In this document: positions 1-64,000 of the stretch, piece by piece
Position numbering within the stretch: position 1 is the first letter of the stretch
How the letters are laid out: each line of letters begins with the position of its first letter
Origin: Verrucomicrobiota bacterium
Lineage (GTDB): Bacteria > Verrucomicrobiota > Verrucomicrobiia > Limisphaerales > UBA9464
Assembly (NCBI GenBank): GCA_017309115.1
Contig: JAFLEF010000001.1
Coordinates: 184,616-248,615, forward strand
Direction: 5' to 3'
DNA length: 64,000 nucleotides
Position numbers and translations under genes: made by a program
The notes under the pieces: generated by a model
The model's input: the letters and a program-made list of their open reading frames with translations, nothing else
What the model was told of the DNA's origin: nothing
Database searches by the model: none

Positions 1-1057
1 CCACCGTCACAAACGGCTCCGAGAACTCCAAATCAAGCGGCTTGACCGTTCGCGGCAATCCGGTAGCGACGCCAAAAACAACATCCGGCGAGGCCACCTT
101 GCGAATCACCTGTTGAACAGCCGGTTCCGGCTTTAGGAATCGATCTTGAAAATCCAGTTCCAGCGGAACCCATCCGGTTCCGTCCGCGGTTCGCTCGTGG
201 CGATGCCACTCCACCCGGCCTATTCCCGGACGTCGTGCACCTCGGACGAGGGGATCAACACCCTGCGGAGCGTGGCAATCCGGGGGGAGTTCTTCCCAAA
301 CAATCCGGTTCGTTGACCAAAGATACGCTAGACCACCGACATCATCCCGCGTCAGTCCCCTCAAAAAAAAGCCGAAGCGATAACGCCCGTTGCTGATGCC
401 CTCAAGGAACTCATTGAACGCCGTCGCCGTTCGCGGGTTTTCGGTCAGGAGATAATTCTGCATTTCAAAGGCTGAGGCCGCTTTGGAAACGGGCAGGAAT
501 GAAATCGAATAGAAGAAGCCGGCACCGTTGATCGACTCACTCGGGAGTGCGGTGAGCGGCTCATAATTCCGTCGCAACACATACGCTTCTGCCTCCTCTG
601 CGTTGGGGGGGGTTGCCGCCAGACAGAAGAGGTAACGTTCGGAACTGGCGAGGCCCAGATTATGAAGCAGCGCGCTCAACGCCGTGGAACGCAGATCGAT
701 TAATCTCTCCCGCATTGCGTCGTACCTTAATCCCCAAGCAACGTCAGGAAACGACGCCAGCTTGGCCGCATCAAGTGACCCCAAGTCTGGCAACTCTCGC
801 AGCAAATTGATCGCTGATTCCACTGCCTCCACCCCTTCCTCGCCAAACGTGGCGCGAAACTGGGGATCGAACCCATAGGTGATGACGGGAAGATTCCAGC
901 GGTAAGCATGCTCAGGAATCACCGGTCCGCCTCCAGCGACCTCCGTATACTCCGTTCGATCTAGCATCCAGGGTTCAAAAGGACCCAACAACGAGAACGC
1001 AGCGGCAGTGGGGGCAACCAAAAGAAAAAGTCCGGCGGCGCGAAGCAGGCTCAACAC
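1..1057 (-). CDS. secreted hypothetical protein, 3' end cut by window edge
   Basis: The reverse frame stays open from GTG 1057 (or TTG 1054) to base 1 by hand translation. It is absent from the ORF track because no stop lies in the window. The N-terminus (M)LSLLRAAGLFLLVAPTAAA is signal-peptide-like, followed by ...EHAYRWNLPVITYGFDPQFRATFGEEGVEAVESAINLL... No catalytic motif or family recognised. Confidence 0.5.
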   Translation of the reverse strand, partial: MLSLLRAAGLFLLVAPTAAAFSLLGPFEPWMLDRTEYTEVAGGGPVIPEHAYRWNLPVITYGFDPQFRATFGEEGVEAVESAINLLRELPDLGSLDAAKLASFPDVAWGLRYDAMRERLIDLRSTALSALLHNLGLASSERYLFCLAATPPNAEEAEAYVLRRNYEPLTALPSESINGAGFFYSISFLPVSKAASAFEMQNYLLTENPRTATAFNEFLEGISNGRYRFGFFLRGLTRDDVGGLAYLWSTNRIVWEELPPDCHAPQGVDPLVRGARRPGIGRVEWHRHERTADGTGWVPLELDFQDRFLKPEPAVQQVIRKVASPDVVFGVATGLPRTVKPLDLEFSEPFVTV

Positions 1058-1447
1058 AGCTGAAACAGTGACCGACCCATCAGATCGGATCCACCTGAGA
1101 TTTCTAACGACCACCACTATGAGTTTGTGAGTCTTCGAAATCCGTCTGGAGTGAGACAGCCTAAAACAGGATCATGGTTACGAGATAAGCTTCCGTCCTT
1201 CCCTGCTTACGTCCGATTGGATTCCGAAAGCCGCCTGAACTCCGCCAATCCGATTTCTCCCAGAACATCCTCATAGCCATCCGGGAAGTGATCGAACCAG
1301 CCGAGCCCGGATCTCCTCCGCAAATGAAACCACCGGGTCGCCATGAACCCATCCACGCCCGCTGAAGTTCTCTCGGCAAGTCTGGAACTGCCCCTCCCTG
1401 ACTCAGCACCGCTTGACGTCCGACCCGTGTAATACGTAGTTTGCCGC

Positions 1448-1675
1448 ATGATCAAGACCATCACGAAAGTCGGTAACTCGCAGGGGGTGATCTTCGATGC
1501 CGCCCTGATGGATCTGGCGCGCCTGAAAGTCGGGGACCAAGTGAACCTGGAGGTTCACGAAGGCGGTACCATCACGTTGACGCCGTTGCGCCCCATGCCT
1601 TCCCGGGAGGACGTGTCACGGGTCATTCAAGAGACCATGACGGACTATGCCCGAACCATGAAGAAGCTGGCATGA
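1448..1675 (+). CDS. AbrB/MazE/SpoVT-type antitoxin
   Basis: 75 aa. MIKTITKVGNSQGVIFDAALMDLARLKVGDQVNLEV matches the swapped-hairpin AbrB/MazE pattern (K.GNS.gv.iP). Its stop overlaps the start of the downstream Doc gene by 4 nt. Confidence 0.8.
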   Translation: MIKTITKVGNSQGVIFDAALMDLARLKVGDQVNLEVHEGGTITLTPLRPMPSREDVSRVIQETMTDYARTMKKLA

Positions 1676-2091
1676 GCGCCACCTTGGAGAATTGCTTTCA
1701 TCTCACCGTAGATATCGTTCGCGAGATCCATTCCGAAGCGATCGCCCGTTTTGGCGGATCAGACGGAGTCCGCGATCTGGCCCTCCTGGAATCCGCCATT
1801 GGCGCACCCCAAGCCGTGTTCGGTGGGCAGTCACCCTACGAAGACCTGGAGGAAGTAGCGGCCGCCTACCTCTTTTATCTGTGCCGAAATCACCCGTTCA
1901 TCGACGGCAACAAGCGAGCAGCCCTGGGTGCTTGCCTGGTCTTCCTGCGCTTGAACGGAATCCAACCACCGCCTGATGGAGAGGTGTGGGAGGAATTGAC
2001 GCTGGGAGTCGCGTCTAGCCTGTTGGACCGCAGTGAGACAACCCACCGCTTGCGCCAAATCCTTGCTCCCCGCCGCCGCAAGAAAACGTAG
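1672..2091 (+). CDS. doc: Doc (death-on-curing) Fic-family toxin
   Basis: 139 aa with the Fic/Doc motif HPFIDGNKRAA. Size and context (overlapping a small antitoxin gene) fit a type II TA toxin. Confidence 0.85.
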   Translation: MSATLENCFHLTVDIVREIHSEAIARFGGSDGVRDLALLESAIGAPQAVFGGQSPYEDLEEVAAAYLFYLCRNHPFIDGNKRAALGACLVFLRLNGIQPPPDGEVWEELTLGVASSLLDRSETTHRLRQILAPRRRKKT

Positions 2092-2186
2092 ACGCGGTTG
2101 ACGAGAGTATCCGACCCCTTCGCCAACGGCCAAAGGTTGAACCCCGCTCTCCTTCCAGGAAAGAAGCCCCTTCACCTCTCACCGCC

Positions 2187-2810
2187 TTGCCGCCCACCTT
2201 CAACCGTCGTACCGCCACCCGCGTTCAAAACGGGAAAGTTCAGCGGAAGAATCGGCACCGTCCCACCGGGCATAACGGATATGTGTTCGCTCGGGAGTCG
2301 CCCGGGCGCGGCTTCCGACATGTTGTCAGCCTGGAGGACGTCCGAACCTTCATTGATCTGATCCCGGACTGGGACCGCTACTCCGAGCGCTTGGCGCGCA
2401 TCGTCCTGGCGCGCCCTACGGACGGCTGGGATGCGGCTCACGAATTCTATTTCCGAGAGGAGACGGGGGCGATTTACCTGTATGCTTGGAGCGAAGACCT
2501 ATGGGTGGAGTGGTTCCCCGACTACTTCGATTCCCACGAACCCATACTCCAGGCCCTGGGGGTATCCACCAGTCCCGCGGACCCCAAGCGGACTCGGGTC
2601 ATCTGCCGCTTCACCGACGCCCAAGCCCGGGCCTTCATGTTGTTGCACGTTTTCCTGCACGAACTGGGACATCACTACGACCACATCCACCAGAAGCATC
2701 ACAACCGCAGTCGAGGTGAAGACTATGCCGAGCGCTTCGCCAATGACCGTTTCGCCTCTTTGTTTCCCGCGTATGTCCAGGCCTTCGGTTCCCCTGTGGG
2801 TTCCGGTTGA
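2187..2810 (+). CDS. hypothetical protein with HExxH motif
   Basis: ORF of 207 aa from TTG 2187; an in-frame GTG at 2283 is an alternative start and there is no ATG near the 5' end. Contains FLHELGHHYDHIH (HExxH). No family recognised. Confidence 0.4.
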   Translation: MPPTFNRRTATRVQNGKVQRKNRHRPTGHNGYVFARESPGRGFRHVVSLEDVRTFIDLIPDWDRYSERLARIVLARPTDGWDAAHEFYFREETGAIYLYAWSEDLWVEWFPDYFDSHEPILQALGVSTSPADPKRTRVICRFTDAQARAFMLLHVFLHELGHHYDHIHQKHHNRSRGEDYAERFANDRFASLFPAYVQAFGSPVGSG

Positions 2811-2822
2811 TCCTGCGGACGG

Positions 2823-3578
2823 TTAGCGCGGCCGACAGATCGCCTGATCCCGGCGGGAGGCTTCGGTTATGCCCCAGAGATTGACGGGACAAGTGCATTC
2901 GCCAAACGGGAGCGGACGGACCCCGCCGTCGGCAAAGCCATAGTTGGACTGACCCCGTCGCGAATGCCCGCGCACTCCGTGGCGGGCTTCGTCCAGATCC
3001 GCCAAAAACCCGACGTTCGGCCGCAGCACATCCAGTTCCCAGACCGTTGATTGGGCGGACTTCTCCCCAAAGAGGATCGTCTCGTGAGGTTCAGTCACGC
3101 GGGACTCCGGAAGAGCCATCGACACCAACCCCTGCCGAATCGGCGCCGCCAGCTTTCCCGGGTACACTTCGGCGACAAGGTCAGAGAATCCGTTGAACAC
3201 GTAACTTCTCGGCGCCTCATCTGGTAACGCCGTCGGGAAGTTCGTGGCGCGGCGAAGGCTCTCGTCCACCGGACACCGCAACACCTTCATGTCGCGGTAT
3301 CCGGAATGGAACAGACTGGTCCAGCGGCGGCCCGGTGCAGAGACCGGCAGCGCGCCGGAGTGGTCGTCGGAATAGAGCCGCACCGCCAGATTGAGCTGAC
3401 GGAGCTGGTTGGCGCACGCCGTTCGACCAGCCTGCACCCGGGCCCGCGCCAGTCCCGGCAAAAGCAGTCCGGCCAGCACGGCAATTATGGCCACCACCAC
3501 CAGAAGTTCGATCAGCGAGAATCCCAGGCGCCGCTTCGCAGCGGGCGAAGGCATCAATCGCTGGAAGACGAGTCGCAT
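2823..3578 (-). CDS. prepilin-type N-terminal cleavage/methylation protein, H-X9-DG (DUF1559-like) family
   Basis: N-terminus [23 protein letters not shown] (type IV pilin-like methylation motif). C-terminal ...NYGFADGGV resembles the H-X9-DG tail. Starts 13 nt downstream of the TlpA-like gene. Confidence 0.8.
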
Positions 3579-3591
3579 CGGATACTCGTGG

Positions 3592-5619
3592 TTACGGGCG
3601 GCTCAACCGGTAAAAGGCTTGGCTTGGTTCCAGCGCCACTGTGACCACCTGCCGGTTACCCTCATTCACTGGGCTGGCCGTGACGCCAACCCATGGCCCC
3701 GCCAGCGAGGAACCCGCTTGGAGCTCAAGATTGGGCTGCGCTTCCCAGGACAACTGCACCCGGCCATCCGCCAAGGGCACCGCACCCAAGGTCGGCATCG
3801 CCGACGCCGTCGAAAGGTGCGGCAGAATCAATCGCTCGAAGTCATTCCGCGAGCGGGCTCCCACGAGCTTCTGAATGATTTTGCCTTCCCGATTGATGAG
3901 ATAGGTGGTCGGTATGGCGCTCGCGTGACCGAAGCCGGCCTCCACCGTTCCCGACGGCTGATCCAACACCACCGGATACGTAATCTGATAGTCGGCGACA
4001 AAGTCGGCGACTAGGCTGGTCGGCCACGTGCCCGCAACCGCATTGTCGACCGACACGCCGATCACGACGAATCCTTGGGATCGATACTGCTCGTACAGCG
4101 AAACCAGGTCCGGAATCTCGGCCAGACACGGCCCGCACCAGGTCGCCCAGAGATTGACCAACTGCACGGACCCCGCGAATTCCGAGGATCGGACCACCGC
4201 ATTGTCCAAGCCCCGGGCAGTCCAACTCGGCGCGGGAAGGGAGTCGAGGAGTTGGTAATCCAGCCGCACCAAGCCGGCCGGCGACCCCACCACCGGGGCG
4301 ATGGCGACAAAATACTCCTGGCCCGCCTCCACATAAGCGCTCAGTTCGCTGGTCAACAGGCTTCCCGCGTCATCATTCGTCTCCAGTTCTTCCAGGGTTC
4401 TCAGGGATCCGCCGGAGTACAGGGCCAACACCGTGTCCAACGGCGCCCCCGAAGACGTGGTGCTGCTGTGCGTTCTCAACCGCAGAACTCCCGCCTTGGG
4501 CGCGGTGTATCGCCACCAGACCGACTGACTTCGCGTACCGCCGTGGCTACTGGGTTCGTAATTCTCGCCAGTGGCGTATTGGGTGTTGGCCTCACTTCGA
4601 CCGGCGATCCCGTCCAGAACCGTGGCCCGGGCAAACGCGTCATTGGCCGGTCGCAACGAAAGGTCTGGTAGACTCTGCAGGGTCGCCGAAATCTCAACCG
4701 GACCGGTCGCGATCTCCCCGTCGTCATAAAGATCAGCTTGGAGGTAATAGGTCACCCCAGGAACGGTCAGAAAAGCGGCCAGACTTCCATGGTTTGGACC
4801 GCCCTCATCCTCAGCCGTCAACAGTTGAAGGTTCTCCAAGGAGTTTCCGGTATAGATCCCCACCACCGTGTCCGGACTGGGTCCTGTCCCCCCCAACTCA
4901 ACCAGCGCCAAGCCTTCCTGCTCCGGCGTCCAACTCCACCACAGGGTCCGCCCACGCGCCCGAAACGGTAGGAACGGCTCGCCCGCCTCCCGGGTAGCCA
5001 AGCGAAACGTACTCGCGTCGGAGGCGTTCGCGCCGGTCAGGGGCGTCGCGGTTGAGAAATTGTCGTTATCCGGCCGTTCACCTGACGACGCTTCGAAGGA
5101 CACCGACAGATACGCCGATCCAGTGGCCACCTCGAACGAGTGTAGATCCGCCAGAAAATGATAAGCGGTTCCCGGGGTGGCGACGAACCGGCACTGACTC
5201 GATAAACCCGTGGATTCATCGTCGTTGAAGTCCACCAGCGTGAGGGCCGCCAGGGAGTCCCCGGTAAACACGCCCAGCACCGTGTCCAATTCATCAGAGA
5301 AATCCGGTAGAAAACCCATCAACTGGACCTGAACTTCCCCCGCCCCCGGAGCCACCCAGGTCCACCACAAGCTTCGGCCGGCAGTAGACTCTGGGAGCAC
5401 CGGCTCCTGAAACTCCCACGTGCCGGTGGAAAAATCACCGGTGTCCGACGCCTCCGAACCCGTCAGCAACGTCCGGGCAGCAAACGAGTCCTGGCCTTCG
5501 GCCATTAGAGTGCTCCCTAGGCTGACCGCCGCTCCTGCGGCCAGGGCAAGCACTGTCAAAGAGGTGGGAGTGTTAGGAGTCCGGGAGCGAATCCCGGCGC
5601 GGAAAATGGGGGTAATCAT
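3592..5619 (-). CDS. secreted TlpA/thioredoxin-like protein with three N-terminal PPC-like repeats
   Basis: WATWCGPC redox motif within a redoxin-like region. Three ~115-aa repeats each carry NDxF..A..L and (L/V)WW.(W/Y). Signal peptide from M at 5619 (the ORF track starts at 5664). Ends in ...AFYRLSRP. Confidence 0.75.
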
Positions 5620-5729
5620 GGGGCCGATTCTGACTGTGCTCAGCTTCTCCTTCGTACACCCCATGGCAAGGAGATTATGAAGTCATCCTTCGCCTCATAT
5701 ATCATTCCCCGCCCCCCAGCCACCGCACT

Positions 5730-6626
5730 TCACGGTGCAAACGCCTCGGTCACCGGCCGGCCAATCCACGCCGCCGGGGCTTTGAGTCCCAACACCCACG
5801 CCAGGGTCGCCGCCGTATCATAAGTGTTCACCGGTTGGTGAATCACCGTCCCCTTCGCCACGCCCGGTCCGTAAACAATCCACGGAATCTCCAGTTCGGC
5901 GATGGTGTCGCCGCCGTGTTTGGTTCCCACGCCGCCGTGGTCCGCCGAAATCAGCACCAGGGTCTTGCCGCCCATTCCGGCCTCGTCGATCGCCTGCACC
6001 ACGTCGCCAATCAGCGAGTCCACCAATTCCACCGACTTGAAGTACGTCGGCGACTTCCAACCGAACGCGTGCCCGGCATGATCCACCCCGTCGAAGTGGA
6101 TAAACAAGAACTGAGGCTTGTGCTCCTTCAGATACTTCGCTGCCTTCCCGGCAGTTTCGATCGCGTCTTTCACGTGCTCCACATGGTTCACCATCCCGCG
6201 CTCCAACAGGCGTCCGAATCCATCCCAGTCGTGCAAACACGCAATGTGCGCGTCCGGCTTCTGCTCGCGAACCACTCGGAAAATGGTGGGGAACATACCC
6301 TCCGGCCCGACCTCGAGTGCGGGAATCTCAAACTTGTTGGTCAGCCAATCATTCGAGGTAACGCCGTGCTGCTCCGGTCCGGCCCCCATGATCATGGACG
6401 CCCAGTTCGGAGAACTGGAGGTCGGCATGACACCCCGGGCGCGCAAGGTGTAAGCGCCTTCCTTCATCAACCGATGCATCACCGGCGCATTGGTCTCCTT
6501 GAACGCCAAGGATCCCATGCCATCGCTCCCAATCACAACGATATGTTCCACACCGGGAACTGCCGACGAGACGGGCGCCAGAGCCAGGATCACTCCAGAC
6601 AACAGAAGCGGAACGAGACGTTTCAT
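5730..6626 (-). CDS. alkaline-phosphatase superfamily, type I phosphodiesterase/nucleotide pyrophosphatase-like
   Basis: MKRLVPLLLSGVILALAPVSSA signal peptide. Motifs VVIGSDGMG, MPTSSSPNW...HGV, HFDGVDHAGH and ISADHGG match metal-ligand/nucleophile positions of the NPP family. The ORF-track start at 6896 reads through intergenic repeats, so I trimmed to ATG 6626. Confidence 0.8.
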   Translation of the reverse strand: MKRLVPLLLSGVILALAPVSSAVPGVEHIVVIGSDGMGSLAFKETNAPVMHRLMKEGAYTLRARGVMPTSSSPNWASMIMGAGPEQHGVTSNDWLTNKFEIPALEVGPEGMFPTIFRVVREQKPDAHIACLHDWDGFGRLLERGMVNHVEHVKDAIETAGKAAKYLKEHKPQFLFIHFDGVDHAGHAFGWKSPTYFKSVELVDSLIGDVVQAIDEAGMGGKTLVLISADHGGVGTKHGGDTIAELEIPWIVYGPGVAKGTVIHQPVNTYDTAATLAWVLGLKAPAAWIGRPVTEAFAP

Positions 6627-6758
6627 CAGGTGATCACCATGATCCGGGAGCCGCGACAAAAGTATCCCCGAATCCGGCGAGCGCTTAGCCTGACCCTGCA
6701 CCTCTGCCGACCCGATCGCCCGTGACGAATCCGGGACAAGTGTGTAACGCGAAGCGCG

Positions 6759-6848
6759 GTGGGGCGAGGCTTCCGCCGAGCCGTTCGCGTCCCGCCGAAA
6801 TAACGCGTCCGAAGTCCACACACGCACGACTCTGCGGAGGGCCGCCAC
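6759..6848 (-). repeat. family-A palindromic intergenic element (inverted orientation)
   Basis: Matches the reverse complement of the family-A consensus (see 50912-51002): gtggggcgagg...gagccgttcgcgtc...acgcgtcc...ctgcggagg. Coordinates +/-3. Confidence 0.75.
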
Positions 6849-6849
6849 C

Positions 6850-6954
6850 GTAGCCGCCGAGGCAACGAGGCGCTGACTCCCCCCAGACCACTCCACGCGC
6901 CGAATTCCAAGCGACGCTCAACCTGGAATGGCGCCTCCTCCCGTCGGCGGCTAC
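6850..6954. repeat. family-R2 palindromic intergenic element, copy 1
   Basis: ~105 bp bounded by inverted termini GTAGCCGCCGA...TCGGCGGCTAC, with core aacgaggcgctgact...ccactccacgcgc.gaattcc. Overlaps the stop codon of the MFS gene. Confidence 0.8.
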
Positions 6955-8405
6955 GCAGGCCTGCCCTTTTCCCGCTGACTCAGAGCCGCCATCGCTGCGA
7001 CAACCGCCATGGCCCACAACAGGATCAACGCCTGGGCTACCGCCGGGAACGGATCCGCACCCAACGCCAGCCCGGCCAGACACCACGTCAGAACGGACGA
7101 GGCTGTCGCCACGCCAATGCTGGTTCCCAGGACCCGAAACAAATTCAGTAGGCCACCCGCCATGGCGGAGTCCGCCGGCGGTGCCGCCGCCAACGTCGCA
7201 CTATTGTTGGGCGATATGAACAATCCCAAGCCAACCCCATACAGCGCCAGCGAACCCAACAGCGGCCCGGACCCGAGGTCATCTGCACCCAATACCTCCC
7301 GCAACAACCACACCGCCACGCCACAACAGACCATTCCCGTCAGCGTGGGCCCCCGGGCGCCCCGCCGTTCCGACCAGGATCCACTGAAGGGCGCCGCCAT
7401 GCCCAAGGCTACCGGTAAAATTGCTAGATGCAGGCCCGCCTCCACCGGCGTGAGCCGACCGCCACGCACCAACGCGTACGACATCAGAAAAAACATGCCG
7501 TAGAGCAAGGCGTACGACAGCGTGATGCCGACCAAGCCCGCAGAGAAGTCCCGGATTCTCAACAGCGACAAGCGAATCAACGGGCTTTCGGTGCGGCCTT
7601 CGCGAAGGCCAAATCCGATCAACAAGGTTAGGGCCAGCCCAGCGGTGACGAGGGTCCGCACCGACGTTAGTCCCCAGTCCTGACCGAGACTGAGCACCAG
7701 CAGTAAGGCCACCAAGCCCGGTCCCAGCAGCACGGTGCCGAACCAATCAAAGCGGGTCTTGGCTGGAGCTGGCGGAGACGGCGGCACCAGAACCCACGCA
7801 GCGAGGGCGCCCGCCAATCCGAACGGCACCGTCACCCAAAAGACCGATCGCCAGCCAAATTCGCTCATGAGCCAACCTCCGACCGCTGGCCCAACTCCCA
7901 CGCCCAAGGCTTGCGCGGCCGCGAACCAGCCCATGGCTCTTCCGCGGCGTTCCTTGCCGGCCGCCGCCACCAGCAGGGTCACACTGTTGGCCCCGAGCAG
8001 CGCTCCGCCAATGCCCTGAAGGATGCGACACGCCACCAAACTTCCCAGGGAATCCGCCAGCGCGCACAAGGCCGACGCGGCGGCAAACACGAGGAATCCC
8101 AGAATATAAAAACGCTTCCGTCCGGTGGTCTGAGACAGCCGGGTAAAGGGCGCCAACGCGGCAGCAAACGACAGCAGATACGCGATCGCCACCCAACTGG
8201 CCGCGCCAAGCCCGCACCGAAACTCGGCCTCCAACACCGGCAAGACCAACTGCACGATGCTGGCATCCAGTTGTCCGATGAACGCACCGATGCAGGTGGT
8301 CCCGACGACCATCCAGACGAATCCCGGCCGCTGGACCAGACGGGCCGGCGGCTCTCTTTCCAGAAAGGCTGCGATTCGTTCGCCCATCCGACGTGCACCG
8401 CTCAT
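6951..8405 (-). CDS. MFS transporter, DHA2 (EmrB/QacA-like, 14-TM type)
   Basis: Long hydrophobic protein with IGAFIGQLDASIVQLVLP and LQGIGGALLGANS motifs typical of drug:H+ antiporter MFS. Start trimmed to ATG 8405 (MSGARRMGERIAAF...). The track ORF (to 8747) reads through repeat R2 and overlaps the next gene. Confidence 0.8.
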   Translation of the reverse strand: MSGARRMGERIAAFLEREPPARLVQRPGFVWMVVGTTCIGAFIGQLDASIVQLVLPVLEAEFRCGLGAASWVAIAYLLSFAAALAPFTRLSQTTGRKRFYILGFLVFAAASALCALADSLGSLVACRILQGIGGALLGANSVTLLVAAAGKERRGRAMGWFAAAQALGVGVGPAVGGWLMSEFGWRSVFWVTVPFGLAGALAAWVLVPPSPPAPAKTRFDWFGTVLLGPGLVALLLVLSLGQDWGLTSVRTLVTAGLALTLLIGFGLREGRTESPLIRLSLLRIRDFSAGLVGITLSYALLYGMFFLMSYALVRGGRLTPVEAGLHLAILPVALGMAAPFSGSWSERRGARGPTLTGMVCCGVAVWLLREVLGADDLGSGPLLGSLALYGVGLGLFISPNNSATLAAAPPADSAMAGGLLNLFRVLGTSIGVATASSVLTWCLAGLALGADPFPAVAQALILLWAMAVVAAMAALSQREKGRPA

Positions 8406-8471
8406 CGGCCGTTCGAATATCGAATCTCGTCCTGGGGGAACATCCCGGAATTCGGAAAACGTCGCTCCACC

Positions 8472-8578
8472 GGAGCCGCCAAGGGAACGAGGCGCTGACT
8501 CATCAAGCCAACTCCACGCGCTGAATTCCGAGGAACGCGCCACCATACCCAATGGCGCCTCCTCCCGTCGGCGGCTAC
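8472..8578. repeat. family-R2 palindromic intergenic element, copy 2
   Basis: ggagccgccaagggaacgaggcgctgactcatcaagccaactccacgcgctgaattccgagg...cctcccgtcggcggctac. Near-identical to copy 3. Confidence 0.8.
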
Positions 8579-8640
8579 TCACCCCGGAGGGGCGAGGCTC
8601 ACCGAGCAACCGGTTTCTCCCTGCGTGTGTCCAACTCGCT

Positions 8641-9294
8641 TCAATCTCCGCTCCAGCTGTAATCGTAACCCGGGGGAGGCGAGTAGGACCCCGGGGCCGA
8701 TCGTTCGACACCGTTCCAGTAAATGGCCGTGAGCGCCACGTGGCCATCCACGAAATCTAGAACCGAACGTTCACCAACGCGATTCTCCGAGCGGACCGGA
8801 TGCCACGAACCACCAAAGTACGCCGTCCATTCCCCGACCAACACCGCCCGGTCCGGGTGCGAAATGGTCCCCAGCCGTTTCCCAGTAATCCGCGGGAGAT
8901 CCCCTGGACCGACTTCGTAACCATTGAAGGTGAAGCTGGTGAACGCGTGCTGAACTTGGCGACAAACGGAGCGATCCGCCGGACAAATGAACACCTTCTC
9001 CTGCGGCGACGTGCGGCCGGTCAGACCCAGATAGCCCTTCACGAGTTGCTTGTAATAGGCCCCTACGCCGTTGGGATAAGGATTGGGATCCGGCAACACC
9101 GGAAGCGCGTCCGCGTGATCTTGAGCATACAAGTGAAATGCCAACCCGACCTGCCTCAGCTGGCTCGAACACTGAGTCTTCCACGCCTGCTCACGGGCCC
9201 GTGCCAAGGCGGGAAGCAGCAGAGCCGCCAGGATTCCCACAATCGCCACTACCACCAGCAACTCAATCAGCGTGAATGCGCGCTGAACATTCAT
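8641..9294 (-). CDS. prepilin-type N-terminal cleavage/methylation protein, H-X9-DG family
   Basis: [30 protein letters not shown] and a C-terminal ...LDFVDGHV tail. Its ATG overlaps the stop of the upstream sigma gene (ATGA at 9291-9294). Confidence 0.8.
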
Positions 9295-10460
9295 CGGTCA
9301 CCCGCTTGTTTCCAGAGGTCACCTTCCTTCCGAAAGATCACTACCACGCGACCGTTCCGCAGCCCCTCCTCCGCGGGAGGCGCACTGATATGCAACTGTA
9401 CCTCAGTGTCGGACACGATCTCCTTCTGATCGATGTGATAACCGGACATCGCCTGAGCCCAAACCTTTGCCGTAGCGCTGACCTCGGCCTCGGACTTACC
9501 CGCCATCTTGTTCCGCATTCGTTCTGCCTGAGCCGCGGTACATCCCTTCAGATATCCGTCGAAGTCACCCTGACTTCCCGCCCACAGCATCGACTGAATA
9601 GCCGCCTCGGGCGTCGCGAACCCAACGAAGCCGTTCTGCGGTGACGCTTTTCTGTCCGGCGGTTCGGTGTCCCGGAGGAGGACGGTGGTGGTGCCAGCGG
9701 CCATCAAGAGAACGGTTCCGGCAACGACGACAGTTTTGAGTTTGGTCCAAGCCATGGATTTTAGGGTGAGATGGAAGAGGGGAGAAAGAGTGGACGGAAC
9801 AGCGGCACTGCCCGCAACGGTGAGCGAGGTCGCCGCAGCGAGCCCGATGGGAGCGGCTTGCACCGAGTGGGTCGAAACAGCGACGCCAATGGCTGCGGCC
9901 GACAGGGCGATTCCGCGGCGGGCGAGTATGGTTCGCAATTTTCCCAGTGCCCGGTTCACCCGCATTTTGGCGGCCGACTCCGAAACGCCCATAGCCACAC
10001 TTACCTCCCGAAAACTGCGTCCCTCCAGGAACCGGAGCACGACGGCGTTGTGATCGGCTTCCGACAACCGGCTCATCGCGGCATCGAGCAAGGGCTCGAT
10101 CTGCTTCCAGTCGTCAGCAACCGCATCGGAGGGAGCGGGGTCGTTTTGGGGGGACTGCATGAAAACCTCCAGTTCACGGGCCTGACGGCGCCGTTGCATC
10201 GTGAGGGCCCGGGCGGATACGTATCGAGCGGTCCGGCAGAGCCACGCCGACACCACGGTGTGAGGACCCAAGGAACCGGCCTTGCGCGCGAGAATGAGGA
10301 ACACGGTCTGCGTGATCTCCTCGGCCTGGTGCGGATCTCGAACCTGTCTCAGCGCCACGGAATAGACCAGGTTGACGTGCCGGGCGACGAGGGCGGCGAA
10401 GGCCTCCTCGGATCCCGATCGTGCAAACGTCCGCACGAGCTCGCCGTCATCGGTCATCAT
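9291..10460 (-). CDS. ECF sigma-70 factor with C-terminal transmembrane/extracytoplasmic extension
   Basis: Region 2 ([31 protein letters not shown]) and region 4 ([37 protein letters not shown]). These are followed by an Ala-rich linker, a TM ([20 protein letters not shown]) and a ~110-aa domain. Start trimmed to MMTDDGELV (10460), because the track ORF runs into repeat R2. Confidence 0.8.
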
Positions 10461-10553
10461 TTCACGAGGACATCTCCGCCCCATCGGAAAAGTAACAGGG
10501 AAAGTTTCCCATCCAACTCCACCTGCGTTGGCTCCGCGAAACGTCGCCCCACC

Positions 10554-10660
10554 GTAGCCGCCGAGGGAACGAGGCGCTGACTCATCAAGCCAACTCCACG
10601 CGCTGAATTCCAAGGAACGCGCCACCACACCCAATAGCGCCTCCTGCCGTCGGCGGCTAC
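10554..10660. repeat. family-R2 palindromic intergenic element, copy 3
   Basis: gtagccgccgagggaacgaggcgctgactcatcaagccaactccacgcgctgaattccaagg...cctgccgtcggcggctac. Preceded (10531-10553) by a fragment of family A, as in copy 1. Confidence 0.8.
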
Positions 10661-10710
10661 GACCCGCTTAACCTTCGAGACAGACGCCGCTTGGCCCGAC
10701 CGTATCGGGA

Positions 10711-11278
10711 ATGGTACGTCCTTCGAATCATGCGCGTCTTGTGAAAGATCAGGTGTACGTGCTGGGACGGGATCAGATCATGCGCCCGTTGGATTTGAAT
10801 CAGGACGGCGAAGCGGACGTGTACGAGAATTTCAACAACGACGACGCGGGATGGAGCACTGCACCGGGTGAGATTCACCGGTAAGCCGTTTCCGACACTG
10901 ACGGGATTCACCGTCCAGCCTCAGAGCTTCGAACTTCAGTTCAACACCGGCATCGATCCAGTCGCCGCCACGGATCCGCAGAACTGGACTTTGCAGCAAT
11001 GGAATTATCGCTGGAGTCACAAGTACGGGTCCGACCTCTATTCGGTGGCAGAGCCGGAGAAGGTTCTGGCCAAAAAGGGCGATCTGAAGGGCGACGCGAT
11101 TATGATCCGCTCCATCCAAGTGCTGGATCAGGGCCGGCGCGTCCGGATCGAGGTTCCCGAGGTCATCCCGGCCATGCAACTCATGGTACGAGGCACCCTC
11201 CGGACGACCGACAAAACCGAACTGCCCGTGGAGTATTACGGATCTATCAACGCAGTGCCGGGCTTGGCAAAACGGTAA
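10711..11278 (+). pseudogene. C-terminal remnant of a larger gene, with internal frameshift
   Basis: Two short overlapping frames. 10711-10884 encodes ...VYVLGRDQIMRPLDLNQDGEADVYENFNNDD... 10868-11278 encodes ...FTVQPQSFELQF...NWTLQQWNYRWSHKYGSDLYSV... They read like consecutive pieces of one protein tail with no N-terminal body upstream. The family assignment is from memory only (PVC dehydrogenase/haem-binding giant proteins). Confidence 0.3.
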
Positions 11279-11301
11279 GTAGTCGTCGAGAGAGCAGAGT
11301 T

Positions 11302-14300
11302 TTGGTTGAACTGAGGAATTTTAAGGATCCAGACTCTGGCATCCACTCGTCTGCTTCGGATCTACGTTCGGCGGCCTCCCGGAACAGCCCCCCCAGTGCC
11401 CGCGACTCCATCTCCGAGATCGCGGTTCGACTGGTGGCCGATCACCCCGGATTGCTGGCTGGCGTCCAGACGCTCAGCGGTCAGTGGCCGGCCTTTTTTC
11501 AGGGCGACCTAGCGGCGGCCCGGCTCCAAGCACACCTACCTCAATGGACGGAAACCATCTGGGCCGCGGTGAATCCAGAGGCGCCGGACCAGGTGCTTGG
11601 ACGAGCCATCGCCGTGCCTCTCCGATTGCACGCGGCGAACCGGTTTCGCCGACCCGACGGCGGCTGGGATACCCTCGTCGGCTGGGCGCTGGAGGATCTG
11701 GCCGCTGGCACCCTGCCAGACACGCTGGTGGGGCTCGATATCACGGTGGAAGACCACGCACCTCACGGAGTGGCCTCAGCGCTGATACTCGCTCTCCGAA
11801 CTCGGGCTTCGGAACTGGGCTGCCGTGAGGTCCTGATTCCGCTGCGACCCGCGGCCCCCGCTTCCCGGCCGGACCTTACCTTCACCGAGTATTTGCGGGC
11901 CACCCAACCCGACCAACGACCGGTGGATCCCTGGTTACGCCTGCATCTGGATCTGGGCGGACGTGTGGAGGGGGTGGCCCGTCGCTCCATGACAGTCGTA
12001 GCGGAATTGGAGCAATGGCGGAAGTGGACCGGAGCAACCCTGCAGTCCAACGGGCCAACCTGGGTTCCCGGCGGAATCGTGCCCGTGCAGGTGAATCAGG
12101 CCTCCGGACTGGGCCGTTACGTCGAACCGAACATTTACATCGTCCATTCCCCGCCGACCAGAAGCCCCTCGCCTGCGGGCTCAACCAAAACCGGGCTGCC
12201 GGACGTCATCGAACTCACCGGACTCGTGGCGGAAGGCCTGCGGAAAACTGCCCGTCTCGCCGGACGACCAGTGTGGCATCCCACGGGAGCACTGGCGATC
12301 AGCTGCCATTCCGGATGGCCCGGGCCGTTTCATCGCGCGGCCGTGGTGCTGGATGACACCCGCAATCCAACCGAGACTTTGGCGAGCCTGGGTCGGCGAC
12401 TCGATCCCGGCGGGCGATGGATTCTGTGGCTTCGTCCGGATCAAGCTGCGCTCCAGAGTGTCGCCGAACGCGGCGGGTTCCGTCCGCTTCCCGCCCAGGG
12501 AACTCCGGACTGGATCCGCCCCCTGGACCGACCCACCAGCGGCCCAGTGGAGCCAATCGAGCCCGACCGCGGCAGTTCTCCCGATCTTCGCTGGGTTCCG
12601 GTGGACCGGGAATCTTGGACCCGCTTTGTGGAGTTGGTGGTTACCGCTTTCCGGGACGAGGCGACGCCAGAAGCCGCCCTGCGCGAACAGTTCGGCCCCG
12701 AACCGCCCGCGCCGGAGGATGGCATCCAGGCGCTTTTCGCCGAGGTAGAGGGACAACCAGCGGCGGCGGCTTGGGTTCGGCTTCACGGGCATTTGGCCGT
12801 GGTGGAGCAGGTCGCTGTGGCCCCCGCGTTTCGCCGCCGTGGATTGGGCCGGCGCATCACCCGGCGCGCACTGGATCTAGCCTCCCAACTAGGAGCCGAA
12901 TGGGCGGTCGTCCAACCGACTACAGCGGGCGAACCCGTCTATCGAGCCTTGGGATTTTTCCCGGCCGGTAGTTGGCAATGGTGGATCAGCCCCAAGTCCG
13001 CCCCGGAGCTTCGCGTCTTGGGGCCCGGCTGGCCACGGGGAGCGCTGCCTGAGGTGAATGGGGTGGATGAATTTGTCCGCCTTCACGCCCACCACCAGCC
13101 CGATCGTCTCGCCCTGGAATCCAGCACTGTCCGCCTGACCTATCGTCAACTGGAGGATCAAATCGAAAGGGTTTCCCACGCACTAGTTCGTGCTGCCATT
13201 GGAGCGGGAGACCGCGTGGCCGTTCTGGATGCAGAAGGAATCGAACCCGTGGTCGCGTTCCTCGGCGTCCTGAGAAGCGGTGCTGCGGCGATCGCCCTGG
13301 ATCCGGATGAACCGGCGCCACGGCGGGCCATCCGGCTGCGAACGGTACGCGCGCTGGTGGCCGGAGTGGAGAATGCGAGAGCCCTGCTGGAAACCCATCC
13401 CCACGTCGGAATGCTGGTGATCGATCCTGCCGACCTAAGGTCTCCGACACTCCCACCTCCCCCCGTTCCCGCCCCCGCCCCGGCCCGAGATCCCGAGGCC
13501 ATCGCCTACGTGGCGTTCACGTCCGGATCCTCGGGGACTCCGAAGGGCGTTGCCATTTCGCATCGCGCGCTACTCGCCCACGCTGCGGGGATGGTGGGCT
13601 GTTTCAAACTCCACGGCGATGATCGGGTCCTGCAACTGACGTCCCTGACTTTCGACGTCGCCTTCGAGGAAATCGTACCGACGCTAGCCGCGGGCGCGAC
13701 GGTCGTGCGGGCACCGCGACGTGCCCGCTTTTCCTTGGCCGATCTGGAGGCGCTGATGTCTGAACTCGGACCGACGGTCATCAATCTCCCTTCGCCGTTG
13801 TTCCATACTTGGGTTGATCAATGCCGCGTTCTGGCCCGCCCGCCCCGGCTCGGTGCACGGATCCGATTGCTGGTGGTGGGGTCGGACCGAACTGAGCCGG
13901 CGGCAATACGGTCCTGGCAGACCATGGTCCGGCCCCCGCACCGAATTGTGCACGCTTACGGCACCACCGAGACGACCATCACCTCGCTCGCGTACGAGAT
14001 TCCCTGGCCGCTTCCGGAGACGGTGAACGACCTCCCGTTGGGTTTTCCTCTGGCCCATGCCCGAGTGGAATTGCGCACGCGGGACGATGACGGAAGGCCG
14101 ACTTCAACCAGCCCGGAACGTCGGGAGTTAGTGGTGAGGGGAACGGCCCTGGCGACTGGGTATCTGCTGACGGAGGCGAACGATGCCTCCCCAAGTTGGG
14201 TGGAGCACACCTTTCGCGAAGGTTGGTATGCCACGGGTGATGCGGTGCGTCTGAACACCGCCGGCGAACTTTGTTTTGCCGGCCGCCTTGATGCCCAAAT

Positions 14301-15621
14301 CAAGATTCGCGGAATCCGGCTCGAGCCCAGCGAGATTGAAGCGGCCCTGCGAGCTCTTCCCGGTATCCGCGACGCCGTGGTCTTACCGATCCCCGTTCGT
14401 CCCGGCTCCGTTGACCTTCATGGCTGGGTGGCTTCGGACGACTTGCTCAACCCCGCTGAACTCCGCGCCTCCCTGGCCCAACGTCTGCCCGAGGCGTTCG
14501 TCCCTACGAGCCTCGCCGTTCTGCGAGAACTGCCCCGGACCGCGGGCGGCAAGATCGACCGAACGGCCCTGCGCACACTCGCCTTCACCTCCTCGGCCAC
14601 GGTTCCTCCTCCGACTCCCAACCGGTCCCCCATCGAACTCCTGGTGGAGGAACTCTGGGCTGAAGTTCTGGGATCCCGCGCCCTGCCCTCCGGCGCGGAC
14701 CTGCTCAAGTCCGGAGCCGATTCGCTTTCCATTTTGGAACTCGCGGTTCGGCTAGAAGCTGCCCTAGGCACTCCGGTGGGCGCCGCCCGGGTCCTTGAAG
14801 CAGGCACGAAAGAGGGACTACAAGCGCTCGCCCAATCCCTGCTCGACTCCACATGGCAACGATCTCCCTTGTTGGCGCTGCATCCTTCCGGAATCCGGCC
14901 TCCCCTGTTTCTGGCAACCACGGACGAACGCACCCTCTTTGGTCTACGACGCCTGTCCGAAGTATTGGGCCAGGAACAACCGCTATATGCCATGCCGTTG
15001 CTGCTGGAAACACAGCCCGACTCCGGCGCCGAACGAGTCTCCACCTACGCCACCCGACTGGTCGACGCGGCCCGCGCCATTCAACCCCGCGGTCCCCTTC
15101 GCCTGGGTGGTGTTTCCCTGGGAACCCTGGTGGCGCTGCAGTCCGCGCACCTCCTGCAGGATCGGGGCGAAGTGGCTCACCTGCTCCTGGTGGACGGAGT
15201 ATGTCATGCCGGTCTTCCCTGGTCGGAGCGCAGCCGATTGATCATGGAAGCGCCGCTGCTGTGGCTTCTGGAACGGGCCCTGGGACCACGCCTTCCGGAG
15301 AATGTGGCGTTGAAATTACGGCAACTCCGCCGCTGGCTCCGCCGCGACACGCTCGAAGACGATCGAGCCAGGCACGAAGTACGCCTGCTGGCCATCGAAC
15401 ACCGGGACCGTCCCACCCCTCTGACTGGAGACGCCAATCTGATCGTCTCAGCGGAAGAGGTCAGGTTGTCTTCGAATAGCTCCCTGGGATGGCGGCGAAT
15501 GGTTCAGGGAAGCCTCACGGTAGACCGGGTGCCCGGCGGCCACTTCGATCTGTTCCAAAGCCAACTCCCGGCCACTGCCGCAGCGATCTCCCGCTGGCTC
15601 CAGCGGCATTCCAGTGAGTAA
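11302..15621 (+). CDS. NRPS-like single-module protein: GNAT-like / GNAT / adenylation / carrier / thioesterase
   Basis: Adenylation cores: AYVAFTSGSSGTPKG (13504-13548), HAYGTTETT, YATGDAV, GRLDAQIKIRGIRLEPSEIE, PRTAGGKIDR. Carrier motif GADSLS (Ser codon 14722-14724). Thioesterase GVSLG (Ser codon 15115-15117) and late GGHFDL. GNAT motif A is VAVAPAFRRRGLGRRI. An N-terminal ~270-aa region resembles a GNAT-like transferase family (WPAFF..., DPWLRLHLDLGG, YVEPNIYIVH). No condensation domain. The start is uncertain: the track ORF begins at 10999 but overlaps the remnant gene, and TTG 11302 is the first start after it. Confidence 0.8.
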   Translation: MVELRNFKDPDSGIHSSASDLRSAASRNSPPSARDSISEIAVRLVADHPGLLAGVQTLSGQWPAFFQGDLAAARLQAHLPQWTETIWAAVNPEAPDQVLGRAIAVPLRLHAANRFRRPDGGWDTLVGWALEDLAAGTLPDTLVGLDITVEDHAPHGVASALILALRTRASELGCREVLIPLRPAAPASRPDLTFTEYLRATQPDQRPVDPWLRLHLDLGGRVEGVARRSMTVVAELEQWRKWTGATLQSNGPTWVPGGIVPVQVNQASGLGRYVEPNIYIVHSPPTRSPSPAGSTKTGLPDVIELTGLVAEGLRKTARLAGRPVWHPTGALAISCHSGWPGPFHRAAVVLDDTRNPTETLASLGRRLDPGGRWILWLRPDQAALQSVAERGGFRPLPAQGTPDWIRPLDRPTSGPVEPIEPDRGSSPDLRWVPVDRESWTRFVELVVTAFRDEATPEAALREQFGPEPPAPEDGIQALFAEVEGQPAAAAWVRLHGHLAVVEQVAVAPAFRRRGLGRRITRRALDLASQLGAEWAVVQPTTAGEPVYRALGFFPAGSWQWWISPKSAPELRVLGPGWPRGALPEVNGVDEFVRLHAHHQPDRLALESSTVRLTYRQLEDQIERVSHALVRAAIGAGDRVAVLDAEGIEPVVAFLGVLRSGAAAIALDPDEPAPRRAIRLRTVRALVAGVENARALLETHPHVGMLVIDPADLRSPTLPPPPVPAPAPARDPEAIAYVAFTSGSSGTPKGVAISHRALLAHAAGMVGCFKLHGDDRVLQLTSLTFDVAFEEIVPTLAAGATVVRAPRRARFSLADLEALMSELGPTVINLPSPLFHTWVDQCRVLARPPRLGARIRLLVVGSDRTEPAAIRSWQTMVRPPHRIVHAYGTTETTITSLAYEIPWPLPETVNDLPLGFPLAHARVELRTRDDDGRPTSTSPERRELVVRGTALATGYLLTEANDASPSWVEHTFREGWYATGDAVRLNTAGELCFAGRLDAQIKIRGIRLEPSEIEAALRALPGIRDAVVLPIPVRPGSVDLHGWVASDDLLNPAELRASLAQRLPEAFVPTSLAVLRELPRTAGGKIDRTALRTLAFTSSATVPPPTPNRSPIELLVEELWAEVLGSRALPSGADLLKSGADSLSILELAVRLEAALGTPVGAARVLEAGTKEGLQALAQSLLDSTWQRSPLLALHPSGIRPPLFLATTDERTLFGLRRLSEVLGQEQPLYAMPLLLETQPDSGAERVSTYATRLVDAARAIQPRGPLRLGGVSLGTLVALQSAHLLQDRGEVAHLLLVDGVCHAGLPWSERSRLIMEAPLLWLLERALGPRLPENVALKLRQLRRWLRRDTLEDDRARHEVRLLAIEHRDRPTPLTGDANLIVSAEEVRLSSNSSLGWRRMVQGSLTVDRVPGGHFDLFQSQLPATAAAISRWLQRHSSE

Positions 15622-15637
15622 CGGCGGGCCCGAAGGG

Positions 15638-16579
15638 TTATGGCTTCGGCGTTTGCTCCAGCCAGGCCTTCAGCTCAGCCACTTCCTCCGGCTTCAGTCG
15701 GCGGTTGGGTGGCATGTAACCGAAGTCCACCAGGATGCGGATCGGATGCGAATGAACCCGGTGCAGCGCATCTCGGTCACCATCTTCGGAATGACACTTC
15801 GCGCAAAACTTCAAGGTCATCGGTTCACCGTACTCCGCCGGTGGATCGTGCGGTGGGAACACAAACTCTGAACGCGGCTGGTCCGCAATATGGCGACTGA
15901 GTTCCGCGGCCAGCGCTGCGTCGATCACCAGATCCTCCCGGGCCGGATGAATCGCCAGGGGTCCGGACGAATGACACTTGTAGCAACTCTTGCCCTCAAA
16001 CTTCGGGCCGGTGCTTTTAAGTTCAGCGTAGTAATCCCGCGCCGGAGTCACCGTTAAATCCTGAACGATGGAGAAATACGACCAGCCCTGATCCGACGCC
16101 GTTTTCTGAACCAACAGATACACCCGGGCCACGGAGTTGGAGAACGCCGAGATGTGATTGAGCATGGGCTGACGAATCACGTCTTCCTGCGTGCTGATCA
16201 ATCCCACGTCCGACATCGGCACCGCCTCGCCTCGATCAAACCGCCCACGCGCCTCCATCATGTAGGACTTCACCTCGTCTTCCGTCAGTCCGCTGACGCC
16301 CGTCCGAGGATGCGGGGGAAGCGCGACCACCGGCTTCGTCCATTTCTTGGCAATCCGGTTGGTGCCAATGGTGGAACTCATCTCGATGAACTTCTCCCGA
16401 GTGTAAGCCGACAAATCCAGCGGGGGCTCCAGGAGCAGTCCGGTGCCGGTGGACGCCGCCGGAGCGATCGCCGGCGCTGGCTTGAGGGACGACGAGGGAT
16501 CCTGAGCCAGAAGGAACCCCAAGAACCCAATCCCGCCCGCCCACGTCAACCGTCGTCCGAACGCTTTCAATGCCGCCAT
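15638..16579 (-). CDS. dihaem c-type cytochrome-like protein
   Basis: 313 aa with an N-terminal hydrophobic segment and two CxxCH motifs (CYKCH, CAKCH). Confidence 0.65.
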   Translation of the reverse strand: MAALKAFGRRLTWAGGIGFLGFLLAQDPSSSLKPAPAIAPAASTGTGLLLEPPLDLSAYTREKFIEMSSTIGTNRIAKKWTKPVVALPPHPRTGVSGLTEDEVKSYMMEARGRFDRGEAVPMSDVGLISTQEDVIRQPMLNHISAFSNSVARVYLLVQKTASDQGWSYFSIVQDLTVTPARDYYAELKSTGPKFEGKSCYKCHSSGPLAIHPAREDLVIDAALAAELSRHIADQPRSEFVFPPHDPPAEYGEPMTLKFCAKCHSEDGDRDALHRVHSHPIRILVDFGYMPPNRRLKPEEVAELKAWLEQTPKP

Positions 16580-16762
16580 CGGGGCATCGAAAAGCGCCGG
16601 AGACGGACTGGCAACTGCGAAGCCCGTCGACCGCCCGAGTCTTAACGCCGGCGGCGCGGGAGCAGAGGGCAGTGTCTCGCAGTATCACATCTTCAATCTC
16701 CTGCCCGACGGGGAACGTCCAGATTCGATCACTGAAGGCCCCTTGGGTGACGACACCTCTCC

Positions 16763-18079
16763 TCAGCGCGACGACAGGCCCAGCACCTCCGGAATATCGA
16801 GGGTGGTCCAGTAGCGCGACTGTCCCCCGCCAGTGCGCCCCTGGTTTCCCTCCCGGGCGCCGAGGCTAAACCGACCGGAGTAAATACGGCCCGCGAACTC
16901 AATTCGGACTTCACCTTCCGGCGGCGTTTCCGAGGAACCAGCGTAGTAATTCACCTGAGCCTCCACTGCATCCACCGAGACATCGGACTCGAACTCGATG
17001 AACTCGAATTCGCGTTCCGGAGAGGAACGGTGGTCTTTGAAGTAGTAGCCGTCCGGACTTCGCACATGGTCGAAGAACAGCGGCTCAGCGCCCCTACGGG
17101 GTCGGGCATAAAGGTCCAGATCGAGATTTCCCTGCCAGCGGATGCCAATCTTCATCGATCCCACCCGCACGGTCGGCGGGGTGCGTCCTTCGCGCGTGAT
17201 GGTGTCCTGACTAATCCAGTCGGTCAGTCCGACGTCGCGGGTCAGTCGCAACATTTCTAGTTTGCCGGGTTTGGCGCTTCGTTCCCACCGAGGCGATTCC
17301 CCCTCCGCAGGCAAGATCCCCCGCGCACCCGAGAAGAGCGTGGGCAAGTCGCCGCAGAGGGATGCCAAACGCCCCTCCTGGCTCTCCACGAAGAGCGTCC
17401 AAAAGCGGTGAACCTTTTCCTGGTGCACATCGCTCACCCACGGATCGTTCAGATATCCCCAATGGACCGTCACGGAAGACAACGCGTCCCGTCGATCCAG
17501 AGTTCCGTACACCGAACGGTCCCGGCCAACGGAGAGGTGGCCATCCGAAGGGAAGTACCCGTCCACCATCGAAAACCCCGGTTCCTTCGGATCCAGGTGG
17601 AGCGGGTTTCCCAAAAGAATCACCGTGATCGGCACGTCCGGGGACCGCAGATGCGCGCTGACGAAATCGAGAAACTGCGGCACGCGAATCGCCCCCTCAA
17701 AGGTCCATCCGTTGGTGGCAGGTCGCGGAGGATCCACCGCGAGGAACTGACGGACCTGACCAATTTGGGTACGAAACTGGTTGGCGCGGGTCTTCGCACT
17801 CCGGAACGCCGCCACCTCCGGAACCGTCAAGGTGGCAATCGTTCGCAAATGATAGGCATCGTAGAATCCGACACTGGACCCCAACGGAATGCCCTCCAGA
17901 AGGAATCCCACCACTTGACGAAAAATGTCGTCCTTCCGCGCGGGATCGAGAAATGGGGACAATCCGACCACATATCGTTCGGTCGGCCGATTGGTGACCC
18001 CGAGCGTGGCAGCCGGCAGCGCCGTGGGCGCGACGCAGACGGCCCAGCCCAAAACAAGCCATCGAAAGAGGGAATTCAT
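16763..18079 (-). CDS. secreted hypothetical protein (C-terminal DUF2135-like beta-sandwich?)
   Basis: Signal peptide MNSLFRWLVLGWAVCVAPTALPA. The C-terminal segment IGIRWQGNLDLDLYARP...DGYYFKDHRSSPEREFEFIEF...VNYYAGS...GEVRIEF resembles, from memory, the DUF2135 pattern (W..d.DlDLhv.dP...ey.....nYYg). Its ATG overlaps the stop of the upstream gene (ATGA at 18076-18079). Confidence 0.6.
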   Translation of the reverse strand: MNSLFRWLVLGWAVCVAPTALPAATLGVTNRPTERYVVGLSPFLDPARKDDIFRQVVGFLLEGIPLGSSVGFYDAYHLRTIATLTVPEVAAFRSAKTRANQFRTQIGQVRQFLAVDPPRPATNGWTFEGAIRVPQFLDFVSAHLRSPDVPITVILLGNPLHLDPKEPGFSMVDGYFPSDGHLSVGRDRSVYGTLDRRDALSSVTVHWGYLNDPWVSDVHQEKVHRFWTLFVESQEGRLASLCGDLPTLFSGARGILPAEGESPRWERSAKPGKLEMLRLTRDVGLTDWISQDTITREGRTPPTVRVGSMKIGIRWQGNLDLDLYARPRRGAEPLFFDHVRSPDGYYFKDHRSSPEREFEFIEFESDVSVDAVEAQVNYYAGSSETPPEGEVRIEFAGRIYSGRFSLGAREGNQGRTGGGQSRYWTTLDIPEVLGLSSR

Positions 18080-19191
18080 CGGCCGTTGCGTTGGAGGGGA
18101 GGCGGGATTGTTCCGAGATCCGAACCATCCTGAACCCGCTCCAATTGGGAGCGCAGGCGTTCGGAGATTTCATCCAACAGAAGTCGTTTCTGATGGCTCT
18201 GATCTCGCCGCAGATGGGCCTCCTTTTGGTACAGGGACCGGGCGAAGGAAAGCATCGCCTCGAGCTGATTCTGAAGGCGGTGGAACGTTCCCCGGGCTTC
18301 GGCCAGACCCTTCCGTTCGCTCTCCACCTGTTCGGAAAGTTGGCGGCGTTCCTCCTCGAGTTGAGCAAAGACCGGATTCCCCGCCAAACGAACGGGCCGA
18401 TGCCGGAGATAAAGAGTGGTCAGATAGATTCCGAGAGCCGCCGACAGGAAGATTTCAGCAGTGGCCTGGGCGATGACGATCAGCGCATCGATCCACTTGA
18501 CGCCGTGAACGGTGACTCCCACCGGGCCGTTCCCCTGCACGGTCAGCGTTTGAAGTTGCTCTGCCGTCGACTGAGACAGGGAGGGATAGACCGTGGCGTA
18601 GGCTCCGAGCCAGGCGAGGACTCCCGCGAGTCCGAGAGCCAGACAACTCCAGAAGTACAACAAGCGCAGCCGACGGCCGGGCAACAGGTCCCAACCGATC
18701 TTCACGGCCAACGCCCCAACCGGAAGCAGGGCGGCCCAGAAGTAGGCGCGAATCGGACTCTCCACGAAGGTGACCAATCCGGACTCCAGCAGATTGAAGG
18801 AGACATTGAGCACCCCAAACACCAGTAGCAGGGCGATGCCGAGGGTGGCGGCCACGAACATGATTCGGTCCCAGAGGTTCCAGGGAACTGACGGCTCCAC
18901 GTCCGCCCGGCCCTCCCACTGCACGGGCAACACGGAATCAAGACCGGCCAGCTTCTGATGCGTTCCCGCCAACCGCGACTCCAGATGCGTCAAACGCTCC
19001 TCATGCGTTCGCGCCTGCTGCTGACACTGCTCCCATTCGGCCGCGTGGTGATGAAGGAACAGCGCCCGGTGATAGGACTCGATCTGCTCCAGGCCGATCT
19101 CTTCCGGCAGTCCGGCCTGATTCTGGATGAACTCCAGATGTACGGCAGGATGAATGGGAGTGGGAGCGGGGGGCGGAATCGGTGGTTTCAT
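18076..19191 (-). CDS. membrane protein, four predicted TM helices flanked by coiled-coil-like segments
   Basis: 371 aa. Heptad-like charged N- and C-terminal regions (ERLTHLESRLAGTHQKLAGL; QLEEERRQLSEQVESERKGLAEARGTFHRLQNQLEA) flank four hydrophobic stretches. No family recognised. Confidence 0.6.
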   Translation of the reverse strand: MKPPIPPPAPTPIHPAVHLEFIQNQAGLPEEIGLEQIESYHRALFLHHHAAEWEQCQQQARTHEERLTHLESRLAGTHQKLAGLDSVLPVQWEGRADVEPSVPWNLWDRIMFVAATLGIALLLVFGVLNVSFNLLESGLVTFVESPIRAYFWAALLPVGALAVKIGWDLLPGRRLRLLYFWSCLALGLAGVLAWLGAYATVYPSLSQSTAEQLQTLTVQGNGPVGVTVHGVKWIDALIVIAQATAEIFLSAALGIYLTTLYLRHRPVRLAGNPVFAQLEEERRQLSEQVESERKGLAEARGTFHRLQNQLEAMLSFARSLYQKEAHLRRDQSHQKRLLLDEISERLRSQLERVQDGSDLGTIPPPLQRNGR

Positions 19192-19270
19192 CGCGGTCGC
19201 CGGTAAGGGGAGGTGGTGGCTTCCTCCGGGGAGCGCGTGGCGACGCCCTCCCCGGTAGGAACGACTCGGA

Positions 19271-21331
19271 TTACCACTTCTTCAGGCTGTTCGCGTCGGA
19301 GCCGTTGCTGGCGCCCGGAGCGGAGTCCTTTTGAATGTAGGAATCGCCATTTTTCTGAGGTTTCCCCGAACCTACACTACGGGACTTTTCCCGAAGCTTC
19401 TCCTGCATTTCCTCGAGCTTTTCCATTTCCTCCTCCAAGGAATCCATCTGTTGCTCCAACGCCTTGCGTCGCACCTCCAGCGCCCGGCGCTGCACATTTA
19501 CCCGTTCCAGTTCCTGACCAAACTCGCCGTCGGCCTTGATCTTCGCTTGGGCTCGCTGGGCGCGTTCCACGTCCCGTTGGGCGCGCTGAACCTCAATCTG
19601 GGCGCGGCTCTGAAGGCGGGCTAGGTCATCCTTGCTCAACGCTTCATGGGCGGCGCGCTCGACGTCCACTTTGATTTTCGCGAGCTGCTCCTCGGTGATG
19701 CCACCATAAGAGCGAGACAGGGATTTGACCTGAGCCGAACGGCCCACCAGCTGATTCACTAAACGTTCCAGCCGATCCAGCCGCTGTTCCAGGGACGAGC
19801 CCGGCGGGCCGGCGGGTGGCGGGGCTTCGCCCGCGGCTGGAGGCGCCACAGGTGTCGGCTGGGTCGTGGCGGTGGGCGGAACAGGAGGCGTCGGGGTAAC
19901 CAGTACCGTCTTCACTCGGGGTCCCGAAACCAACTCGTGGCTGGAAGGTAGAGAAGTGGCTCCCTCCACGGTCGTCAGTCCATCCGTGGTCACGACCACC
20001 GTGGGTTCGGTATGAACTACCAAGGGTGCAATATCGGTCACGGTGACATCGTCCACCACCACGTCATTCACGCGAGTTTCCGTAACGAGGGTCGTGGCTG
20101 TCCCGGTCTCCGGATCGGTTTCCAGGCTGATACGAGGAGCGGCTTGAAGCGCCAGCCCGGCAGCCGCGAGGGAGGCCGCCGTCAGTGCGGCCAGACGCAC
20201 GCCCCCCAATCGAGGCGAGGCATTTCGTTTTGAGTCGAGGATCATATGAATCCGTTCCTTCAGTTGTGTTTGATGGTTCCAAGCCGCCGGAGCGGCCGCG
20301 AAGTCGCGACCCGGCATCCGACCGGCAAATTCTGTGAGCAACAGCGCATACGCCTTGGGCGATCCCGAGGCCGCCAGAACGTGATCGTCACACGCCACTT
20401 CCCGCTCCAGCGTCAGCCGACGCGAAATCCATCCCACCGCCGGATGGAAAAACAGGACCGCGCGAATGAACTGCTGAATCAGATTCATCCAATCATCACC
20501 CCGCACGACGTGTCCCAGTTCGTGGCGTAGGATCTGCAGCAACTGATCCCTCGAAACCTGTTCGAACCCCGCAGCCGGCAAGACCACGGTGGGTCGCCCC
20601 AGGCCAATCACCATCGGTGTGGAGACATCAGCAGCCAGCGCCAGACGCGTGGGACGCTTCAGTTCCATCTCTACCGTCGCCCGCTCAAACAGATCCTGCC
20701 ATTGGGCGGGAGCTTGGGTGGCGCAACGCTTCAGGGATCGAAGTCGACACAACTGCCACCCCAACGCCAGCAGCCGAACACCCGCAATCCCCCACCAAAT
20801 CGTCACCAGCGCCACCGGCCACCCAATCGGCAGGGAAAACCGCCAAGGCACCGCCCCTGCCCTGGCGGCGGATGTCGTCGCCGTTGCGGGTTCGCTCAAT
20901 CCTCCGACCAGTTCGTGAACTTCGAAGGACGGATTCTCCTCCGAGGTCGCACCGGACTCCGATTCGAGAAGGGGTTCGAGCGGTTCGCGATCAGAGATTA
21001 GGAGTGGCGAATGAGTCAGTTCCATCGAAGGAACCGCCGGTCCGATGGTGGAAGGTTCCAGGATTTCCATGGGCAACGTCCTCGCTGGGGGTTCCATCGC
21101 CCACGCGAAGGGACTCCCGGATCCGACACCGCGAAGTCCATGCAACACCGGCAGCAGCGCCACCAACAGAAGCGTCACAAACCACACTGCATGGCGAGTG
21201 GCCGCATTGGCTCCGGGCGTCCAGCGGAGGGCGAGCGCCACCGCCAAGGTCAGCAGGAGTCCCTGGTACCCGCCGTTGAACAGGGAGCTAAGGACCTGCT
21301 GGGCCCACGGATCGAGCGTTTCCAGATTCAT
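19271..21331 (-). CDS. BlaR1/MecR1-like M56 peptidase-domain signal transducer with long coiled-coil C-terminus
   Basis: N-terminal TM helices, an HELGHVVRGD zinc motif, then a Pro/Thr-rich linker and charged coiled-coil repeats. Overlaps the blaI-like gene by 4 nt. Confidence 0.85.
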   Translation of the reverse strand: MNLETLDPWAQQVLSSLFNGGYQGLLLTLAVALALRWTPGANAATRHAVWFVTLLLVALLPVLHGLRGVGSGSPFAWAMEPPARTLPMEILEPSTIGPAVPSMELTHSPLLISDREPLEPLLESESGATSEENPSFEVHELVGGLSEPATATTSAARAGAVPWRFSLPIGWPVALVTIWWGIAGVRLLALGWQLCRLRSLKRCATQAPAQWQDLFERATVEMELKRPTRLALAADVSTPMVIGLGRPTVVLPAAGFEQVSRDQLLQILRHELGHVVRGDDWMNLIQQFIRAVLFFHPAVGWISRRLTLEREVACDDHVLAASGSPKAYALLLTEFAGRMPGRDFAAAPAAWNHQTQLKERIHMILDSKRNASPRLGGVRLAALTAASLAAAGLALQAAPRISLETDPETGTATTLVTETRVNDVVVDDVTVTDIAPLVVHTEPTVVVTTDGLTTVEGATSLPSSHELVSGPRVKTVLVTPTPPVPPTATTQPTPVAPPAAGEAPPPAGPPGSSLEQRLDRLERLVNQLVGRSAQVKSLSRSYGGITEEQLAKIKVDVERAAHEALSKDDLARLQSRAQIEVQRAQRDVERAQRAQAKIKADGEFGQELERVNVQRRALEVRRKALEQQMDSLEEEMEKLEEMQEKLREKSRSVGSGKPQKNGDSYIQKDSAPGASNGSDANSLKKW

Positions 21332-21717
21332 TTTTTGGGTTCCTCGGATTCGAGGATCTTCCGTTTCAGTTCATCGAGGTCCGCCGGACTGAGTTGTTCG
21401 TCCCGCAGGAAACTCAGAACCAGTTCTCCGGGAGATCCGGAGAAGAACTTGGTCAGCAGCAGGCGAACCGCCTTCCGCGCCGCCACATCCCGCTCGACCT
21501 TCGGTGCAAAAATGTGCGCCTTGCCATTCTTCCGACACGAGAGATAGCCCTTGTCCCGCAGAATCCCCATCAACGTCAGGATGGTTGTGTACGCCGAACC
21601 ATCCTTTCCCGACAAAGCTTCGGCGACTTCAGCAACAGTGGCGGAACGCTTCTCCCACATCACTTCCATGATGCGGAGTTCAGCGTCGGTCAGGGAGCGG
21701 GATTTCTTGCGGGCCAT
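21328..21717 (-). CDS. BlaI/MecI/CopY-family transcriptional repressor
   Basis: 129 aa. LTDAELRIMEVMWEKRSATVAEVAEAL...YTTILTLMGILRDKGYL is a winged-helix penicillinase-repressor pattern. Located upstream of the BlaR1-like gene. Confidence 0.9.
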   Translation of the reverse strand: MARKKSRSLTDAELRIMEVMWEKRSATVAEVAEALSGKDGSAYTTILTLMGILRDKGYLSCRKNGKAHIFAPKVERDVAARKAVRLLLTKFFSGSPGELVLSFLRDEQLSPADLDELKRKILESEEPKK

Positions 21718-21746
21718 GCGAGCGGTGTTCCTGGTTTGTTCGTTCC

Positions 21747-21760
21747 ACTAACGAATTAGT
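21747..21760. promoter_or_regulatory. candidate BlaI-family operator palindrome 1
   Basis: ACTAAcgaaTTAGT, a perfect 5-bp inverted repeat 30 nt upstream of the blaI-like ATG (21717, minus strand). Confidence 0.35.
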
Positions 21761-21794
21761 AATTGAGGACTAGAGCCACCCTCCGCTTCGGTCA

Positions 21795-21808
21795 ACTAAA
21801 AGTTTAGT
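21795..21808. promoter_or_regulatory. candidate BlaI-family operator palindrome 2
   Basis: ACTAAAagTTTAGT, a 6-bp inverted repeat sharing the ACTAA/TTAGT half-sites of palindrome 1, 48 bp away in the same AT-richer upstream region. Confidence 0.35.
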
Positions 21809-21922
21809 AGGTGCACCTCAAATTTTCGCTGCAGATCGGAACCTCTGAAGCTGCCGGATACGCTAAATGCGTCTTTGTGGACCGCGAAACGTGGAAATCC
21901 TTCCAACCCTAGCCCAGAAATT

Positions 21923-22642
21923 TCACAGGCCCCCATCCCCTGACTCATCCAGAGGGGGCCCTTGCAATTCCGCTGGCCTTCCCCGGCGACGCTCCTGAAG
22001 CGCGCGCAATACCCCCGGTAAGTCGCGCTCCAAGGGTGATTCTTCCAGAAAGCGGGCCGCTTCGCCGAGCGCCCCCCGCGACCTCAGCCCCGCATACACG
22101 TGCAGTTCGAACTGCGTTCGCAGGGTATTGGCGGGTCCCGAAAGACCCAGGAGTTCCAGCAGACGAATCAAGGTCTCGACCGTCGAGTAACGGTCGCTGT
22201 TGTGTTGGCTGCGCAATTCGAACCGGCTGGGAGTTCCCGGCGGCAGACGGATCAGGCGTCCCCAGGACTCCACGGAACGCCGCATGCGCGACGCTTCCCG
22301 CCAATTGCCATCCAGGAGCAGTAACTGCAGTGATTCTGCGGTGGCGCCCGCCGGTGGCAACTCCCCGCCGGGATGTAGAATCCACAAGGTCCGGCCCGGC
22401 TGGATCACCCGCTCCCGTTCCAGCGGCAAATCCGAACTGAACACATGTCGCCGCGACGCCGGCAACACTCGCGAGATCAGCCGACTCGTACTTGTGGGCC
22501 GAAAGTCCTCGCGCCGATGAACCAGCAGGTCGACCTGCACGGGACATTCCAGGGTCCGAAGACCGGCACAGGTGCACCAGCGGTGCGCGAACTGACAGAC
22601 TTCGCACCGTTCCGTTCCCCGAGTGACCACGCTTCGGCCCAT
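21923..22642 (-). CDS. DTW-domain protein (tRNA aminocarboxypropyltransferase TapT/YfiP-like)
   Basis: N-terminal Cys cluster CEVCQ...WCTC and a DGNW motif (DTW family: DGTW), followed by ...REASRM. Start chosen at M37 of the track ORF (22642); 22750 is the alternative. Confidence 0.65.
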   Translation of the reverse strand: MGRSVVTRGTERCEVCQFAHRWCTCAGLRTLECPVQVDLLVHRREDFRPTSTSRLISRVLPASRRHVFSSDLPLERERVIQPGRTLWILHPGGELPPAGATAESLQLLLLDGNWREASRMRRSVESWGRLIRLPPGTPSRFELRSQHNSDRYSTVETLIRLLELLGLSGPANTLRTQFELHVYAGLRSRGALGEAARFLEESPLERDLPGVLRALQERRRGRPAELQGPPLDESGDGGL

Positions 22643-22757
22643 GAATCGCCGCAGGAAGCGGGAAAGTCCGCGGCGGGTCAATGCGTTCGCACTCGAAGCT
22701 GCAGCCTCCGCTCGCCTCGGATCGCCCTTCAAACCAAGCTCACACCGCACGCGTGAC

Positions 22758-22791
22758 GGTGACCGGACGTCGGGTTGGACGTCCGGTCACC
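22758..22791. other. perfect 14-bp stem / 6-nt loop hairpin
   Basis: ggtgaccggacgtc gggttg gacgtccggtcacc, read directly. Lies in the intergenic region upstream of the DTW gene. No adjacent U-run, so it is not called a terminator. Confidence 0.5.
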
Positions 22792-23126
22792 GCGGCCCTC
22801 GGGTGCGGAGCCCACGGCTAGCTGCAGTTCTATCCGCGAACGCCTCCACCTCCCAATCCTTCGGCATCGGGCCCCCACTCGTCAGCGCACCGGTAAGGGT
22901 TCCGACGCTTCAAGATGAGCTCGCTGGGTTGGAGCGGCATTTCGAGAGAGCCAAGGCCCGGGAATGTCCCCCCGAAACCGGGCCTCTACTCTTACAAGCG
23001 CTTTTTCGGGTCAAAATCCGCCACACTTTTTCAAAAATCTTTACCGGCGCGCGCCCCCGGCGCCTCCACACTTCAACAGTCCTCCTCGAAAACAATCAGC
23101 CCTCGCCCGAGCGTGAAATATCCGGG

Positions 23127-23942
23127 CTAGAGATCCCCCAGAACCCTTCGCCGGAGCAGTCGTTGGTCCACCGGCACGAGGATCAGAAGGGTCAGCAGAT
23201 TCAGTCCCGCCGCCGCCGCGAGGTGCCACGTCCAACGTCCGTGCAGCAACAGCCAACGCAGGCCCTCGGCGAGTTGGTGCAGCGGATTCAGTTGCACCAG
23301 CGCTTCGACCCAAGGTGTCTCCGGCAGAGGAAAGTACGTACTGCTGGTGAATCCGATCGGCATGATGACCAGGAAGAATGGCAGCCCAATGTGATCGATG
23401 GACGGCAGGATCGCGGTGAACAGCAGGCCGATGGCGGAAAACGACAACGCGGCCAGGAACAAGAGCGGAATCGCTGTCGGCAACCATCTCCAGTGCAGAT
23501 CAAGCATTCCCGCCAGTCCAAATGCCCCCAGCAACCAGCACACGATAACCGCATAGAACGTCGCCAACGACGAGGCCCACAAGGCTTCGCCCCAGATGAC
23601 ATGCTCCAGTCGAACCTGGGTGGTCAGCTGACCTTCCCAGGACTTCTGATAGCGCATGCGCATAAACGCCGAGAACAGTGACTGGAAGAAGGACGTCATG
23701 AACGCCGTGTACGCCAGAATGCCTGGTGCCAGATACGTCAGGTAGTCCACGGGCGCCCCACCCCACTTCAGATCGCTAATCTGCCGGCCCAGTCCCACGC
23801 CGAACGCCAGCAGCAGCACCAGCGGTTCACACACCGGCGGCAACATGGCCGTGTGCCAGTTGCGCACATGCACCCGGACATGCCGGGCCAACACCGCCCG
23901 GCTCTGCCACTCCCAAGCGGGAACAAATACATTTGTTCTCAT
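23127..23942 (-). CDS. ABC-2 type exporter permease
   Basis: 271 aa with ~6 hydrophobic segments. Overlaps the upstream ATPase gene by 4 nt. NodJ/DrrB-like size and topology. Confidence 0.75.
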   Translation of the reverse strand: MRTNVFVPAWEWQSRAVLARHVRVHVRNWHTAMLPPVCEPLVLLLAFGVGLGRQISDLKWGGAPVDYLTYLAPGILAYTAFMTSFFQSLFSAFMRMRYQKSWEGQLTTQVRLEHVIWGEALWASSLATFYAVIVCWLLGAFGLAGMLDLHWRWLPTAIPLLFLAALSFSAIGLLFTAILPSIDHIGLPFFLVIMPIGFTSSTYFPLPETPWVEALVQLNPLHQLAEGLRWLLLHGRWTWHLAAAAGLNLLTLLILVPVDQRLLRRRVLGDL

Positions 23943-24871
23943 TGGGCCTCCTCCCGCGACAGGGCCAGGAACAGATCGTCCAACGTCGGTGGCCGAACCT
24001 CGTACCGCAGTTCAGCAAACTCCGCGACGAACGCCGCCAGACCCGCCGCATCCAGTGCGAAATGCCAGTCTGCCAACACCGTGGAAGGCCGAACTCCACG
24101 CGCCTTCAACCACGCCTTCACACCTTCCGTTCCGGGTAAATCGAAGGGCATCACCACCACATGCTCACCCACCACATCGCCGAGCAGCGCCCGAGTTGTG
24201 CCCGTGGCGCGAACCTTACCGGATTGCAGGACCACCAAGCGATCCGACAACCGTTCCGCCTCATCCATGTAGTGCGTGGTCAAAACCACTGCTAGCCCGG
24301 AGGCTCGCAACTGGGACACCAATTCCCACACGGCCACCCGCGCCTGTGGATCCAAACCCGTGGTGGGTTCATCGAGAAATACCACCTGCGGTTGGTGCAC
24401 CACGGCCCGAGCAATCATTAACCGACGGCGATAGCCGCCCGACAACGTGTCGGGTTTGTGGCCGGCAAACTCACGCAGGCCAAACTGGTCGAGCAACGCT
24501 TCGACACGGGCGTCGAGGTTGGCGATGCGGGGACGAAAGTAGCGCGCGGTCTGCCGCAGATTTCCCTCCACGGTGAAATCACCGTCGTAGGTGTCGTCCT
24601 GTGTGCACACGCCCAACACCCGCCGGGCCGCATCACCCGCTGTCGCCAGATCATGACCGGCGATGCGAATACTGCCCGCATCCGGCCGCAGAAATCCGTA
24701 ACACATGCGCAGCGACGTCGTCTTGCCCGCGCCGTTGGGTCCGAGCAATCCAATGACTTCGCCGGCGTGGCAGGACAGGTCCACCCCGTCCACCACGCGG
24801 CGTCCGCCCAAGCTCTTGACCAGACCGCGCACGTCCAGCAGCAGGGAGGAAGATCTGAAATCGGCACTCAC
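23939..24871 (-). CDS. ABC transporter ATP-binding protein (NodI/DrrA-like)
   Basis: Walker A GPNGAGKTT, signature LSGGYRRRL, Walker B VVFLDEPTTGLD, H-loop TTHYMDE. Confidence 0.9.
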   Translation of the reverse strand: MSADFRSSSLLLDVRGLVKSLGGRRVVDGVDLSCHAGEVIGLLGPNGAGKTTSLRMCYGFLRPDAGSIRIAGHDLATAGDAARRVLGVCTQDDTYDGDFTVEGNLRQTARYFRPRIANLDARVEALLDQFGLREFAGHKPDTLSGGYRRRLMIARAVVHQPQVVFLDEPTTGLDPQARVAVWELVSQLRASGLAVVLTTHYMDEAERLSDRLVVLQSGKVRATGTTRALLGDVVGEHVVVMPFDLPGTEGVKAWLKARGVRPSTVLADWHFALDAAGLAAFVAEFAELRYEVRPPTLDDLFLALSREEAQ

Positions 24872-24980
24872 GTCGAATCAGGGTAGGTAAAACATCCGGG
24901 CCCAACGAGCGGGATTGTTTGGAACGCGCCGGAACTTCCGATCCATTGCGCCCAGATTCCGCTCTCTCCCCGCGCACTGG

Positions 24981-25280
24981 TCACCCACCCGCCATCGCTC
25001 CCACCACCAGGAACGGCTCGGCCCCTTGACGAACCACGTCGGGCAAGACCGAGTCGACCGGCTCCAATGACAAATCCTCCTTGCAGGCGAAGTACCGAAC
25101 AAAGGGTCGGCGCCGCAACGTGCCATGCTCGCGGATCGTCCCTCGCAACACCGGAAACTGCGCCTCCAAAGCGTCAAGCACCCCGCCAATCGTGCCGGGA
25201 TCCGGGACCTCCAACAGCACCTCCTCATTCACCCGCGCCAACGTCCGCAGGTGAAACGGGAGGACGACTCGGATCCGCAT
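24981..25280 (-). CDS. MoaD/ThiS-like ubiquitin-fold protein with C-terminal Gly-Gly
   Basis: 99 aa ending ...VVGAMAGG. The N-terminus [15 protein letters not shown] fits the beta-grasp sulfur-carrier pattern. Confidence 0.65.
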
Positions 25281-25288
25281 CGGACAGG

Positions 25289-26458
25289 TCAGGACTTCAG
25301 GGTTTGCACTTCCACCGACAACACCGCCGGCAGATCCCGCACGATGGCGTTCCAGGTGTCACCACCATCCGCCGAGCAATACACCTGACCGCCGGTCGTT
25401 CCGAAATAGACGCCGCACGGATCCATCGAATCCACGGCCATTGCGTCCCGCAGCACATTGACATAGCAGTCCTGCTGCGGCAGTCCCCGGGTGAGGGGTT
25501 CCCATTCCTGACCACCCATCCGACTGCGATACACGCGCAGCTTGCCGTCCGGCGGATAGTGCTCGGAATCACTCTTAATCGGCACCACGTAGATGGTCTC
25601 GGGTTCGTGCGCATGAACCTCAATCGGAAAGCCGAAGTCGCTGGGAAGGTTGCCGCTGACTTCGCTCCAGAGGTCTCCGGAATTGTCACTGCGCATGATG
25701 TCCCAATGCTTCTGCATGAAGAGTACGCCCGGCCGTTGGGGACTCATGGCGATGTGATGAACGCAGTGGCCGACATCGGTATCGGGGTCCGGCAACTCGT
25801 AGAGGGACTTCAGCCCCTTGTTGATGGGTCGCCAGGTGTTACCGCCGTCATCGGTTCGAAACGCGCCGGCGGCGGAAATGGCGACATAAATGCGCTTCGG
25901 ATCGGTGGGATCCAGAATGATCGTGTGCAGCCCCATTCCACCGGCGCCCGGCTGCCAGAGATGGCTCTTCACGGATCGCAGGCCGGGAAGTTCCTTCCAC
26001 GACCGACCGGCATCGGTTGACTTGAACAAGGCCGCATCCTCGGCGCCGGCGAAGACCGTGTCCGGATCGGTCAGCGACGGCTCCACGTGCCAGATCCGCT
26101 TGAATTCCCACGGATGCTGGGTGCCGTCGTACCACAGATGCGTGCCCACTTCGCCTTCGTAGGCAAACTTGTTCCCTTCGCCCTTGGGCATGCCGTCCGG
26201 CCCGACGAGATCTTCCGGTCGAGAACCGGTAGGACTCCAGGTCAGCCCGCCATCATCGGAACGCTGAATGATCTGGCCAAACCAGCCGCTCGACTGCGAC
26301 GCGAAGATGCGGTTGGGATCCACCGGCGAACCTTTGAGATGATAAATCTCCCAGCCCGCGAAGTGAGGTCCGCTGACCTTCCAGGATTGGCGTTGACCGT
26401 CCGCCGTGAGAACAAAGGCACCTTTCTTGGTGCCGACGAGAACTCGGATACTGCTCAT
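25289..26458 (-). CDS. Asp-box (BNR) beta-propeller protein, glycoside-hydrolase/sialidase-like fold
   Basis: Four Asp-boxes: [32 protein letters not shown]. Start trimmed to [15 protein letters not shown] (ATG 26458); the track ORF extends to 26725. Confidence 0.7.
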
Positions 26459-26726
26459 ACTTTGAGAAGGTTCGTCGCAACAACTGCTCCCCCTGGCGCA
26501 TCCTGCCCCAGACGGGCGCGGAGTCTCGGCGGAGACATTGAATCGTAATGAACCGACGAACACAGACCAGAGTGGAGGACAATTTCCGCCTGATTTTTTC
26601 GACCAAAGTCCCGACCCGACCGTGCGATTAGCACGATTGAATCGGCGTCTTTCGGAAGCGACATCATCAGGACACCCAGAGTAGGGAGGAGGTTCCCGCG
26701 ACGACCGGCCTTGCCTCCCAACCAAA

Positions 26727-27077
26727 TCAGTTCGGCAACGTCACCAAGATTGGAATCACCGGAGTATTGGCGGTTCCGGGCGTGTAGAAGGGTTGCATAC
26801 TGGCGCCCCGGTACCGTCGGAAGTCATCCGCCGTGAGCACGAACTCCCAGTTTGGCCGGGTCTTGGGATCCGGGTTCACAAAGACCACCAAGGCCTTCTT
26901 GGCGTCGGGCGAGAAGCGCAAGTCTTGCACCGTGTAGCCGTAGTCTTTGACTGGAACGCTCTGTTCCAACTGGTTCCGGAATTGCTCGTCCCGAAGCGTC
27001 GTTGAGGAAGTCGAGGCGCAACCGCTCAGAATCGCGTGAACCGCGAGGAGCAGAGCTGCCGAGGTAAGTTGTTTCAT
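26727..27077 (-). CDS. small lipoprotein, unknown function
   Basis: [20 protein letters not shown], with lipobox LSGC. Start trimmed from 27128 to 27077. Confidence 0.5.
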
Positions 27078-27296
27078 GGAGTTGAGAAACCGGGGGCGAT
27101 CCAAACGAGGATCACCACTCCCCGCCACTCTTTACCGCACTTCTCAGGACACTCAAGGCGGAGTCCATCCCGTGCTTCCCATGACCAAACTACCCGGTCC
27201 GATGATCTGTTCTTCGGATTCGTCTTGGCGAACACGCGACGTCGCCGTCCGGGAACCCTTCAAAATTTACCCAGCCACTCTTAACCACCCTGCCTT

Positions 27297-27959
27297 CTAC
27301 TTCCTTCGCAGCCGATATAGACGCGCCGATTCCAGCACTGGGAGCACCGCTGGCGAGCTAACCTCTCCCGGAGTGTCCCGCCAGACACCCGACTCCAGAG
27401 AAGACGACTGTTGGAGAACATACGTACCCTCGGCGGCCAACCACGAAATCCGCACCTGCCCACCCGCCAGCGCTTCGATTGCCAACAGAGGAACGCCCGA
27501 GGCCGCGCCGGCTCCCGCGAGAAACCCGCCCGTGACCGTGTAGCCACCACCCGAAGCTGGGGCGCCGGCATCGGGTTGCCCCACCGTTCCCCATAAGGCA
27601 TAGCCCCCGCCCACACTGACCCCACCGCCGTTGTCGATGCTGAACCAGGGAATCGCAAACTCCTGCGCCTGGACAGCTCCCCATATCAGCAAACCGACCA
27701 TGGCGCCTGGCCCAAGCGACCGAAGGCAGCCGGCGTTTAGCCCGGATATCTCACGCTCTTTCTGCGGCGGCTGGTTGCCCGCCCGGCTGATGGCGTTGGC
27801 CTCGCGTTCCTCGCCGGACACCATGTCCCCAGACAGCCCGGCTCGGTATCGCTTCGACTGCCTGGCCAGCCGGGCATTCGCTGCGCCTCGCGACGAAAGC
27901 TTGTGAACAATCCAGGCTAGGACCCGCTCCGTCCCTTTCATGTATGGCCCGTGTTTCAT
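27297..27959 (-). CDS. hypothetical secreted Gly-rich protein with FYRL-type C-terminal tail
   Basis: The C-terminal half is convincing: FAIPWFSIDNGGGVSVGGGYALWGTVGQPDAG...YVLQQSSSLESGVW...ARLYRLRRK. The start is uncertain (27959, or M at 27701). Lies 30 nt downstream of the tail-fibre-like gene. Confidence 0.5.
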   Translation of the reverse strand: MKHGPYMKGTERVLAWIVHKLSSRGAANARLARQSKRYRAGLSGDMVSGEEREANAISRAGNQPPQKEREISGLNAGCLRSLGPGAMVGLLIWGAVQAQEFAIPWFSIDNGGGVSVGGGYALWGTVGQPDAGAPASGGGYTVTGGFLAGAGAASGVPLLAIEALAGGQVRISWLAAEGTYVLQQSSSLESGVWRDTPGEVSSPAVLPVLESARLYRLRRK

Positions 27960-27988
27960 GGAGTTTGGAGGATGCTAATGGACCAACG

Positions 27989-30900
27989 TCACTTCCCGTT
28001 CCGGGCCTCCAACATCCGCTCGAGACGATCCAGCCGCGCCCGCAGTTCCTCATTCTCCTGCCGGGCTTCCTCCAGTTTCTGATTCAGCCCCTGGATCGCC
28101 GCCAAGGCCACGCCATCCGCATCCACGGTTGTGATGTGGCGATCATCCGGTCCCACCCCGAAGGCGGCATGGAAGTCCTGCGCCATGGGGCCCAGATGCC
28201 GCGTGCCGGGATCCTGCCGGTAGTTCCACTCCGAGAGCGGCAAGGAAACCACTTTCTCCAGAACCGCCACGGGATCCACCGGACGCAGATTTTCCTTCGC
28301 ATTTCGATCGCTGGCCTGGGCGAATGCGCCCGTGATCGCCATATTGCCCGACGAATCGATGACCATCCGCTGACTTCCCGCGACCCGGAAGGTCATCTGG
28401 TCGTTCGCCAGATAACCAATCTGTCCCACGGTGGAATCGGCGGTCTCAAAATTGATCGCCCCCAGGTACTGCGGCGAAGGCGTCGAATTCCTAAGCACCA
28501 GCACCGATCCAAAGCCCCCATTGGTAGAGCTCAAGCGCGCGACGCCCGCCCCGGCCTCAACATCGAGCGAATAGGCGGGCGACTCGATTCCCAGTCCCAG
28601 ACGCCCCTCGCTGGTCAGCCGCATTAAGCGCGCGCCGCCGACCCCAGGATTTCCCTGGGCGTCGGCATGAACACCGCGCCGAAACCACAGGAAATCGCCG
28701 CTCGAACGGAAGTACATCGAACTGGATTGAACTCCCAAACCATATTCGACTCCCCAGAGATTCAACATCTGACGGGTCTGTGTGCCGAAGCCCAGGGCGC
28801 CGCTGATGGTACTGTTGCCCTGGAGCTGGAGGGTGCCCGGTGGATCATTGATCAATCGAACGTCGTAGCCGGACGGACGAGTCGCACCCCGGACAAAGTC
28901 AATTCGCGGCGCCGTGCTCTCTGAGCCGAACTCCCCCAACGCAAGCGTTCCGTCATTGGCACTCACCGTAAGCCCTGACGAACTCAGACTCATCAGGCGC
29001 TCGCCGCCCGCCCCGGGATTGCCCTGGGCATCATCATGAACCCCGCGTTGAAACCACAGGTAATCCCCGGCGGAACGGAAGTACATGGAACTAGACTGCA
29101 CGCCCACGCCGTACTCCGTTCCCCAGAGATTCAACATCTGGCGGGTCCGCCTTCCGAAGGATAGCTCATCCGAGACCGCGGCCGACGCCAAGGTCGTCGA
29201 ACCTGCCACCTGCAACTGATCAGCAATCTCGACCTGCTGCGTTCGCGTCCTGCCTTGGAGATTGACCGGACCGGCGACGTCCAGACCGCCGCTCGCGAGA
29301 ATCGTTCCCTGAACACCCACGCCCCCCTCAAATTGTGCATAGCTCCGGGTAGTCACCCCCGACCCGTCGCGTACCCACACCTGAGCTCCTTGGATAGTCC
29401 CCGTTCCGAAATCCGGAATCTGGTCTCCATTAAAGTCCGCCACATCCAAGTCCGTGACGCCGCTCCATCCCCAACTGCCGACCAAACTAGGCACGGCACT
29501 CGAGCCGATGGAGGCGAAAAAGGATATCTGACCCACCGCAAAACCCGACGGAATCACTGCCACGGCATCCAGCCGGAGATCGGAATTGAAATCACGAAGG
29601 ATCAGGCGCGTCTGTCCAGCGCTCGTAACTTCGAGGGGAACGACGGTCGAAGAAGGTTGGAAGAGGAGGTTACCCGCCGGGATCAACGTGCGAATCATGG
29701 AATCTTCGAAACGACCGTTGTTGAACCCGGAATCGGAAACATAGCTGAGCCCCGGGGATGAGTTTCCGACAATATCTCCTAAGGTTCCCCGGGCGACCGC
29801 GACCGGATTCACAGCCGAAACATCCGCCCCAAATTGCAGTGTTCCAGCATTGTTCCGAAACACCCGCAACTGATTCGCCCGGGAACACGCGGCCACCAAT
29901 TCCGGCCGGCCATCCCCGTTGAGATCGCCCGCAACCAGGTCCGCCACCGGACTGGGCACCAACAGCATCGCGGATCGAACCAATCCGGTGCCACTGCTCA
30001 ACACCAACTGAACCCGCGACTGATCCCCCTCAAAGTCGGCAACCGCCAAGTCCGTCAAGCCATCCGAGTTGACGTCCATAGCTATCAGCGCTGTGACATT
30101 CGTCATGGGAATGTCCGTCATACCCACCAAGTTGCCGGCGTGGTTGGTGGACACCCGAAGCAACCGGCCGTCCAACCACGCCAAGTCCAGTTTGCCGTCC
30201 GCATTGAAATCACCCGTCACCCCGAACTTGGGACTGAACACGGCCGCACTCGTGCTGTGGGAACTCTGCTTCAGCTCGCCGTTCCCGGTATTGGTGTACA
30301 GGTTCGCGACGCTAATACCCGCCAGACTCACGAGCAGATCCGGCTTGCTGTCTCCGTTGAAATCCCCCGCCACCACTCCGGAAGACCAGTACTCCCTCAG
30401 ACCATCCCGTTTGGCTTCAGCGAGGCGACGGAAGAAAACGGACTGGAAGCGAACCTCCGCTCCCGCGCCCAGTCCCGCCGCCAGCACTCCCGTCAGTCGG
30501 CTGCCATCCCCACCGAACCGATTGTTCGGATTCACCGCCTCCAACCGGCCGACCAACTGAGCGTCCTTATTCTCCAACAGGACCGAAGGAGGCAACTGGC
30601 TGGCGGAGATCGGACCCAGCACCGAACCGGCGCGGGAGGCATACGGAGCGGCGGTCACCTGCTGACGAGGGCGCAGCACAGCATAGGCTCCTGAGTTGCC
30701 GGCAGGACGGACTCTCACCTCCAGGTACTGCGCACCGCCGTTGAACTGCGGACCGAAGTCCAGCAGAACTGAGAACAGGCCGTTGGTGACACCGACCCGG
30801 GGAAGGGAGAGGGGAGAGGCAAATGCCGGCTCTCCCTGTTCGGTACTGTAGAGATGAAACTCAAAGTCATATAGACCGGTAACAGGGTTTCCATCATCCT

Positions 30901-30994
30901 CCAACCGACCTTGATAAGTGAAGGACGTGGTTTGGGCTTGAACCAGGGAGGAGGCCAGAAAAAGCCATACTCCGATCAGGAATCGAGGGAACAT
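27989..30994 (-). CDS. FG-GAP/VCBS repeat protein with phage tail-fibre-type C-terminal S74 intramolecular-chaperone domain
   Basis: Signal peptide MFPRFLIGVWLFLASSLVQA (start trimmed to 30994). Six FG-GAP Ca-binding loops (GDFNGDSKPDL, GDFNADGKLDL, MDVNSDGLTDL, GDLNGDGRPEL...). Two tandem ~115-aa modules (TRQMLNLWG.EYG.GVQSSSMYFRS.GD.LWF.RGVH.DAQGNPG). C-terminus SDRNAKENLRPVD...SEWNY...HLGPMAQDF...ALAAIQGLNQKLEE matches the endosialidase-chaperone (peptidase S74) pattern. Confidence 0.8.
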   Translation of the reverse strand: MFPRFLIGVWLFLASSLVQAQTTSFTYQGRLEDDGNPVTGLYDFEFHLYSTEQGEPAFASPLSLPRVGVTNGLFSVLLDFGPQFNGGAQYLEVRVRPAGNSGAYAVLRPRQQVTAAPYASRAGSVLGPISASQLPPSVLLENKDAQLVGRLEAVNPNNRFGGDGSRLTGVLAAGLGAGAEVRFQSVFFRRLAEAKRDGLREYWSSGVVAGDFNGDSKPDLLVSLAGISVANLYTNTGNGELKQSSHSTSAAVFSPKFGVTGDFNADGKLDLAWLDGRLLRVSTNHAGNLVGMTDIPMTNVTALIAMDVNSDGLTDLAVADFEGDQSRVQLVLSSGTGLVRSAMLLVPSPVADLVAGDLNGDGRPELVAACSRANQLRVFRNNAGTLQFGADVSAVNPVAVARGTLGDIVGNSSPGLSYVSDSGFNNGRFEDSMIRTLIPAGNLLFQPSSTVVPLEVTSAGQTRLILRDFNSDLRLDAVAVIPSGFAVGQISFFASIGSSAVPSLVGSWGWSGVTDLDVADFNGDQIPDFGTGTIQGAQVWVRDGSGVTTRSYAQFEGGVGVQGTILASGGLDVAGPVNLQGRTRTQQVEIADQLQVAGSTTLASAAVSDELSFGRRTRQMLNLWGTEYGVGVQSSSMYFRSAGDYLWFQRGVHDDAQGNPGAGGERLMSLSSSGLTVSANDGTLALGEFGSESTAPRIDFVRGATRPSGYDVRLINDPPGTLQLQGNSTISGALGFGTQTRQMLNLWGVEYGLGVQSSSMYFRSSGDFLWFRRGVHADAQGNPGVGGARLMRLTSEGRLGLGIESPAYSLDVEAGAGVARLSSTNGGFGSVLVLRNSTPSPQYLGAINFETADSTVGQIGYLANDQMTFRVAGSQRMVIDSSGNMAITGAFAQASDRNAKENLRPVDPVAVLEKVVSLPLSEWNYRQDPGTRHLGPMAQDFHAAFGVGPDDRHITTVDADGVALAAIQGLNQKLEEARQENEELRARLDRLERMLEARNGK

Positions 30995-31130
30995 CCGAAA
31001 TGCTTTCACGGGAGATGAGGCGAGGATTTTATTGAGGGGACCGGGCAAAATCTCAAACAGGGTTTTGATCCAAATCAGAAGAACCGACAAAGAGAAATTT
31101 AGGCCCGCTTGGACAACGCTCCCCGGAGCC

Positions 31131-31164
31131 TTTGGAGTGTGGTAGCCCATGCTACCGCTTTCCC
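31131..31164 (+). repeat. solo terminal half of family-T element
   Basis: tttggagtgtggtagcccatgctaccgctttccc matches the terminal inverted repeat of the T copies at 35969 and 47360. It includes the internal hairpin cggtagc-ccat-gctaccg. Confidence 0.6.
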
Positions 31165-31259
31165 AGCGAACCCTCATTCCGGGAAAACGCGTGCTGGAGC
31201 CGGAAGATTACAAGGCAGGTACGGAATCTCGTCTGCGCTCGTTGAGAGACCGCCTCTCG

Positions 31260-31945
31260 GTGGGGCGACGCTCCGCGGAGCCGTCCGTGTGTGGCCTCCG
31301 GACGCGTCATTTCGCCGAGACGCGAACGGCTCGGTGTAACCTCGCCCTACCTCACCGCTTCCCGCTTCGCGCTTACCCGCTTCTCCCCCTCCGCGGCCTC
31401 CGCGCCCTCCGCGCGAAACCCTTCCCCGTTTTGAGAAGGTAACACGTCACAACGTTCCAGCGCTGACCAGCAATCGCCGGTCAGCCGAGCTGCGCTGGCC
31501 CACCAGGGACGGCCCAGCGGTCCATCCCTACCTCAGGTGGGGCGACGCTCCGCGGAGCCGCTCCCGTGTGGACACCCGACGCGTCATTTCGCCGAGACGC
31601 GAACGGCTCGGTGTAACCTCGCCCTACCTCACCGCTTCCCGCTTCGCGCTTACCCGCTTCTCCCCCTCCGCGGCCTCCGCGCCCTCCGCGCGAAACCCTT
31701 CCCCGTTTTGAGAGGGTGACACGTCACGTCATTCGAGCACTGACCACCAAACGCCGGTTGACCGGGCTGCGCCGGCCCACCGGGGACGGCCCAGCGGTCC
31801 ATCCCTACCCCCGGTGGGGCGACGCTCCGCGGAGCCGTCCGTGTGTGGCCTTCTGACGCGTCATTCGCCGGGACGCGAACGGCTCGGTGGAACCTCGCCC
31901 TACCTTACCGCTTACCGCTTACCGCTTACCGCTTACCCCTTACCC
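31260..31945 (+). repeat. tandem array, 3 units of ~277 bp (A element + heptad-rich segment + C element)
   Basis: Unit starts gtggggcgacgctccgcggagccg at 31260, 31537 and 31814, giving an exact 277-bp period. Units 1 and 2 are near-identical. Unit 3 is truncated after the A element and ends in (cttaccg)x5 at 31903-31945. A elements lie at 31260-31350, 31537-31627 and 31814-31903. Confidence 0.9.
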
Positions 31946-31960
31946 AAAATGCCCCGTGCA

Positions 31961-33073
31961 TTACTGCGCCGGGTTCAACACCCAGATCACCGCATGCCGG
32001 GTGCCGTCGGCCTTGGTCATGACCCCGGCCACATTGCCCGCCGCATCCACGGCGTAGGCGACGGAACTGATGAAGCCCGCCGGCACGAAGGCCTGGAGGT
32101 CGGTGGCCTGGAAATTCGAATCCCAGACGATGGCCCGCGGACGACCGATGCTGTTGTTGCTCGTGCTCAGGGTGGCGTAACCCGCAATGGAGTCCCCAGC
32201 AATGGACAGCGCGTAGCTGCTGTCGAATGTGGCCCCGTCGGCACTGGAAACGTAGGGATGGATGTTCACACCGCTGACGGCGGTGCCATTCCAGATGTAG
32301 GCGTAGTTGAAGCGCTTGGTCTTCTGTCCCTTCACCGCCTCGACGCGAACGCGGATGTCAAAGCCAGCGTAGCCAACCTGGTGAACGCCATCCGTCGCAT
32401 TGGCGGAGGAGATGACGGCACCCTTCGGATGGAGCGACGTGCCCGCCTTGGTTCCACGCCAGAGGGCGGCGTTGGCCAGGTTGCGGAGGACGACGCCGAC
32501 TTGTTGTCCCGCGGCGACACCGAACAGGTTGGCGTCCGTACCGATGTCGGTGGCAGCGCCGGTGGCCACGTCCCAGATCAGGGCATGGGTGCTGCCGAAG
32601 GTGGTTCCGTCGCGGCTCAGGCCGAGGGCACTACCAACGATCTGGACGCCGTCGGTCGCGGTGGCTTGTCCGCCGGCGTTGACGAACGGAATGGTGAGCG
32701 CCGTGGCGCTGGCGGCAGTGTCGCGCCAGGCGATGGGAATATTACGGCCGCTGGTGGAGGCATCGGCGCCGGAGCCCACCTGGAGACCGCCGGAGAAACC
32801 ATTCACCGTCGAGCGGGCGCCCGCACCATTCAAAAAGGCCGGATGCAGATCGATGGGACCATCCGCAGTCCACAGCGTGGCGCGACCCACAAACGCATTC
32901 GGCACCGAACCCGTGTAGCCAGCGGCCAACCCTTCGCTGGCGGCACTCGCGACGCCGGAGCCATTGGGCGTCAGATCGACCGCGGTGTAGGACTGGGCCA
33001 AGGCGCAGACACTGGCAACGGTTGCCGCGACCAACATCAAGGCCGAGCGGGTGGAAAAAGAGGTGGGAGACAT
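31961..33073 (-). CDS. secreted repeat protein, HAF-like extracellular repeats
   Basis: Signal peptide MSPTSFSTRSALMLVAATVASVCALA (start trimmed to 33073). Recurrent ...G.A.LW....G...DL/IHP units (ATLWTADGPIDLHP, HALIWDVATGAATDIG, AALWRGTKAGTSLHP, YAYIWNGTAVSGVNIHP, RAIVWDSNFQATDLQ, HAVIWVL) resemble the HAF repeat family. Confidence 0.6.
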   Translation of the reverse strand: MSPTSFSTRSALMLVAATVASVCALAQSYTAVDLTPNGSGVASAASEGLAAGYTGSVPNAFVGRATLWTADGPIDLHPAFLNGAGARSTVNGFSGGLQVGSGADASTSGRNIPIAWRDTAASATALTIPFVNAGGQATATDGVQIVGSALGLSRDGTTFGSTHALIWDVATGAATDIGTDANLFGVAAGQQVGVVLRNLANAALWRGTKAGTSLHPKGAVISSANATDGVHQVGYAGFDIRVRVEAVKGQKTKRFNYAYIWNGTAVSGVNIHPYVSSADGATFDSSYALSIAGDSIAGYATLSTSNNSIGRPRAIVWDSNFQATDLQAFVPAGFISSVAYAVDAAGNVAGVMTKADGTRHAVIWVLNPAQ

Positions 33074-33312
33074 AAACGGAAACTGCCGATTCGATTCGTT
33101 GTTGTAGCTAATGCCGGCCCCAACTTGGGAACCGACGTTCATTGACCAGAAGCACAGCCCCCCCGAACGGTTCCCAAAATTCTCCAACAATTTTTAAACC
33201 CGCCGTCGCCACCACCCCGGCAAACCATCGTTCCGAATTTTTTTTCTCGGGGCGTTCATTTTTCCGGGAACCTTTTACCGTTCCCGTGCCTCGCATGGTT
33301 AAGTGGCAATGA

Positions 33313-33843
33313 ATGCAGAGTGAATTGACCTTTGATGAATTGGTGGAGCGCTTCAGCGAACCGCTCTTCCGTTTTGCGATGAGTCTGACCCGAACACCGA
33401 TGGATGCCGAGGATCTCGTCCAGCAGACGTTTCTGACCTGGGCCGAGAAGGGTCATCAGTTGCTGGATCCGACCAAGGTGAAGTCATGGCTGTTCACGAC
33501 ACTGCACCGCACCCACCTCGGCGGTCAGCGCCGAGTCGTGCGCTTCCCTCAGTTGGAGATTGAGGAAGCGGAGGCCGAATTGCCGGTCATCGAATTGGAC
33601 CTGGTCGAACGACTGGACGGGGGACACCTGGTGGAGTTGCTCGGCCAGGTCGACGACCAGTATCAGGCCGCAGTCGCGCTCTTCTATCTGGAGGACTGCA
33701 GCTATCCCGAGATCGCCGAGATGCTGGAAATCCCCCTGGGTACCGTGAAATCGCGAATCGCCCGGGGCATCGCCCAACTCAAACAACTCGTCGCCCGGCC
33801 GAGTGCCGATGTCGGCCGCCGGGGGCTGGGAGGATCCCGATGA
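33313..33843 (+). CDS. ECF sigma-70 factor
   Basis: 176 aa. Region 2 is LFRFAMSLTRTPMDAEDLVQQTFLTWAEK. Region 4 is AVALFYLEDCSYPEIAEMLEIPLGTVKSRIARGIAQLK. Overlaps the downstream gene by 4 nt. Confidence 0.85.
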   Translation: MQSELTFDELVERFSEPLFRFAMSLTRTPMDAEDLVQQTFLTWAEKGHQLLDPTKVKSWLFTTLHRTHLGGQRRVVRFPQLEIEEAEAELPVIELDLVERLDGGHLVELLGQVDDQYQAAVALFYLEDCSYPEIAEMLEIPLGTVKSRIARGIAQLKQLVARPSADVGRRGLGGSR

Positions 33844-34589
33844 ATCGCCTTGCCGCCCGCCAGATTCTGGAACGGTTCCGACCGGGAGTCGAAGTGGCCG
33901 CTGAAGACACGGAACTGCGGACCGCGCTGGAGTTGGCCCGGACCGACGCCGAATTGGGCCAGTGGTTCCGTCAACACTGTGAGTTTCAAGCGGCCGTGAC
34001 CCGCAAGGTCCGCACGATAAGCGTTCCGGCGGATCTGAAGGCCCGAATCAAGGCGCGGCAACAGGAGGCGCAGAAGGTTGTGGCCTTCCCCCAACGCCGG
34101 TGGTACCCGCCGGCTTGGTTGGCCGCCGCCGCCGGCTTGATTCTATGCGCCGCACTGGCGGGCTTCTGGCTGTCCCGCGAACGCGTGCCCGATTCGTTCG
34201 CCGATTATCGCGCCCGCATGGTGCGAAGCGTCCTGCGGGAATACCACATGGACGTCCGGACCGGCGACCTGGCGGCCGTGCGCGGCTTCATGAAGACGAA
34301 GGGCGCACCGGACGACTTCGTGATTCCTGGCGGGTTGGCCAAACTGGAACTGGCGGGTGGCGGATTCCTGATCTGGCGCAATCAGCCAGTCTCAATGATC
34401 TGCTTCAATCAGGGCCAGGCGGGGATGTCCTACCTGTTCGTGTTGGACCGCGCCGACGCCAAGGACGCGCCGCCCACCGAACCGGAGATTATCACGGTCA
34501 ATGGCCGATCCAGTGCCGCTTGGACCTCCGGAAACCGAATCTACCTGCTGACCGGCGCGGAAGGCGTGGACGTTCGCACGCTGCTTTGA
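33840..34589 (+). CDS. putative anti-sigma factor (single TM)
   Basis: 249 aa, translationally coupled to the ECF sigma gene. Has an N-terminal cytoplasmic helix region, a TM WYPPAWLAAAAGLILCAALAGFWL and a C-terminal extracytoplasmic domain. Assignment rests on context and topology. Confidence 0.6.
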   Translation: MNRLAARQILERFRPGVEVAAEDTELRTALELARTDAELGQWFRQHCEFQAAVTRKVRTISVPADLKARIKARQQEAQKVVAFPQRRWYPPAWLAAAAGLILCAALAGFWLSRERVPDSFADYRARMVRSVLREYHMDVRTGDLAAVRGFMKTKGAPDDFVIPGGLAKLELAGGGFLIWRNQPVSMICFNQGQAGMSYLFVLDRADAKDAPPTEPEIITVNGRSSAAWTSGNRIYLLTGAEGVDVRTLL

Positions 34590-34815
34590 GAGCCATTCGA
34601 TCCGAGGGAAAAACCAGCTGAGAGCGGAGAGAGAAAAGCCGGTCGGGCGACGCTCCGCCCCTTGTTCGTAGTCCCGCCTTCAGGCGGCCTCTGGGGGTGA
34701 GTCGGCGCTGGGGGACGGAATGAATCCCGCACTACTAGCCCGACCCGGTTCTTGGCCCCAAGGCAGATCCGGTTCACCGGCTTTGGCTCCTCTCAACTCT
34801 CAACCGATTTACGAA

Positions 34816-35670
34816 TCAGTGCGGCTGCCGGAGCACGCTGGTGCGCTGCATGAGCCAGTCAAAATCAGTTCGGCCGGCAGCCGGCACGGGAAACGGCAAG
34901 GCGGCCGCATCAGGCCGATTCCTGGGACAGGTGACACCGGACCGCCAGACGTGGGATTCCGCGTGACCGTCGGCAAACGCCAAATTCGCCGCCCCGCCAT
35001 GGTTGGAGGCCGGCAGATCGGTCCATTCGGATCGGCTGACCCGGTTCAGGAAATAGCCGTCGTTCACGCTGTCCGGGTGTTCCTCGGTATAAACAAACAA
35101 CTGGGATGGCAGGTCCACCTGCGCGAGCTGGAAGAACTGGCGATACTCCGGGTTGTTCACGTTGAACCCATTGGTCGTGTATTCGCCGGCATTGCCCATC
35201 ATAGCGTTCATGGACGTGCTCCGGACCCGATGCCGCCATCCGGCCGCCGCCTGGAGATCGCTGACCACGAAATCGGCGGGGCAGCGATAGATCGTGGCGT
35301 TGGCATTCACGTAAGGCCCGATGCCACCGCGGGTCAAAAGGGCGGAATTGGTATTGTCGGGTTCCAACTCCCAGCTGAGCAGGCTGCTCGTCCAGTTGAT
35401 GAACCGGCCGGCCGACACCTCGTGCATCGTTTCATCTTCACCGAGATTGTAGGGCAGTGCATCCCGCTCATCGGCGACGTAGAGAAAGGTGGCCAGCATA
35501 AGCTGCCGATGGTGATTCAGGCAGGTGATCCCCTGGGCTCGAGCGCGTGCCCGTGAGGCCGCGGGAAGCAGGAGTGACGCGAGCACGGCGATGATACCAA
35601 TGACCACCAGCAATTCGATCAAGGTGAAGGCCTGGCGTACTCGCCGTGCGCGATGATTTAAACGACCCAT
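34816..35670 (-). CDS. prepilin-type N-terminal cleavage/methylation protein, H-X9-DG family
   Basis: [25 protein letters not shown] and an exact H-X9-DG match HGGAANLAFADG. Start trimmed to MGRLNHRARR (35670). Confidence 0.8.
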   Translation of the reverse strand: MGRLNHRARRVRQAFTLIELLVVIGIIAVLASLLLPAASRARARAQGITCLNHHRQLMLATFLYVADERDALPYNLGEDETMHEVSAGRFINWTSSLLSWELEPDNTNSALLTRGGIGPYVNANATIYRCPADFVVSDLQAAAGWRHRVRSTSMNAMMGNAGEYTTNGFNVNNPEYRQFFQLAQVDLPSQLFVYTEEHPDSVNDGYFLNRVSRSEWTDLPASNHGGAANLAFADGHAESHVWRSGVTCPRNRPDAAALPFPVPAAGRTDFDWLMQRTSVLRQPH

Positions 35671-35939
35671 TCGTACTTCAGATGCTGTGTTCGCTAACTT
35701 GAGATGTCGGTGCAGGCCGAATGCCAATCATTGGTAGCCGTGGAATTAGCCAGAAAAGGGTTTGATTCGGCCAAAAACGGTCCTCCAGAAAACCAGTGCG
35801 GCGAACTCTGGTCCGCTTTCGGAGCACCTCGGTCTCAGAGATGACGTGTCATGGTGGTTATCCGGCGAGGCGAATTTTGCAACCCGAGAGGGACGGGCCG
35901 CGAGTCGGAGGAGGAAAGCGGAGAGCTGAAAGGTGAACC

Positions 35940-36117
35940 GTAGGGCGACGTTCCGCGGAGCCGTTCTCTATGGAGTGCGGTAGCCAATGCTACCGCTTTC
36001 CCACGGGCGAGGCGCTAACAGCAACCGACGCGTCACCACTCCATCCGCGTCTGGGAAAATGGGAAAGCGGTAGCATGGCAACCGCACTCCACAGGCTCCG
36101 CCAGCACCTCGCCCTAC
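35940..36117 (+). repeat. long variant of family A carrying a nested family-T element (35969-36093)
   Basis: Outer arms gtagggcgacgttccgcggagccgtt ... gctccgccagcacctcgccctac. The inner element is bounded by ~32-bp inverted termini: tatggagtgcggtagccaatgctaccgctttccc / gggaaagcggtagcatggcaaccgcactccaca. Confidence 0.8.
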
Positions 36118-36219
36118 CTTACCGTTTCCCCCTTCGCGCTTACCCGCTTCTCCCTCTCCGCGGCCTCCGCGGGAAACCCTTCCCCGTTTTGAGAAGGTGA
36201 CGCGTCACGATGTTCCTGC

Positions 36220-36290
36220 GCTGACCAGCAATTACCGGTCGGCCAAGCTGCGCTGGCCAACCGGGGACGGCCCAGCGGTCCATCCCTACC
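36220..36290 (+). repeat. family-C element
   Basis: gctgaccagcaattaccggtcggccaagctgcgctggccaaccggggacggcccagcggtccatccctacc. Other copies at ~31462-31532, 31739-31809, 51065-51135 and 56421-56485. Confidence 0.8.
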
Positions 36291-36424
36291 TTATCGCTTC
36301 GCGCTTACCAGCTTTGCCTCTCACCCACGAACCAGTTGAAAGTTGAGAGATAAAGCCGGGAAGGGGAACCGGGCGCGCGTCTCGGGGGCACTCCCGACAG
36401 CCTCTTTGCCTTTGTCTCTCAACT

Positions 36425-36441
36425 CTCAACTGATTTCCCAT
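36425..36441 (+). repeat. heptanucleotide repeat (tctcaac)x2
   Basis: tctctcaactctcaact, 45 nt upstream of the sigma-1 ATG. Expanded versions lie upstream of sigma-2 and sigma-3. Confidence 0.7.
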
Positions 36442-36485
36442 TCCCAACGCCCTCCATTTCGCCACGCTCTCCGGCACCAGATCCC

Positions 36486-37223
36486 ATGTCGGACGTCCCC
36501 CAACCCCGCGAATTCACCACCACCCGGTGGAGCGTCGTGCTGCGTGCCGGCGGGGCGAGTCCGGAGGAAGCCCAGTCCGCGCTGGAACAACTCTGCCGCG
36601 ATTACTGGTATCCGCTCTACGCCTACGTTCGCCGCAAGGGCCGTTCCCCCGAAGACGCCGCCGACCTCACGCAAGACTTCTTCGCCAAACTGTTGGCCAA
36701 TGACTTCACCCAGGGTCTGACCCCGGATCGCGGTCGCTTCCGATCCTTTCTGTTGACCGCCCTCAGCCGATTCCTCGTCACCGAATGGCAGAAGGGCCAG
36801 CGGCAGAAGCGGGGCGGCGGAACCTTTACCGATTCCCTCGACGCCCTGATTGCCCAACGCGGCGAGTCCAGTTACCTGGGCGAAGCAGCGCATGGCGAAA
36901 CACCCGAAAAACTCTTTCAGCGCACCTGGGCGGAGACGCTGCTCGCCCGCGTGCTGGAACGTCTCGCCGCCGAGTGCGCGCATCGAGGCGACGTGCGTTT
37001 TGAGGTGCTCCGGCCATTTCTAGCCACCGGGGACGAGCCCCCAGCGTTGTTGGAGGCCGCAGCGCAGCTCAATCTGGCGTTGCCGGCCTTCAAGTCACTC
37101 CTGCACCGATTCCGTCAGCGGTATCGCGAGCTGTTGATGGACGAAGTGAGTCAGACCGTCGGCACGCGCAGCGACATCGCTGAAGAACTGCGCGGCTTGC
37201 TCCAAGCCTTGCGAGCTCACTGA
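36486..37223 (+). CDS. ECF-like sigma factor of the Ser/Thr-kinase-associated type (sigma-1)
   Basis: 245 aa. MSDVPQPREFTTTRWSVVLRAGGASPEEAQSALEQLCRDYWYPLYAYVRRKGRSPEDAADLTQDFF is region-2-like. The C-terminal ...LALPAFKSLLHRFRQRYRELL is region-4-like. Three paralogs of identical length lie in the window, and no anti-sigma gene is adjacent. Confidence 0.85.
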   Translation: MSDVPQPREFTTTRWSVVLRAGGASPEEAQSALEQLCRDYWYPLYAYVRRKGRSPEDAADLTQDFFAKLLANDFTQGLTPDRGRFRSFLLTALSRFLVTEWQKGQRQKRGGGTFTDSLDALIAQRGESSYLGEAAHGETPEKLFQRTWAETLLARVLERLAAECAHRGDVRFEVLRPFLATGDEPPALLEAAAQLNLALPAFKSLLHRFRQRYRELLMDEVSQTVGTRSDIAEELRGLLQALRAH

Positions 37224-37254
37224 GCAAGAAGGACTGGTTGAGAGAAAAATGCCG

Positions 37255-37344
37255 GTAGGGCGACGCTCCGCGGAGCCGTTCATCTGTGGACTCCTGACGC
37301 GTCATTCGCCGGGACCCGAACGGCTCGGCAGAGCCTCGCCCTAC
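37255..37344 (+). repeat. family-A palindromic intergenic element
   Basis: gtagggcgacgctccgcggagccgttcatctgtggactcctgacgcgtcattcgccgggacccgaacggctcggcagagcctcgccctac. Followed by cttaccc/cttaccg heptads and ctctcaac motifs up to ~37450. Confidence 0.85.
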
Positions 37345-37526
37345 CAACTCTCCCCTTTCCGGCCTTACCCGCTTACCCCTTACCCGCTTACCGCTTCGCG
37401 CTTACCGACTTCGTCTCTCAACTCTCAACGTTCATCTCTCAACTTTCCAGCCCCCTACCAGCACCCAGGTATTCCCAAATCCCACCGGTTCGCCACGATC
37501 ATCGGCAAAAGGAATGGAGATTCCCC

Positions 37527-37554
37527 CGAACCCTTCCTCGGCAAACGCGGTGTA
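37527..37554 (+). promoter_or_regulatory. candidate ECF-type promoter, CGAACC-N16-GGTGTA
   Basis: One of seven sites with the same bipartite motif and an exact 16-nt spacer. It ends 11 nt before ATG 37566. Confidence 0.5.
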
Positions 37555-37565
37555 ACTCCAGTGAG

Positions 37566-38249
37566 ATGACTGTTCCGAATCTGAAATCGCGGGCCGTCCA
37601 CCACGGCTTCACTCTGATCGAACTGCTCGTGGTCATCGCCATTATTGCCGTCCTCGCTGGCATGCTCCTGCCCGCCTTGGCTAAAGCGAAACACAAGGCG
37701 CTTGGAGTCCGGTGTCTCTCGAATGAACGGCAACTGGGCCTGGGTTTCGGAATGTATCTGCCCGACAACGCCGACCGGTTGCCCTATTCGCCCGAAGGAT
37801 ATCCCAACATCGCATTTGTGGATTTCTACAAGTTGATGCTTCCCTACCTGCCTACCAACGGCACGTTCTACCGCTGCCCGACCGACAAGGGTCCGATGAA
37901 CGTAATCTTTTCAAAGGCCTTCAATGTACCCACCAATCGGCTGCCGGTGCTGGCCTCCTATTGGTACGTGCCCGGTCTATCACACCTCTCCAAGCCCAGC
38001 AGCTTCACACCCAGACCGTATTCGATGCCAGCTGTCAGTTTTCCTTCGCAGAAGATCTTCTCTACCTGCCTCGCCATCGCGGGCAAGCAGGACATTATCA
38101 ACGGTAAGTTCATTAATCCTCGTGGGCACGGCGCCACCGGCTGGAATTTGTTGTTTGGCGATGGGCACAGCGGATTGGTGCGCGTGCGCGATATCCGGCC
38201 TGACCCGCAGGCTTATCTAGGTGCGCTCGACTGGTCTTCCCCTGGCTGA
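37566..38249 (+). CDS. prepilin-type N-terminal cleavage/methylation protein, H-X9-DG-like
   Basis: [27 protein letters not shown], with C-terminal [16 protein letters not shown]. Sits between sigma-1 and kinase K1. Confidence 0.8.
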
Positions 38250-38330
38250 CGGGACGTCGAGTGAGCACATGATCACCCACTCCTCCTTCCTTACTCCGGG
38301 TTCGTCCGCCTAGGGACCACTGCCTGAACC

Positions 38331-41300
38331 GTGCCCCAGCGAATGAATCTTTGCCCTCGCTGCCAAACCCCACTCGGGCGCGACGTGGGCGGCCTCTGTA
38401 CCGCCTGTCTGTTGGAGGGCGCCTTGCCGGCAGCCGATGGTTTGGCCGAGCCCATCTCCGCGCACGAACTCATCACAGACACCGCCCTGATTCAGCACTT
38501 CGGTCCCTACGAACTGCTCGAGGAGATCGGGCGAGGCGGCATGGGCGTGATCTACAAAGCGCGTCAGCCCGGACTGGACCGCGTCGTCGCGCTCAAGATG
38601 CTGCTGGCGGGTGAATTCGCCGACGCCAAGGCCCGGGAACGGCTCCTGCGCGAGGCCAAGATTGCCGCCCGCCTCAGCCATCCCGGCATCGTCACCATTC
38701 ACGAAGTGGGCGAACACCAGAGCCGACCCTACTTCGCCATGGAGTACGTGCCCGGCCGCAACCTCGCCCAGCATTGCCGCGACGGTCTATTGCCCGTGGC
38801 CACGGCGGTCCGCTATGTCGAACAACTCGCCCGGGCCGTCCACTATGCGCATCAGCACGGCGTCATCCACCGCGACCTCAAACCAGCCAACGTTCTGATC
38901 AGTCCCGACGACGAGCCGAAGCTCACTGACTTCGGTCTGACCAAGTCGCTGGTGGATCCGACCCAGACCGTTGAGTCGGCCGGTTCGCCCAACTTCATGG
39001 CGCCCGAGCAAGCCGACAGCACCTTGGGCACCACCGGTACACCCACCGACATCTACGGCCTCGGGGCAATCCTCTACTACCTCCTCACCGGACGTCCGCC
39101 CGCGGTGGGCGAGACCCTGAGCGAAACCCTGCGCAATGTGGTCGCCGGTGAACCGGTGGCTCCACGGCAACTGCGCCCCGCCCTGCCGCGCGATCTGGAA
39201 ACCATCACCCTCCGGTGTCTGGAGAAGGAACCCGCCCGTCGCTACGCCAGCGCCCAAGACGTCGCCGACGAACTGGCCCGCTGGCAACGCCACGAACCCA
39301 TCCTCGCCCGACCCGCCACCGGCCCCGAGCGCCTCGCCAAATGGGTCCGACGCCGACCCGCCATCGCCGCTCTCACTGCCGCCTGCGCGCTGGCGGTGAT
39401 TCTCGGTTTCGCGGGCGTCACTTGGCAGTGGCGACGGGCCGACGCGGAAGCCACCGCGGCCGCACGGGCCACCGTCGAAAGCCGCGCCTCGGAACTAGCG
39501 GCGCTGCGCAACGCCTATGTGGCCGAGATGACCATCGTCAGCCAGGCGGCTCAGCAGCAACGCTGGCCGGAAGTGCGATATAGCTTAGCGCGAACCAAAC
39601 CCGCTCCCGGGAAGCCCGACCTACGAGGTTGGGAATGGCGTTACCTCTGGCAGGCCAGTCGCCTCGACGCCGATGGCCGGCTGGCTGTGAGTACCAATGT
39701 GATTGGCTCGATGGCGGCCTTGGAGGATGGACGGACGGTGGTGCTGGGGGAAACGGAAGGGGGCTTTTCCTTATGGGATACCTCTTCGGGCCGCGAAACG
39801 TATCGCCTGCCGGAAACCATCAATCGGGTGCGGCATCCTTCTCTGTGGGGTGGCGCTTTGGTCATCTGTCGGGTGGCTACCATCCCGGGCACCGGGATGC
39901 TGGCCTATACCGAGTGTCGCAGCCCTACCAATAGCTTTGTCCACCTCTGGCATGTGGGACGCCGCGAATTAGTCCGCTCGATTCCGGTGTCCGGCATTCC
40001 GCGGTATCTGGCGGCTAGTCCCGACGGTCGTACCGTGGCCTGCAGCCTGATGGCGCCCGAGCGGGGGACGCCGGTGTTTTCCGTGGAGGATGGAACCCCG
40101 GTGGCGAACATCGAGAGCGAACCCTCGGGCTATTCCGCCTGCCATGCCCTGGCGTTCACGGCGGATAGCCAGGCTCTTTGTCTGGAGGATTACGGCACGA
40201 AGAGCGTGCGGGTGGTGAACCTCGCCACCGGACAGGACCGGTACCGCTTTCCCCACGAACAGGACATCCTCCTGACCGTGGCAGTCTCCCCCGACGGGCG
40301 CTGGCTCGTCACCGGGGCCGGCTTTGATAACAAACTTCCTCGGGTGCTGGTGTGGGATCTGCAAACCGGTGAGCGGAAAATGGAACTTCCCGCCAGCAGT
40401 CAGTTCGCGTTGAGCTTTTCCCCAGATGGCCGGCGTCTAGTCACGGGACTAAGCGTCTGGCACGTGCCTGAGTTCACCTTGGAGCGGGAGTTCACCGGTG
40501 CCGAGGCCAACCGGAGGGCAGTGTTATTGCTGGCCGATGGCGACACCCTGTTAGCGGGGTATGGTGGCGACATCCTGCGCTGGCAGCTGAGTTTACCGGC
40601 GCCCCATCGGCGAGGGTTTTCATTGGGCGAAGGCGCCGTGTGCGTCCCCTTTCTGCCGAACGCGGAAGGCGTGTTGATCTCCCGGACCAACGGTCGGGTG
40701 GACCGGGCGGTGGCGCCCGACTTCAAACTGGTCCCCGTGCCTGCCTTGGGCACCGACGCCGTGGCGCTCGCCTGGCTGACCGACCCTGATCAACTCGCCG
40801 TCGCTCGGCGGGAAGGCACCATTACCTTGCATGCGGCGGATACGTTTGCAGAGACGAGTCGCTTCGCCGGCATGACCCAGCCACCGACCGGATTCGCCTA
40901 CTGGATCCCCAAGGCCGGCGTGCTCGTTTTGGGAACGGTGGACGATCGGTTGGAGGCCTGGGATGTGCGGTCGCATCAACGAGTCTGGGAGGCACCCCAT
41001 CTCCCGGGACGGGAATTGAGCGCCCCGACGCCGGAGGGTGTCATCTGGCAGGTTCATGTTGATGGCTGGCTGGTCGGATACGACTTCCTGAACAAGCGGA
41101 TCCTTCGCCAACCGTTGGATCACGACGGCATGCATCGATTGGCCGTCTCTCCCGACGGAAACAGCCTGCTGCTCACTGCGCCTGAGGGGTACAAGCGGCT
41201 GGTGGACATTCGAACCGGACGGACGGTGGACCGCTTTGAGAACCTGAACCTGCCGGCCCCGCACGGTGGGGCCTTCTGGCCGAACGAGGATCGGATTGGT

Positions 41301-41510
41301 TTCTCCGGCCTCCATGTCGTGGACCGCGTTACCGGCCGGAGGCTTTTGACGCTCGAGTCGGATTTGGCCTTCGCCTCCGTGACCTTCATTTCCGACTCAG
41401 GAAGTCTGGTACTGACCGGGGACAGCCAACGCCGCTGTTATCTGTGGCGTGCGCCTTCGTGGGAGGAGATCCGCCGGGTGGAAGCGGCCGAAGCTGCTGC
41501 TGAGTGGTGA
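38331..41510 (+). CDS. membrane Ser/Thr protein kinase with extracytoplasmic WD40-like beta-propeller (K1)
   Basis: N-terminal CPRC...CTAC. Hanks kinase motifs GRGGMGVIYKA, HRDLKPAN, DFG, APE. One TM (PAIAALTAACALAVILGFAGV), then ~690 aa with repeated SPDG/...LWD-type blades. Start is GTG 38331 or ATG 38343. Confidence 0.9.
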   Translation: MPQRMNLCPRCQTPLGRDVGGLCTACLLEGALPAADGLAEPISAHELITDTALIQHFGPYELLEEIGRGGMGVIYKARQPGLDRVVALKMLLAGEFADAKARERLLREAKIAARLSHPGIVTIHEVGEHQSRPYFAMEYVPGRNLAQHCRDGLLPVATAVRYVEQLARAVHYAHQHGVIHRDLKPANVLISPDDEPKLTDFGLTKSLVDPTQTVESAGSPNFMAPEQADSTLGTTGTPTDIYGLGAILYYLLTGRPPAVGETLSETLRNVVAGEPVAPRQLRPALPRDLETITLRCLEKEPARRYASAQDVADELARWQRHEPILARPATGPERLAKWVRRRPAIAALTAACALAVILGFAGVTWQWRRADAEATAAARATVESRASELAALRNAYVAEMTIVSQAAQQQRWPEVRYSLARTKPAPGKPDLRGWEWRYLWQASRLDADGRLAVSTNVIGSMAALEDGRTVVLGETEGGFSLWDTSSGRETYRLPETINRVRHPSLWGGALVICRVATIPGTGMLAYTECRSPTNSFVHLWHVGRRELVRSIPVSGIPRYLAASPDGRTVACSLMAPERGTPVFSVEDGTPVANIESEPSGYSACHALAFTADSQALCLEDYGTKSVRVVNLATGQDRYRFPHEQDILLTVAVSPDGRWLVTGAGFDNKLPRVLVWDLQTGERKMELPASSQFALSFSPDGRRLVTGLSVWHVPEFTLEREFTGAEANRRAVLLLADGDTLLAGYGGDILRWQLSLPAPHRRGFSLGEGAVCVPFLPNAEGVLISRTNGRVDRAVAPDFKLVPVPALGTDAVALAWLTDPDQLAVARREGTITLHAADTFAETSRFAGMTQPPTGFAYWIPKAGVLVLGTVDDRLEAWDVRSHQRVWEAPHLPGRELSAPTPEGVIWQVHVDGWLVGYDFLNKRILRQPLDHDGMHRLAVSPDGNSLLLTAPEGYKRLVDIRTGRTVDRFENLNLPAPHGGAFWPNEDRIGFSGLHVVDRVTGRRLLTLESDLAFASVTFISDSGSLVLTGDSQRRCYLWRAPSWEEIRRVEAAEAAAEW

Positions 41511-41551
41511 GAAGCGACCAGAACCCGCGCTGCAAAAAATCCAACGATCTT

Positions 41552-41579
41552 CGAATCTTCTTCTCGGAAGTGCGGTGTG
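41552..41579 (+). promoter_or_regulatory. candidate ECF-type promoter, CGAATC-N16-GGTGTG
   Basis: Same motif and spacer as the other six sites. Ends 8 nt before ATG 41588. Lies 42 nt after the K1 stop. Confidence 0.5.
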
Positions 41580-41587
41580 CACTGGGC

Positions 41588-43807
41588 ATGAATTGGAAAC
41601 GCTCCCAGATTTGTTTTGCCTGGCTCTCTCGCATCCTCGCCCTACTGACCCTCACCGCCGAGTCCCGTCTCGCGGCGCAATCGCCAACTCCGTTCCGGAT
41701 CGACCTCGAATTTGGGGACGAGTGGTCTCAACCGGTCTACGAGAATGACGAGATTCGGGTTCGGATCATCCCGACGGGCGGACAACCGTCCGACCCGGCC
41801 GTTGAACTAAGCTGGTGGATCTCAGTCGATGATGGAGCGGGTGCCCAGCTTCCGTCGCCCACCGAGGGAGTAGAGTTGATCCGGCCCGGCGACCCCGCAC
41901 GGTGGATTACCCTCAAGATACCCGACGACACAGAGGTCCAGTCGGGTTCCGATCGGTATGCCGCAATCAAGATGAGCTCTTCGGCGGGACCCACTACCCT
42001 CGCCAATGAGTGGCTCCCCCTACTGGACAATGAATTTCGCTTCGCGGATGGGGTCTTCGAAACCCTGGGAGAACCCGCCCTCAGGCTCTCCCACACGTAT
42101 TTCGTCGATAGTTGGGGAATGGTCTCACCTAACCTATTTACGCCGACGCCAGACGGAGGCGCCTACGTCGTCTCTCATACCTCAACTGCGACCGAAACAA
42201 TGACATCGGTCCTGCGACACATCCGACCGGATCTGACCCTCGATCCGGATTACCGGGCCGAGACTCCGACCAACTCCTCCATCATTGGAGTTGCTCCCAT
42301 TCCTGGAGGCGGAGTAGTCGTGTTAGTGAATCGCGAGATCGATGGCCAGCAGCGGAGTGAGGTTGTCCGCCTAGACGCCAAGGGTATTGTGAACGCGGCC
42401 TACACGACGAATGCTCGGTCCTCGTTGGGCGACTTCTCGCCGTACCTTGTCCAGGCGACGGACGACGGGGTTGCCTACCTCGGCGGCTCGGGACGAATCG
42501 TCCGGTTGTCGGCGGACGGAACCGTGGATCGCCAGTTTAAGGAAGCCACCTTCAACGGAGATCTGGTGTCACTGGTCCGGCAGGATGAGAAGCTCTATGC
42601 ACTGGGATCTTTCAGCGACGTGGCGGGGCTGGGCACAAATCGGTTCGGAGCGTTCCGGATGCGGGAGTCCACGGGAACTGACCCGAGCTTTTCTGTTATC
42701 CTCAAAACCAACCAGAATGTGATTACTCAATTGGCGGAATTGGGTGACGGAAGGCTAGTCACCCACGGTGCGCCGCTTCTGAACCTGCATGATCACTCCG
42801 GGGTCACTCTTACGAACTTGTTTCAATGGATTTACCGTTACTCCCCACCGGTGCCCTTCCTTGGTGGCGGTAGTACTTCCAGTTCTGACTGGAACGCCCT
42901 TGCCCGCATGGGAGATGGACGGGTGGTAGGCTCAACATTTCACTTTGGTTCGCACGGTGGCGGCTTCGGTTTAACCACAAGATTAGAATCCATCGACTCG
43001 ATGTTGCTCGAACGAGGCCTGCAAGCGGCTGTACCATCAAAAAGCGCCCCACTGCCAATTCTTGGCAGTTCTTTCTGGGTTCCTTCTGCCGTTTACGCTG
43101 CTGGAGAATTCCTCTGGTTTGAAGACTCCTACCAGTCTTTCCAACTCCCCAATCCCATCGGCGAGCGGATGACCTACCGCCGGGTGCGTTGGACCGATGC
43201 TCCAGCAGAGGGCTTCGGAATGAGCCCTTCCCACACAGCCAAGCCCGGCATCCAATCCCACCAACCCATTGCCGTCGTCCGGCGATTCGGCAGTTCCGCT
43301 CGCGCCGCGCAAGTGGAGGCCCGGATCTCGTCCATCGCTTCGGATCCTCCTCAAACACTTCTTTCCTCGACCGTTTCCGTGTCCTTCCAACCAGGCGAAA
43401 CTTTAAAGCCAGTTTTCCTCCCCGAAGGAACACATCTCGCTCCCGGCTCGGTGGCGATCGTTCGGACCACCCTTCTCCCTGGTCCTCAGGCACCGATAGA
43501 GGGCGCCGCCACTGTGGACGCTTTGGTCGTCGGCGTGTCCCCAGACGCCGGCCCCAAGATGGGCATCCACCAGTTCGGCACCGAAATCCTGAGTGGAGAA
43601 CCGATCTTCAGTCTGACGGGCCCACCCGGGGTGCATGGAGTCCGCTATTCCGTGGATGGATTCCGCTGGAGTGGACTCGAAAGCGTGGACCTCACTTCCG
43701 AATCGCCGTTCGTTCTCTTCAAAACTCCATCCTGGGTTCACGACGGAGAATCTGCCCCTGGCCCCGACGCAGAAATGCTCTTGCTCCAAGCCATCCCGAG
43801 TCCATGA
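41588..43807 (+). CDS. secreted repeat protein with delta-60/DUF5122-like beta-propeller repeats
   Basis: Signal peptide MNWKRSQICFAWLSRILALLTLTAESRLAA (start trimmed from 41504, which overlaps K1). Repeats of the type RLDAKGIVNAAY..., RLSADGTVDRQFK...GDLVSLVRQDEKLYALGSF. Confidence 0.7.
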   Translation: MNWKRSQICFAWLSRILALLTLTAESRLAAQSPTPFRIDLEFGDEWSQPVYENDEIRVRIIPTGGQPSDPAVELSWWISVDDGAGAQLPSPTEGVELIRPGDPARWITLKIPDDTEVQSGSDRYAAIKMSSSAGPTTLANEWLPLLDNEFRFADGVFETLGEPALRLSHTYFVDSWGMVSPNLFTPTPDGGAYVVSHTSTATETMTSVLRHIRPDLTLDPDYRAETPTNSSIIGVAPIPGGGVVVLVNREIDGQQRSEVVRLDAKGIVNAAYTTNARSSLGDFSPYLVQATDDGVAYLGGSGRIVRLSADGTVDRQFKEATFNGDLVSLVRQDEKLYALGSFSDVAGLGTNRFGAFRMRESTGTDPSFSVILKTNQNVITQLAELGDGRLVTHGAPLLNLHDHSGVTLTNLFQWIYRYSPPVPFLGGGSTSSSDWNALARMGDGRVVGSTFHFGSHGGGFGLTTRLESIDSMLLERGLQAAVPSKSAPLPILGSSFWVPSAVYAAGEFLWFEDSYQSFQLPNPIGERMTYRRVRWTDAPAEGFGMSPSHTAKPGIQSHQPIAVVRRFGSSARAAQVEARISSIASDPPQTLLSSTVSVSFQPGETLKPVFLPEGTHLAPGSVAIVRTTLLPGPQAPIEGAATVDALVVGVSPDAGPKMGIHQFGTEILSGEPIFSLTGPPGVHGVRYSVDGFRWSGLESVDLTSESPFVLFKTPSWVHDGESAPGPDAEMLLLQAIPSP

Positions 43808-43858
43808 CGGCGTCGGCAGCGATCCCGTAAGTCCCAACCGAGCCCGTGCAACGTCTCG

Positions 43859-43886
43859 CGAATCCTTTTTCCGAAAGTGCAGTAGC
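43859..43886 (+). promoter_or_regulatory. candidate ECF-type promoter, CGAATC-N16-AGTAGC
   Basis: Same architecture as the other sites. Ends 9 nt before ATG 43896. Confidence 0.45.
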
Positions 43887-43895
43887 AAGGGGTGC

Positions 43896-46800
43896 ATGAA
43901 TCACGCACTCCCGGATTCCCATCCTCAGCAACCGCAGCGCGTCCGCCGTTGGTACTCTCGCCTGTTGGCCGCTCTAACCAGTGGTCTCCTCGTCCTCCCG
44001 CCTGGGCCGACGGTGAACGCCGATGCGCCGGACTCTGGACCGTTGCCCCGACTGCTCTTGCCGACGAAGGAGTCGAACGCGTCTTCGGCAGCCACCGCGT
44101 TCGCCCGCCGGGACCCGCGGTCGACACGTCCGCTGATCCTTAATCCTGCCGTGGTCGGGTCACCCTCCTCCTGGCTGCAACCCGGTGGCCGATTCCGACT
44201 GGACCTGCTGGAACACCAGGACATCACGGTGGCCATTGAAGCCGTGGATGCCACGGTCACCGGTGGGCAGATCATCCGTGGGCGCGCCACTTCCGATGAG
44301 GCCAGCAGCGTGACCCTCACTCTGGAAGGCAAGAGCCTCACGGGCTTTGTTCGACTCTCGGGTTTGGGCGCTTTCCGCGTCGCACCTCAGGGCACCGGTG
44401 AAACGCTGGAGGTCAGCCGGGTGGAGGCCCGGGCGCATGCCCTGTGCAGCACGTTGCCACAGCCGGTGCCCGCTCGTACCGGTGTGGTCCGCCACGCGGA
44501 GGATCTGCCGCCGGCCGATACGTTGGCGGAACCGACCGTAGTGGACGTGATGTTTCTCTACACGCCGCAGACGGTCAGTGCCGAGGGCAGTGAGGAGGGA
44601 ATTCGCCGCCGCGTTCTGGAGTCCGTGGAAGAGACGAACTACCGGCTGACCAACAGTCTGATCAATGTTCGAATCCATCCGATCTACATCGGCCTCTACA
44701 ACACCGTCGAAACCGGTGATCTGCCTCGGGACACCTACCGCTTGTCCAGTGGAACGGACGGCATGGAGCGGGTCCCTCAGCTGCGCAATGACTACAAGGC
44801 CGATCTCGTGTGCCTACTCACGGAGTGGGAGAACCAAGGCATTGGCGGCATGGCCTGGGACTTGACCCCTCCTCAGGGAAATCCCGCCACCGGGTTTGCG
44901 GTGATCCGGCGGCCCCTGATGGCGAAAGGCTTTATGGTCCTCGCTCACGAATTGGGACACTTACTCGGCTGCGCCCACGATCGGGAACACGCCGGGTTTC
45001 CCTTGGATGGCGAGTTCGCCACGGCCCGAAAGCCCTACATGTTTGGTCACCGTTTCGAGGTCGAAGGGATTACCTACATCGACACGATGTCCTACGAACC
45101 CGGCATCTACGTACCCTACTTTGGGAATCCCAAGTTATCCCTGGATAGCGTGCCTCTCGGGAAGCCGGCGGAATCGGATCGCCCCTCGGACGGAGCCCGC
45201 ACGATCAATGAGACCGCACCGTATGTCGCCCGGTATCGCACCGCCCTGAGTCGAATTGAATTTGCAGAGGCACGGGTGGTCGCTGCCGAGGAATCCGGGT
45301 CGGCGATCATCCGGCTTGTGCGCACCGGCGACCTCAACACCAGCACGCGAGTCAACCTCTCGTTCGACCCCGCGAGCTTGGCCAAAGTCTCCCTCGATTA
45401 TAATTGGCCGGCCGCCACCTTGGTGGAATTTGGCACCAACCAGGCGACCGCGGACGTGGTGATTCCCGTCCTCACCGACACACTCGCAGAGGGAGAAGAA
45501 TTCGTCCGAATCAGCCTCCGGAACGTGCTCGGTGATCACGGCATCGGGCTCGAACGCACGTGCGAACTGGTGATTCTGGATGCCAGCACGCCGGTCGCCT
45601 ATTCCCAAGTCGAGTTCCCGGAGGGTCCGCTCGCGGTGATGGAATCCGCGAGCGAAGCCCGAGTCCGGGTCAGGTACACCGGGCCGGCCGACGTCGAGGA
45701 ATCCGTCATTCCCTATCGAACGGCCGACGGCACCGGCAAAGCCGGCGTCGACTTCCAAGCCGTCAGTGGATTTCTCACCAACCAACCCGGAACAGCCTCC
45801 TGGGAAATCCCGATTCCGCTGCTGCCGAATCCCGCCGCGGGACCCGATCGGACACTGAACCTCGTCGTGGGCACCCGTACCAATGCCATCCGAATTCTCG
45901 ATGAACAGCGCGTGGGTGCCTTGCGGGGCAATCCCGGCCGCGACCTGTCCGTTGCCGGCGACTTCAACTCCCGGGTCCGAGGCGACGGCAAGCTGCTGGT
46001 CTGGGGAAATTTTTCCCAACTGGCCGGACAGAAACGTACCGGGATCGCCCTACTCAACGCCGATGGCACCGTGGACGACGGATATCGCCCCCCGGAATTC
46101 CTCTTGGGACATCGTCGCCTGGAACGCGTCCCCACGGCAGGGATCGCCGCCGTGGCTGCGCAAGCCGACGGCAAGCTGGTCCTGGCCGGTAACTTCTCAC
46201 GCATCAATGGGCAACCCCGAACCACCATGGTCCGGCTCAACTCCGACGGCTCGGTCGATGAGACCTTTGGTCGGAACTTGCGGTTCGACGGCGCCGTTCT
46301 GGACGTCGTCCTCCAACCTGATGGCCGTATTCTCGTGGGAGGTCCGTTCGAGCACATCAACGGCGTCCGGCGTCCGTTCATTGCCCGACTCCAGCCCGAC
46401 GGCAGCGTGGACGAATCCTTTCGACCCAATGGCGGGCCCACGAGCGACTGGACCGTCAACATCCACAGCATCGCCCTTCAGGTCGACGGAAAGATTCTCA
46501 TAGGCGGCTACTTCAAGGAAGTGGACGGCACGCCCATGCTGAACCTGGCCCGACTCAATCCGGACGGCACGTTCGACACCACCTTCAAGTTAAAGAGCGG
46601 AGCTTCGGGCCCGGTCTGGCGTATTCGCGTGCAACCTGACGGCAAGATCGTCGTGGGCGGAGTCTTCGATACTCTCGGAGGCCGGGCAGCCAAGAGGCTG
46701 GCCCGGCTTTATCCCGATGGCTTGAATGATCTAACGTTTCGTCCGCCCAACCCGAACGCTGATGTGAATGACTTCGTCTGCCTGCCCGACGGGCGCCTGC

Positions 46801-47273
46801 TGGTGAAGGGCAGCTTTACCGCCCTCGCCGGAAGGGAACGCCGCTTCCTGGCGATGCTGAATCCGGACGGCACCTTGGATGCCGGATTCGATTTGGGCAC
46901 GGGTCCGGATGATTTCCTGGGATCTCAGTTACTCAACGTCAGTGAAGGAACCTCGATCCTGGCCGATGGCACCTTGTATCTCTCGGGACCCTTTCCGCAC
47001 TTCAATGGCCTGGCTGCGCCCAATCTGGTCCGGCTCCATCTGGGCGAGTTGGTCCCACGCCTGCAGGGCGAGCGCCCCACTCAGGACGAGTCTCGGGGGA
47101 TTGTCCACGGTCTACCCGGTGGCGTTTACCCGATCGAAGCGAGCGGCGATTTGGAGCACTGGCAATCGGCCGGCGAAGTGCGCCTCACGGGGTATGAACG
47201 CGAAGCTCGGTTCACGCTGCCCGCTCCGGCCGAAGGCAACCGTTTCCTTCGGCTCAAATCCCCGAAGCCCTGA
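43896..47273 (+). CDS. secreted metzincin (reprolysin-like HExxHxxGxxHD) with Calx-beta domains and delta-60-type propeller repeats (MP1)
   Basis: Start trimmed from 43635 (which overlaps the upstream gene) to MNHALPDS...RLLAALTSGLLVLPP. HELGHLLGCAHD starts at 44946, with Met-turn TMSY downstream. Calx-beta-like modules (RIEFAEARVVAAEESGSAIIRLVRTGDLNTSTRVNL...). At least 8 repeats of the ARLNPDGS.D..F type. C-terminal tail ...NRFLRLKSPKP. Confidence 0.85.
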   Translation: MNHALPDSHPQQPQRVRRWYSRLLAALTSGLLVLPPGPTVNADAPDSGPLPRLLLPTKESNASSAATAFARRDPRSTRPLILNPAVVGSPSSWLQPGGRFRLDLLEHQDITVAIEAVDATVTGGQIIRGRATSDEASSVTLTLEGKSLTGFVRLSGLGAFRVAPQGTGETLEVSRVEARAHALCSTLPQPVPARTGVVRHAEDLPPADTLAEPTVVDVMFLYTPQTVSAEGSEEGIRRRVLESVEETNYRLTNSLINVRIHPIYIGLYNTVETGDLPRDTYRLSSGTDGMERVPQLRNDYKADLVCLLTEWENQGIGGMAWDLTPPQGNPATGFAVIRRPLMAKGFMVLAHELGHLLGCAHDREHAGFPLDGEFATARKPYMFGHRFEVEGITYIDTMSYEPGIYVPYFGNPKLSLDSVPLGKPAESDRPSDGARTINETAPYVARYRTALSRIEFAEARVVAAEESGSAIIRLVRTGDLNTSTRVNLSFDPASLAKVSLDYNWPAATLVEFGTNQATADVVIPVLTDTLAEGEEFVRISLRNVLGDHGIGLERTCELVILDASTPVAYSQVEFPEGPLAVMESASEARVRVRYTGPADVEESVIPYRTADGTGKAGVDFQAVSGFLTNQPGTASWEIPIPLLPNPAAGPDRTLNLVVGTRTNAIRILDEQRVGALRGNPGRDLSVAGDFNSRVRGDGKLLVWGNFSQLAGQKRTGIALLNADGTVDDGYRPPEFLLGHRRLERVPTAGIAAVAAQADGKLVLAGNFSRINGQPRTTMVRLNSDGSVDETFGRNLRFDGAVLDVVLQPDGRILVGGPFEHINGVRRPFIARLQPDGSVDESFRPNGGPTSDWTVNIHSIALQVDGKILIGGYFKEVDGTPMLNLARLNPDGTFDTTFKLKSGASGPVWRIRVQPDGKIVVGGVFDTLGGRAAKRLARLYPDGLNDLTFRPPNPNADVNDFVCLPDGRLLVKGSFTALAGRERRFLAMLNPDGTLDAGFDLGTGPDDFLGSQLLNVSEGTSILADGTLYLSGPFPHFNGLAAPNLVRLHLGELVPRLQGERPTQDESRGIVHGLPGGVYPIEASGDLEHWQSAGEVRLTGYEREARFTLPAPAEGNRFLRLKSPKP

Positions 47274-47310
47274 GGGGCTGGAGGAAGTTGAGAGACACAT
47301 ACCCGCCCTG

Positions 47311-47515
47311 GTAGAGCGACGCTCTGGAGCGTCTCACCTGATGCGTTACTTCGCCTTTCTATGGAGTGCGGTAGCCCATGCTACCGCTTTTGCATTTTCC
47401 CAGGACGTGGGTGGCGTGGAGACGCATTGGTTGCCGCTGGCCCTCGCCCGTGAGAAAGCGGCAGAAAGTCTAGAAGGTCTGCCGCACTCCACAGTTCCTC
47501 AAATCCTCGCCCGAC
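47311..47515 (+). repeat. degenerate long family-A element with nested family-T element (47360-47493, inverted relative to the 35969 copy)
   Basis: Outer arms gtagagcgacgctctggagcg ... cctcaaatcctcgcccgacc. Inner termini tatggagtgcggtagcccatgctaccgctttt / aaagcggcagaaagtctagaaggtctgccgcactccaca. The central part is the reverse complement of the 35969 copy's centre (attttcccag...cctcgcccgtg). Confidence 0.7.
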
Positions 47516-47536
47516 CAAAAATTCCGCTGATTGCCG

Positions 47537-47564
47537 CGAATCCTTTTCCGGGAACCGCGGTAGA
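47537..47564 (+). promoter_or_regulatory. candidate ECF-type promoter, CGAATC-N16-GGTAGA
   Basis: Same architecture as the other sites. Ends 10 nt before ATG 47575. Confidence 0.5.
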
Positions 47565-47574
47565 GCGAGGGTGA

Positions 47575-50500
47575 ATGAACTTCCTCCGCCCTTCCACTTG
47601 CCCCCCCAGAAACCTTCTCTCCACCATCACCCTCGCGATCCTGACGATGCTGATTCCGCTCACCGGAACCGCCGATTCCACAATTCTCCCCGCCGATTCA
47701 CCCGGTCACGAACGGCCCCGCCTACTGCTACCCGTAGCCGAATCGCCTCAACCGTCCTCCACACCCCTGCGGACTCCGGCACTAAGACCCTCCGGAACGC
47801 TGAAGCTGAATCCGAGCTTCGAGCGCAATCAAACCGACTGGCTCCAAGTCGGCCGCCAACTGCGATTGGACCTGCTCGAAAATCAGGACATCACCTTGCA
47901 GATTGACGCGGTTCGCACGCTCGAGGACGGAACCACTCATGTGCTGGGCCGCTCGCCGGAGAATCCGGGAAGCCACATTCACATGATGCTCGACCAGTCC
48001 CAGTTGAGTGGATTCGCCCACATCCCGAGTTTTGGAACCTTCACTTGGAATCCTGCGGCCAACGGTCAAACCCAAGTGACCCAGCAACCCCCCAACCGGG
48101 CTCACTGGTGCGCCACCGACATTCTGAATCCGACCGCGGTGGAAGCTTCCCGACCGTCCAACTCGGTCGAACGGCAAACCATCATCAATGGTGTTTGGGA
48201 TCCCACCACCGAACCGACGTCCGTAGACATTCTCGTGCTCTTCACCGCCGACGCCGCGGCCGCCGAGGGGAGCGATGCCGCCCTGACCGAGCACATCCAC
48301 GAATTGGTTGCGCGCGCGAGTCGAACCTTCACCAACAGCCTCATCGGCATCCGACTGAACCCGGTCTACATCGGCCGGATCGATCACCTCAAGGAAAGCG
48401 GGAACATCATTACCGACGCCAGCTTTCTGGCCACCGACGCCCAAGTCGCCGCCCTGCGCAAGGACTACAAAGCAGACCTAGTGTACTTGATTGTCGAGGT
48501 GGACACCGTCGGCTTTCTGGGATTTGCCACCATGGTGAGCAACCAGACAGAGGGAAATCCGCAGCGTGCCTACAGCGTGATGCGGCGGGCGGTGATCTCC
48601 GGGTATCCGCGCGGCTTCGGGTTCGACAGTCTGATTTTCACCCATGAGACGGCCCACATGTTCGGCGCGGGGCACGATGTTGAGCACGGATTTCCCTCCC
48701 CGTTTCAAGGGCAGGCTCCAGCCTATCCGTACGGCAACGGCTACCGCTTCGCAGCCGGGGGCACCACTTATCGCACGGTGATGTCGTACGACCCGGGCAT
48801 CCAACTTTCCCTCTTCTCCAATCCTAACCTCACTTTTGCCCGAGTGCCCCTGGGAGTCGCCGGGCAGGCCGACAATACCCAGGCCTTGAATCGAATGGCG
48901 GGCGTCGTCGCGCGTTACACCGCCGCTCTCAGCCGAATCGAATTTGCACAACCCAGCCTGACCGTGACCGAAGGTGACGGCAGCATCCGTCTCACCTTGA
49001 CTCGAACCGGCGACCTCAAGGCGGCGACTCAAGTCAAAGTCGTCGTCGACAAAGCCAGCACGGCCACAGCCTTGCAGGATCACAGCCTGTCGCCGTCGAC
49101 CTCGATCTTCTTCAGCTCCGGCCAGTCCACCGCGGAAGTGATCATTCCGCTGTTGCAGGACGCGGAACTGGAAGGAGACGAAGTCCTGAAACTCTCCCTC
49201 TCCGGAGTCACGGGCAATCACGGCCTGGGGCAAGTTTCCCACTGCACAATCACGGTTCGCGATGACGAACCAGCCTTCGTGCTGAGCACCACCTCGGCGG
49301 TCCTAAAGGAAGCGGACGGAGAAATCGACGTAACCGTGGAGTTCACCGGCGCCCTCACCGAGGGCAATCCGGTGGAAACATCCCTCGTCGTGGGTCAACC
49401 CGGAGACTCCGCCTCCGCTAACGACTTCGAAGTGACTCCCCGTCAGCTAACGTTCTCTGCCGGCCAGCGCCAACAGACCTTCCGCATTCGCGCTCAACCC
49501 GACGACTTGGCAGAGGCGGATGAGACGGCTCAACTCAGCATCGGCAACGCCCAACTCACCGTCCGCCTTCTCGACGATGATCGCCCCGGAACACTTCTAC
49601 CCGTCGCCATTCCCAATGGATCCATCTCCGCGCTTAAGGCCCTGCCGGACGGCGGGGTGTTGGCCGCGGGCACGTTCACTCGATTGGATGGAATTCGTCG
49701 AACTGGGGTCGTTCGCCTGAATGCCAACGGACAGGTTGATCCCAACTTCAATCCCCCGGAATTGCTCACCGCCACCGTTCAGGACTTCACTGTCCCACCG
49801 GCCGAAATCAACTGCGTCCTGCCGGACAGTCGCGGTCGCCTAGTGCTCGGTGGCTTCATCGCTCTGGCGGACGGTCGAACCGTTCACAATCTGGTACGCC
49901 TGGAAGCGGACGGACGGTTGGACACCACCTTTCAACCACCCAAGTTGGACGGATCAGTTTGGAGTTTGGCCGAGCAGCCGGACGGCAAGATTTTGGTGGG
50001 TGGAGCCTTCGATCATGTCGGCACCCAAAACATTCGTGGGCTGACCCGTCTGAACCCGGACGGTTCCCTGGACTCTGGATTCCACAGCACTCCAGGATTC
50101 GGGGGTATCATTGTGTTTGGTTCCGCCGTGGGAGTTCTGCCGGAGGGCAAGATTCTCGTGGGCGGGATTCTGTCCGAGTACCACGGAACGAACGTCTTCA
50201 ACCTCGTCCGTCTCAATCCAGACGGATCCCTCGATCGGAGTTTTCCGCTTCTGGAAACCGGTACTTCCGCCGAGGTCGACAGCATCGCCGTTCTGCCGGA
50301 TGGCCGAGCGTATCTGAGCGGCTTCTTCGAATTCATCGGCGGCCAACCCCACCGGCGATTGGCCCGACTCAAGGCGGATGGAACCGTTGACCCAACCTTT
50401 CGTTCCTCGGAGGCCAATGCGGAAATCTATCACGTCCATCCCCTCCCGAATGGCCAAGTACTGGTGGGAGGGATGTTCGCCCGGATCGGCGGCAGCGAGC

Positions 50501-50898
50501 GGCGATATGTCGCCTTGCTGAACGAAGACGGAACTCTCGATACCCGTTTCGATTTGGGGCGCGGTGCCGGCGACCACGTCTGGAACGTGACAGTGGCCGG
50601 GGATGGCTCGCTGTACTTGGGAGGAGTGCTCCAAGAGTTCAACGATCAGCCGGCGCCGTATCTCGCGCGCCTACGGCTTCCCCCCATCACCGGCTCGATC
50701 CTCTCGCCCGACCTGAGCGGTGGTGAATTCAAGAGTCGGGTGTACGGGCTCCCAGGAATGAGCTACCCCCTCGAATCCAGTATCGATCTGATCCACTGGC
50801 AACCCGCCGGCGAAGTCCAAGTGGAACGTCTGGACCAAACCGCCCCCTTTGCGATTCCCGCGGCGGGCACCTCCCAGTTCCTCCGCCTCAAACCGTGA
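47575..50898 (+). CDS. secreted metzincin / Calx-beta / delta-60-type propeller protein (MP2)
   Basis: Signal peptide MNFLRPSTCPPRNLLSTITLAILTMLIPLTGTA. HETAHMFGAGHD starts at 48643, with Met-turn VMSY. Calx-beta-like modules and many RLN.DG..D..F repeats. Ends ...SQFLRLKP. Paralog of MP1 and MP3. Confidence 0.85.
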   Translation: MNFLRPSTCPPRNLLSTITLAILTMLIPLTGTADSTILPADSPGHERPRLLLPVAESPQPSSTPLRTPALRPSGTLKLNPSFERNQTDWLQVGRQLRLDLLENQDITLQIDAVRTLEDGTTHVLGRSPENPGSHIHMMLDQSQLSGFAHIPSFGTFTWNPAANGQTQVTQQPPNRAHWCATDILNPTAVEASRPSNSVERQTIINGVWDPTTEPTSVDILVLFTADAAAAEGSDAALTEHIHELVARASRTFTNSLIGIRLNPVYIGRIDHLKESGNIITDASFLATDAQVAALRKDYKADLVYLIVEVDTVGFLGFATMVSNQTEGNPQRAYSVMRRAVISGYPRGFGFDSLIFTHETAHMFGAGHDVEHGFPSPFQGQAPAYPYGNGYRFAAGGTTYRTVMSYDPGIQLSLFSNPNLTFARVPLGVAGQADNTQALNRMAGVVARYTAALSRIEFAQPSLTVTEGDGSIRLTLTRTGDLKAATQVKVVVDKASTATALQDHSLSPSTSIFFSSGQSTAEVIIPLLQDAELEGDEVLKLSLSGVTGNHGLGQVSHCTITVRDDEPAFVLSTTSAVLKEADGEIDVTVEFTGALTEGNPVETSLVVGQPGDSASANDFEVTPRQLTFSAGQRQQTFRIRAQPDDLAEADETAQLSIGNAQLTVRLLDDDRPGTLLPVAIPNGSISALKALPDGGVLAAGTFTRLDGIRRTGVVRLNANGQVDPNFNPPELLTATVQDFTVPPAEINCVLPDSRGRLVLGGFIALADGRTVHNLVRLEADGRLDTTFQPPKLDGSVWSLAEQPDGKILVGGAFDHVGTQNIRGLTRLNPDGSLDSGFHSTPGFGGIIVFGSAVGVLPEGKILVGGILSEYHGTNVFNLVRLNPDGSLDRSFPLLETGTSAEVDSIAVLPDGRAYLSGFFEFIGGQPHRRLARLKADGTVDPTFRSSEANAEIYHVHPLPNGQVLVGGMFARIGGSERRYVALLNEDGTLDTRFDLGRGAGDHVWNVTVAGDGSLYLGGVLQEFNDQPAPYLARLRLPPITGSILSPDLSGGEFKSRVYGLPGMSYPLESSIDLIHWQPAGEVQVERLDQTAPFAIPAAGTSQFLRLKP

Positions 50899-50911
50899 GG
50901 GACGCAAAGCG

Positions 50912-51002
50912 GTAGGGCGACGCTCCGCGGAGCCGTTCCCGTGTGGACTCCTGACGTATCATTTCGCCGAGACGCGAACGGCTCGGTGTAACCTCGCCCT
51001 AC
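50912..51002 (+). repeat. family-A palindromic intergenic element (reference copy)
   Basis: GTAGGGCGAcgctccgcgGAGCCGTTCccgtgtggactcctgacgtatcatttcgccgagacgcGAACGGCTCggtgtaaccTCGCCCTAC. Paired arms are GTAGGGCGA/TCGCCCTAC and GAGCCGTTC/GAACGGCTC. Most copies also have an inner CGCGTC/GACGCG pair. Confidence 0.85.
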
Positions 51003-51064
51003 CCCTTACCGCTTACCGCTTCGCGCTTACCGGCTCAAGACGGAGACACGTCACGGAGTTCGAC

Positions 51065-51135
51065 GCTGACCAGCAAACTCCGGTCGGCCCAGCTGCGCTG
51101 GCCAACCGGGGACAGCCCAGCGGTCCATCCCTACC
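51065..51135 (+). repeat. family-C element
   Basis: gctgaccagcaaactccggtcggcccagctgcgctggccaaccggggacagcccagcggtccatccctacc. Confidence 0.8.
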
Positions 51136-51142
51136 CTTCCGG

Positions 51143-51203
51143 TCTCTCAACTCTCAACTTTCAACTCTCAACTGGTCTTTCTCTCAGCTCTCAGCTCTCA
51201 GCT
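51143..51203 (+). repeat. heptanucleotide arrays (tctcaac-like x4, ctctcag x3)
   Basis: tctctcaactctcaactttcaactctcaact ggtcttt ctctcagctctcagctctcagct, 45 nt upstream of the sigma-2 ATG. Confidence 0.8.
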
Positions 51204-51248
51204 TTCCCAAGCCCCTCCTTTTCTCCACGATCTCTGGTACCAGATCCC

Positions 51249-51986
51249 ATGTCGGACGTCCCCCCACCTCGCGAATTCACCACCACTCGGTGGAGCGTCG
51301 TGCTACGCGCCGGCGGGGCCAGTCCGGAACAGGCGCAGGCCGCCCTCGAACAGTTATGCCGCGATTATTGGTATCCGCTCTACGCCTATGTTCGCCGCCA
51401 GGGACATTCCCCCGAAGACGCCGCCGACCTCACGCAGGAGTTCTTTGCCAAGTTGCTCGGAATCGACTTCACACAGGGTTTGAGTCCAGAACGCGGCCGC
51501 TTCCGGTCCTTCCTGCTCACATCGCTGAACCGCTTTATCATTGATGAATGGCGCAAAGCCCAACGGCAGAAACGCGGTGGCCAGACACGCACTCTTTCCC
51601 TTGATGCCCTGACGCTCGAACGGGGCGAGGCCAGTTACCTGAGGGAGACGTCCCACCAGGAAACGCCCGAGCACCTGTACCAGCGAACCTGGGCCGAAAC
51701 CCTCCTGGCCCGGGTCCTGAGTCGACTGTCCGCCGAATGCAACAGTCGGGGCGATGATCGCTATGCCACCGTAGAACCCTTCCTAGCCGCGGGTCAGGAA
51801 CCACCGTCTCTGGCCCACGCTGCCGCTCAACTAGGACTGGGAATCCCAGCGTTTAAGTCCCTGCTCCACCGCTTTCGCCAACGGTATCGGGAACTCCTTT
51901 TTGACGAAGTGCGCCAGACCGTCGGTGACTACGGCGACGCTCAAGACGAACTGCGTGGATTGCTGGCAGCCGTGCGCGGCGAGTGA
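51249..51986 (+). CDS. ECF-like sigma factor, STK-associated type (sigma-2)
   Basis: 245 aa. MSDVPPPREFTTTRWSVVLRAGGASPEQAQAALEQLCRDYWYPLYAYVRRQGHSPEDAADLTQEFF. Paralog of sigma-1 and sigma-3. Confidence 0.85.
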   Translation: MSDVPPPREFTTTRWSVVLRAGGASPEQAQAALEQLCRDYWYPLYAYVRRQGHSPEDAADLTQEFFAKLLGIDFTQGLSPERGRFRSFLLTSLNRFIIDEWRKAQRQKRGGQTRTLSLDALTLERGEASYLRETSHQETPEHLYQRTWAETLLARVLSRLSAECNSRGDDRYATVEPFLAAGQEPPSLAHAAAQLGLGIPAFKSLLHRFRQRYRELLFDEVRQTVGDYGDAQDELRGLLAAVRGE

Positions 51987-52023
51987 ACAGGCAGAGTCTC
52001 CGACGGTCGCTCCCCGTCCCCGC

Positions 52024-55000
52024 CTATGGGTGGTCTTCCAGCTTCTCCCAGGGAGGCGCCCACCAGACACACGCGCTGTTTTGGGGAGCATCGCCCATCA
52101 ACAGAATGGATCCGTCAGGGGACACATCCACCACAGCGGGAAATCCGGGCAGTTCCTGCTTTAACCGCAATAACTCCTGGCCGCTGTCCTGTTCGAGGAT
52201 GTACGCGCCCGGAAGAACGATCCGACCCTCCCGCGGCCAAAACGCCGAGCTGTGAGCCGTCATGATTCCAAGATGCGGCAATGATTCCACCACCTGGAAC
52301 GTCCGGGTCTCCATCACCGCCTTGGGTCCATCAGAAGACGTCAGCAGCAGAAGCTGACCATCGGCGGAAACCGAGACGTCCGTGAACCGACCCGGCGTCG
52401 GGAACGGTCCTTCCAACCGGCGACGAACCACATCGAGGACAAGCAGTTTTCCGTCGGTTTGAATCTCATACATCTTCCCAGTGGCCCGACACAGCGCGCT
52501 CCTCAGGTTGCGGAGTTCCACGTCCCAAAGTCGCGTACGGGCGGCCATGTCCCAAACTTGGAGACGCCGGTCGCCACAACGAGCAATCAGTAATCCTTCC
52601 CGCGCCATCCACTGCAACCATACGGGTGAAGCCTCGCCGGTCTTTAGTTCGCCAACCGGAGCCAACGTCCCGGCGTCATACAGCGTGATGCCCCCGCTGA
52701 CCCGACCCATGCCCAACAGATTCAACTCCGGCAAGTAGATCGGATAGCTGATGTTCGTTCCGAATTGTGGCTGCGGAACGGGGACAAACTCGGGGGGGTC
52801 GCCCGATAAAGCTGTCCGGCCATATCCACCAGCATGAGTTCCTGGCCTTGCGGATGAAAATCAATCGAGCGGAGGGGCATGGGAAACACGGTCGCGCCGC
52901 GGTGTCGTTCGGGGGCCTCCAAATTCCACTGCCCTAGAGAACGCTCCCCGTCGCCCGCACTGCTGAGATAGGTCTTTTCATCCGCCAGCAGGACGGACGC
53001 CGACCAGCCTCCGTCGAGAATCGAGCGCAAGGACTTGAACTCAGGAACGCTCCAAACGCGTTGCCCGGAAATCAGTCGGCGACCCGAACGATCGAACAGG
53101 ACCGTTGTTCCTCCACCTTCCAATTCCGCTACGAGTTCTTGGGTCGCCAACTTCCAAACGCGTACCCGCGCGGTTTTGAAACCTCCTGTCGCTACAAGAT
53201 ACTGACCGTCGGGAGAGAACGCCGCCGCCAGGACAAAATCCTCGTTCACCGAAAACCGTCCCAGCTCCCGACCCGATTCCCACTCCACCCAACGAACCAG
53301 CCCACCCACTTCCTCAATCGTGAGGCTCTTTCCGTCCGGAGCAAAGGTCAGGCTGTGGCCACTCGACCACGTTGGATACCGCCCCGACAGAGTCTCGCGA
53401 AGTTCACCGGTCTCGGTCTCGAACACCAGTACCCGCCCATCCGGCGACAGGGTACTGGCCGCCAGAAACCGACCATCCACACTCACCGCCAGGTTCCGCG
53501 GGATCCACGGCAGAGGTAGCGAGCGCACATCCGTGCGGGTCCGCGTGTCCCAAAGGCGAATTCGAGAAAGGTTGGTACTTCGGGAATCGGTGAAGGCCAG
53601 CAGCCACGTTCCAGGGATTGCCACCAAACCGGTCCCGACTCGGTTGCCCGAAGGTTCGACCGGATCTTGAACCCGATTGATCGCTTCCGGGAGTTCGTAG
53701 ATCAGGGTCCGGGATCCAACGTCCCAGAGCGAGAAGCCGCCTTCCGATTCCCCCGCCGCCACCGAGGTTCCATCAGGCAGGACCGCCAGCGAAATGATGC
53801 GATTGGAGCGCGTTCCGAACAGCGCTTCCTGTTCCGGGCGGCTCACCTGCCACAAGTAACGCCACTCCCAACCCCGCAGTTCGGATTCGCCAGGTCCGGG
53901 ACGGGTTCGTTCGAGAATCTGCCGGACTTGGCTCCAATCGCGATTTTTAACCGCCTCGCCCGCCAGCATGATCTCGGCGCGGTACGCGTTCTTTCGCGAA
54001 CTTAACGCGGCTTCCGCCGCCCGTCGCCATTGCCAAGTGATCCCTCCAATAGCGAACAGTGCTAGTCCGACACACACCACGCTTAGTCCCGCCACCACCG
54101 GTCGGCGCCGCACCCATTTCCCCAAACGTTCGGGCAGAGAAGGCGGGCGAGCCAAAATGGGTTCATGCCGCCGCCAACGCGTCAGTTCCTCCGCGACTTC
54201 CACGGCACTGGCATAGCGTCGTTCCGGAGATTTCTCCAAACATCGGAGTGCGATTGTCGCCAAGTCCGCCGGGAGTCCGGGCCGCAAGGCATTCGGCGGC
54301 AAAGGGTCGTCCTGCACCACCGCGCGCAGGGTTTCGGTGAGGGTTTCTCCCAGGGCCGGCGGACGACCCGTCAAAAGATAGTAAAGAATCGCCCCCAGTC
54401 CGAAGACATCCGTGGGTGTCCCGGTCACTCCGAGTGAGGAGTCCACCTGTTCGGGCGCCATGAAATTGGGCGAACCAGCACTCTCGAGGGATTGGGTCGG
54501 ATCCACCAGGGACTTGGTCAGTCCAAAGTCCGTCAGCTTCGGTTCGTCATCCGGTCCAATCAGCACATTGGCCGGCTTGAGATCCCGGTGAATGACCCCG
54601 TGTTGATGCGCATAGTGGACCGCCCGGGCGATCTGTTCCACGTAACGGGCCGCCGTGGCGACGGGCAGCAGACCTTCGCGACAAGCCTGACTCAGATTTC
54701 GCCCCGGCACGTACTCCATCGCGAAGAACGGTCGGCCGTCGTGCTGTCCCACCTCATGAATCGTGACGATACCCGGGTGAGTCAGCCGAGCGGCGATCTT
54801 GGCTTCGCGCAGCAACCGCTCCTTCGACTTGGCATCGGCAAACTCTCCCGCCAACAGCATCTTCAAGGCGACCAAACGATCCAAACCCGTCTGGCGCGCC
54901 TTGTAGATCACTCCCATTCCACCCCGCCCCACCTCCTCCAAAAGCTCATAGGAACCGAACCACACCGACACGCGTCCACCCGCCATCGCCGGATCCTCGC

Positions 55001-55127
55001 CCCGAGCGTCCCGCTCCCCGTCCGCGCCCAAAAAATCCTCCAACCGGCAACCGGAGCAGACCTCCCCTGGGAGGGTATCCCCCAACGGGGCATCACACCG
55101 AGAGCAACGTTTGGAGGCATCAGTCAT
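52024..55127 (-). pseudogene. Ser/Thr kinase-WD40 paralog (K2) split by a frameshift at a G7/C7 tract
   Basis: Track ORFs 52722-55190 (822 aa: kinase + TM + propeller) and 52024-52734 (236 aa) are colinear with K1. The second ORF aligns with the K1 C-terminus (...SPDG..LLLT..., ...WRAPSWEE / WWAPPWEK). The junction maps to coding-strand ACCCCCCCGAG (52792-52798): frame 1 gives LYRATPPS, and the +1-shifted frame gives PPEFVPVPQPQFGTN, versus K1 APDFKLVPVPALGTD. One extra C would restore a ~1034-aa ORF. Start placed at MTDASKRCSRC (55127). Confidence 0.8.
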
Positions 55128-55134
55128 GATCGCT

Positions 55135-55162
55135 ACCACGGCAAAATCGGGCGAAGGATTCC
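55135..55162 (-). promoter_or_regulatory. candidate ECF-type promoter, GGAATC-N16-CGTGGT
   Basis: On the minus strand: ggaatc cttcgcccgattttgc cgtggt. Ends 7 nt before the K2 ATG (55127). Confidence 0.45.
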
Positions 55163-55279
55163 TGGAATCTGAAATACCATTGCAACCCATCCGAGCCTTG
55201 ATTTGTTCAGCCGCGGCGAGAGATAGAACTCGGAATCTGCCTTCCGGTCCACCGATGTCGCCCCCTAGGTCAACACGCG

Positions 55280-55370
55280 GTAGCGCGACGCTCCGCGGAG
55301 CCGTTCCCGTGTGGACACCCGACGCGTCATTTCGCCGAGACGCGAACGGCTCGGTGTAACCTCGCCCTAC
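55280..55370 (+). repeat. family-A palindromic intergenic element
   Basis: gtagcgcgacgctccgcggagccgttcccgtgtggacacccgacgcgtcatttcgccgagacgcgaacggctcggtgtaacctcgccctac. Confidence 0.85.
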
Positions 55371-55646
55371 CTTCCTTGCCGCTTCCCGCTTCGCGCTTAC
55401 CGATTTTGCCTCTCAGCTCTCATAGTTACACCATTCGAGCATCCCAAGATGGCCGGACCTGGTGGGAGTTAGATTGGGAAAAGAGCACGCATTGGAGTAC
55501 GGAAAAAATCCCCGTCGGCTCCGACCATTTCGCTGGCGTGGCGGAACTGAGCCTTCTGACGGATCCTTGGGGTTTCAATAACGAGGACGCCATGTACCTC
55601 CTTCAAGTAATTCGTGCCCCCTGAAGCCAAGGATCCTGCCAACTGC

Positions 55647-56087
55647 TCAGCCAATCAACTCCACCGCCGCACGTTCCGGTGAATTGGGTTTAATCAATTG
55701 GGAGATCTGTCGGTCCAAAGTGGCCAACACTCCCCCTCGATGCAGGGCAAGTCCCAACAGATAGGCATCGGTGACTTGCTGGTGTCCGACCAAACGCACT
55801 CCGGCAAAAGCCGCCCCTTCGGCGAACGGCTGATCCATGTGCCAGAAGGTATGATCTGTGGCCGCCGTGTTGGCGGCAAGAACCCCAGCCGCCTCGCGTG
55901 GAGTCACCGCATCCCGGGAAAACGCAGGATTGGAAACGATCCGCACAAAGCCCGCCTCGGTGAGAGGGCAAGTCGCCCACCCCTTGACCCGCCGGCGCGC
56001 AAACCAGCGAACGGCTACTTCGTGCTGCCCATGGCTTGGCCAGAGAAGCGCGACCAAGACGTTGGTATCGAGCAAGTATCCCGTCAT
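55647..56087 (-). CDS. vapC: PIN-domain toxin VapC
   Basis: 146 aa. MTGYLLDTNVLVALL (first acidic PIN residue), later conserved TE.GF and D residues. Overlaps the antitoxin gene by 4 nt. Confidence 0.85.
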   Translation of the reverse strand: MTGYLLDTNVLVALLWPSHGQHEVAVRWFARRRVKGWATCPLTEAGFVRIVSNPAFSRDAVTPREAAGVLAANTAATDHTFWHMDQPFAEGAAFAGVRLVGHQQVTDAYLLGLALHRGGVLATLDRQISQLIKPNSPERAAVELIG

Positions 56088-56311
56088 GCACCCTCAGATT
56101 CCAAGCGCCGCACATCCTCGGTCGTTACTATGGGAGAATCAGCGGGCAGCTGAAAAACCACCAGTCCTCCCTCCACTTTGGACGACGTCGGTGCGTTCAG
56201 CCCCCGACGCACCAATTCCGAAATGGTCTTTCCGAGGGATAGGCCCCTCGCCTTCGCCTGACGGGCTGCCAATTCGGCGACATCAGGATCGAGAGTCAGC
56301 GTGGTTCTCAT
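56084..56311 (-). CDS. vapB: VapB-type antitoxin
   Basis: 75 aa from ATG 56311: MRTTLTLDPDVAELAARQAKARGLSLGKTISELVRRGL. The track ORF (to 56503) is extended through intergenic repeat C. Confidence 0.7.
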   Translation of the reverse strand: MRTTLTLDPDVAELAARQAKARGLSLGKTISELVRRGLNAPTSSKVEGGLVVFQLPADSPIVTTEDVRRLESEGA

Positions 56312-56420
56312 GTTCGATGCATGCTTCCGGAGAGGTTTGATGTCAAACTGTGAATTTCGCATCAAATGAAAGAGTTGATGCTGACTAGCGCCCCCGATGA
56401 GGCCAGCAGCGTAACCCTCA

Positions 56421-56485
56421 CTGACCAGCAACGACCGGTCGGCCCAGCTGCGCCGGCCAACCGGGGACAGCCCAGCGGTCCATCT
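56421..56485 (+). repeat. family-C element
   Basis: ctgaccagcaacgaccggtcggcccagctgcgccggccaaccggggacagcccagcggtccatct. Confidence 0.75.
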
Positions 56486-56495
56486 ACTTTTCCGG

Positions 56496-56556
56496 TCTCT
56501 CAACTCTCAACCTTCAACTCTCAACTGGTCTTTCTCTCAGCTCTCAGCTCTCAGCT
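56496..56556 (+). repeat. heptanucleotide arrays (tctcaac-like x4, ctctcag x3)
   Basis: tctctcaactctcaaccttcaactctcaact ggtcttt ctctcagctctcagctctcagct, 45 nt upstream of the sigma-3 ATG. Confidence 0.8.
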
Positions 56557-56600
56557 TTTCTTCCTCGGCCTTTTCTCCACGCTCTCCGGCACCAGATCCC

Positions 56601-57338
56601 ATGCCGGAAGTCCCACCACCCCGCGAATTCACCACCACCCGGTGGAGCGTCGTGCTGCGCGCCGGCGGGGCGAGTCCGGAACAGGCTCACGCGGCGCTGG
56701 AACAGCTCTGCCGCGATTACTGGTATCCGCTCTACGCCTACGTCCGGCGCAAGGGACATTCCCCCGAGGACGCCGCCGATCTGACGCAGGATTTTTTCGC
56801 CAAGTTGTTGGCCAATGACTTCACCCAAGGTCTAACGCCGAACGGCGGGCGCTTCCGCTCCTTCCTGCTCACTGCGCTCCATCGGTTCCTCGTGGACGAA
56901 TGGCGCCGGGCGAAATCGCTGAAGCGCGGTGGCAATGCGTTCACCACGTCCCTGGAGGTCCTGATCAGCGAGCGCGGCGAGACTGGGTATCTCGGCGAAA
57001 CCCTGCCGGCAGATTCCGCGGAACACCTCTTCCAGCGGGTGTGGGCAGACACGTTGTTCGCGCGAGTCCTGCGACGACTCGCCGCGGAGTGCGCCGCCCG
57101 GGGTAATGCCCGCTTCGACGTGATCGAACCCTTCCTGGCCCTCGACGGAGAACCGCCCGCCTTGGCCGAAGCCGCCGCCCAACTCGCATTGTCCGTACCG
57201 GCCTTCAAATCGCTGCTGCACCGTCTTCGCCAGCGCTACCGGGAACTGCTGCAGGATGAGGTAAGTCAGACCGTCGGCAGTCACGGGGATGTGGATGATG
57301 AACTGCGGGCCCTGCTGAAGGCCTTGCGGGGAAATTGA
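56601..57338 (+). CDS. ECF-like sigma factor, STK-associated type (sigma-3)
   Basis: 245 aa. MPEVPPPREFTTTRWSVVLRAGGASPEQAHAALEQLCRDYWYPLYAYVRRKGHSPEDAADLTQDFF. Kinase K3 starts 46 nt downstream. Confidence 0.85.
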   Translation: MPEVPPPREFTTTRWSVVLRAGGASPEQAHAALEQLCRDYWYPLYAYVRRKGHSPEDAADLTQDFFAKLLANDFTQGLTPNGGRFRSFLLTALHRFLVDEWRRAKSLKRGGNAFTTSLEVLISERGETGYLGETLPADSAEHLFQRVWADTLFARVLRRLAAECAARGNARFDVIEPFLALDGEPPALAEAAAQLALSVPAFKSLLHRLRQRYRELLQDEVSQTVGSHGDVDDELRALLKALRGN

Positions 57339-57348
57339 AGATGTCCCG

Positions 57349-57376
57349 CGAATCCTCCGCCGCCAAACTCCGTGTT
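57349..57376 (+). promoter_or_regulatory. candidate ECF-type promoter, CGAATC-N16-CGTGTT
   Basis: Lies in the 46-nt sigma-3/K3 spacer and ends 8 nt before ATG 57385. Its spacer shares 11 of 16 positions with the 37527 site. Confidence 0.5.
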
Positions 57377-57384
57377 TCCTCGTC

Positions 57385-60300
57385 ATGAGTGAATCCGGCC
57401 AGAGGTGTCGCCGCTGTGGGGCGCTGCTGGGAAGTTCCTTGGCCGGGAGCCTCTGTGCCGTGTGTCGGCTGGAAGCCATCCTGCCATCGGAAGGAGAGTT
57501 TTCCGCCTCGGTGTCCGCTCGCGATCTCACCGAAGACTCTGCGCAGGTTCAGCACTTCGGCCCCTACGAACTGCTCGAGGAAATCGGCCGAGGCGGCATG
57601 GGCGTGATCTACAAGGCGCGTCAGCCCGGCCTGGACCGCGTGGTCGCGCTCAAGATGCTGCTGGCGGGTGAATTCGCCGACGCCAAGGCGCGGGAACGGC
57701 TCCTGCGCGAAGCCAAGATTGCCGCCCGCCTCAGCCACCCCGGCATCGTTACCATTCACGAAGTGGGCGAACACCAGAGCCGACCCTACTTCGCCATGGA
57801 GTACGTGCCCGGCCGCAACCTCGCCCAGCATTGCCGCGACGGTCTGTTGCCCGTGGCCACCGCAGTCCGCTACGTCGAACAGCTCGCCCGGGCTGTCCAC
57901 TATGCGCATCAGCACGGCGTCATCCACCGCGACCTCAAGCCGGCCAACGTCCTGATCAGTCCCGACGACGAGCCGAAGCTCACCGACTTCGGTCTCACCA
58001 AGTCGCTCGTCGATCCGACCCAGACTGTCGAGTCCGCGGGTTCGCCCAACTTCATGGCGCCCGAGCAGGCCGACTGCACCCTGGGCTCCACCGGTACGCC
58101 CACCGACATCTACGGCCTCGGCGCCATCCTCTACTACCTCCTCACCGGACGTCCGCCCGCAGTGGGCGAGACCCTCAGCGAAACCCTGCGCAATGTGGTC
58201 GCGGGTGAACCGGTGGCTCCACGGCAACTGCGTCCGGCTCTGCCGCGCGATCTGGAAACCATCACCCTCCGGTGTCTGGAGAAGGAACCCTCCCGTCGTT
58301 ACGCCAGCGCCCAAGACGTGGCCGACGAACTCGCCCGCTGGCAACGCCACGAACCCATCCTCGCCCGCCCCGCCACCGGCCCCGAACGCCTCGCCAAATG
58401 GGTTCGCCGCCGACCCGCCATCGCCGCTCTCGCCGCCGCCTGCACGCTGGCTGTAGTTCTCGGTTTCGTCGGCGTTACTTGGCAGTGGCGGCGGGCCGAG
58501 GCCCAGGTTGAGGCCACCGCCCGCGCGAACTACGCCGCGACTCTCGGAAATGTTCGGCAGCGGATAGACGAGGGATCCTATCGGGACGCCCGTCAGCAGT
58601 TGTATGCCTTACCCGAGCAATTCCGGGGCTGGGAATGGGGACGCCTCCTCAACCTCGCCCATCGGGAAATCCTGGACGCCACCGTTTTGACCAACGGCTG
58701 GACCGGACATCTCGACCGAATTCCAATACCGCCCGATTCCCTCGGCCAAGCGGTCAGTTCCGATCAGCGGTGGGTCGCCTGCTGGGGCAGCGGTCGTCTC
58801 GAAATTCTCAGCCTAACCAACGAGGAATCGGTTTTCCGGGCGGGCTCCTCTTCCAACCGGGTGACTCACGCCGCCTTCAGTCCCTCCGGTCACCAACTGG
58901 CCACCGCCGGTCCCGGTCCGGGATACACTCTCTGGAGTTGCGGCGACTGGCGGATCCTTCGTCGCTGGGCCACTCCTCAGGAACGACCGCTCAACCTTTG
59001 CTTCAGCCCCGATGGCCGACAGATCGCGACTGCTGACGGATCACGGCAGGTCTGTCGGTACGACGCAGGGAATGGAACCGAACTCGGCCGTTTCGAAGGA
59101 GCTCTGGACGCCTACGATTGGGTGCGCTTCACCCCGGATGGAACGAAGTTGATCGGTAGCACTCAGAGGAGCGGAGAACTCGCCCGGCTTACGATCTGGT
59201 CGACCGCGTCGGGCCAGGTCGAAGCGGAGTTGCCACCGAAAGCCGCTGGGCTGCGCTCGATCGAGCTCACTGCCGACGCCACCCGGTTTGCCACGGTGGA
59301 TTATCAAGGCGTGGCGGCGGTGTGGAAGGTGGGGGCCGATCGGCCCTTCTTTCAGACGCCCGCCGAAGGAGACCAAATCATCTGGGCCGCGGCCGCTCCG
59401 GATCAGCCGCGCTTGGCAACGTTCCGGGCCTCGGCCCAGCAGGCCAAATTCTGGGATCTGGATTCGGGCCAGGCCCTCCCGATTTCCCCTACCACCATGA
59501 ACACCCTGCGGGTTGGCTCGGACGGGCGGACGTTGCTGTCGTGCGGCGGCACGCTGGTCCATCGGTGGGACTGGACCACGGGTCGGCCGTTGGATGCGTT
59601 CGGTTTGGGAGATGTTGCCATTCACTCGCGGGTGGATGTCTCGCCCGACGGACAGTGGGTGAGCGCCTTGATCGATCATTTCCCGACACCCGCGACGCTG
59701 CACGTCTGGCCGCTCCGAACGGTGGACCGGCGATTGGCGCCACCTTATACGACCATGCGGTCAGCCGTATCACCGGATGGCAGCCTCATTGCACTCGGTC
59801 ACTTGGATTCCCGCATCTCGCTGTGGAACTCCCGCACCGGCGAGCGGACCGGGTGGCTGCTGGGTCACTTCCGGCAGGTCAACGATGTGGCGTGGACGGC
59901 CGATGGACGCACGCTGTTCTCGGCTTCGGGCGATCACACGGTCCGCCGTTGGAAGGTGGCCGAACAGCGGTTGGAGATGACGTTGACCCATCTGACGCGA
60001 CCGCTCTGGACGCTCTCTGTCACGCCGGATGGCCGGCGCGTCGCGGCAGTGGACGTGTCGGGCCGCGTGGCCGTGTGGGAAGGCGACTCAGGAGTGTTGA
60101 TTCGCTCGTGGGAGATTCCCCGGGAGAATGAGGTGCTCCCCGTCCATCTGGTTTGCCTCAGCCCGAGTGGCCGCGAGCTGGTGTTGACCGGGTTCTCGGC
60201 CGCCGGAGTCTGGTCGGTGGAGACCGGAGAACGGATCACGCGCTTCAATTCGGCGTTCGAAGGGGGAGACTTCGATCCGATCGCTGCGGGATTCTCGCCC

Positions 60301-61410
60301 GACGGTCGGCGCCTAGCCACGGTGGACCGATCCGGTCGCTTGCGGATCTGGGAAACTCGCCATTGGCGGCAAACTCATTCGTCGGAGGCAGCCGAAGGAT
60401 CGCCTCATCTCACGTTCTCTCCGGATGGCCAACGGCTCTTCCTCTCCACCAGCCAGGCCCTGTCGCCAGCCATGGGTCAGGTGAGCGTGGAGATTCACGA
60501 TGGCGTCACCGGGGCACCGTTGCTGTCCCTAGGCCGGCAACGCGGATGGGGAACTTCCATCGCGTCCTTCGACCGGGGCCAGCGGCTTCTCCACACCGTC
60601 ATCGACAACCGCACGCCCACTCATGGCACGGACCTGATGCAGGCGTTGCCCTGGAAGGACCAGGATTATCCCGGCCGACCCGGTGAGCCGTTGGGGGAAC
60701 GCGTCACACGGTTGGCCCGGGCCCGGCATTGGGAAACGTTCCGGACATCGGTCGTCCTCCCGGACACTCCCAGCCCCGTGCCGCCCGAACCCCGCACGAA
60801 CTGGCTCGCCCGCGATCCGTCCACGCCGACGAACTGCGTGGATCTCACCGCCAGCTACAATGGCCATTTGGACACGGGATGGCAGGCGGACACGTTCGTG
60901 GATAGCTTCGGCAACGATCTCGCTAGCCTCCCGCGCGGAATCGTTCAGCTCGACGGCGTGACGTGGGATATCCGGGGCGTGGTCTCCACCGGTCTCCCGG
61001 AGCGACCCCTGTCTCCTTGGGCCTTCGGGCGGACGATTACGAACCTTCCCGTCCGGGGATTGGTCCGCCGTCTGCACGTTCTCCACGCCAGTGCGGATTC
61101 CTCGACGTCGGGCGGACGCGTGGGCCGCTATCGTCTTCATTTCGCCGGGGGAACCACGGCCGATCTCACCCTGGATCTGAGCGAGGACATTGGTGAATTC
61201 TGGTCAACTCACCGCCACTCCCACTGCCGTCGTGGAAGCGTGGCCTGGGAAGGCGACAACGCCGCCGCCACCCGCATGGGATCCAAGGTACGCCTGTTCC
61301 ACCGAGCCTGGGACAACCCACATCCGGATCAGGAACTCGTCTCGCTGGAAATGATCGGTGACCACGACGCCACCACCTTCTTCGTGGTCGCAATCACCGC
61401 GGAGCGTTAG
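57385..61410 (+). CDS. membrane Ser/Thr protein kinase with WD40 beta-propellers and extra C-terminal domain (K3)
   Basis: 1341 aa. CRRC...CAVC, and a kinase core nearly identical to K1. One TM, many WD40-like blades (SPDG..LA.....G....W), and a ~250-aa C-terminal domain (CVDLTASYNGHLDTGW...LDGVTWDIRG...) absent from K1 and K2. Confidence 0.9.
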   Translation: MSESGQRCRRCGALLGSSLAGSLCAVCRLEAILPSEGEFSASVSARDLTEDSAQVQHFGPYELLEEIGRGGMGVIYKARQPGLDRVVALKMLLAGEFADAKARERLLREAKIAARLSHPGIVTIHEVGEHQSRPYFAMEYVPGRNLAQHCRDGLLPVATAVRYVEQLARAVHYAHQHGVIHRDLKPANVLISPDDEPKLTDFGLTKSLVDPTQTVESAGSPNFMAPEQADCTLGSTGTPTDIYGLGAILYYLLTGRPPAVGETLSETLRNVVAGEPVAPRQLRPALPRDLETITLRCLEKEPSRRYASAQDVADELARWQRHEPILARPATGPERLAKWVRRRPAIAALAAACTLAVVLGFVGVTWQWRRAEAQVEATARANYAATLGNVRQRIDEGSYRDARQQLYALPEQFRGWEWGRLLNLAHREILDATVLTNGWTGHLDRIPIPPDSLGQAVSSDQRWVACWGSGRLEILSLTNEESVFRAGSSSNRVTHAAFSPSGHQLATAGPGPGYTLWSCGDWRILRRWATPQERPLNLCFSPDGRQIATADGSRQVCRYDAGNGTELGRFEGALDAYDWVRFTPDGTKLIGSTQRSGELARLTIWSTASGQVEAELPPKAAGLRSIELTADATRFATVDYQGVAAVWKVGADRPFFQTPAEGDQIIWAAAAPDQPRLATFRASAQQAKFWDLDSGQALPISPTTMNTLRVGSDGRTLLSCGGTLVHRWDWTTGRPLDAFGLGDVAIHSRVDVSPDGQWVSALIDHFPTPATLHVWPLRTVDRRLAPPYTTMRSAVSPDGSLIALGHLDSRISLWNSRTGERTGWLLGHFRQVNDVAWTADGRTLFSASGDHTVRRWKVAEQRLEMTLTHLTRPLWTLSVTPDGRRVAAVDVSGRVAVWEGDSGVLIRSWEIPRENEVLPVHLVCLSPSGRELVLTGFSAAGVWSVETGERITRFNSAFEGGDFDPIAAGFSPDGRRLATVDRSGRLRIWETRHWRQTHSSEAAEGSPHLTFSPDGQRLFLSTSQALSPAMGQVSVEIHDGVTGAPLLSLGRQRGWGTSIASFDRGQRLLHTVIDNRTPTHGTDLMQALPWKDQDYPGRPGEPLGERVTRLARARHWETFRTSVVLPDTPSPVPPEPRTNWLARDPSTPTNCVDLTASYNGHLDTGWQADTFVDSFGNDLASLPRGIVQLDGVTWDIRGVVSTGLPERPLSPWAFGRTITNLPVRGLVRRLHVLHASADSSTSGGRVGRYRLHFAGGTTADLTLDLSEDIGEFWSTHRHSHCRRGSVAWEGDNAAATRMGSKVRLFHRAWDNPHPDQELVSLEMIGDHDATTFFVVAITAER

Positions 61411-61451
61411 CGGCAGCGGTTTCGCCTCCTGAAACTTTCTTGCGCGAGGCG

Positions 61452-61479
61452 CGAATCCTTTGACCCGGCATTACGTGTG
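61452..61479 (+). promoter_or_regulatory. candidate ECF-type promoter, CGAATC-N16-CGTGTG
   Basis: Same architecture as the other sites. Ends 10 nt before ATG 61490. Confidence 0.5.
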
Positions 61480-61489
61480 CCTTGAATGC

Positions 61490-64000
61490 ATGAACTGCAC
61501 TTCAAGAATTCCCTCTCCCTCACACCACCGGTTCGCCGGACGTCGGCTGGCCTCCGCAGTGGCGATGCTCGCCGGCAGCCTGCTCTCGGCCGTATCCGCC
61601 CAACCGCAGGCGGCCGAGTCCCCGGACACTGACCCGTTGCCCCGGCTGTTTCTTCCCACCCCCGCTACCCGGCCCGCGGCGAAGATCGCCGGACTACCGC
61701 CGACACCGGCTCAACGACGCTTGCTGCATCTCAATCCGGAGTTCGCGGCCAAAGTCGCCCGAGGGTTCCCGCCGGCACAGGAGTTTCGTCTGGACCTCCT
61801 CGAGAATCAGGACGTCACCGTGCACCTCACCGAGATTCGCACCGCCGCGGACGGTGCGCTCGAACTCACCGGCACTCTGGCCCACCTGCCCGGTGGCCAA
61901 GCGCACTTGGTGGTCAGCGGCGAGTCCGTGAGTGGTGTCGCCGAAGTTCCCGGTCTGGGTACCTACCACTGGCAACCCACCGACTCCGGAACGGTGGTCG
62001 TGACGCGACAAATTCCCGTCTCCTCCTTCCGCTGCCTGACGCTCGACCCCGCGCCCTCCGCGGCCCAGCGACTGGCTCGTCAGAGCGTCGCTGAGGCAGG
62101 CGACCCGCCGGCCGGAATCTGGGATCCCACCACCGAGCCGGTCACCCTCGACGTCCTGATTCTCTACACCCGCAAGGTGCTCACCGCCCACGGTGACGAG
62201 GCCTCACTACAACAGTCGATCCAGCGAATGGTGGACAGCGCCAACGCCAGCTACACGAACAGCCTGATCGGGGTACGATTGAATCCGGTGTTCGTCGGAC
62301 TCCACGACACCTGGACCGAGTCAGGCAACATGGGCGCCGATTTTTTCACACTCTTTGGCGATACCCGCGCCACCTCCTTGCGGAACGACTACCAGGCAGA
62401 CTTCGTTTATCTCATCATCGAATCCGACTCCAACGGTTACAGCGGCGCCTCGACCCTGCTCGGTAATCCGCTGGGCGATCCTAATAGGAACTGGTGCATC
62501 CTGCGCCGCACGGTGCTCATCGGGAATGCCCGATGGGCGGAGCACGAGAGTCTCACCTTCACCCACGAGACGGGTCACCTCCTCGGCGCCGGACACGATC
62601 GTGAGCACGGTCATGGCAGCGGCTTTCAGGGACAACCTCCGGCGTATTCCTTCGGCAATGGCCATCGCTTCACCGCCGGAGGCGTTACCTACCGGACCGC
62701 GATGAGCTACGATCCAGGGGTTCAACTGTCACTCTTCTCCAATCCAAACCGATCCTTTGACGGCGTGCCCATGGGTATTCCCAACGGCCAACCCGGAGAA
62801 GCCGACAACGCGCGGACCTTGAATCGGGTCGCTCCGATTGCCGCCCACTACCGCGTCGCCCACAGCCGCATTGGCTTCTCCCAATCCAGGTTCATTGTAC
62901 GCGAAGGGGAACCTTCCGCGACGGTCCGGCTCGAACGTCGAGGCGATCTGAACACCGCCACCCAAGTCACCGTGGACTTCGCGACCTCGAGCACCGCCCG
63001 CTCCGGCTTTGATTATCGGAAGCCGACGAAGGTTGCGATTCCCTTTGCCACGAATCAGTCCGTGGCTGAGATCGTGATCCCGATTCTGCAGGACAACCTG
63101 GTGGAGGGCACCGAAGTCATCCAACTCGCTTTGTCGAAACCCGTCGGCGACCACGGCATCGATCTGACGGGAACCGCCCAAGTCCTCCTGCTCGATGACG
63201 AGCCCAACTACACCGTCACACCGTCCAACCTCTCCCTACAGGAAGGCGAATCGGCAGACGTCACAGTCGAATTCCTGGGCGCTCTGGAGGCCGGTGTGAC
63301 CAACACGCTCGAAGTCGCCCTGAATTTGGACGGTGGTTCGGCGACGTTTGTCGCCTCGGCGGATCCCGGATCTGCCGACGGCACACTCGACACCAACCGC
63401 CTGGAGTTCACCGCCGAAACTCGGAGCCAGACCCTGCACCTCACCCCGCTTCCCGACGCACTCGAAGAAGCCGATGAGGTCGGAATCTTTGGCCTTGGCA
63501 ATGCGCGCCTCACCGTCCGAGTTCTGGATTCCAACCGTCCCGGATCAATCCGTCCGGTGAACTCTCCCAACGCCTCGGTGATTTCCCTGACCGCGCTGCC
63601 TTCCGGGGGAGCCCTGATGGCCGGGAACTTCACGCAGATCGGATCCACCCGCCGCACCGGCATTGCCCGCCTGGCGGCCGACGGAACTTTGGACCAAACC
63701 TTCACTCCGCCCGAACTGGTGGCGTCCCCCATCCAAGGACCCGGGATTCCACCGGCCAAGGTGATCACCCTCACCCCGTTGACGAATGGAGATTGGTTGG
63801 CCGGCGGCTACATCGGACTGGCGGACGGTCAACCCGTTGGAAATCTCCTCCGACTCCAACCGGACGGCAGTCAGGACACCCAGTTCCAGCATCCGGGCTT
63901 TGACGGCGCGGTGTGGTGTGCCACTGAGCAATCCGACGGACGCATCCTGGTGGGCGGCATCTTTGATCATGTGGGAGCCGAGAGAATCCGGGGACTCGTC
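61490..64000 (+). CDS. secreted metzincin / Calx-beta / delta-60-type propeller protein (MP3), 3' end cut by window edge
   Basis: Hand-translated; not in the ORF track because it has no stop in the window. Open for 837 codons to base 64000. MNCTSRIPSPSHHRFAGRRLASAVAMLAGSLLSAVSA is the signal peptide. HETGHLLGAGHD starts at 62564, with Met-turn AMSY. Calx-beta-like modules (RIGFSQSRFIVREGEPSATVRLERRGDLNTATQV...), then ARLAADGTLDQTF and RLQPDGSQDTQF repeats. Confidence 0.85.
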   Translation, partial: MNCTSRIPSPSHHRFAGRRLASAVAMLAGSLLSAVSAQPQAAESPDTDPLPRLFLPTPATRPAAKIAGLPPTPAQRRLLHLNPEFAAKVARGFPPAQEFRLDLLENQDVTVHLTEIRTAADGALELTGTLAHLPGGQAHLVVSGESVSGVAEVPGLGTYHWQPTDSGTVVVTRQIPVSSFRCLTLDPAPSAAQRLARQSVAEAGDPPAGIWDPTTEPVTLDVLILYTRKVLTAHGDEASLQQSIQRMVDSANASYTNSLIGVRLNPVFVGLHDTWTESGNMGADFFTLFGDTRATSLRNDYQADFVYLIIESDSNGYSGASTLLGNPLGDPNRNWCILRRTVLIGNARWAEHESLTFTHETGHLLGAGHDREHGHGSGFQGQPPAYSFGNGHRFTAGGVTYRTAMSYDPGVQLSLFSNPNRSFDGVPMGIPNGQPGEADNARTLNRVAPIAAHYRVAHSRIGFSQSRFIVREGEPSATVRLERRGDLNTATQVTVDFATSSTARSGFDYRKPTKVAIPFATNQSVAEIVIPILQDNLVEGTEVIQLALSKPVGDHGIDLTGTAQVLLLDDEPNYTVTPSNLSLQEGESADVTVEFLGALEAGVTNTLEVALNLDGGSATFVASADPGSADGTLDTNRLEFTAETRSQTLHLTPLPDALEEADEVGIFGLGNARLTVRVLDSNRPGSIRPVNSPNASVISLTALPSGGALMAGNFTQIGSTRRTGIARLAADGTLDQTFTPPELVASPIQGPGIPPAKVITLTPLTNGDWLAGGYIGLADGQPVGNLLRLQPDGSQDTQFQHPGFDGAVWCATEQSDGRILVGGIFDHVGAERIRGLV

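Follow-up and report, generated by a model that had tools for sequence, protein, structure and literature searches.

How could an NRPS-like protein without a condensation domain make a product when its adenylation (A), thiolation (T) and thioesterase (TE) domains are preceded by two acyltransferase-type domains? The question is raised by a 4.3-kb ORF of an uncultured Verrucomicrobium, which lies on the + strand of the 64,000-nucleotide stretch analysed here (the window) and ends at stop 15621. One frame encodes all domains in a single polypeptide, in the order GNAT-like domain, ~105-aa module, canonical GNAT, A, T and TE (table 1). On the 1,439-aa product, Pfam gave zero Condensation matches at E ≤ 1. 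The order GNAT-like/GNAT/A/T/TE without a C domain, proposed in a sequence-only reading of the locus, is confirmed by Pfam, motifs and homology. Judged by its domains, the protein is a self-contained NRPS-like synthetase that lacks a condensation domain.

Table 1. Features of the gene and its upstream neighbour. Positions are those of the window; residues are counted from TTG 11302.
Feature	Position	Strand	Description
Whole gene	11302..15621	+	TTG 11302 start: 1,439 codons plus stop
N-terminal tail, possible 5′ leader	11302..11412	+	codons 1-37; low-complexity, poorly conserved
GNAT-like domain (aa 38-285)	11413..12156	+	CurA GNAT_L/SxtA/GphF kind; HMMER, AF2, Foldseek
GNAT-like domain motifs	PLRP 11839-11850; DPWLRLH 11926-11946; YVEPNIY 12118-12138	+	
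Middle segment	12157..12585	+	Pro/Ser-rich linker, ~105-aa alpha/beta module, second Pro-rich linker
Core of ~105-aa conserved module	about 12199-12516	+	alpha/beta
Canonical GNAT (aa 429-565)	12586..12996	+	Pfam Acetyltransf_1/7/10, PDB GNAT matches
Canonical GNAT motif A	12832-12855	+	RRRGLG within RRRGLGRR
Canonical GNAT Tyr	12940-12957	+	in YRALGF
Adenylation domain (aa 595-1087)	13084..14562	+	motifs A3, A4, A5, A8, A10
A motifs	aa 739-749; 784-788; 994-1004; 1082-1087		A3 FTSGSSGTPKG; A4 FDVAF; A8 GRLDAQIKIRG; A10 GGKIDR
Thiolation domain	14644..14808	+	Pfam PP-binding, GADSLS motif
Phosphopantetheine site Ser1141	14713-14730 (aa 1138-1143)	+	motif GADSLS
Thioesterase domain	14899..15618	+	Pfam Thioesterase aa 1233-1432, E 1.2e-15
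Candidate TE Ser1272	15109-15123 (aa 1270-1274)	+	motif GVSLG
Candidate TE Asp1298	15181-15198 (aa 1294-1299)	+	motif LLLVDG
Candidate TE His1414	15535-15546 (aa 1412-1415)	+	motif GGHF
Upstream DUF6797 gene remnant	10730..11278	+	context only, outside the enzyme; stops in translation

The gene is real and under purifying selection across its segments. The same uninterrupted ORF, with 98% amino-acid identity, is present in a second, independent assembly (Logan SRR10663364, locus L005), so that this is one gene and not an assembly chimera; the earlier concern that it might really be several genes is thereby ruled out. Nucleotide divergence between the two strains' ORFs is 3.3%, with a single-codon in-frame indel and 56.5 synonymous against 26.5 non-synonymous changes (overall dN/dS 0.18). 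Segment values run from 0.11 to 0.35 (0.16 for the GNAT-like domain, 0.11 each for the middle segment and the TE); the T domain has zero amino-acid changes, and the middle segment differs at 2 of 149 residues. The N-terminal tail is the exception: 9 of its 37 residues differ, and its dN/dS is 0.59, as against 0.18 for the rest. In L005 the upstream gene is intact (779 aa), ending 24 nt before the enzyme gene, and L005 positions 189–1349 and 1455–2071 are absent from the window. The enzyme gene has been retained although its flanks are deleted in this lineage.

The start codon is uncertain, as the sequence-only reading had said. The frame is open upstream as far as ATG 10999, with the upstream gene remnant, in another frame, running to 11278. 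The only in-frame starts that can serve are TTG 11302, GTG 11434 and TTG 11452. The NCBI model MBN9688746.1 begins at GTG 11434 (1,395 aa), and the L005 homologue is called from the TTG equivalent to TTG 11302. Homologous residues in the family alignment (EIAVRL) already begin 5′ of GTG 11434, which favours TTG 11302 of these two candidate starts.

The core adenylation motifs, carrier Ser and GxSxG thioesterase read earlier in the sequence are all present. Pfam AMP-binding covers aa 595–955 (E 6.9e-62) and AMP-binding_C aa 1011–1084; TIGR01733 matches at 292 bits (E 4.8e-87), under its 317-bit cut-off, and the best PDB match is LgrA. Extraction of the specificity code, proposed with the sequence-only reading, gave DVENVGAIT plus K1084, or DVENVGAITK (pairwise alignment and MSA). 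Because equivalents of Asp235 and Lys517 are present, the substrate is probably an alpha-amino acid. The acidic/polar pocket (E239, N278, T331) and the code suggest that this substrate has a polar side chain, possibly a cationic one like that of ornithine or lysine; by comparison with reference codes, the Orn/Lys-like reading is a tentative one. PP-binding spans aa 1115–1169 (E 5.8e-07, 30 bits against a cut-off of 20.8), and the TE has weak matches to the EntF and Pks13 TEs. The nearest A-T-TE relatives serve as terminal modules in large PKS-NRPS clusters.

The N-terminal region has no Pfam match, its family having no Pfam model. An exhaustive HMMER search found more than 2,000 matching proteins, 560 of them at E ≤ 1e-10, and the AF2 model (pLDDT 88) has a GNAT fold. 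The ~270-aa GNAT-like region reported earlier thus stands as a domain of aa 38–285, by HMMER family and fold and not by Pfam, which does recover the canonical GNAT. Its top profile and Foldseek matches are the GNAT_L domains of CurA (2REE/2REF), GphF (6MFC) and SxtA (7UCI/7UCL): against PDB the profile gave E 3.7e-10 for CurA (2ree) and 1.2e-4 for SxtA, and Foldseek ranked 7uci, 6mfc and 2ree best (E 5e-8 to 8e-7, target TM 0.69). Next come insect arylalkylamine, polyamine and agmatine N-acetyltransferases. By profile and fold the domain is related to assembly-line GNAT-like decarboxylase/loading domains, which fits the earlier remark that assembly-line GNATs serve as loading or decarboxylating modules. 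It shares with its top matches the block MxEY...DGLxVDPxLRxHxxxG and a place in a carrier-protein assembly line, and both the family and this protein keep counterparts of CurA Arg387 and His389. Unlike those domains, it has no adaptor region and no ACP directly after it, its partner is an NRPS A-T-TE and not a PKS module, and it is longer by ~50 aa and has a C-terminal motif of its own, YxEPNxW. Thr355 of the CurA His/Thr dyad is L181 here and Val/Leu throughout the family; the family-conserved Lys, Gly and Trp are replaced by P186, Q205 and Y279. With these residues gone, the domain may be catalytically altered or just a binding module.

Between the two GNAT-type domains, the middle module has no match in Pfam, NCBIfam or PDB sequences, and AF2, run on the single sequence, gives a poor model of it (pLDDT 39), with no more than a beta-beta-alpha-beta-alpha pattern. 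When the middle region was compared with two-domain GNATs by hhalign, the following domain alone aligned. The segment LGRRLDPGGRWILWL (about 12384–12428), once likened to the tail of a SAM-methyltransferase, falls within this conserved module; the domain search gave that assignment no methyltransferase support. The canonical GNAT is well supported, as had been claimed: Acetyltransf_1 covers aa 472–552 (E 6.7e-12, 46 bits against a cut-off of 20.7), hhalign aligns it at 98% probability with the C-terminal GNAT of 270-aa two-domain GNATs, and the acyl-CoA-binding motif (R-x-x-G-x-G) is intact. Motif A and the Tyr are marks of CoA-dependent N-acyltransferases (PMC3701320). NCBIfam matches, to small-molecule N-acetyltransferases, are weak and all under cut-off; they include the resistance acetyltransferases STAT and ArsN2, far below it.

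Interrupted A domains are known to carry a methyltransferase, ketoreductase, oxidase or epimerase in Asub. In other phyla, the family of the N-terminal domain likewise sits inside NRPS A domains, between motifs A8 and A9, unlike here, where it is N-terminal and not an insert. The searchable literature yielded no account of GNAT-type insertions within A domains. Burkholderia sp. L27 has an A(insert)-T gene with TE and PPTase genes directly behind it, and no C domain. The A8–A9 position is the site used by embedded methyltransferases (PMC10510592). This being a classical tailoring-domain site, it suggests that the GNAT-like family acts on the aminoacyl group carried by T.

A search of 1.84 billion representative proteins turned up the full fusion in this organism and its 98%-identical variant alone, consistent with the earlier view that this is not a described architecture. 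By antiSMASH-type rules the protein would be labelled 'NRPS-like'. C-less A-T-TE enzymes include the mycosporine-like amino-acid ligase Ava_3855/MysE and fungal and bacterial aryl-acid A-T-TE synthetases; the present protein resembles them in having a single A, T and TE in one chain, and differs in the ~590 residues of acyltransferase-type domains that precede A. We know of no C-less A-T-TE enzyme with N-terminal GNAT-type domains.

N-acylation of a tethered amino acid followed by TE release is, tentatively, the most likely mechanism. (i) The A domain would activate an alpha-amino acid and load it on the T domain. (ii) The GNAT-type domains would do the work of starter condensation: the canonical GNAT, perhaps with the GNAT-like domain, would use acyl-CoA to acylate the tethered amino acid at its free amino group(s). 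(iii) A TE fused at the C-terminus points to release by that domain, through hydrolysis, cyclisation or oligomerisation. A single protein would thus make an amino-acid derivative that carries one N-acyl group or possibly two. Lipoinitiation uses starter condensation (Cs) domains, and in the vicibactin system a single free-standing NRPS module, VbsS, works with acyltransferases VbsA and VbsC, with two separate acyl transfers on ornithine. The proposed logic is theirs, one activated amino acid being acylated at its amino group(s) and released by a TE; unlike them, the present protein has no Cs domain and its acyltransferases are fused. Trimerisation by VbsS has been mentioned (PMC8776678).

In favour of N-acylation are the preserved motifs of the canonical GNAT, A, T and TE, the homology of the N-terminal domain to carrier-protein/CoA-dependent assembly-line domains, its retained counterparts of His389 and of Arg387, which in CurA contacts the CoA 3′-phosphate, the A8–A9 insertion with the same parts list in Burkholderia sp. 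L27, and the combination of two acyltransferase-type domains, an acidic/polar A pocket and low segment dN/dS. Against it count the residues missing from the N-terminal domain (Lys, Gly, Trp and the Thr355 equivalent) and the finding of no characterised protein with this domain order. No pathway genes adjoin the gene either: as noted earlier, the window holds no flanking biosynthetic genes, with no adjoining PPTase or exporter operon and no N-hydroxylase, TonB receptor or other siderophore genes. GNATs usually acetylate untethered, free amino acids, so simple hydrolytic release would leave the ATP cost of the thioester unexplained.

That cost is accounted for if a GNAT-fold domain is instead a condensation surrogate, binding the aminoacyl-S-phosphopantetheine arm of T as its acyl donor and passing the aminoacyl group to a soluble or envelope-bound amine or hydroxyl, with the TE kept for editing or unloading. 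This would be tRNA-independent aminoacylation, and we consider it unlikely. Solved members of the N-terminal domain's clade act on carrier-bound acyl groups, and its next structural neighbours include enzymes of the insect AANAT type, as in Ebony. Carrier-protein-dependent GNATs are established (SbzI, GdvG/AprG, FeeM and GNAT-like decarboxylases; PMC11685415), and in Ebony an AANAT-fold domain follows A-T at the C-terminus (PMC10510592); in Ebony, SbzI, GdvG/AprG and FeeM a GNAT fold working with a carrier thioester takes over amide formation from the C domain, as it might here. SbzI and FeeM are free-standing, no sequence relationship to them was detected, and Ebony has no TE, whereas the constrained TE here (dN/dS 0.11), with its candidate Ser/Asp/His triad, would be redundant. 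The Arg-rich, CoA-type motif A of the canonical GNAT and the family's Arg387 equivalent also argue against it, a carrier-bound arm having no 3′-phosphate, as does the lack of an acceptor-supplying gene nearby. Homology in sequence and fold to the CurA, SxtA and GphF decarboxylase domains, with family-wide His389 and Arg387 equivalents, would suit a CurA-like decarboxylase that supplies acetyl locally from malonyl-CoA, or converts a carboxylated T-bound thioester before release. This is improbable: the dyad Thr is lost, and the CurA T355V mutant, altered in that catalytic dyad, is almost inactive (PMC3701320). Moreover, Asp235 suggests an amino acid and not a malonate-type substrate, and a substrate amino acid whose side chain is cationic has no activated carboxylate.

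GNAT acetylation of the A10 lysine is an established regulation of AMP-forming enzymes. Here A10 (PRTAGGK) matches the PX4GK target pattern, and the sub-cut-off STAT and ArsN2 matches recall resistance enzymes, so the acetyltransferases might work outside assembly, as a Pat-like regulator of the protein's own K1084 or in self-resistance/detoxification of the released product. Such a role is very improbable. To our knowledge a regulator fused to its own target is without precedent, two acyltransferase-type domains and a conserved middle module exceed regulatory need, and the recurrence of the GNAT-like family inside A domains and beside TE/PPTase genes would stay unexplained. Hardly credible is the view that the fusion is in decay or no longer functional, being what remains of a terminal NRPS module after loss of its C domain and partners and a chance joining to GNAT genes. 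The gene is an orphan, adjacent genes are undergoing deletion, three family-conserved residues of the N-terminal domain are lost and the nearest relatives are terminal modules; against this, the ORF is intact in both strains despite their divergence, with an in-frame indel and dN/dS of 0.18, no catalytic motif of A, T, TE or canonical GNAT is disrupted, and the gene persists while its flanks are lost.

The enzyme encoded at window positions 11302-15621 is a one-protein adenylation-carrier-thioesterase (A-T-TE) system without a condensation (C) domain. Such NRPS-like enzymes are a well-known kind. The fusion that extends this one at its N-terminus, in which a GNAT_L-like domain, a middle module and a canonical GNAT precede A-T-TE, appears to be new and confined to the enzyme's lineage. 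The order GNAT-like/GNAT/A/T/TE proposed in the sequence-only reading was right, as Pfam calls and the profile and Foldseek matches of the N-terminal domain agree.

The long forward-strand open frame ends at 15621 and is formally open back to an ATG at 10999. The first 100 codons from that ATG overlap a gene remnant stopping at 11278 and resemble out-of-frame translation. In-frame starts past this stop are TTG 11302, GTG 11434 and TTG 11452. The NCBI model of the identical protein (MBN9688746.1, 1,395 aa, 341,821-bp contig, titled 'MAG: GNAT family N-acetyltransferase [Verrucomicrobia bacterium]') starts at GTG 11434; the source organism is an uncultured MAG. A homologous locus from a related strain, L005 (Logan SRR10663364, a different run), encodes a 1,440-aa version, with its start called at the equivalent TTG. 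The two proteins are 98% identical, with 35 substitutions and one extra in-frame codon, and the DNA is 96.7% identical across 5.8 kb. Codons 38-1439 show 56.5 synonymous and 26.5 non-synonymous differences (dN/dS 0.175), and no segment within them exceeds 0.35. The sequence-only reading had allowed that several genes might be involved. Since the ORF is uninterrupted in both assemblies and dN/dS is low, it is one intact gene under selection, neither an artefact nor several separate genes. Codons 1-37 differ at 14 of 111 nucleotides and nine of 37 residues, a divergence several-fold above the synonymous divergence of the remaining gene (dS 0.05). Either the protein has a hypervariable tail here or the stretch is a 5' leader. 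TTG 11302 and the purine-rich stretch ahead of it are kept in L005. Because residues homologous in the family alignment (EIAVRL) lie upstream of GTG 11434, the comparison favours TTG 11302 as the probable start, with a loosely constrained tail.

Locations of the enzyme's parts, neighbouring features and related loci, with dN/dS between the window and L005
Feature	Location	Strand	dN/dS
Enzyme gene	window 11302-15621	+	
Codons 1-37	window 11302-11412	+	0.59
N-terminal GNAT_L-like domain	aa 38-285		0.16
Middle module	aa 286-428		0.11
Canonical GNAT (Pfam Acetyltransf_1, aa 472-552)	aa 429-565		0.35
A domain (Pfam AMP-binding; AMP-binding_C)	aa 595-955; 1011-1084		0.19
T domain (Pfam PP-binding)	aa 1115-1169		no amino-acid replacement
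TE domain (Pfam Thioesterase)	aa 1233-1432		0.11
Upstream genes: redoxin protein, phosphodiesterase, MFS transporter, DUF1559/N-methyl protein, sigma-70-like protein	MFS transporter, window 6951-8747	opposite	
Downstream genes: cytochrome-c-like protein, two unknowns, BlaR1-type peptidase			
DUF6797 gene remnant	window 10730-11278	+	
Intact DUF6797 gene	L005 176-2515		
Internal deletions of the remnant	L005 189-1349; 1455-2071		
Downstream stretch of about 2.5 kb	L005 7912-10397 (vs window 16669-16759)		
Repeated element of about 110 nt	window 6851-6955; 8474-8578; 10555-10660	-	
Repeated element, further copy	L005 1-107		
Three paralogous ECF-type sigma + Ser/Thr kinase-WD40 pairs	window 36486-41510; 51249-55190; 56601-61410		
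Two adjacent giant proteins	window 43635-50898		
Interrupted-A NRPS loci	L002 10001-12679; L004 10001-13450; L006 10001-17374		
Free-standing family member with siderophore-type genes (Catenulispora pinistramenti)	L001 2994-10711		

The A-T-TE part is conventional in its motifs. Pfam recognizes AMP-binding at E 6.9e-62, and the adenylation core motifs A3, A4, A5, A8 and A10, including the A10 lysine, can be read in the enzyme (FTSGSSGTPKG, FDVAF, GRLDAQIKIRG, GGKIDR). All core motifs quoted earlier were found again, GADSLS and GVSLG among them. NCBIfam TIGR01733 scores 292 bits (E 4.8e-87), just under its 317-bit cut-off, and MxcG, EntF and DltA match in part. The carrier domain (30 bits, cut-off 20.8) has its phosphopantetheine site at Ser1141 in GADSLS. 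The thioesterase (E 1.2e-15) carries GVSLG (Ser1272), LLLVDG and GGHF, which provide a candidate Ser/Asp/His triad assigned by motif position only. The reported lack of a C domain holds: PF00668 gives no Pfam match in the enzyme at E<=1, and the gap between the canonical GNAT and the A domain is about 30 residues, which leaves no room for a vestigial one. Among the matches listed, the nearest A-T-TE relatives are ordinary multi-modular NRPSs with C domains, at 30-35% identity. The two inspected come from FAAL-PKS-NRPS clusters, where they are the terminal subunits, and not from siderophore clusters. A vicibactin-like hydroxamate siderophore is thus unsupported beyond the logic of the idea, and it was rejected; among ORFs of at least 200 aa in the 64-kb window there is no amino-acid N-hydroxylase or uptake gene.

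The specificity code, whose extraction had been suggested, is DVENVGAIT + K, and pairwise and multiple alignments agree on it. The alignment was anchored on a GrsA-PheA fragment, which reproduces the published code, DAWTIAAIC and K517. The A domain of L005 has Val at code position 330. Asp235 and Lys517 indicate a probable alpha-amino acid substrate, and Glu239, Asn278 and Thr331 make the pocket polar and partly acidic. Related NRPS domains have the codes DIEDVGTVI and DVENLGAVT. Codes of the form D-x-E-[DN]-x-G presumably specify ornithine, lysine or arginine, as in DMENLGLINK for ornithine. An ornithine-like reading of DVENVGAITK is kept as a lead; the literature searched gave no support and contained no mention of DVENVGAITK, DALQIGHVDK or DMENLGLINK.

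The GNAT regions of the sequence-only reading fared differently in the domain scan. The canonical GNAT is a Pfam domain, whereas the N-terminal domain matches no Pfam or NCBIfam model and is supported by profile and Foldseek searches. An exhaustive HMMER search of 1.84 billion representative proteins returned 2,254 matches at E<=1e-3 (560 at E<=1e-10), all but the enzyme itself confined to the first 240 query residues. Most of them stand alone, at about 250 aa, under the NCBI name 'GNAT family N-acetyltransferase'. An alignment of 61 members yields the signature PVRPxxK ... MxEY ... DGLPxDPWLRxHxRxGG ... W..W ... YVEPNVW, and an AF2 model built from it reaches pLDDT 88 and pTM 0.82. The top Foldseek match in the PDB is the SxtA methyltransferase-decarboxylase didomain (7UCI, E 5e-8), followed by the GphF GNAT-like decarboxylase (6MFC, E 6e-7), the CurA GNAT_L loading domain (2REE, E 8e-7) and then ordinary small-molecule N-acetyltransferases. 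The alignment profile, run against PDB sequences, finds CurA GNAT_L (2ree, E 3.7e-10), SxtA (7ucl, 1.2e-4) and GphF (0.89). A large unnamed 250-aa 'GNAT' family is now tied to the CurA-type loading/decarboxylase domains of PKSs.

In CurA, His389 and Thr355 form the catalytic dyad and Arg387 contacts the CoA 3'-phosphate; a T355V mutant has almost no decarboxylase activity (PMC3701320). Chain indices 139, 171 and 173 plus 216 reproduce Thr355, Arg387 and His389. The family motif W-L-R-x-H aligns on CurA L-L-R-F-H, so that the equivalents of Arg387 and His389 are kept in the enzyme (WLRLH, Arg213 and His215) and in 97-98% of the family. The Thr355 position is Leu181 in the enzyme (P-L-R-P) and Val or Leu throughout the family. 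Given the near-inactivity of T355V, the domain is called a relative of the GNAT_L decarboxylases and is not filed as a CurA-type decarboxylase. A CurA-type loading module runs adaptor region, GNAT_L, ACP; here, by contrast, the GNAT_L-like domain is followed by the middle module, a GNAT and an NRPS A domain, with no KS or AT. All eight family-invariant columns (G, P-x-R-P, D, G, W, Y) are present in the enzyme. Pro186 replaces the family Lys of RPxxK (kept in 89% of members), Gln205 the Gly of DG (97%) and Tyr279 the Trp of EPNVW (97%). Judged by this alignment, the domain is a divergent member of the unnamed family.

The middle module comprises a Pro/Ser-rich linker, a segment of about 105 aa and a second Pro-rich linker. 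The tail of a SAM-methyltransferase fold once seen here (LGRRLDPGGRWILWL) was rejected: window 12301-12720 gives no Pfam match at E<=10, and no methyltransferase remnant was found. Across aa 286-428 no methyltransferase or other family matches at E<=10, and there is no PDB sequence match. Only two of 149 residues differ between window and L005. The segment is well conserved between strains and is therefore a real module, albeit one with no family match. A degenerate second GNAT was also set aside as an explanation. It drew on the beta-beta-alpha-beta-alpha order of an unreliable single-sequence AF2 model (pLDDT 39) and on analogy with three two-domain GNATs of about 270 aa, the relatives found for aa 289-590. 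In hhalign these align through their C-terminal GNAT only, on enzyme aa 435-561, i.e. the canonical GNAT.

The canonical GNAT matches Acetyltransf_1 at E 6.7e-12 (46.1 bits, cut-off 20.7), as well as Acetyltransf_7 (34.8 bits, cut-off 27) and Acetyltransf_10 (25.2, cut-off 23.6). It is complete, with a motif A (RRRGLG) of the Q/R-x-x-G-x-G/A pattern and with YRALGF and its Tyr, and is a predicted acyl-CoA N-acyltransferase. Its weak NCBIfam matches are small-molecule N-acetyltransferases, all far under cut-off. A 514-aa Logan protein, P0214, carries a GNAT_L-like domain (aa 39-275) fused to a canonical Acetyltransf_1 GNAT (aa 336-430). This GNAT is not homologous to that of the window enzyme; the pairing therefore arose at least twice.

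The architecture had been thought undescribed, and the same-order search agrees: among the matches listed, nothing was found beyond the 98% identical L005 variant, with no second example in 185,579 species genomes, the JGI metagenomes or 72,556 plasmids. Within the best 120 full-length matches, the enzyme alone has A, T and TE together with GNAT Pfam domains. The species-genome scan gave one distant stand-alone homologue, in Catenulispora. The middle/GNAT/A junction was not found in the JGI metagenome scan, and no place in the plasmids covers both parts of the GNAT-A junction by tblastn.

The GNAT_L-like family within NRPS A domains may be a more useful lead than the fusion itself. Twelve of the 150 best relatives of the N-terminal domain are NRPS megasynthases that carry it inside an A domain (P0139, P0154, P0167, P0182, P0195, P0202, P0222, P0231, P0240, P0245, P0262 and P0268). 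The insertion lies between A8 and A9 in Cystobacter fuscus, Paenibacillus hunanensis, Burkholderia sp. L27 and metagenomic NRPSs. This site is known for embedded methyltransferases (PMC10510592). The same GNAT_L-like domain is thus built into A domains where methyltransferases normally reside, and the open literature searched contained no description of a GNAT-type insertion in an A domain. In seven of the interrupted A domains the code is DALQIGHVD or departs from it at one or two positions. The window enzyme differs from these relatives in that its A domain is uninterrupted, with A8 (994-1004), an A9-like LPEAFVP (1062-1068) and A10 (1082-1087) contiguous. The Burkholderia sp. L27 protein P0245 has A8 at 435, A9 at 769 and, between them, the insert (522-742); its carrier serine motif is at 842. 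It lacks a C domain, consisting of A(insert)-T, and a thioesterase gene and a PPTase gene come directly after its own gene. The locus has the same parts list as the enzyme's first and last parts, but neither the Lys nor the His typical of the family is present in the P0245 insert. In P. hunanensis the interrupted A domain belongs to an NRPS/PKS cluster that also includes a methyltransferase and a beta-lactamase-ABC fusion gene. Neighbourhoods of free-standing members give no consistent function at the three loci compared. At L001 the member adjoins NIS-siderophore-type genes (an Acetyltransf_8 fusion protein, IucA/IucC-FhuF and a PhyH dioxygenase), at L003 an amine oxidase, and at L007 unrelated genes.

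We infer all of the chemistry of the enzyme, as follows. The A domain would adenylate an amino acid, which would then be tethered on T. In place of a starter condensation domain, the GNAT-type domains would use acyl-CoA to N-acylate the amino acid on its tether; were it a diamino acid, both amines might be acylated. The TE would release the acylated product. This N-acylation scheme is advanced tentatively, as a little less than an even prospect. It is suggested by the fused TE, by the CoA-type features of both GNAT-type domains (the GNAT_L-related domain keeps the CoA-contacting Arg and the catalytic His, positions taken from the CurA alignment) and by the occupation of the tailoring site of other A domains by the domain family. 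Its main weakness is that simple N-acetylation needs no thioester. The TE may therefore do more, forming a lactam, ester or oligomer, or the enzyme may work as Ebony, SbzI and FeeM do, with a GNAT fold passing the carrier-bound aminoacyl group on to an external acceptor, an amine or a hydroxyl. Such transfer has precedents (PMC10510592, PMC11685415) and accounts for amino-acid activation, but leaves the conserved TE unexplained. Ebony has its GNAT-fold, amine-selecting domain C-terminal to T and no TE, whereas the window enzyme has its GNAT-type domains at the N-terminus and a TE after T. We regard such aminoacyl transfer as unlikely, if worth keeping in view.

A wider reading, equally doubtful, would make the enzyme a bacterial counterpart of Ebony in which GNAT folds replace the C domain as bond-formers. 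The N-terminal domain would then belong to an undescribed class working in cis in NRPSs, related to PKS GNAT_L, occurring also as the A8-A9 insert (Myxococcota, Bacillota, Pseudomonadota) and acting on the tethered aminoacyl group. A true CurA-like decarboxylase is improbable, the catalytic Thr being missing. There is a slighter chance still that the GNAT domains serve regulatory or self-resistance acetylation, and that the fusion is a decaying relic is very hard to credit against the selection data. Should N-acylation on the carrier be correct, the enzyme would be a single-gene assembly line pared to a minimum, its GNAT-type domains standing in for the starter condensation domain, and would offer a compact template for engineering the synthesis of N-acyl amino acids. 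Little natural-product exploration has been done in Verrucomicrobia, which makes this orphan NRPS-like gene, kept under selection, a concrete target for expression in a heterologous host.

No biosynthetic genes flank the enzyme gene, as the sequence-only reading had it. Farther out, the window contains ECF sigma/Ser-Thr kinase-WD40 pairs, reprolysin/Calx-beta proteins and genes of that sort; the two giant proteins combine a reprolysin-like metallopeptidase with Calx-beta and DUF5122 beta-propeller repeats. Just upstream of the enzyme gene, L005 has a DUF6797 gene that is intact (779 aa) and stops 24 nt short of it. The window holds a remnant of it with two internal deletions, and its frame carries stops. 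Downstream, about 2.5 kb of L005 with three small genes (91, 416 and 194 aa) is absent from the window save for a 97-nt piece. The enzyme gene was thus kept while its neighbours were lost. The repeated element of about 110 nt has no Rfam match. Its copies are 81-98% identical, carry an 11-nt terminal inverted repeat (GTAGCCGCCGA ... TCGGCGGCTAC) and fold as a long hairpin (-56 kcal/mol, z -2.8). They lie at the 5' ends of three consecutive reverse-strand genes, for the phosphodiesterase, the MFS transporter and the sigma-like protein. A MITE/REP-like element is one possible identity, a shared leader another.

Follow-up and report, generated by a model that had tools for sequence, protein, structure and literature searches.

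Three ECF-type sigma factors and mosaic membrane kinases predicted to share one set of secreted-protein genes in a verrucomicrobial island

Does a gene cluster that repeats a sigma factor, a sensor kinase and a giant secreted protein three times encode three signaling circuits or one? We addressed this question in a 64,000-nt stretch of a Verrucomicrobiota contig (hereafter, the window), in which positions 36486-64000 carry three ECF-type sigmas, three Hanks kinases, three signal-peptide proteins of ~1100 aa (MP1-MP3), one propeller protein (prop), one prepilin-like protein and VapBC (Table 1). The reading that we favor, with a probability of roughly 0.6, is that the three sigmas and the three membrane kinases would run one shared set of secreted-protein genes.

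Gene content of the island

The gene order, strands and lengths given in the initial annotation were borne out by ORF and domain searches, and Pfam confirmed the domain content of its members: Sigma70_r2 in the sigmas, Pkinase and WD40 in the kinases, and Reprolysin_3/4/5, Calx-beta and DUF5122/delta-60 in the MPs. The long ORFs of MP1 and prop begin upstream of the likely start codons, and the starts were taken as 43896 and 41588, respectively. K2 is indeed frameshifted, aligning to K1 in two frames; a single base is missing at a C7 run (minus strand, 52792-52798), and because one added C restores a K1-like frame, this may be an assembly error. The gene following sigma-1, initially described as an H-X9-DG protein, encodes a prepilin-like protein by virtue of its prepilin-type N-terminal methylation motif (N_methyl, TIGR02532), but its C-terminal motif is spaced H-X10-DG, and the H-X9-DG family HMM gave no match to it at E ≤ 0.01. 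In loci L081, L169 and L170, orthologues 73-84% identical are situated between the sigma and kinase genes, and the prepilin-like gene and K1 probably form an operon.

Table 1. Features of the island and sites of the two-box element (window coordinates; scores from the position weight matrix, PWM)
Feature	Position	Strand	Description
sigma-1 (sig1)	36486-37223	+	245-aa ECF-type sigma; Pfam Sigma70_r2
Palindromic REP/MITE-like element	37254-37347		94 nt, just 3' of sigma-1; repeat family D2
Site before prepilin-like gene	37522-37557	+	variant CGAACCC-N16-GT; 25 bits; unseeded
Prepilin-like gene	37566-38249	+	Pfam N_methyl, TIGR02532
K1	38331/38343-41510	+	Pkinase (E = 1e-50), WD40 families
Site before prop	41547-41582	+	TCGAATCT-N16-GT; 33.6 bits
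prop	41588-43807	+	propeller protein; signal-peptide-like N-terminus
Site before MP1	43854-43889	+	36.3 bits
MP1	43896-47273	+	Pfam and NCBIfam matches
Site before MP2	47532-47567	+	35.1 bits
MP2	47575-50898	+	architecture as MP1
REP/MITE-like repeats	50911-51135		MP2/sigma-2 interval; families D2 and D6
sigma-2 (sig2)	51249-51986	+	245 aa; Sigma70_r2 42 bits, Sigma70_ECF 23 bits
K2	55127-52024	-	K1-type kinase, frameshifted; Pkinase, WD40
Site before K2	55133-55167	-	AGGAATCC-N16-GT; 23.7 bits
VapC and putative VapB antitoxin	55647-56311	-	VapC 56087-55647; PIN domain, E = 1.6e-9
sigma-3 (sig3)	56601-57338	+	245-aa ECF-type sigma
Site before K3	57344-57379	+	in 46-nt sigma-3/K3 gap; 37.6 bits
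K3	57385-61410	+	kinase with longer WD40 array and C-terminal jelly-roll
Site before MP3	61447-61482	+	30.6 bits
MP3	61490-64000	+	leaves window after 836 aa; Reprolysin_5, Calx-beta, DUF5122

A promoter-like element shared by kinase and cargo genes

Each unit outside the sigmas and VapBC, that is, prepilin-K1, prop, MP1, MP2, K2, K3 and MP3, is preceded by a two-box element composed of GCGAATCC (-35-like), a fixed 16 nt, and GT within CGGTG or CCGTG (-10-like). The first box starts 36-39 nt upstream of the start codon, and the element ends 11-15 nt before it. When both strands of the whole window were scanned with the PWM, only seven sites reached 12 bits, all of them within the island, on the coding strand and 5' of start codons. 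Because some of the sites used to seed the PWM came from the window, these scores are inflated, and the independent evidence consists of the matches in other genomes and the unseeded prepilin site. The plain pattern GAATCY-N16-GT occurred 10 times compared to 4.3 ± 2.1 expected, a count reached in 0 of 100 shuffles. No element lies upstream of any sigma gene, and the upstream region of K1 itself has no -35 box. Most ECF sigmas autoregulate, which makes sigma genes without the motif unusual.

The shared promoter-like motif reported initially proved to be strongly conserved. The element and its position are kept before kinase and cargo genes beside orthologous sigmas in seven other assemblies, and orthologous sites precede prepilin-like genes in L170 and L169 and kinase genes in L082 and L085. 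Across 172 fetched loci (3.8 Mb, both strands), matches of at least 20 bits were confined to close-relative loci, where they precede genes for kinases and for prepilin-like, MP, LRR_5, propeller, LamG/Calx and PAF-AH-like proteins. Weaker variants of the element were also seen among the fetched loci. At distant sigma-family loci, a related but different motif, TGTAACC(TTT), occupies the same sigma-kinase position, with 6-mers enriched ~15-fold (14/52 loci), so that the motif changes with the sigma clade.

The element could alternatively be bound by another factor, either a different one of the many ECF sigmas of the genome or a transcription factor, or serve as a 5'-proximal translation signal, with the sigma and kinase genes merely adjoining the cargo. 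The lack of the element at the sigma genes would fit this explanation, as would the presence of at least one further ECF-like sigma elsewhere in the window (9291-10634) and the short distance to the start codon; a promoter so placed would yield mRNAs with almost no leader, and the element may have a translational or other regulatory role. We nevertheless regard this explanation as improbable, given that the element, across the 3.8 Mb of fetched loci, is found only beside the sigmas of the sub-clade, lies in the 46-60-nt sigma/kinase gap, is replaced at that position by another motif in distant sigma clades and, with two short boxes and an invariant spacer, has the form of an ECF promoter.

Kinase-linked sigma factors distinct from ECF43

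All three sigmas share the 245-aa length and the common N-terminus noted at the outset (72-76% pairwise identity), and their description as ECF-type, Ser/Thr-kinase-linked sigmas is supported, no anti-sigma gene being detected in the island with a non-exhaustive coverage of small ORFs. The family profile could be aligned with SigE and SigH of Mycobacterium tuberculosis over their sigma2 and sigma4 regions, and the best Foldseek matches of an AF2 model of sigma-1 are all ECF sigmas. Sigma-1 is identical in sequence to P0001 of a Verrucomicrobia MAG; the nearest relative of sigma-3 is P0047 (80% identity).

Linkage to a Hanks kinase extends across several phyla, with a kinase present at 93 of the 99 sigma-family loci of at least 8 kb; in the close clade, two sigmas (L083 and L172, the latter with a contig end nearby) have no adjacent kinase in the available sequence. 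The tight, repeated linkage to giant metzincins claimed initially is real, recurring in five of the eight other close assemblies, but it is confined to one verrucomicrobial sub-clade and, being missing from all 86 distant loci, does not characterize the sigma family as a whole. Within this sub-clade, the same place is also taken by LRR_5, LamG/Calx, FG-GAP, PAF-AH-like and beta-lactamase-like secreted proteins.

The characterized ECF43 pairs, Vibrio parahaemolyticus EcfP/PknT and Xanthomonas citri EcfK/PknS, likewise combine an ECF sigma, a transmembrane Hanks kinase with a variable extracytoplasmic sensor and the lack of an anti-sigma; direct phosphorylation of the sigma by the co-encoded kinase is established for both (PMC13147305), and their regulons serve secretion or envelope functions, namely, T6SS (EcfK) and polymyxin resistance (EcfP) (PMC13147305, PMC8999054). 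The defining feature of ECF43 is, however, that the acidic DAED motif of sigma2.2 has been lost and a phospho-Thr (QTTA/STTA) stands there instead (PMC13147305, PMC8999054), whereas the sigmas studied here retain the motif as DAADLTQD, aligned to DAEDLTQE of M. tuberculosis SigE. They are therefore not of the ECF43/EcfP type cited initially as a precedent; the EcfP mechanism is not simply transferable, and the phospho-switch must differ. Candidate phospho-sites would be the invariant T13/S16 in the disordered sigma N-terminus and S117, just C-terminal to the disordered Gly-rich sigma2-sigma4 linker. The island further differs from ECF43 in that its kinases carry an N-terminal Zn ribbon and WD40 sensors, its predicted targets are secreted metzincin-like proteins, and the promoter-like element precedes the kinase gene, not the sigma gene.

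In their traits, the sigmas resemble the uncharacterized STK-linked groups described in Planctomycetes, ECF59-ECF62 and ECF217 (Jogler 2012, Casas-Pastor 2021), which also combine a nearby Ser/Thr kinase, no anti-sigma and a DAED-like motif (PMC7826278, PMC8999054). The example members listed for these groups come from Planctomycetes, a phylum related to that of the host, and phosphorylation has been proposed for these DAED-keeping sigmas (PMC7826278, PMC8999054); membrane kinases bearing WD40 domains occur widely in Planctomycetota and related lineages (PMC11032199). Our literature search found no experimental work on ECF59-ECF62 or ECF217, nor did it turn up any description of a metzincin/Calx/propeller regulon, of its promoter or of mosaic kinases. 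If our main reading is true, this uncharacterized class of kinase-linked sigmas gains its first concrete predicted target genes.

Mosaic kinases

The kinases have the build described initially, comprising an N-terminal Zn ribbon (CxxC-x12-14-CxxC), a Hanks kinase domain with the competence motifs VALK, HRDLKPAN, DFG and APE, one hydrophobic, presumably transmembrane span, and a WD40 sensor. A model of the additional C-terminal domain of K3 (pLDDT 81.8) is similar to AziU2/U3 and to jelly rolls of the CBM type. The kinase domains of K1 and K3 are 99% identical, owing to a gene-conversion tract of ~900 nt, and their Zn ribbons share 36% identity. Over 36 non-independent pairs from 9 loci, the identity of the kinase N-terminus correlated with that of the sigma (Spearman 0.56), and the identity of the sensor did not (-0.17). 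Sigma, kinase and sensor combinations are reshuffled between genomes, and L081 joins a K1-type Zn ribbon and a sigma-1-like sigma to a K3-type sensor. The kinases are mosaics, in which the kinase domain is homogenized within a genome, the Zn ribbon varies along with the sigma, and the sensor goes with the cargo encoded downstream.

Alternatively, the kinase could double as an anti-sigma, with the Zn ribbon docking and sequestering the sigma at the membrane until the signal, through autophosphorylation or phosphorylation of the sigma, releases it; specificity would then depend on how the sigma and the Zn ribbon pair, with a generic kinase domain. Sigmas that keep a DAED-like core-binding motif would need restraint, and no anti-sigma gene was detected in the island; the Zn ribbon is family-wide, being present on the kinase at 21 of 23 distant loci examined and at all close loci; and the correlation with the sigma, the L081 combination and the divergence of Zn ribbons beside homogenized kinase domains point in the same direction. 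We consider this explanation unlikely, albeit worth weighing, because the sigma gene and the 5' end of the kinase gene are physically linked, which by itself would produce the correlation, drawn as it is from non-independent pairs, without any interaction, and the motif is a zinc ribbon rather than the HxxxCxxC of known zinc anti-sigma domains.

Secreted metzincin-like proteins and other cargo

The MPs are, as initially proposed, ~1100-aa secreted proteins with reprolysin-like, Calx-beta and delta-60/DUF5122 parts. MP1 consists of a signal peptide, a pro-domain with an invariant Cys, a reprolysin-like catalytic domain, two Calx-beta domains, a DUF5122 propeller and a C-terminal domain ending in FLRLK that is common to other cargo proteins. 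The HExxHxxGxxHD zinc site and the Met-turn are present in all three MPs and, together with the pro-domain Cys, are invariant across 10 MP sequences; the Cys is consistent with a cysteine switch. By these three features, the MPs resemble the reprolysin/adamalysin (M12B) metzincins and Pseudomonas aeruginosa Mep72, from which they differ in the two Calx-beta domains, the DUF5122 propeller and the C-terminal F[FLY]R[LV] domain, a bacterial, uncharacterized architecture. Among solved structures, adamalysins and ADAMTS proteases are the closest to them, with weak matches to known metzincins (E ~1e-4 to ADAMTS-5; Mep72 below cut-off). The MP3 catalytic domain is 93% identical to that of the MP behind the K3-type kinase in L081. 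For prop, the DUF5122 match was below cut-off, with 27% identity to the MP2 propeller region.

A proposed network with several inputs

In the circuit that we propose, the periplasmic WD40 sensors, together with the K3 jelly-roll, would bind an extracytoplasmic ligand and turn on the cytoplasmic kinase, which would activate the sigma, most likely by direct Ser/Thr phosphorylation. The adjacent sigmas would recognize the two-box element, their own genes being transcribed from other promoters, and sigma-RNAP would transcribe the kinases, generating positive feedback, along with the secreted cargo: putative reprolysin-like zymogens that have a cysteine switch, Calx-beta and propeller modules, the propeller protein and the prepilin-like protein. 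Against this reading, the sequence gives no reason for the sigmas to be inactive without the kinase. The three diversified circuits envisaged initially are too strong a claim: because identical promoter boxes precede every unit, the kinase domains being homogenized as well, and with the combinations reshuffled, several sensor kinases probably feed redundant sigmas in one network with multiple inputs, rather than three insulated circuits.

A comparable logic is found in the polysaccharide utilization loci of Bacteroidetes, where a sensor in the envelope acts through an ECF sigma whose gene adjoins those of the secreted or surface degradative proteins that it induces, and where a genome has many paralogous copies, each with different cargo. 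There, however, the signal is carried by a TonB-dependent transducer and an anti-sigma, not by a Hanks kinase, and the cargo is glycan-degrading, not metzincin-like.

Recombination, repeats and passenger genes

Local duplication and recombination among fast-evolving paralogue families in a plastic, repeat-rich region could, in principle, have produced the arrangement as a side effect, with kinases that target something other than the sigmas and no kinase-sigma-protease pathway. REP/MITE-like repeats fill the intergenic spaces, K1 and K3 have undergone gene conversion, the order of modules differs from genome to genome, toxin-antitoxin and AAA_14 genes occur as passengers, and the MP pro-domain and catalytic domain belong to a large family (714 cluster representatives at E ≤ 1e-30). 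Duplication alone is insufficient, however, to account for upstream conservation that covers no more than two boxes with constant spacing and spans gene families and proteins only 34-44% identical, and the sigma-kinase adjacency recurs across several phyla; we therefore deem this explanation highly improbable.

VapC and the putative VapB, which has only a weak DUF6364 match, are probably passengers; L081 carries a different toxin-antitoxin pair at the equivalent position. Repeat family D2 has 6 copies in the window, and the repeats between MP2 and sigma-2 fold into a hairpin (z = -4.9). A 106-aa ORF (37249-37569) lying on the repeat element after sigma-1 is probably not a gene. That 94-nt element, which has no Rfam match, forms a long hairpin (-59.5 kcal/mol, z = -7.4) and may serve to terminate transcription or to insulate the sigma-1 gene from the sigma-dependent unit.

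Gene content of the island

The island contains three genes for 245-aa ECF-type sigma factors (sigma-1 to sigma-3), three Hanks kinases (K1 to K3), three giant secreted proteins with reprolysin-like, Calx-beta and DUF5122 modules (MP1 to MP3) and a secreted propeller protein (prop). ORF listing and translation upheld the gene order and strands given in the initial annotation. K1, K2 and K3 are Hanks kinases, all with the GRGGMG, VALK, HRDLKPAN, DFG and APE motifs, and the kinases match Pkinase (E = 1e-50) together with WD40 propellers (Pfam/NCBIfam). The N-terminal CxxC pairs annotated earlier are present in each of them, as CxxC-x12-14-CxxC, along with one hydrophobic span. The K2 frame is broken by the loss of a single base from a C7 run; because one added C restores a full-length, K1-like frame, this homopolymer could reflect an assembly error or, alternatively, a slippage-prone tract.

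Among the smaller genes, VapC belongs to a VapBC pair, with a PIN domain (E = 1.6e-9) and a 4-nt overlap with the VapB ORF, for which the antitoxin family match was weak. The prepilin-like protein carries an N-terminal cleavage/methylation motif (N_methyl, E = 1e-8; TIGR02532) and a C-terminal H-X10-DG spacing, compared with H-X9-DG in TIGR04294/DUF1559; no H-X9-DG family HMM matched it at E <= 0.01 in NCBIfam or E <= 1 in Pfam. Intergenic repeats of one family occupy the spaces flanking MP2 and the sigma genes; they include three tandem 277-nt copies and a 94-nt palindromic unit, which folds into an extended hairpin (z = -2.4 to -7.4). The repeat elements had no match in Rfam; REP/MITE-like in appearance, they could serve as terminators or recombination substrates.

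Features of the island and its upstream flank, with window coordinates
Feature	Position	Strand	Remark
447-aa sigma factor (r2 plus r4)	9291-10634	-	Long extra region; upstream of island
1540-aa GNAT/AMP-binding/PCP/thioesterase protein	10999-15621	+	Upstream of island
BlaR1-type M56 peptidase	19271-21331	-	Upstream of island
FG-GAP protein	27989-31177	-	Peptidase_S74 chaperone domain; upstream of island
Intergenic repeat elements	31259-31957, 35940-36291, 37254-37347, 47310-47500, 50911-51135, 55279-55372, 56419-56490		Tandem 277-nt copies at 31259-31957
Short repeat runs before sigma genes	36415-36432, 51143-51205, 56496-56558		
sigma-1	36486-37223	+	
Prepilin-like gene	37566-38249	+	
K1	38343-41510	+	
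Gene-conversion tract, K1	38510-39430		
prop	41588-43807	+	
MP1	43896-47273	+	
Invariant Cys, MP1	~44200-44300		Equivalents in MP2, MP3
C-terminal F[FLY]R[LV] domain	47060-47273, 50680-50898		Also in cargo of L082, L083, L085, L086, L169, L170, L172
MP2	47575-50898	+	
sigma-2	51249-51986	+	
K2	55127-52024	-	Frameshifted
C7 run, K2	52792-52798	-	
VapC	56087-55647	-	PIN match
VapB	56311-56084	-	75-aa ORF upstream of VapC
sigma-3	56601-57338	+	
K3	57385-61410	+	
Gene-conversion tract, K3	57560-58480		
Extra C-terminal domain, K3	60580-61407		
MP3	61490 to beyond 64000	+	Runs past window end

A promoter-like element precedes kinase and cargo genes

The short gaps before MP1, MP2, MP3 and K3 contain the sequence GCGAATCC, and the gap before prop contains TCGAATCT. 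This first box begins 36–39 nt upstream of the ATG and is followed, after 16 nt, by a GT within CGGTG, CCGTG or CAGT. Ahead of the true start of K2 lies AGGAATCC-N16-GT, and a CGAACCC variant ahead of the prepilin-like gene scored 25 bits with a position weight matrix (PWM) built without that site. At a threshold of 12 bits, the PWM recovered only these seven sites on both strands of the 64-kb window, and the plain pattern GAATCY-N16-GT occurred 10 times against 4.3 +/- 2.1 expected, a count reached in 0 of 100 shuffles. K1 lacks its own -35 box and so is probably transcribed together with the prepilin-like gene. Upstream of the sigma genes the element was absent, with negative best PWM scores, and none was found before the four tabulated genes upstream of the island. 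With its two short boxes and invariant spacer, the element matches the form of ECF promoters; if transcription starts shortly past the GT box, the mRNAs would have nearly no 5' leader.

The shared promoter motif proposed in the initial annotation was borne out beyond the window as well. Across 3.8 Mb scanned on both strands, sites scoring at least 20 bits occurred only in loci of close relatives, always ~37 nt upstream of a start codon, and the genes behind them encode kinases and prepilin-like, MP, LRR_5, propeller, LamG/Calx and PAF-AH-like proteins. Weaker variants with unchanged spacing precede further kinases and MPs. In distant sigma-kinase loci, TGTAAC, GTAACC and AACCTT were enriched ~15-fold within 90 nt upstream of the kinase gene (14 of 52 loci), where TGTAACC(TTT)...GTAA lies 35–60 nt upstream of the kinase start codon (14/52; within L003-L080 and L091-L168). 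These distant loci, with another motif at the kinase gene, suggest that a promoter-like element at this position is a trait of the family, its sequence varying by sigma clade. That the motif before the kinase changes with the sigma clade is our main argument that the adjacent sigma factor is the one that reads the element.

The sigma factors retain an acidic sigma2.2 motif

The three sigma factors share 72–76% pairwise identity, and all match Sigma70_r2 (Pfam, 28–42 bits, cut-off 24), as expected of ECF sigma factors; their length leaves no space for sigma3. Pfam r4 had no match in them. The family profile aligned to Mycobacterium tuberculosis SigE and SigH across the sigma2 and sigma4 regions, with profile positions 183–220 matching sigma4, and a Foldseek search with an AF2 model (pLDDT 73.5; residues 1–13 and 105–116 disordered) returned top matches that were all ECF sigmas, in alignments of ~200 columns, the E-values being weak (0.003–0.02).

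The sigma2.2 segment, D57-A-A-D60-L-T-Q-D, aligns with DAEDLTQE of SigE, and D60, T62 and Q63 show little or no variation across 63 sequences. ECF43 sigmas are defined by loss of the acidic sigma2.2 DAED/DxxD motif, with uncharged residues and a phospho-acceptor Thr (QTTA/STTA) in its place (PMC13147305, PMC8999054). Because the sigmas of the island keep DAED-like acidic residues (DAADLTQD), we rejected membership in ECF43. What they do have in common with ECF43 (EcfP/EcfK) is a co-encoded Hanks kinase and the absence of an anti-sigma factor, two features of the initial annotation that stood: no anti-sigma was detected, and a Hanks kinase was present in 93 of the 99 loci fetched with a length of 8 kb or more, in distant loci nearly always with the same N-terminal CxxC...CxxC Zn ribbon. 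With an STK neighbor, no anti-sigma and a DAED-like motif, the sigmas fit, by the published criteria and without a group number, the STK-linked, DAED-keeping groups described from Planctomycetes (ECF59-62, ECF217) (PMC7826278, PMC8999054). Such groups possibly differ in mechanism from ECF43, and more members need characterizing (PMC8999054); in the literature searched, we found no characterized member, target gene or switch mechanism for them. They form several large groups, and the present family alone, which spans Verrucomicrobiota, Planctomycetota, Acidobacteriota and other phyla, accounts for at least 6,590 matches at E <= 1e-5 among 8,000 candidates scored.

Conservation points to T13 and S16, in the invariant N-terminal motif FxTT(R/H)WS, and to S117, right behind the disordered RGGG linker, as candidate phospho-sites; phospho-sites in the linker are known for EcfK and SigH (PMC13147305).

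Short repeat runs of CTCTCAACT and CTCTCAGCT lie 45–110 nt upstream of each sigma gene, those of sigma-2 and sigma-3 being 96% identical, and the final 45 nt ahead of each sigma start codon are conserved too, including in L081, a locus of a related assembly. The promoter of the sigma genes themselves may lie in these stretches.

Secreted cargo and the extent of its linkage

The MPs, 34–44% identical to one another, combine Reprolysin_3/4/5 matches (Reprolysin_5 at 38–51 bits, cut-off 27), two Calx-beta domains and about six DUF5122/delta-60 repeats (Pfam, NCBIfam), and their closest solved relatives are adamalysins and ADAMTS proteases. The HExxHxxGxxHD protease signature was confirmed, together with a Met-turn: H308, E309, H312, G315, H318, D319 and M354 do not vary across 10 MP sequences. 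The N-termini appear signal-peptide-like by eye, and the MPs are presumably active secreted proteases. At the boundary between the ~200-aa pro-domain and the catalytic domain, one Cys is invariant in the same 10 sequences, consistent with a cysteine-switch latency of the ADAM/MMP type in the predicted proteases. Irrespective of family (MP, LRR_5, LamG/Calx or unannotated), most proteins encoded behind the motif have the same ~70-aa domain at their C-terminus, terminating in F[FLY]R[LV]xx, which may serve to sort or anchor them. Four regions had no match in Pfam: the pro-domain and C-terminal domain of the MPs, the N-terminus of prop and the extra C-terminal part of K3. A word-indexed search with the MP2 pro-domain and catalytic domain returned 5 proteins only; exhaustive search yielded 714 cluster representatives of this family at E <= 1e-30.

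The repeated linkage of sigma and kinase genes to metzincins, which the initial annotation had singled out, holds within the close clade but not family-wide. MPs lie beside a sigma or kinase gene in 5 of the 8 other close-clade assemblies: GCA_019634635.1 (L081/L082), which has a similar supercluster of two sigmas, two kinases and three MPs; ERZ28654031 (L170), where sigma, prepilin-like gene, kinase, LRR_5 and MP mirror the sigma-1 module; JGI 3300028648 (L083/L085); GCA_002422905.1 (L087); and GCA_044226545.1 (L172). The remaining three encode other large secreted proteins at the equivalent place (LamG/Calx/DUF5122, FG-GAP or unannotated). Only 8 of the 99 loci contain the MP catalytic domain, all next to sigmas sharing 62% identity or more with sigma-1, and since none of the 86 distant loci (8 kb or longer) has an MP, we rejected MP linkage as a trait of the whole sigma family. 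A metagenome scan with sigma-1 added little for the close clade, almost all of the matches listed being ~50% identical.

On two related contigs (L083/L085 and L002), a Reg_prop/LamG hybrid histidine kinase and a GerE-type response regulator are convergent to a clade sigma that has no adjoining Hanks kinase. In these cases, the two-component system may substitute for the kinase.

Mosaic kinases and a model of the pathway

K1 and K3 are 99% identical across the kinase, juxtamembrane and TM region, with a gene-conversion tract of ~900 nt at ~95% DNA identity, whereas the flanks have diverged (Zn ribbon 36%, sensors ~30% identical). The L081/L082 kinases of GCA_019634635.1 follow the same pattern, with kinase domains 98% identical, and together the two cases indicate that kinase cores are homogenized within a genome. 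Across nine sigma-kinase pairs, which are non-independent, identity between sigmas correlated with that between kinase N-terminal regions (Spearman 0.56) and not with that between sensors (Spearman -0.17).

Sensor type tracks the downstream cargo. Kinases with a K3-type sensor have an MP3-type protein downstream, not only in the window but also in L081 (72% sensor and 93% MP catalytic domain identity to the window) and L087 (59% and 70%); the K1-type sensor occurs together with MP1-type cargo, both in the window and in L170 (58% and 80%). L081 combines a sigma-1-like sigma, a prepilin-like gene, a kinase with K1-type Zn ribbon and K3-type sensor, and MP3-type cargo. All of these mosaic patterns would be explained by recombination within the conserved core of the kinases; the co-inheritance of sensor and cargo could reflect either functional or merely physical linkage.

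The best-supported model is a pathway from kinase to sigma to regulon, in which the kinases would control the sigmas, presumably via phosphorylation. The kinase genes, themselves behind the element, would be subject to positive feedback, and several sensory inputs would converge on one promoter type. The observation underlying the initial annotation is confirmed and its interpretation partly supported; the best-supported model is not one of three insulated circuits. STK-linked ECF signaling is known; a defined predicted regulon and promoter are new here. The island unites, in testable form, a sharply defined promoter-like element, a predicted regulon of kinases and secreted metzincin-like proteins, and candidate phospho-sites, along with natural domain swaps through which the sigma-tracking, catalytic and sensing portions of a kinase can be told apart. 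It suggests how uncultured Verrucomicrobia might regulate costly giant secreted proteases by external cues.

A bolder reading, to which we would give about one chance in five, is that the Hanks kinase of this sigma family is a three-part adaptor, with a sigma-specific Zn ribbon, a generic core and a cargo-matched sensor. As the sigma keeps its core-binding motif, the Zn ribbon could be a docking or anti-sigma module that tethers a competent, DAED-bearing sigma at the membrane; the generic core would be kept uniform within a genome through gene conversion, and the periplasmic sensor would suit the neighboring secreted cargo, for example by detecting the substrate or product of the protease. If so, any block of sensor plus cargo could be rewired to any sigma by recombination in this conserved core, providing a new modular route to substrate-induced secretion circuits and a second mechanism of kinase control over sigmas, distinct from that of ECF43.

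The extra C-terminal domain of K3 was modeled as a jelly-roll (pLDDT 81.8) resembling AziU2/U3 and, next, carbohydrate-binding modules, a weak hint that the K3 ligand could be a glycan. This domain forms a family of its own, whose members also occur as small stand-alone proteins and in fusions with HEAT, TPR and WD40 modules and with a sigma-70-family protein (P0145). Some members are labeled 'beta-galactosidase' in some sources.

Follow-up and report, generated by a model that had tools for sequence, protein, structure and literature searches.

Seven sites in the window, the 64 kb stretch of Verrucomicrobiota DNA analysed here, are best explained overall as ECF-type promoters that are read by kinase-linked sigma factors, give rise to near-leaderless mRNAs and belong to a feedback loop running via a kinase, a reading to which we assign a probability of roughly two in three. 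Since the seven genes concerned share a two-box sequence and the same pattern is also found in related Verrucomicrobia, they probably constitute one regulon, whose mRNAs, judging from the sequence, are probably almost leaderless (Table 1). The promoter reading put forward in the original prediction is supported, and every one of its computable consequences held.

Table 1. Sigma factor genes, motif sites, kinase genes and a terminator-like element in the window
Feature	Position	Strand	Boxes or product	ATG (distance)	Score (bits)	Downstream gene or remark
sigma1	36486..37223	+	245 aa ECF-like sigma			Clear sigma2 domain, divergent sigma4
sigma2	51249..51986	+	Paralogue of sigma1			
sigma3	56601..57338	+	Paralogue of sigma1			
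Site 1	37527..37554	+	CGAACC-N16-GGTGTA	37566 (11 nt)	29.4	Prepilin-type N_methyl gene, then K1
Site 2	41552..41579	+	CGAATC-N16-GGTGTG	41588 (8 nt)	29.3	739 aa secreted protein, no Pfam match
Site 3	43859..43886	+	CGAATC-N16-AGTAGC	43896 (9 nt)	33.7	MP1 (reprolysin-like domain + Calx-beta + DUF5122)
Site 4	47537..47564	+	CGAATC-N16-GGTAGA	47575 (10 nt)	33.8	MP2
Site 5	55135..55162	-	GGAATC-N16-CGTGGT	55127 (7 nt)	27.6	Kinase K2
Site 6	57349..57376	+	CGAATC-N16-CGTGTT	57385 (8 nt)	31.6	Kinase K3; site occupies the 46 nt gap after sigma3
Site 7	61452..61479	+	CGAATC-N16-CGTGTG	61490 (10 nt)	28.1	MP3, extends past the window end
K1	38331..41510	+	Hanks-type Ser/Thr kinase with WD40 beta-propeller			No motif of its own
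K2	52722..55127	-	Kinase with WD40 domain			C-terminal WD40 part carries on in ORF 52024-52734, in another frame
K3	57385..61410	+	Kinase with WD40 domain, 1341 aa			
Terminator-like hairpin + T-run	47368..47387	+				Between MP1 and site 4; consensus match only

The seven sites, their 16 nt spacers, the distances of 7-11 nt to the start codon and the ATG coordinates were rechecked on the sequence and are all as originally described. The consensus under which they had been grouped, sGAAyC-N16-sGTrk, strictly fits six of them; the seventh, at 43859, departs from it because AGTAG fails the first S. In the 64 kb window this strict pattern has 8 matches against 1.38 expected, a number reached by 0 of 100 shuffles, and 6 of the 8 are sites of the original prediction. 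Two strict matches on the minus strand (34934-34960 and 41737-41763) were set aside as chance-like: both are intragenic, score below 8 bits and have no start codon after them. A weight matrix run over the 64 kb gives the seven sites 27.6-33.8 bits (15.6-27.7 bits in leave-one-out scoring), and the next-best matches, at 19.7 and 18.8 bits, both lie within ORFs. The ATGs found 7-11 nt past the seven sites open ORFs of 227-1341 aa. Only 0.73% of window positions have the ATG of an ORF of at least 200 aa at this distance downstream, and the presence of such an ATG after 6 of the 8 strict matches has P ~4e-12, the value of a post hoc test on a pattern that is replicated in independent genomes.

The information profile of the motif consists of two blocks 16 nt apart, CGAATCCT and (C/G)GTGT, with an AAT core at -35 and GT at -10. 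The extended consensus runs from an A-rich tract, located 15-19 nt upstream of -35, through CGAATCCT(TT) to the -10 box (C/G)GTGT, placed 16 nt after CGAATC. Conservation is wider than first stated: besides the A-rich tract, the -35 core is preceded by CC and followed by CT(TT), spacer positions 16-18 read A-A-A, and a C stands before -10. The spacer measures 16 nt in 7/7 window sites and in nearly all sites of the relatives. The first base of the -10 box tends toward uniformity within one locus; its use as a marker of the sigma paralogue (GGT versus CGT) was dropped, as residues of the sigma2 loop are uncorrelated with it and the DNA-reading segments are invariant.

ECF promoters such as those of E. 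coli sigmaE, B. subtilis sigmaW and M. tuberculosis SigH/SigL combine a GGAAC-like -35 box and a CGT-like -10 box across a spacer of 16-17 nt. The window motif resembles these classical promoters in its two short boxes, 16 nt spacer, AA(T/C) core at -35, GT at -10 and upstream A-rich tract, and it likewise adjoins a sigma gene and the gene of its regulator. It differs from them in its letters (CGAATCCT and (C/G)GTGT, with AAT instead of the usual AAC at the -35 core), in the provision of an own copy for each co-directional gene, in a -10 box only 7-11 nt from the ATG, and in its location after the sigma gene and before the kinase and effector genes, not before the sigma gene. Upstream A/T tracts and leaderless targets have been documented for predicted ECF promoters (PMC7776599). 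We infer that the seven sites act as ECF-type (group 4 sigma) promoters in which an UP-like, A-rich tract is followed by CGAATCC(TT) as the -35 box and (C/G)GTGT as the -10 box.

The comparison set comprised the window and contigs of other Verrucomicrobiota, 340 kb in all, with sigma factors 56-82% identical. In this set 25 of 28 strong sites are followed at 7-11 nt by the ATG of an ORF of at least 150 aa (7 nt, n=2; 8 nt, n=6; 9 nt, n=1; 10 nt, n=11; 11 nt, n=5), against only 2 of 79 weak pattern matches. Three strong sites have no ATG at this distance (L006:13198, L011:10992 and L153:11698); among other copies of the motif, two have no ORF close by (L003:14017 and L008:8086) and one has its ATG only 1 nt past the box (L003:1699). 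Motif orientation in the relatives is that of the downstream gene and the 7-11 nt to the ATG are kept. The genes behind the motif, window and relatives taken together, are non-homologous: they encode kinases, reprolysin-like, N_methyl, LRR_5 and beta-lactamase-fold proteins. An NCBI gene call at L149:730 is preceded by a near-identical copy of site 7, the order at L152:11849 is the same as at site 1 (site, unannotated N_methyl-like ORF, kinase), and the L007 homologue of the 739 aa secreted protein has the same motif at the same distance as site 2. As a negative control, metagenome sequences were scanned for CGCGAATCCT-N14-SGTGT; the matches listed were mostly unrelated, and among the 120 listed about 10 have an ATG at 7-11 nt, one of which opens a long ORF.

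The motif is restricted to loci whose sigma factor is at least 56% identical, and the more distant Verrucomicrobia loci L013, L015, L018 and L023 have no clear analogous motif. There is no nearby copy before the kinases of L007, L011 and L153 or before K1, which is presumably co-transcribed with the N_methyl gene. Two observations support the start codons: the alignment of the kinases begins at Met1, and in relatives the gene calls made independently by NCBI or JGI begin, at seven sites, exactly on the predicted ATG. The start is an ATG at all seven window sites, in 4/7 cases the first start of its ORF, and likewise at all 25 strong sites that have a long ORF close by.

The kinase-linked sigma factor is probably a genuine ECF-like protein. 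It has a Pfam sigma2 domain and a match to SigR sigma2, and the top Foldseek matches of an AlphaFold model (pLDDT 77) are all ECF sigma factors over about 200 columns, weak as matches go (E at least 0.04). The sigma4 domain escapes Pfam detection and is visible as weak NCBIfam stretches at residues 189-231; every score of the NCBIfam sigma families against the window sigma is below cut-off. Among 40 sigma homologues D60 is invariant and A58 nearly so. ORF 46879-47574, considered as a fourth sigma gene, was rejected, leaving the count at the three originally proposed. The motif would most likely be read by RNA polymerase holoenzyme containing one of the cluster's three ECF-like sigma factors, which are nearly identical; co-location and co-occurrence point to this, and a different sigma could read the motif.

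That the sites are true promoters of another sigma encoded elsewhere, with the kinase-linked sigma factors as neighbours or targets, nevertheless seems rather unlikely. Published ECF promoter predictions search upstream of the sigma gene, and the sigma genes of this cluster lack the autoregulation signature normally used for such assignments (PMC7826278); in this kinase-linked family the region used for prediction holds no motif. Indeed, in the 400 nt upstream of each of the three sigma genes, K1 and the classical ECF gene, the best score is at most 4.6 bits, which is background and agrees with the earlier observation that the motif is absent before the three sigma genes. The sigma upstream regions aligned across loci likewise have no common motif, the only repeats being heptamers in the window's own paralogues. 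An ECF sigma gene usually has a copy of its promoter motif in front, although this is not obligatory. An alternative reader is offered by a classical ECF/anti-sigma pair found 4 kb upstream, yet the upstream region of this ECF gene is unlike the motif. The first site in relatives starts about 10-35 nt past the stop codon of the kinase-linked sigma gene, the motif tracks the clade of this sigma, and planctomycetes have another ECF-type motif at the same position. Moreover, the clade in which the motif is conserved has almost no variation in the DNA-reading segments of sigma2 and of the sigma4-like region.

Effector-type sites have conserved extras beyond the needs of a minimal promoter: a near-palindrome, TTTCC(N0-1)GGAAA, inside the spacer and a G-rich GGRTG box 1-2 nt before the ATG. 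The near-palindrome, together with GATTCC-N-GGAATC found across the -35 box at some sites, would suit an operator bound by a repressor or activator, alone or combined with a promoter. We consider this quite unlikely, as the kinase-type sites, which have no palindromes, keep both boxes at 16 nt from each other and at an unchanged distance from the ATG, the common core is asymmetric and always in gene orientation, and the 46 nt gap between sigma3 and K3 is too small for another promoter.

If the sites are ECF promoters, the position of transcription initiation can be predicted. ECF holoenzymes initiate 6-8 nt past the -10 hexamer, and since the -10 boxes end 7-11 nt before the ATG, 5' ends are expected to coincide with the A of the ATG or to precede it by no more than about 6 nt. 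The predicted leaders amount to none for the kinases and 2-6 nt for most effectors. Leaders of 2-6 nt would be neither classically leaderless nor led by a Shine-Dalgarno (SD) sequence. The original argument that no room is left for an SD sequence carries little weight: with SD-like cores before only 4 of 38 called genes on the plus strand, such sequences are uncommon in this lineage, and a gene without one need not have a leaderless mRNA. No report of near-leaderless expression in Verrucomicrobia was found in the literature, and the motif points to such expression in this phylum.

The fixed distance to the ATG could also be expected of an element acting at the RNA level, in translation initiation or processing, on longer read-through transcripts. 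Most genes of the region are without a convincing terminator between them (the number of terminator-like matches is not above that in shuffles), and the GGRTG box of the effector-type sites is complementary to the 16S rRNA tail; this box could be used by read-through transcripts. However, the conserved blocks lie 30-40 nt upstream of the ATG with a variable spacer between them, consensus structure prediction over 19 sites gives 0 pairs, and the window has no Rfam match. Kinase-type sites, moreover, have a pyrimidine-rich stretch before the ATG and no SD-like box, and at the corresponding position planctomycete homologues show a textbook ECF promoter. An RNA-level element as the explanation of the motif is accordingly judged very unlikely.

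A functionless leftover of recent gene-cassette duplications is strongly disfavoured and scarcely credible: the kinases, reprolysin-like proteins and sigma factors do form paralogous sets, and the sigma2 and sigma3 upstream regions are nearly identical, which shows recent duplication or conversion, but flanks and spacers differ while the two boxes are kept, the motif is retained in several MAGs with sigma factors only 56-82% identical, and related contigs are not of the uniformly high nucleotide identity that recent cassette transfer would give. The earlier claim that simple paralogy does not explain the conservation stands, as the motif precedes non-homologous genes in the window and in relatives.

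Under the preferred reading of ECF-type promoters served by the kinase-linked sigma factors, a separate copy would serve each target, the targets being two kinase genes, the pair of N_methyl gene and K1, the genes of three secreted reprolysin-like proteins and that of the 739 aa secreted protein. Kinases and secreted proteins would be expressed as separate transcripts with leaders of 0-6 nt. The kinase would activate the sigma factor, presumably via phosphorylation, and activated sigma would in turn yield more kinase and more secreted effectors. Because the sigma genes lack the motif, this positive feedback would close through the kinase and not through the sigma factor. The placement of the motif after the sigma gene and before the kinase and secreted effectors would define a concrete, testable regulon and feedback loop, and the compact set of promoter, sigma and kinase lends itself to reconstitution.

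A more encompassing reading is attractive, although tentative and in our estimate somewhat short of even odds. In an SD-poor Verrucomicrobium, a kinase-controlled sigma regulon might be organised as separate, essentially leaderless transcripts that include those of the activating kinases; each co-directional gene would have its own promoter since the 5' end is the ribosome entry point, and three kinase/sigma pairs with invariant DNA-reading segments would act on one promoter type. Three different sensor kinases would then feed one output.

Pairs of ECF43 sigma factors and Hanks kinases include EcfP-PknT of Vibrio parahaemolyticus and EcfK-PknS of Xanthomonas citri (PMC8999054, PMC13147305). 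As in these pairs, the sigma gene of the window adjoins a Ser/Thr kinase gene with no anti-sigma gene adjacent, and the linker between sigma2 and sigma4 has conserved Thr/Ser residues (T115, S117). Lysobacterales homologues are 34-39% identical to the window sigma. Unlike ECF43 proteins, with their uncharged QTTA/STTA, the window sigma has an acidic DxxDxxQ motif in sigma2.2 (DAADLTQD, kept in all three paralogues); since it is retained, a mechanism in which the missing charge is restored by phosphate need not apply. The window kinases also differ from the ECF43 partners in their C-terminal WD40 propellers and N-terminal CxxC motif. No published target promoter of pairs of the EcfP-PknT or EcfK-PknS type was found in the literature.

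The fixed short distance between -10 box and ATG is shared with the leaderless ECF mRNAs predicted in actinobacteria (PMC7776599). The window case differs from these in phylum, in that most sites predict a leader of 2-6 nt in place of a 5'-terminal AUG, and in that a whole local regulon, activating kinase included, would be built in near-leaderless form.

Kinase-linked ECF sigma factors are abundant in the Planctomycetes-Verrucomicrobia group; the literature yielded no experimentally studied member of the kinase-linked ECF groups of the PVC bacteria. Planctomycete kinase-associated groups are ECF59, 61, 62 and 217 (PMC7826278, PMC8999054). The window itself comes from a Limisphaerales-like Verrucomicrobium and not from a planctomycete. 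The planctomycete loci compared here have the same synteny, with sigma factors 40-44% identical to the window sigma, and in their sigma-kinase gap the kinase gene is preceded by the ECF-type sequence TGTAACC-N14-TCGTC, which has an A-tract on its upstream side. Their leaders are about 40-55 nt long, one with a GAGGAG box, whereas the window combines CGAATCC/GGTGT with almost no leader. Verrucomicrobia, Planctomycetes and Lysobacterales all share the order of sigma gene followed by kinase gene.

The seven sites of the original prediction (sGAAyC-N16-sGTrk, starting at 37527, 41552, 43859, 47537, 55135 on the minus strand, 57349 and 61452) were re-inspected in the sequence, and their positions, 16 nt spacer and distance of 7-11 nt to an ATG all hold. 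The strict pattern occurs 8 times in the window against 1.38 expected, and 8 or more matches arose in 0 of 100 shuffles. Six of the eight are predicted sites; site 43859 falls outside the strict pattern (AGTAG, violating the first S), and the remaining two matches lie inside genes, score low and have no start codon after them. A weight matrix derived from the seven sites themselves scores them at 27.6-33.8 bits (15.6-27.7 in leave-one-out); the best other matches in the 64 kb, 19.7 and 18.8, are each within an ORF. An ATG opening an ORF of at least 200 aa lies 7-11 nt downstream of just 0.73% of window positions. Six of the 8 strict matches have such an ATG (P ~4e-12), a test that is post hoc, so that replication in other genomes weighs more.

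Loci were collected around sigma homologues from species-representative genomes (28) and via exact-protein look-ups (6 more); a third batch comprised 120 metagenome pattern matches, among the matches listed. Strong matrix matches are restricted to loci with a sigma of at least 56% identity, are invariably on the strand of the sigma gene, and are placed directly after it and then again ahead of following genes, which in relatives encode kinases, reprolysin-like, LRR_5, beta-lactamase-fold and unannotated proteins. The window pooled with these relatives (340 kb) contains 28 strong sites (at least 12 bits). At 25 of them an ATG opening an ORF of at least 150 aa is found at 7-11 nt and at no other distance: 7 (2 sites), 8 (6), 9 (1), 10 (11) and 11 nt (5). 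Such an ATG follows 2 of 79 low-scoring pattern matches, one of which looks like a real diverged site. Motif-blind NCBI/JGI gene calls start on exactly that ATG at positions 730, 10821, 14300 and 18593 of locus L149, at L150:6121, and at L154:10843 and 12286. The 120 listed metagenome matches to the bare two-box pattern, mostly unrelated DNA, have an ATG at 7-11 nt in about 10 cases, near the 5.6% expected from a hand estimate based on base composition; a long ORF follows in only one of these. The 7-11 nt spacing is therefore no by-product of the pattern.

Genes of the sigma-kinase cluster (window positions)
Feature	Coordinates	Strand	Description
sigma1	36486-37223	+	245 aa paralogue (72-76% identical), sigma-70 region 2 domain
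sigma2	51249-51986	+	245 aa paralogue (72-76% identical), sigma-70 region 2 domain
sigma3	56601-57338	+	245 aa paralogue (72-76% identical), sigma-70 region 2 domain
K1	38331-41510	+	Hanks-type Ser/Thr kinase with WD40 propeller
K2	52722-55127	-	Hanks-type Ser/Thr kinase with WD40 propeller
K3	57385-61410	+	Hanks-type Ser/Thr kinase with WD40 propeller
MP1	43896-47273	+	reprolysin-like domain + Calx-beta + DUF5122
MP2	47575-50898	+	reprolysin-like domain + Calx-beta + DUF5122
MP3	61490 onward	+	reprolysin-like domain + Calx-beta + DUF5122
N_methyl protein	37566-38249	+	prepilin-type
739 aa protein	41588-43807	+	N-terminus signal-peptide-like; no Pfam match

The information profile over 23 sites consists of a first block, C-G-A-A-T-C-C-T-(T-T), at positions 0-9 and a second, C-(G/C)-G-T-G-T, at positions 21-26, with weaker conservation of A-A-A at spacer positions 16-18, T at -5 and A enrichment at -15 and -18/-19. 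Predicted ECF promoters are documented to have an A-rich tract upstream (PMC7776599). Two subclasses are seen. In kinase-type sites the spacer CCTCCGCCGCCAAA is followed by a pyrimidine-rich stretch and the ATG at 7-8 nt. Effector-type sites carry the near-palindrome TTTCC(N0-1)GGAAA in the spacer (for example window 43866-43876 and 47544-47554, L003:16280-16290), which is absent in kinase-type sites, then GTGTGCA behind the -10 box and a GGRTG box; their ATG, mostly ATGAA, comes at 8-11 nt. The GGRTG box lies 1-2 nt ahead of the ATG, and its A variant creates in several sites an out-of-frame ATG 4 nt earlier (ATGcATG). At some sites, 55156-55169 (K2 site, perfect), 37517-37532 and L009 ~13945-13960, the -35 box is spanned by an inverted repeat, GATTCC-N-GGAATC, a possible operator or divergent -35.

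In the sigma paralogues Pfam recognises sigma-70 region 2 (E 6e-11 to 1.7e-6), and a profile built from all three hits the SigR sigma2 domain of S. coelicolor. NCBIfam matches are all sub-threshold, including short sigma4-like stretches at residues 189-231, and a sigma4 assignment is plausible. The AlphaFold model (pLDDT 77.3, pTM 0.75) has as top fold matches the ECF sigmas SigH, SigW, SigE, CnrH, SigL and SigK over ~200 columns, but with E of 0.04 or more. Taken together, these results identify a divergent ECF-like sigma, whose family numbers at least 6632 proteins at E <= 1e-10. In ECF43 sigmas the acidic DxxD of sigma2.2 is replaced by uncharged residues (PMC8999054, PMC13147305), whereas the window sigma retains the acidic DAADLTQD. 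If the kinase controls the sigma, the control site may lie elsewhere than in ECF43, speculatively at the conserved S54 or at T115 and S117 of the linker.

Two boxes with a fixed spacer, as originally proposed, and strand specificity correspond to ECF promoter architecture. The order sigma-then-kinase is kept in Verrucomicrobia, Planctomycetes and Lysobacterales. In planctomycete loci (L017:1250, L019:3829 and 9395, L020:7196, L021:11902) TGTAACC-N14-TCGTC precedes the kinase gene, with an A-tract upstream, leaders of ~40-55 nt and, in one, a GAGGAG box; it is a candidate target promoter of planctomycete kinase-linked ECF groups. An ECF-type motif at the same position in distant relatives makes the promoter position a family trait, whereas these longer leaders make the predicted short leader peculiar to this verrucomicrobial clade. 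Across the motif-bearing clade the sigma is all but invariant in two segments, GRFRSFLLT..NRFL in sigma2 and AFKSLLHRFRQRYRELL at the C-terminus, which matches the conserved boxes and implies that the three paralogues of the window read one motif. A consensus RNA structure over 19 sites had 0 predicted pairs, and an Rfam search of the window gave no match. In a more distant member of the Verrucomicrobiota (L013:10720-10850), the stretch between the sigma and kinase genes holds a long inverted repeat, cgtggcggcgtctcgtgagagcgccg ... cggcgctctcacgagacgccgccacg, with arms of ~26 nt.

By established ECF promoter geometry (sigmaE, sigmaW and SigH/SigL complexes) transcription starts 6-8 nt after a hexamer so placed. 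At 7-8 nt (kinases, 739 aa protein) the ATG would have its A at +1 to +3, and 9-11 nt would give leaders of ~2-6 nt. At most 10-nt sites a purine, namely the R of GGRTG, stands seventh after the hexamer, as would fit transcription starting on it with a leader of 4 nt. Support for the proposed start codons is good: all are ATG, 4 of 7 being the first start in the ORF, independent gene calls in relatives concur, and the N-termini of kinases at six loci can be aligned from Met1 on, through M-x6-C-x-R-C. The accompanying argument from a missing Shine-Dalgarno is weak, since such cores are scarce in relatives anyway: GGAG/GAGG/AGGA occurs at -16 to -8 in 4 of 38 plus-strand gene calls, the only strand counted (L149, L150, L152-L154). 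This suggests that initiation in the lineage is largely SD-independent.

The absence of the motif before the sigma genes was borne out for all three, and no copy was found upstream of K1, which is probably on the same transcript as the preceding N_methyl gene, an arrangement that recurs at L152:11849. We therefore infer a loop via the kinase, not the sigma. Some basal kinase expression would have to come from read-through, for instance over the 46 nt between sigma3 and K3. MP1 is followed by a hairpin resembling a terminator (47368-47387); such matches are not enriched overall. Leaderless translation would demand just such a layout, with a promoter for each gene of a co-directional cluster. 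Tandem heptamer arrays (CTCTCAA/CTCTCAG) stand immediately upstream of the sigma genes (36416-36431, 51144-51203, 56497-56556) and between sigma1 and the first site (37415-37447), and the 40 nt leading up to the sigma ATG are near-identical in all three; the sigma genes may themselves be controlled from here. Further 7-8 nt arrays are CCTTACC(CG) at 37363-37406, TACCGCT at 51000-51032 and CTTCCCG at 55375-55402.

ECF promoters, kinase-linked ECF sigmas (ECF43, 59-62, 217, 267, 283) and ECF-driven leaderless transcripts in Actinobacteria are already known (PMC7826278, PMC8999054, PMC7776599). New are the specific motif of an unstudied verrucomicrobial clade, its position downstream of the sigma gene, which prediction from autoregulation (PMC7826278) would miss, and the predicted near-leaderless, promoter-per-gene layout, of which no report was found in the literature on Verrucomicrobia. 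The regulon prediction is well supported and testable.

The nearest genomes are Limisphaerales-like Verrucomicrobiota, not Planctomycetes. An ORF at 46879-47574 was rejected as a sigma gene. K2 appears split on the minus strand into an 801 aa kinase + WD40 ORF (52722-55127) and a 236 aa WD40 ORF (52024-52734), which overlap by 13 nt in different frames and together equal K1 in length; the split could reflect a frameshift, a sequencing error or decay to a pseudogene. Unrelated to the motif are a classical ECF sigma with regions 2 and 4 (33313-33843) and the adjoining gene (33840-34589), whose NCBIfam match to anti-sigma factors is weak and sub-threshold. Between K2 and sigma3, small overlapping minus-strand ORFs (55647-56087, 56084-56310) resemble a toxin-antitoxin pair by layout alone; in L152 a MazE-type antitoxin gene (10857-11105) stands at the corresponding position behind a sigma.
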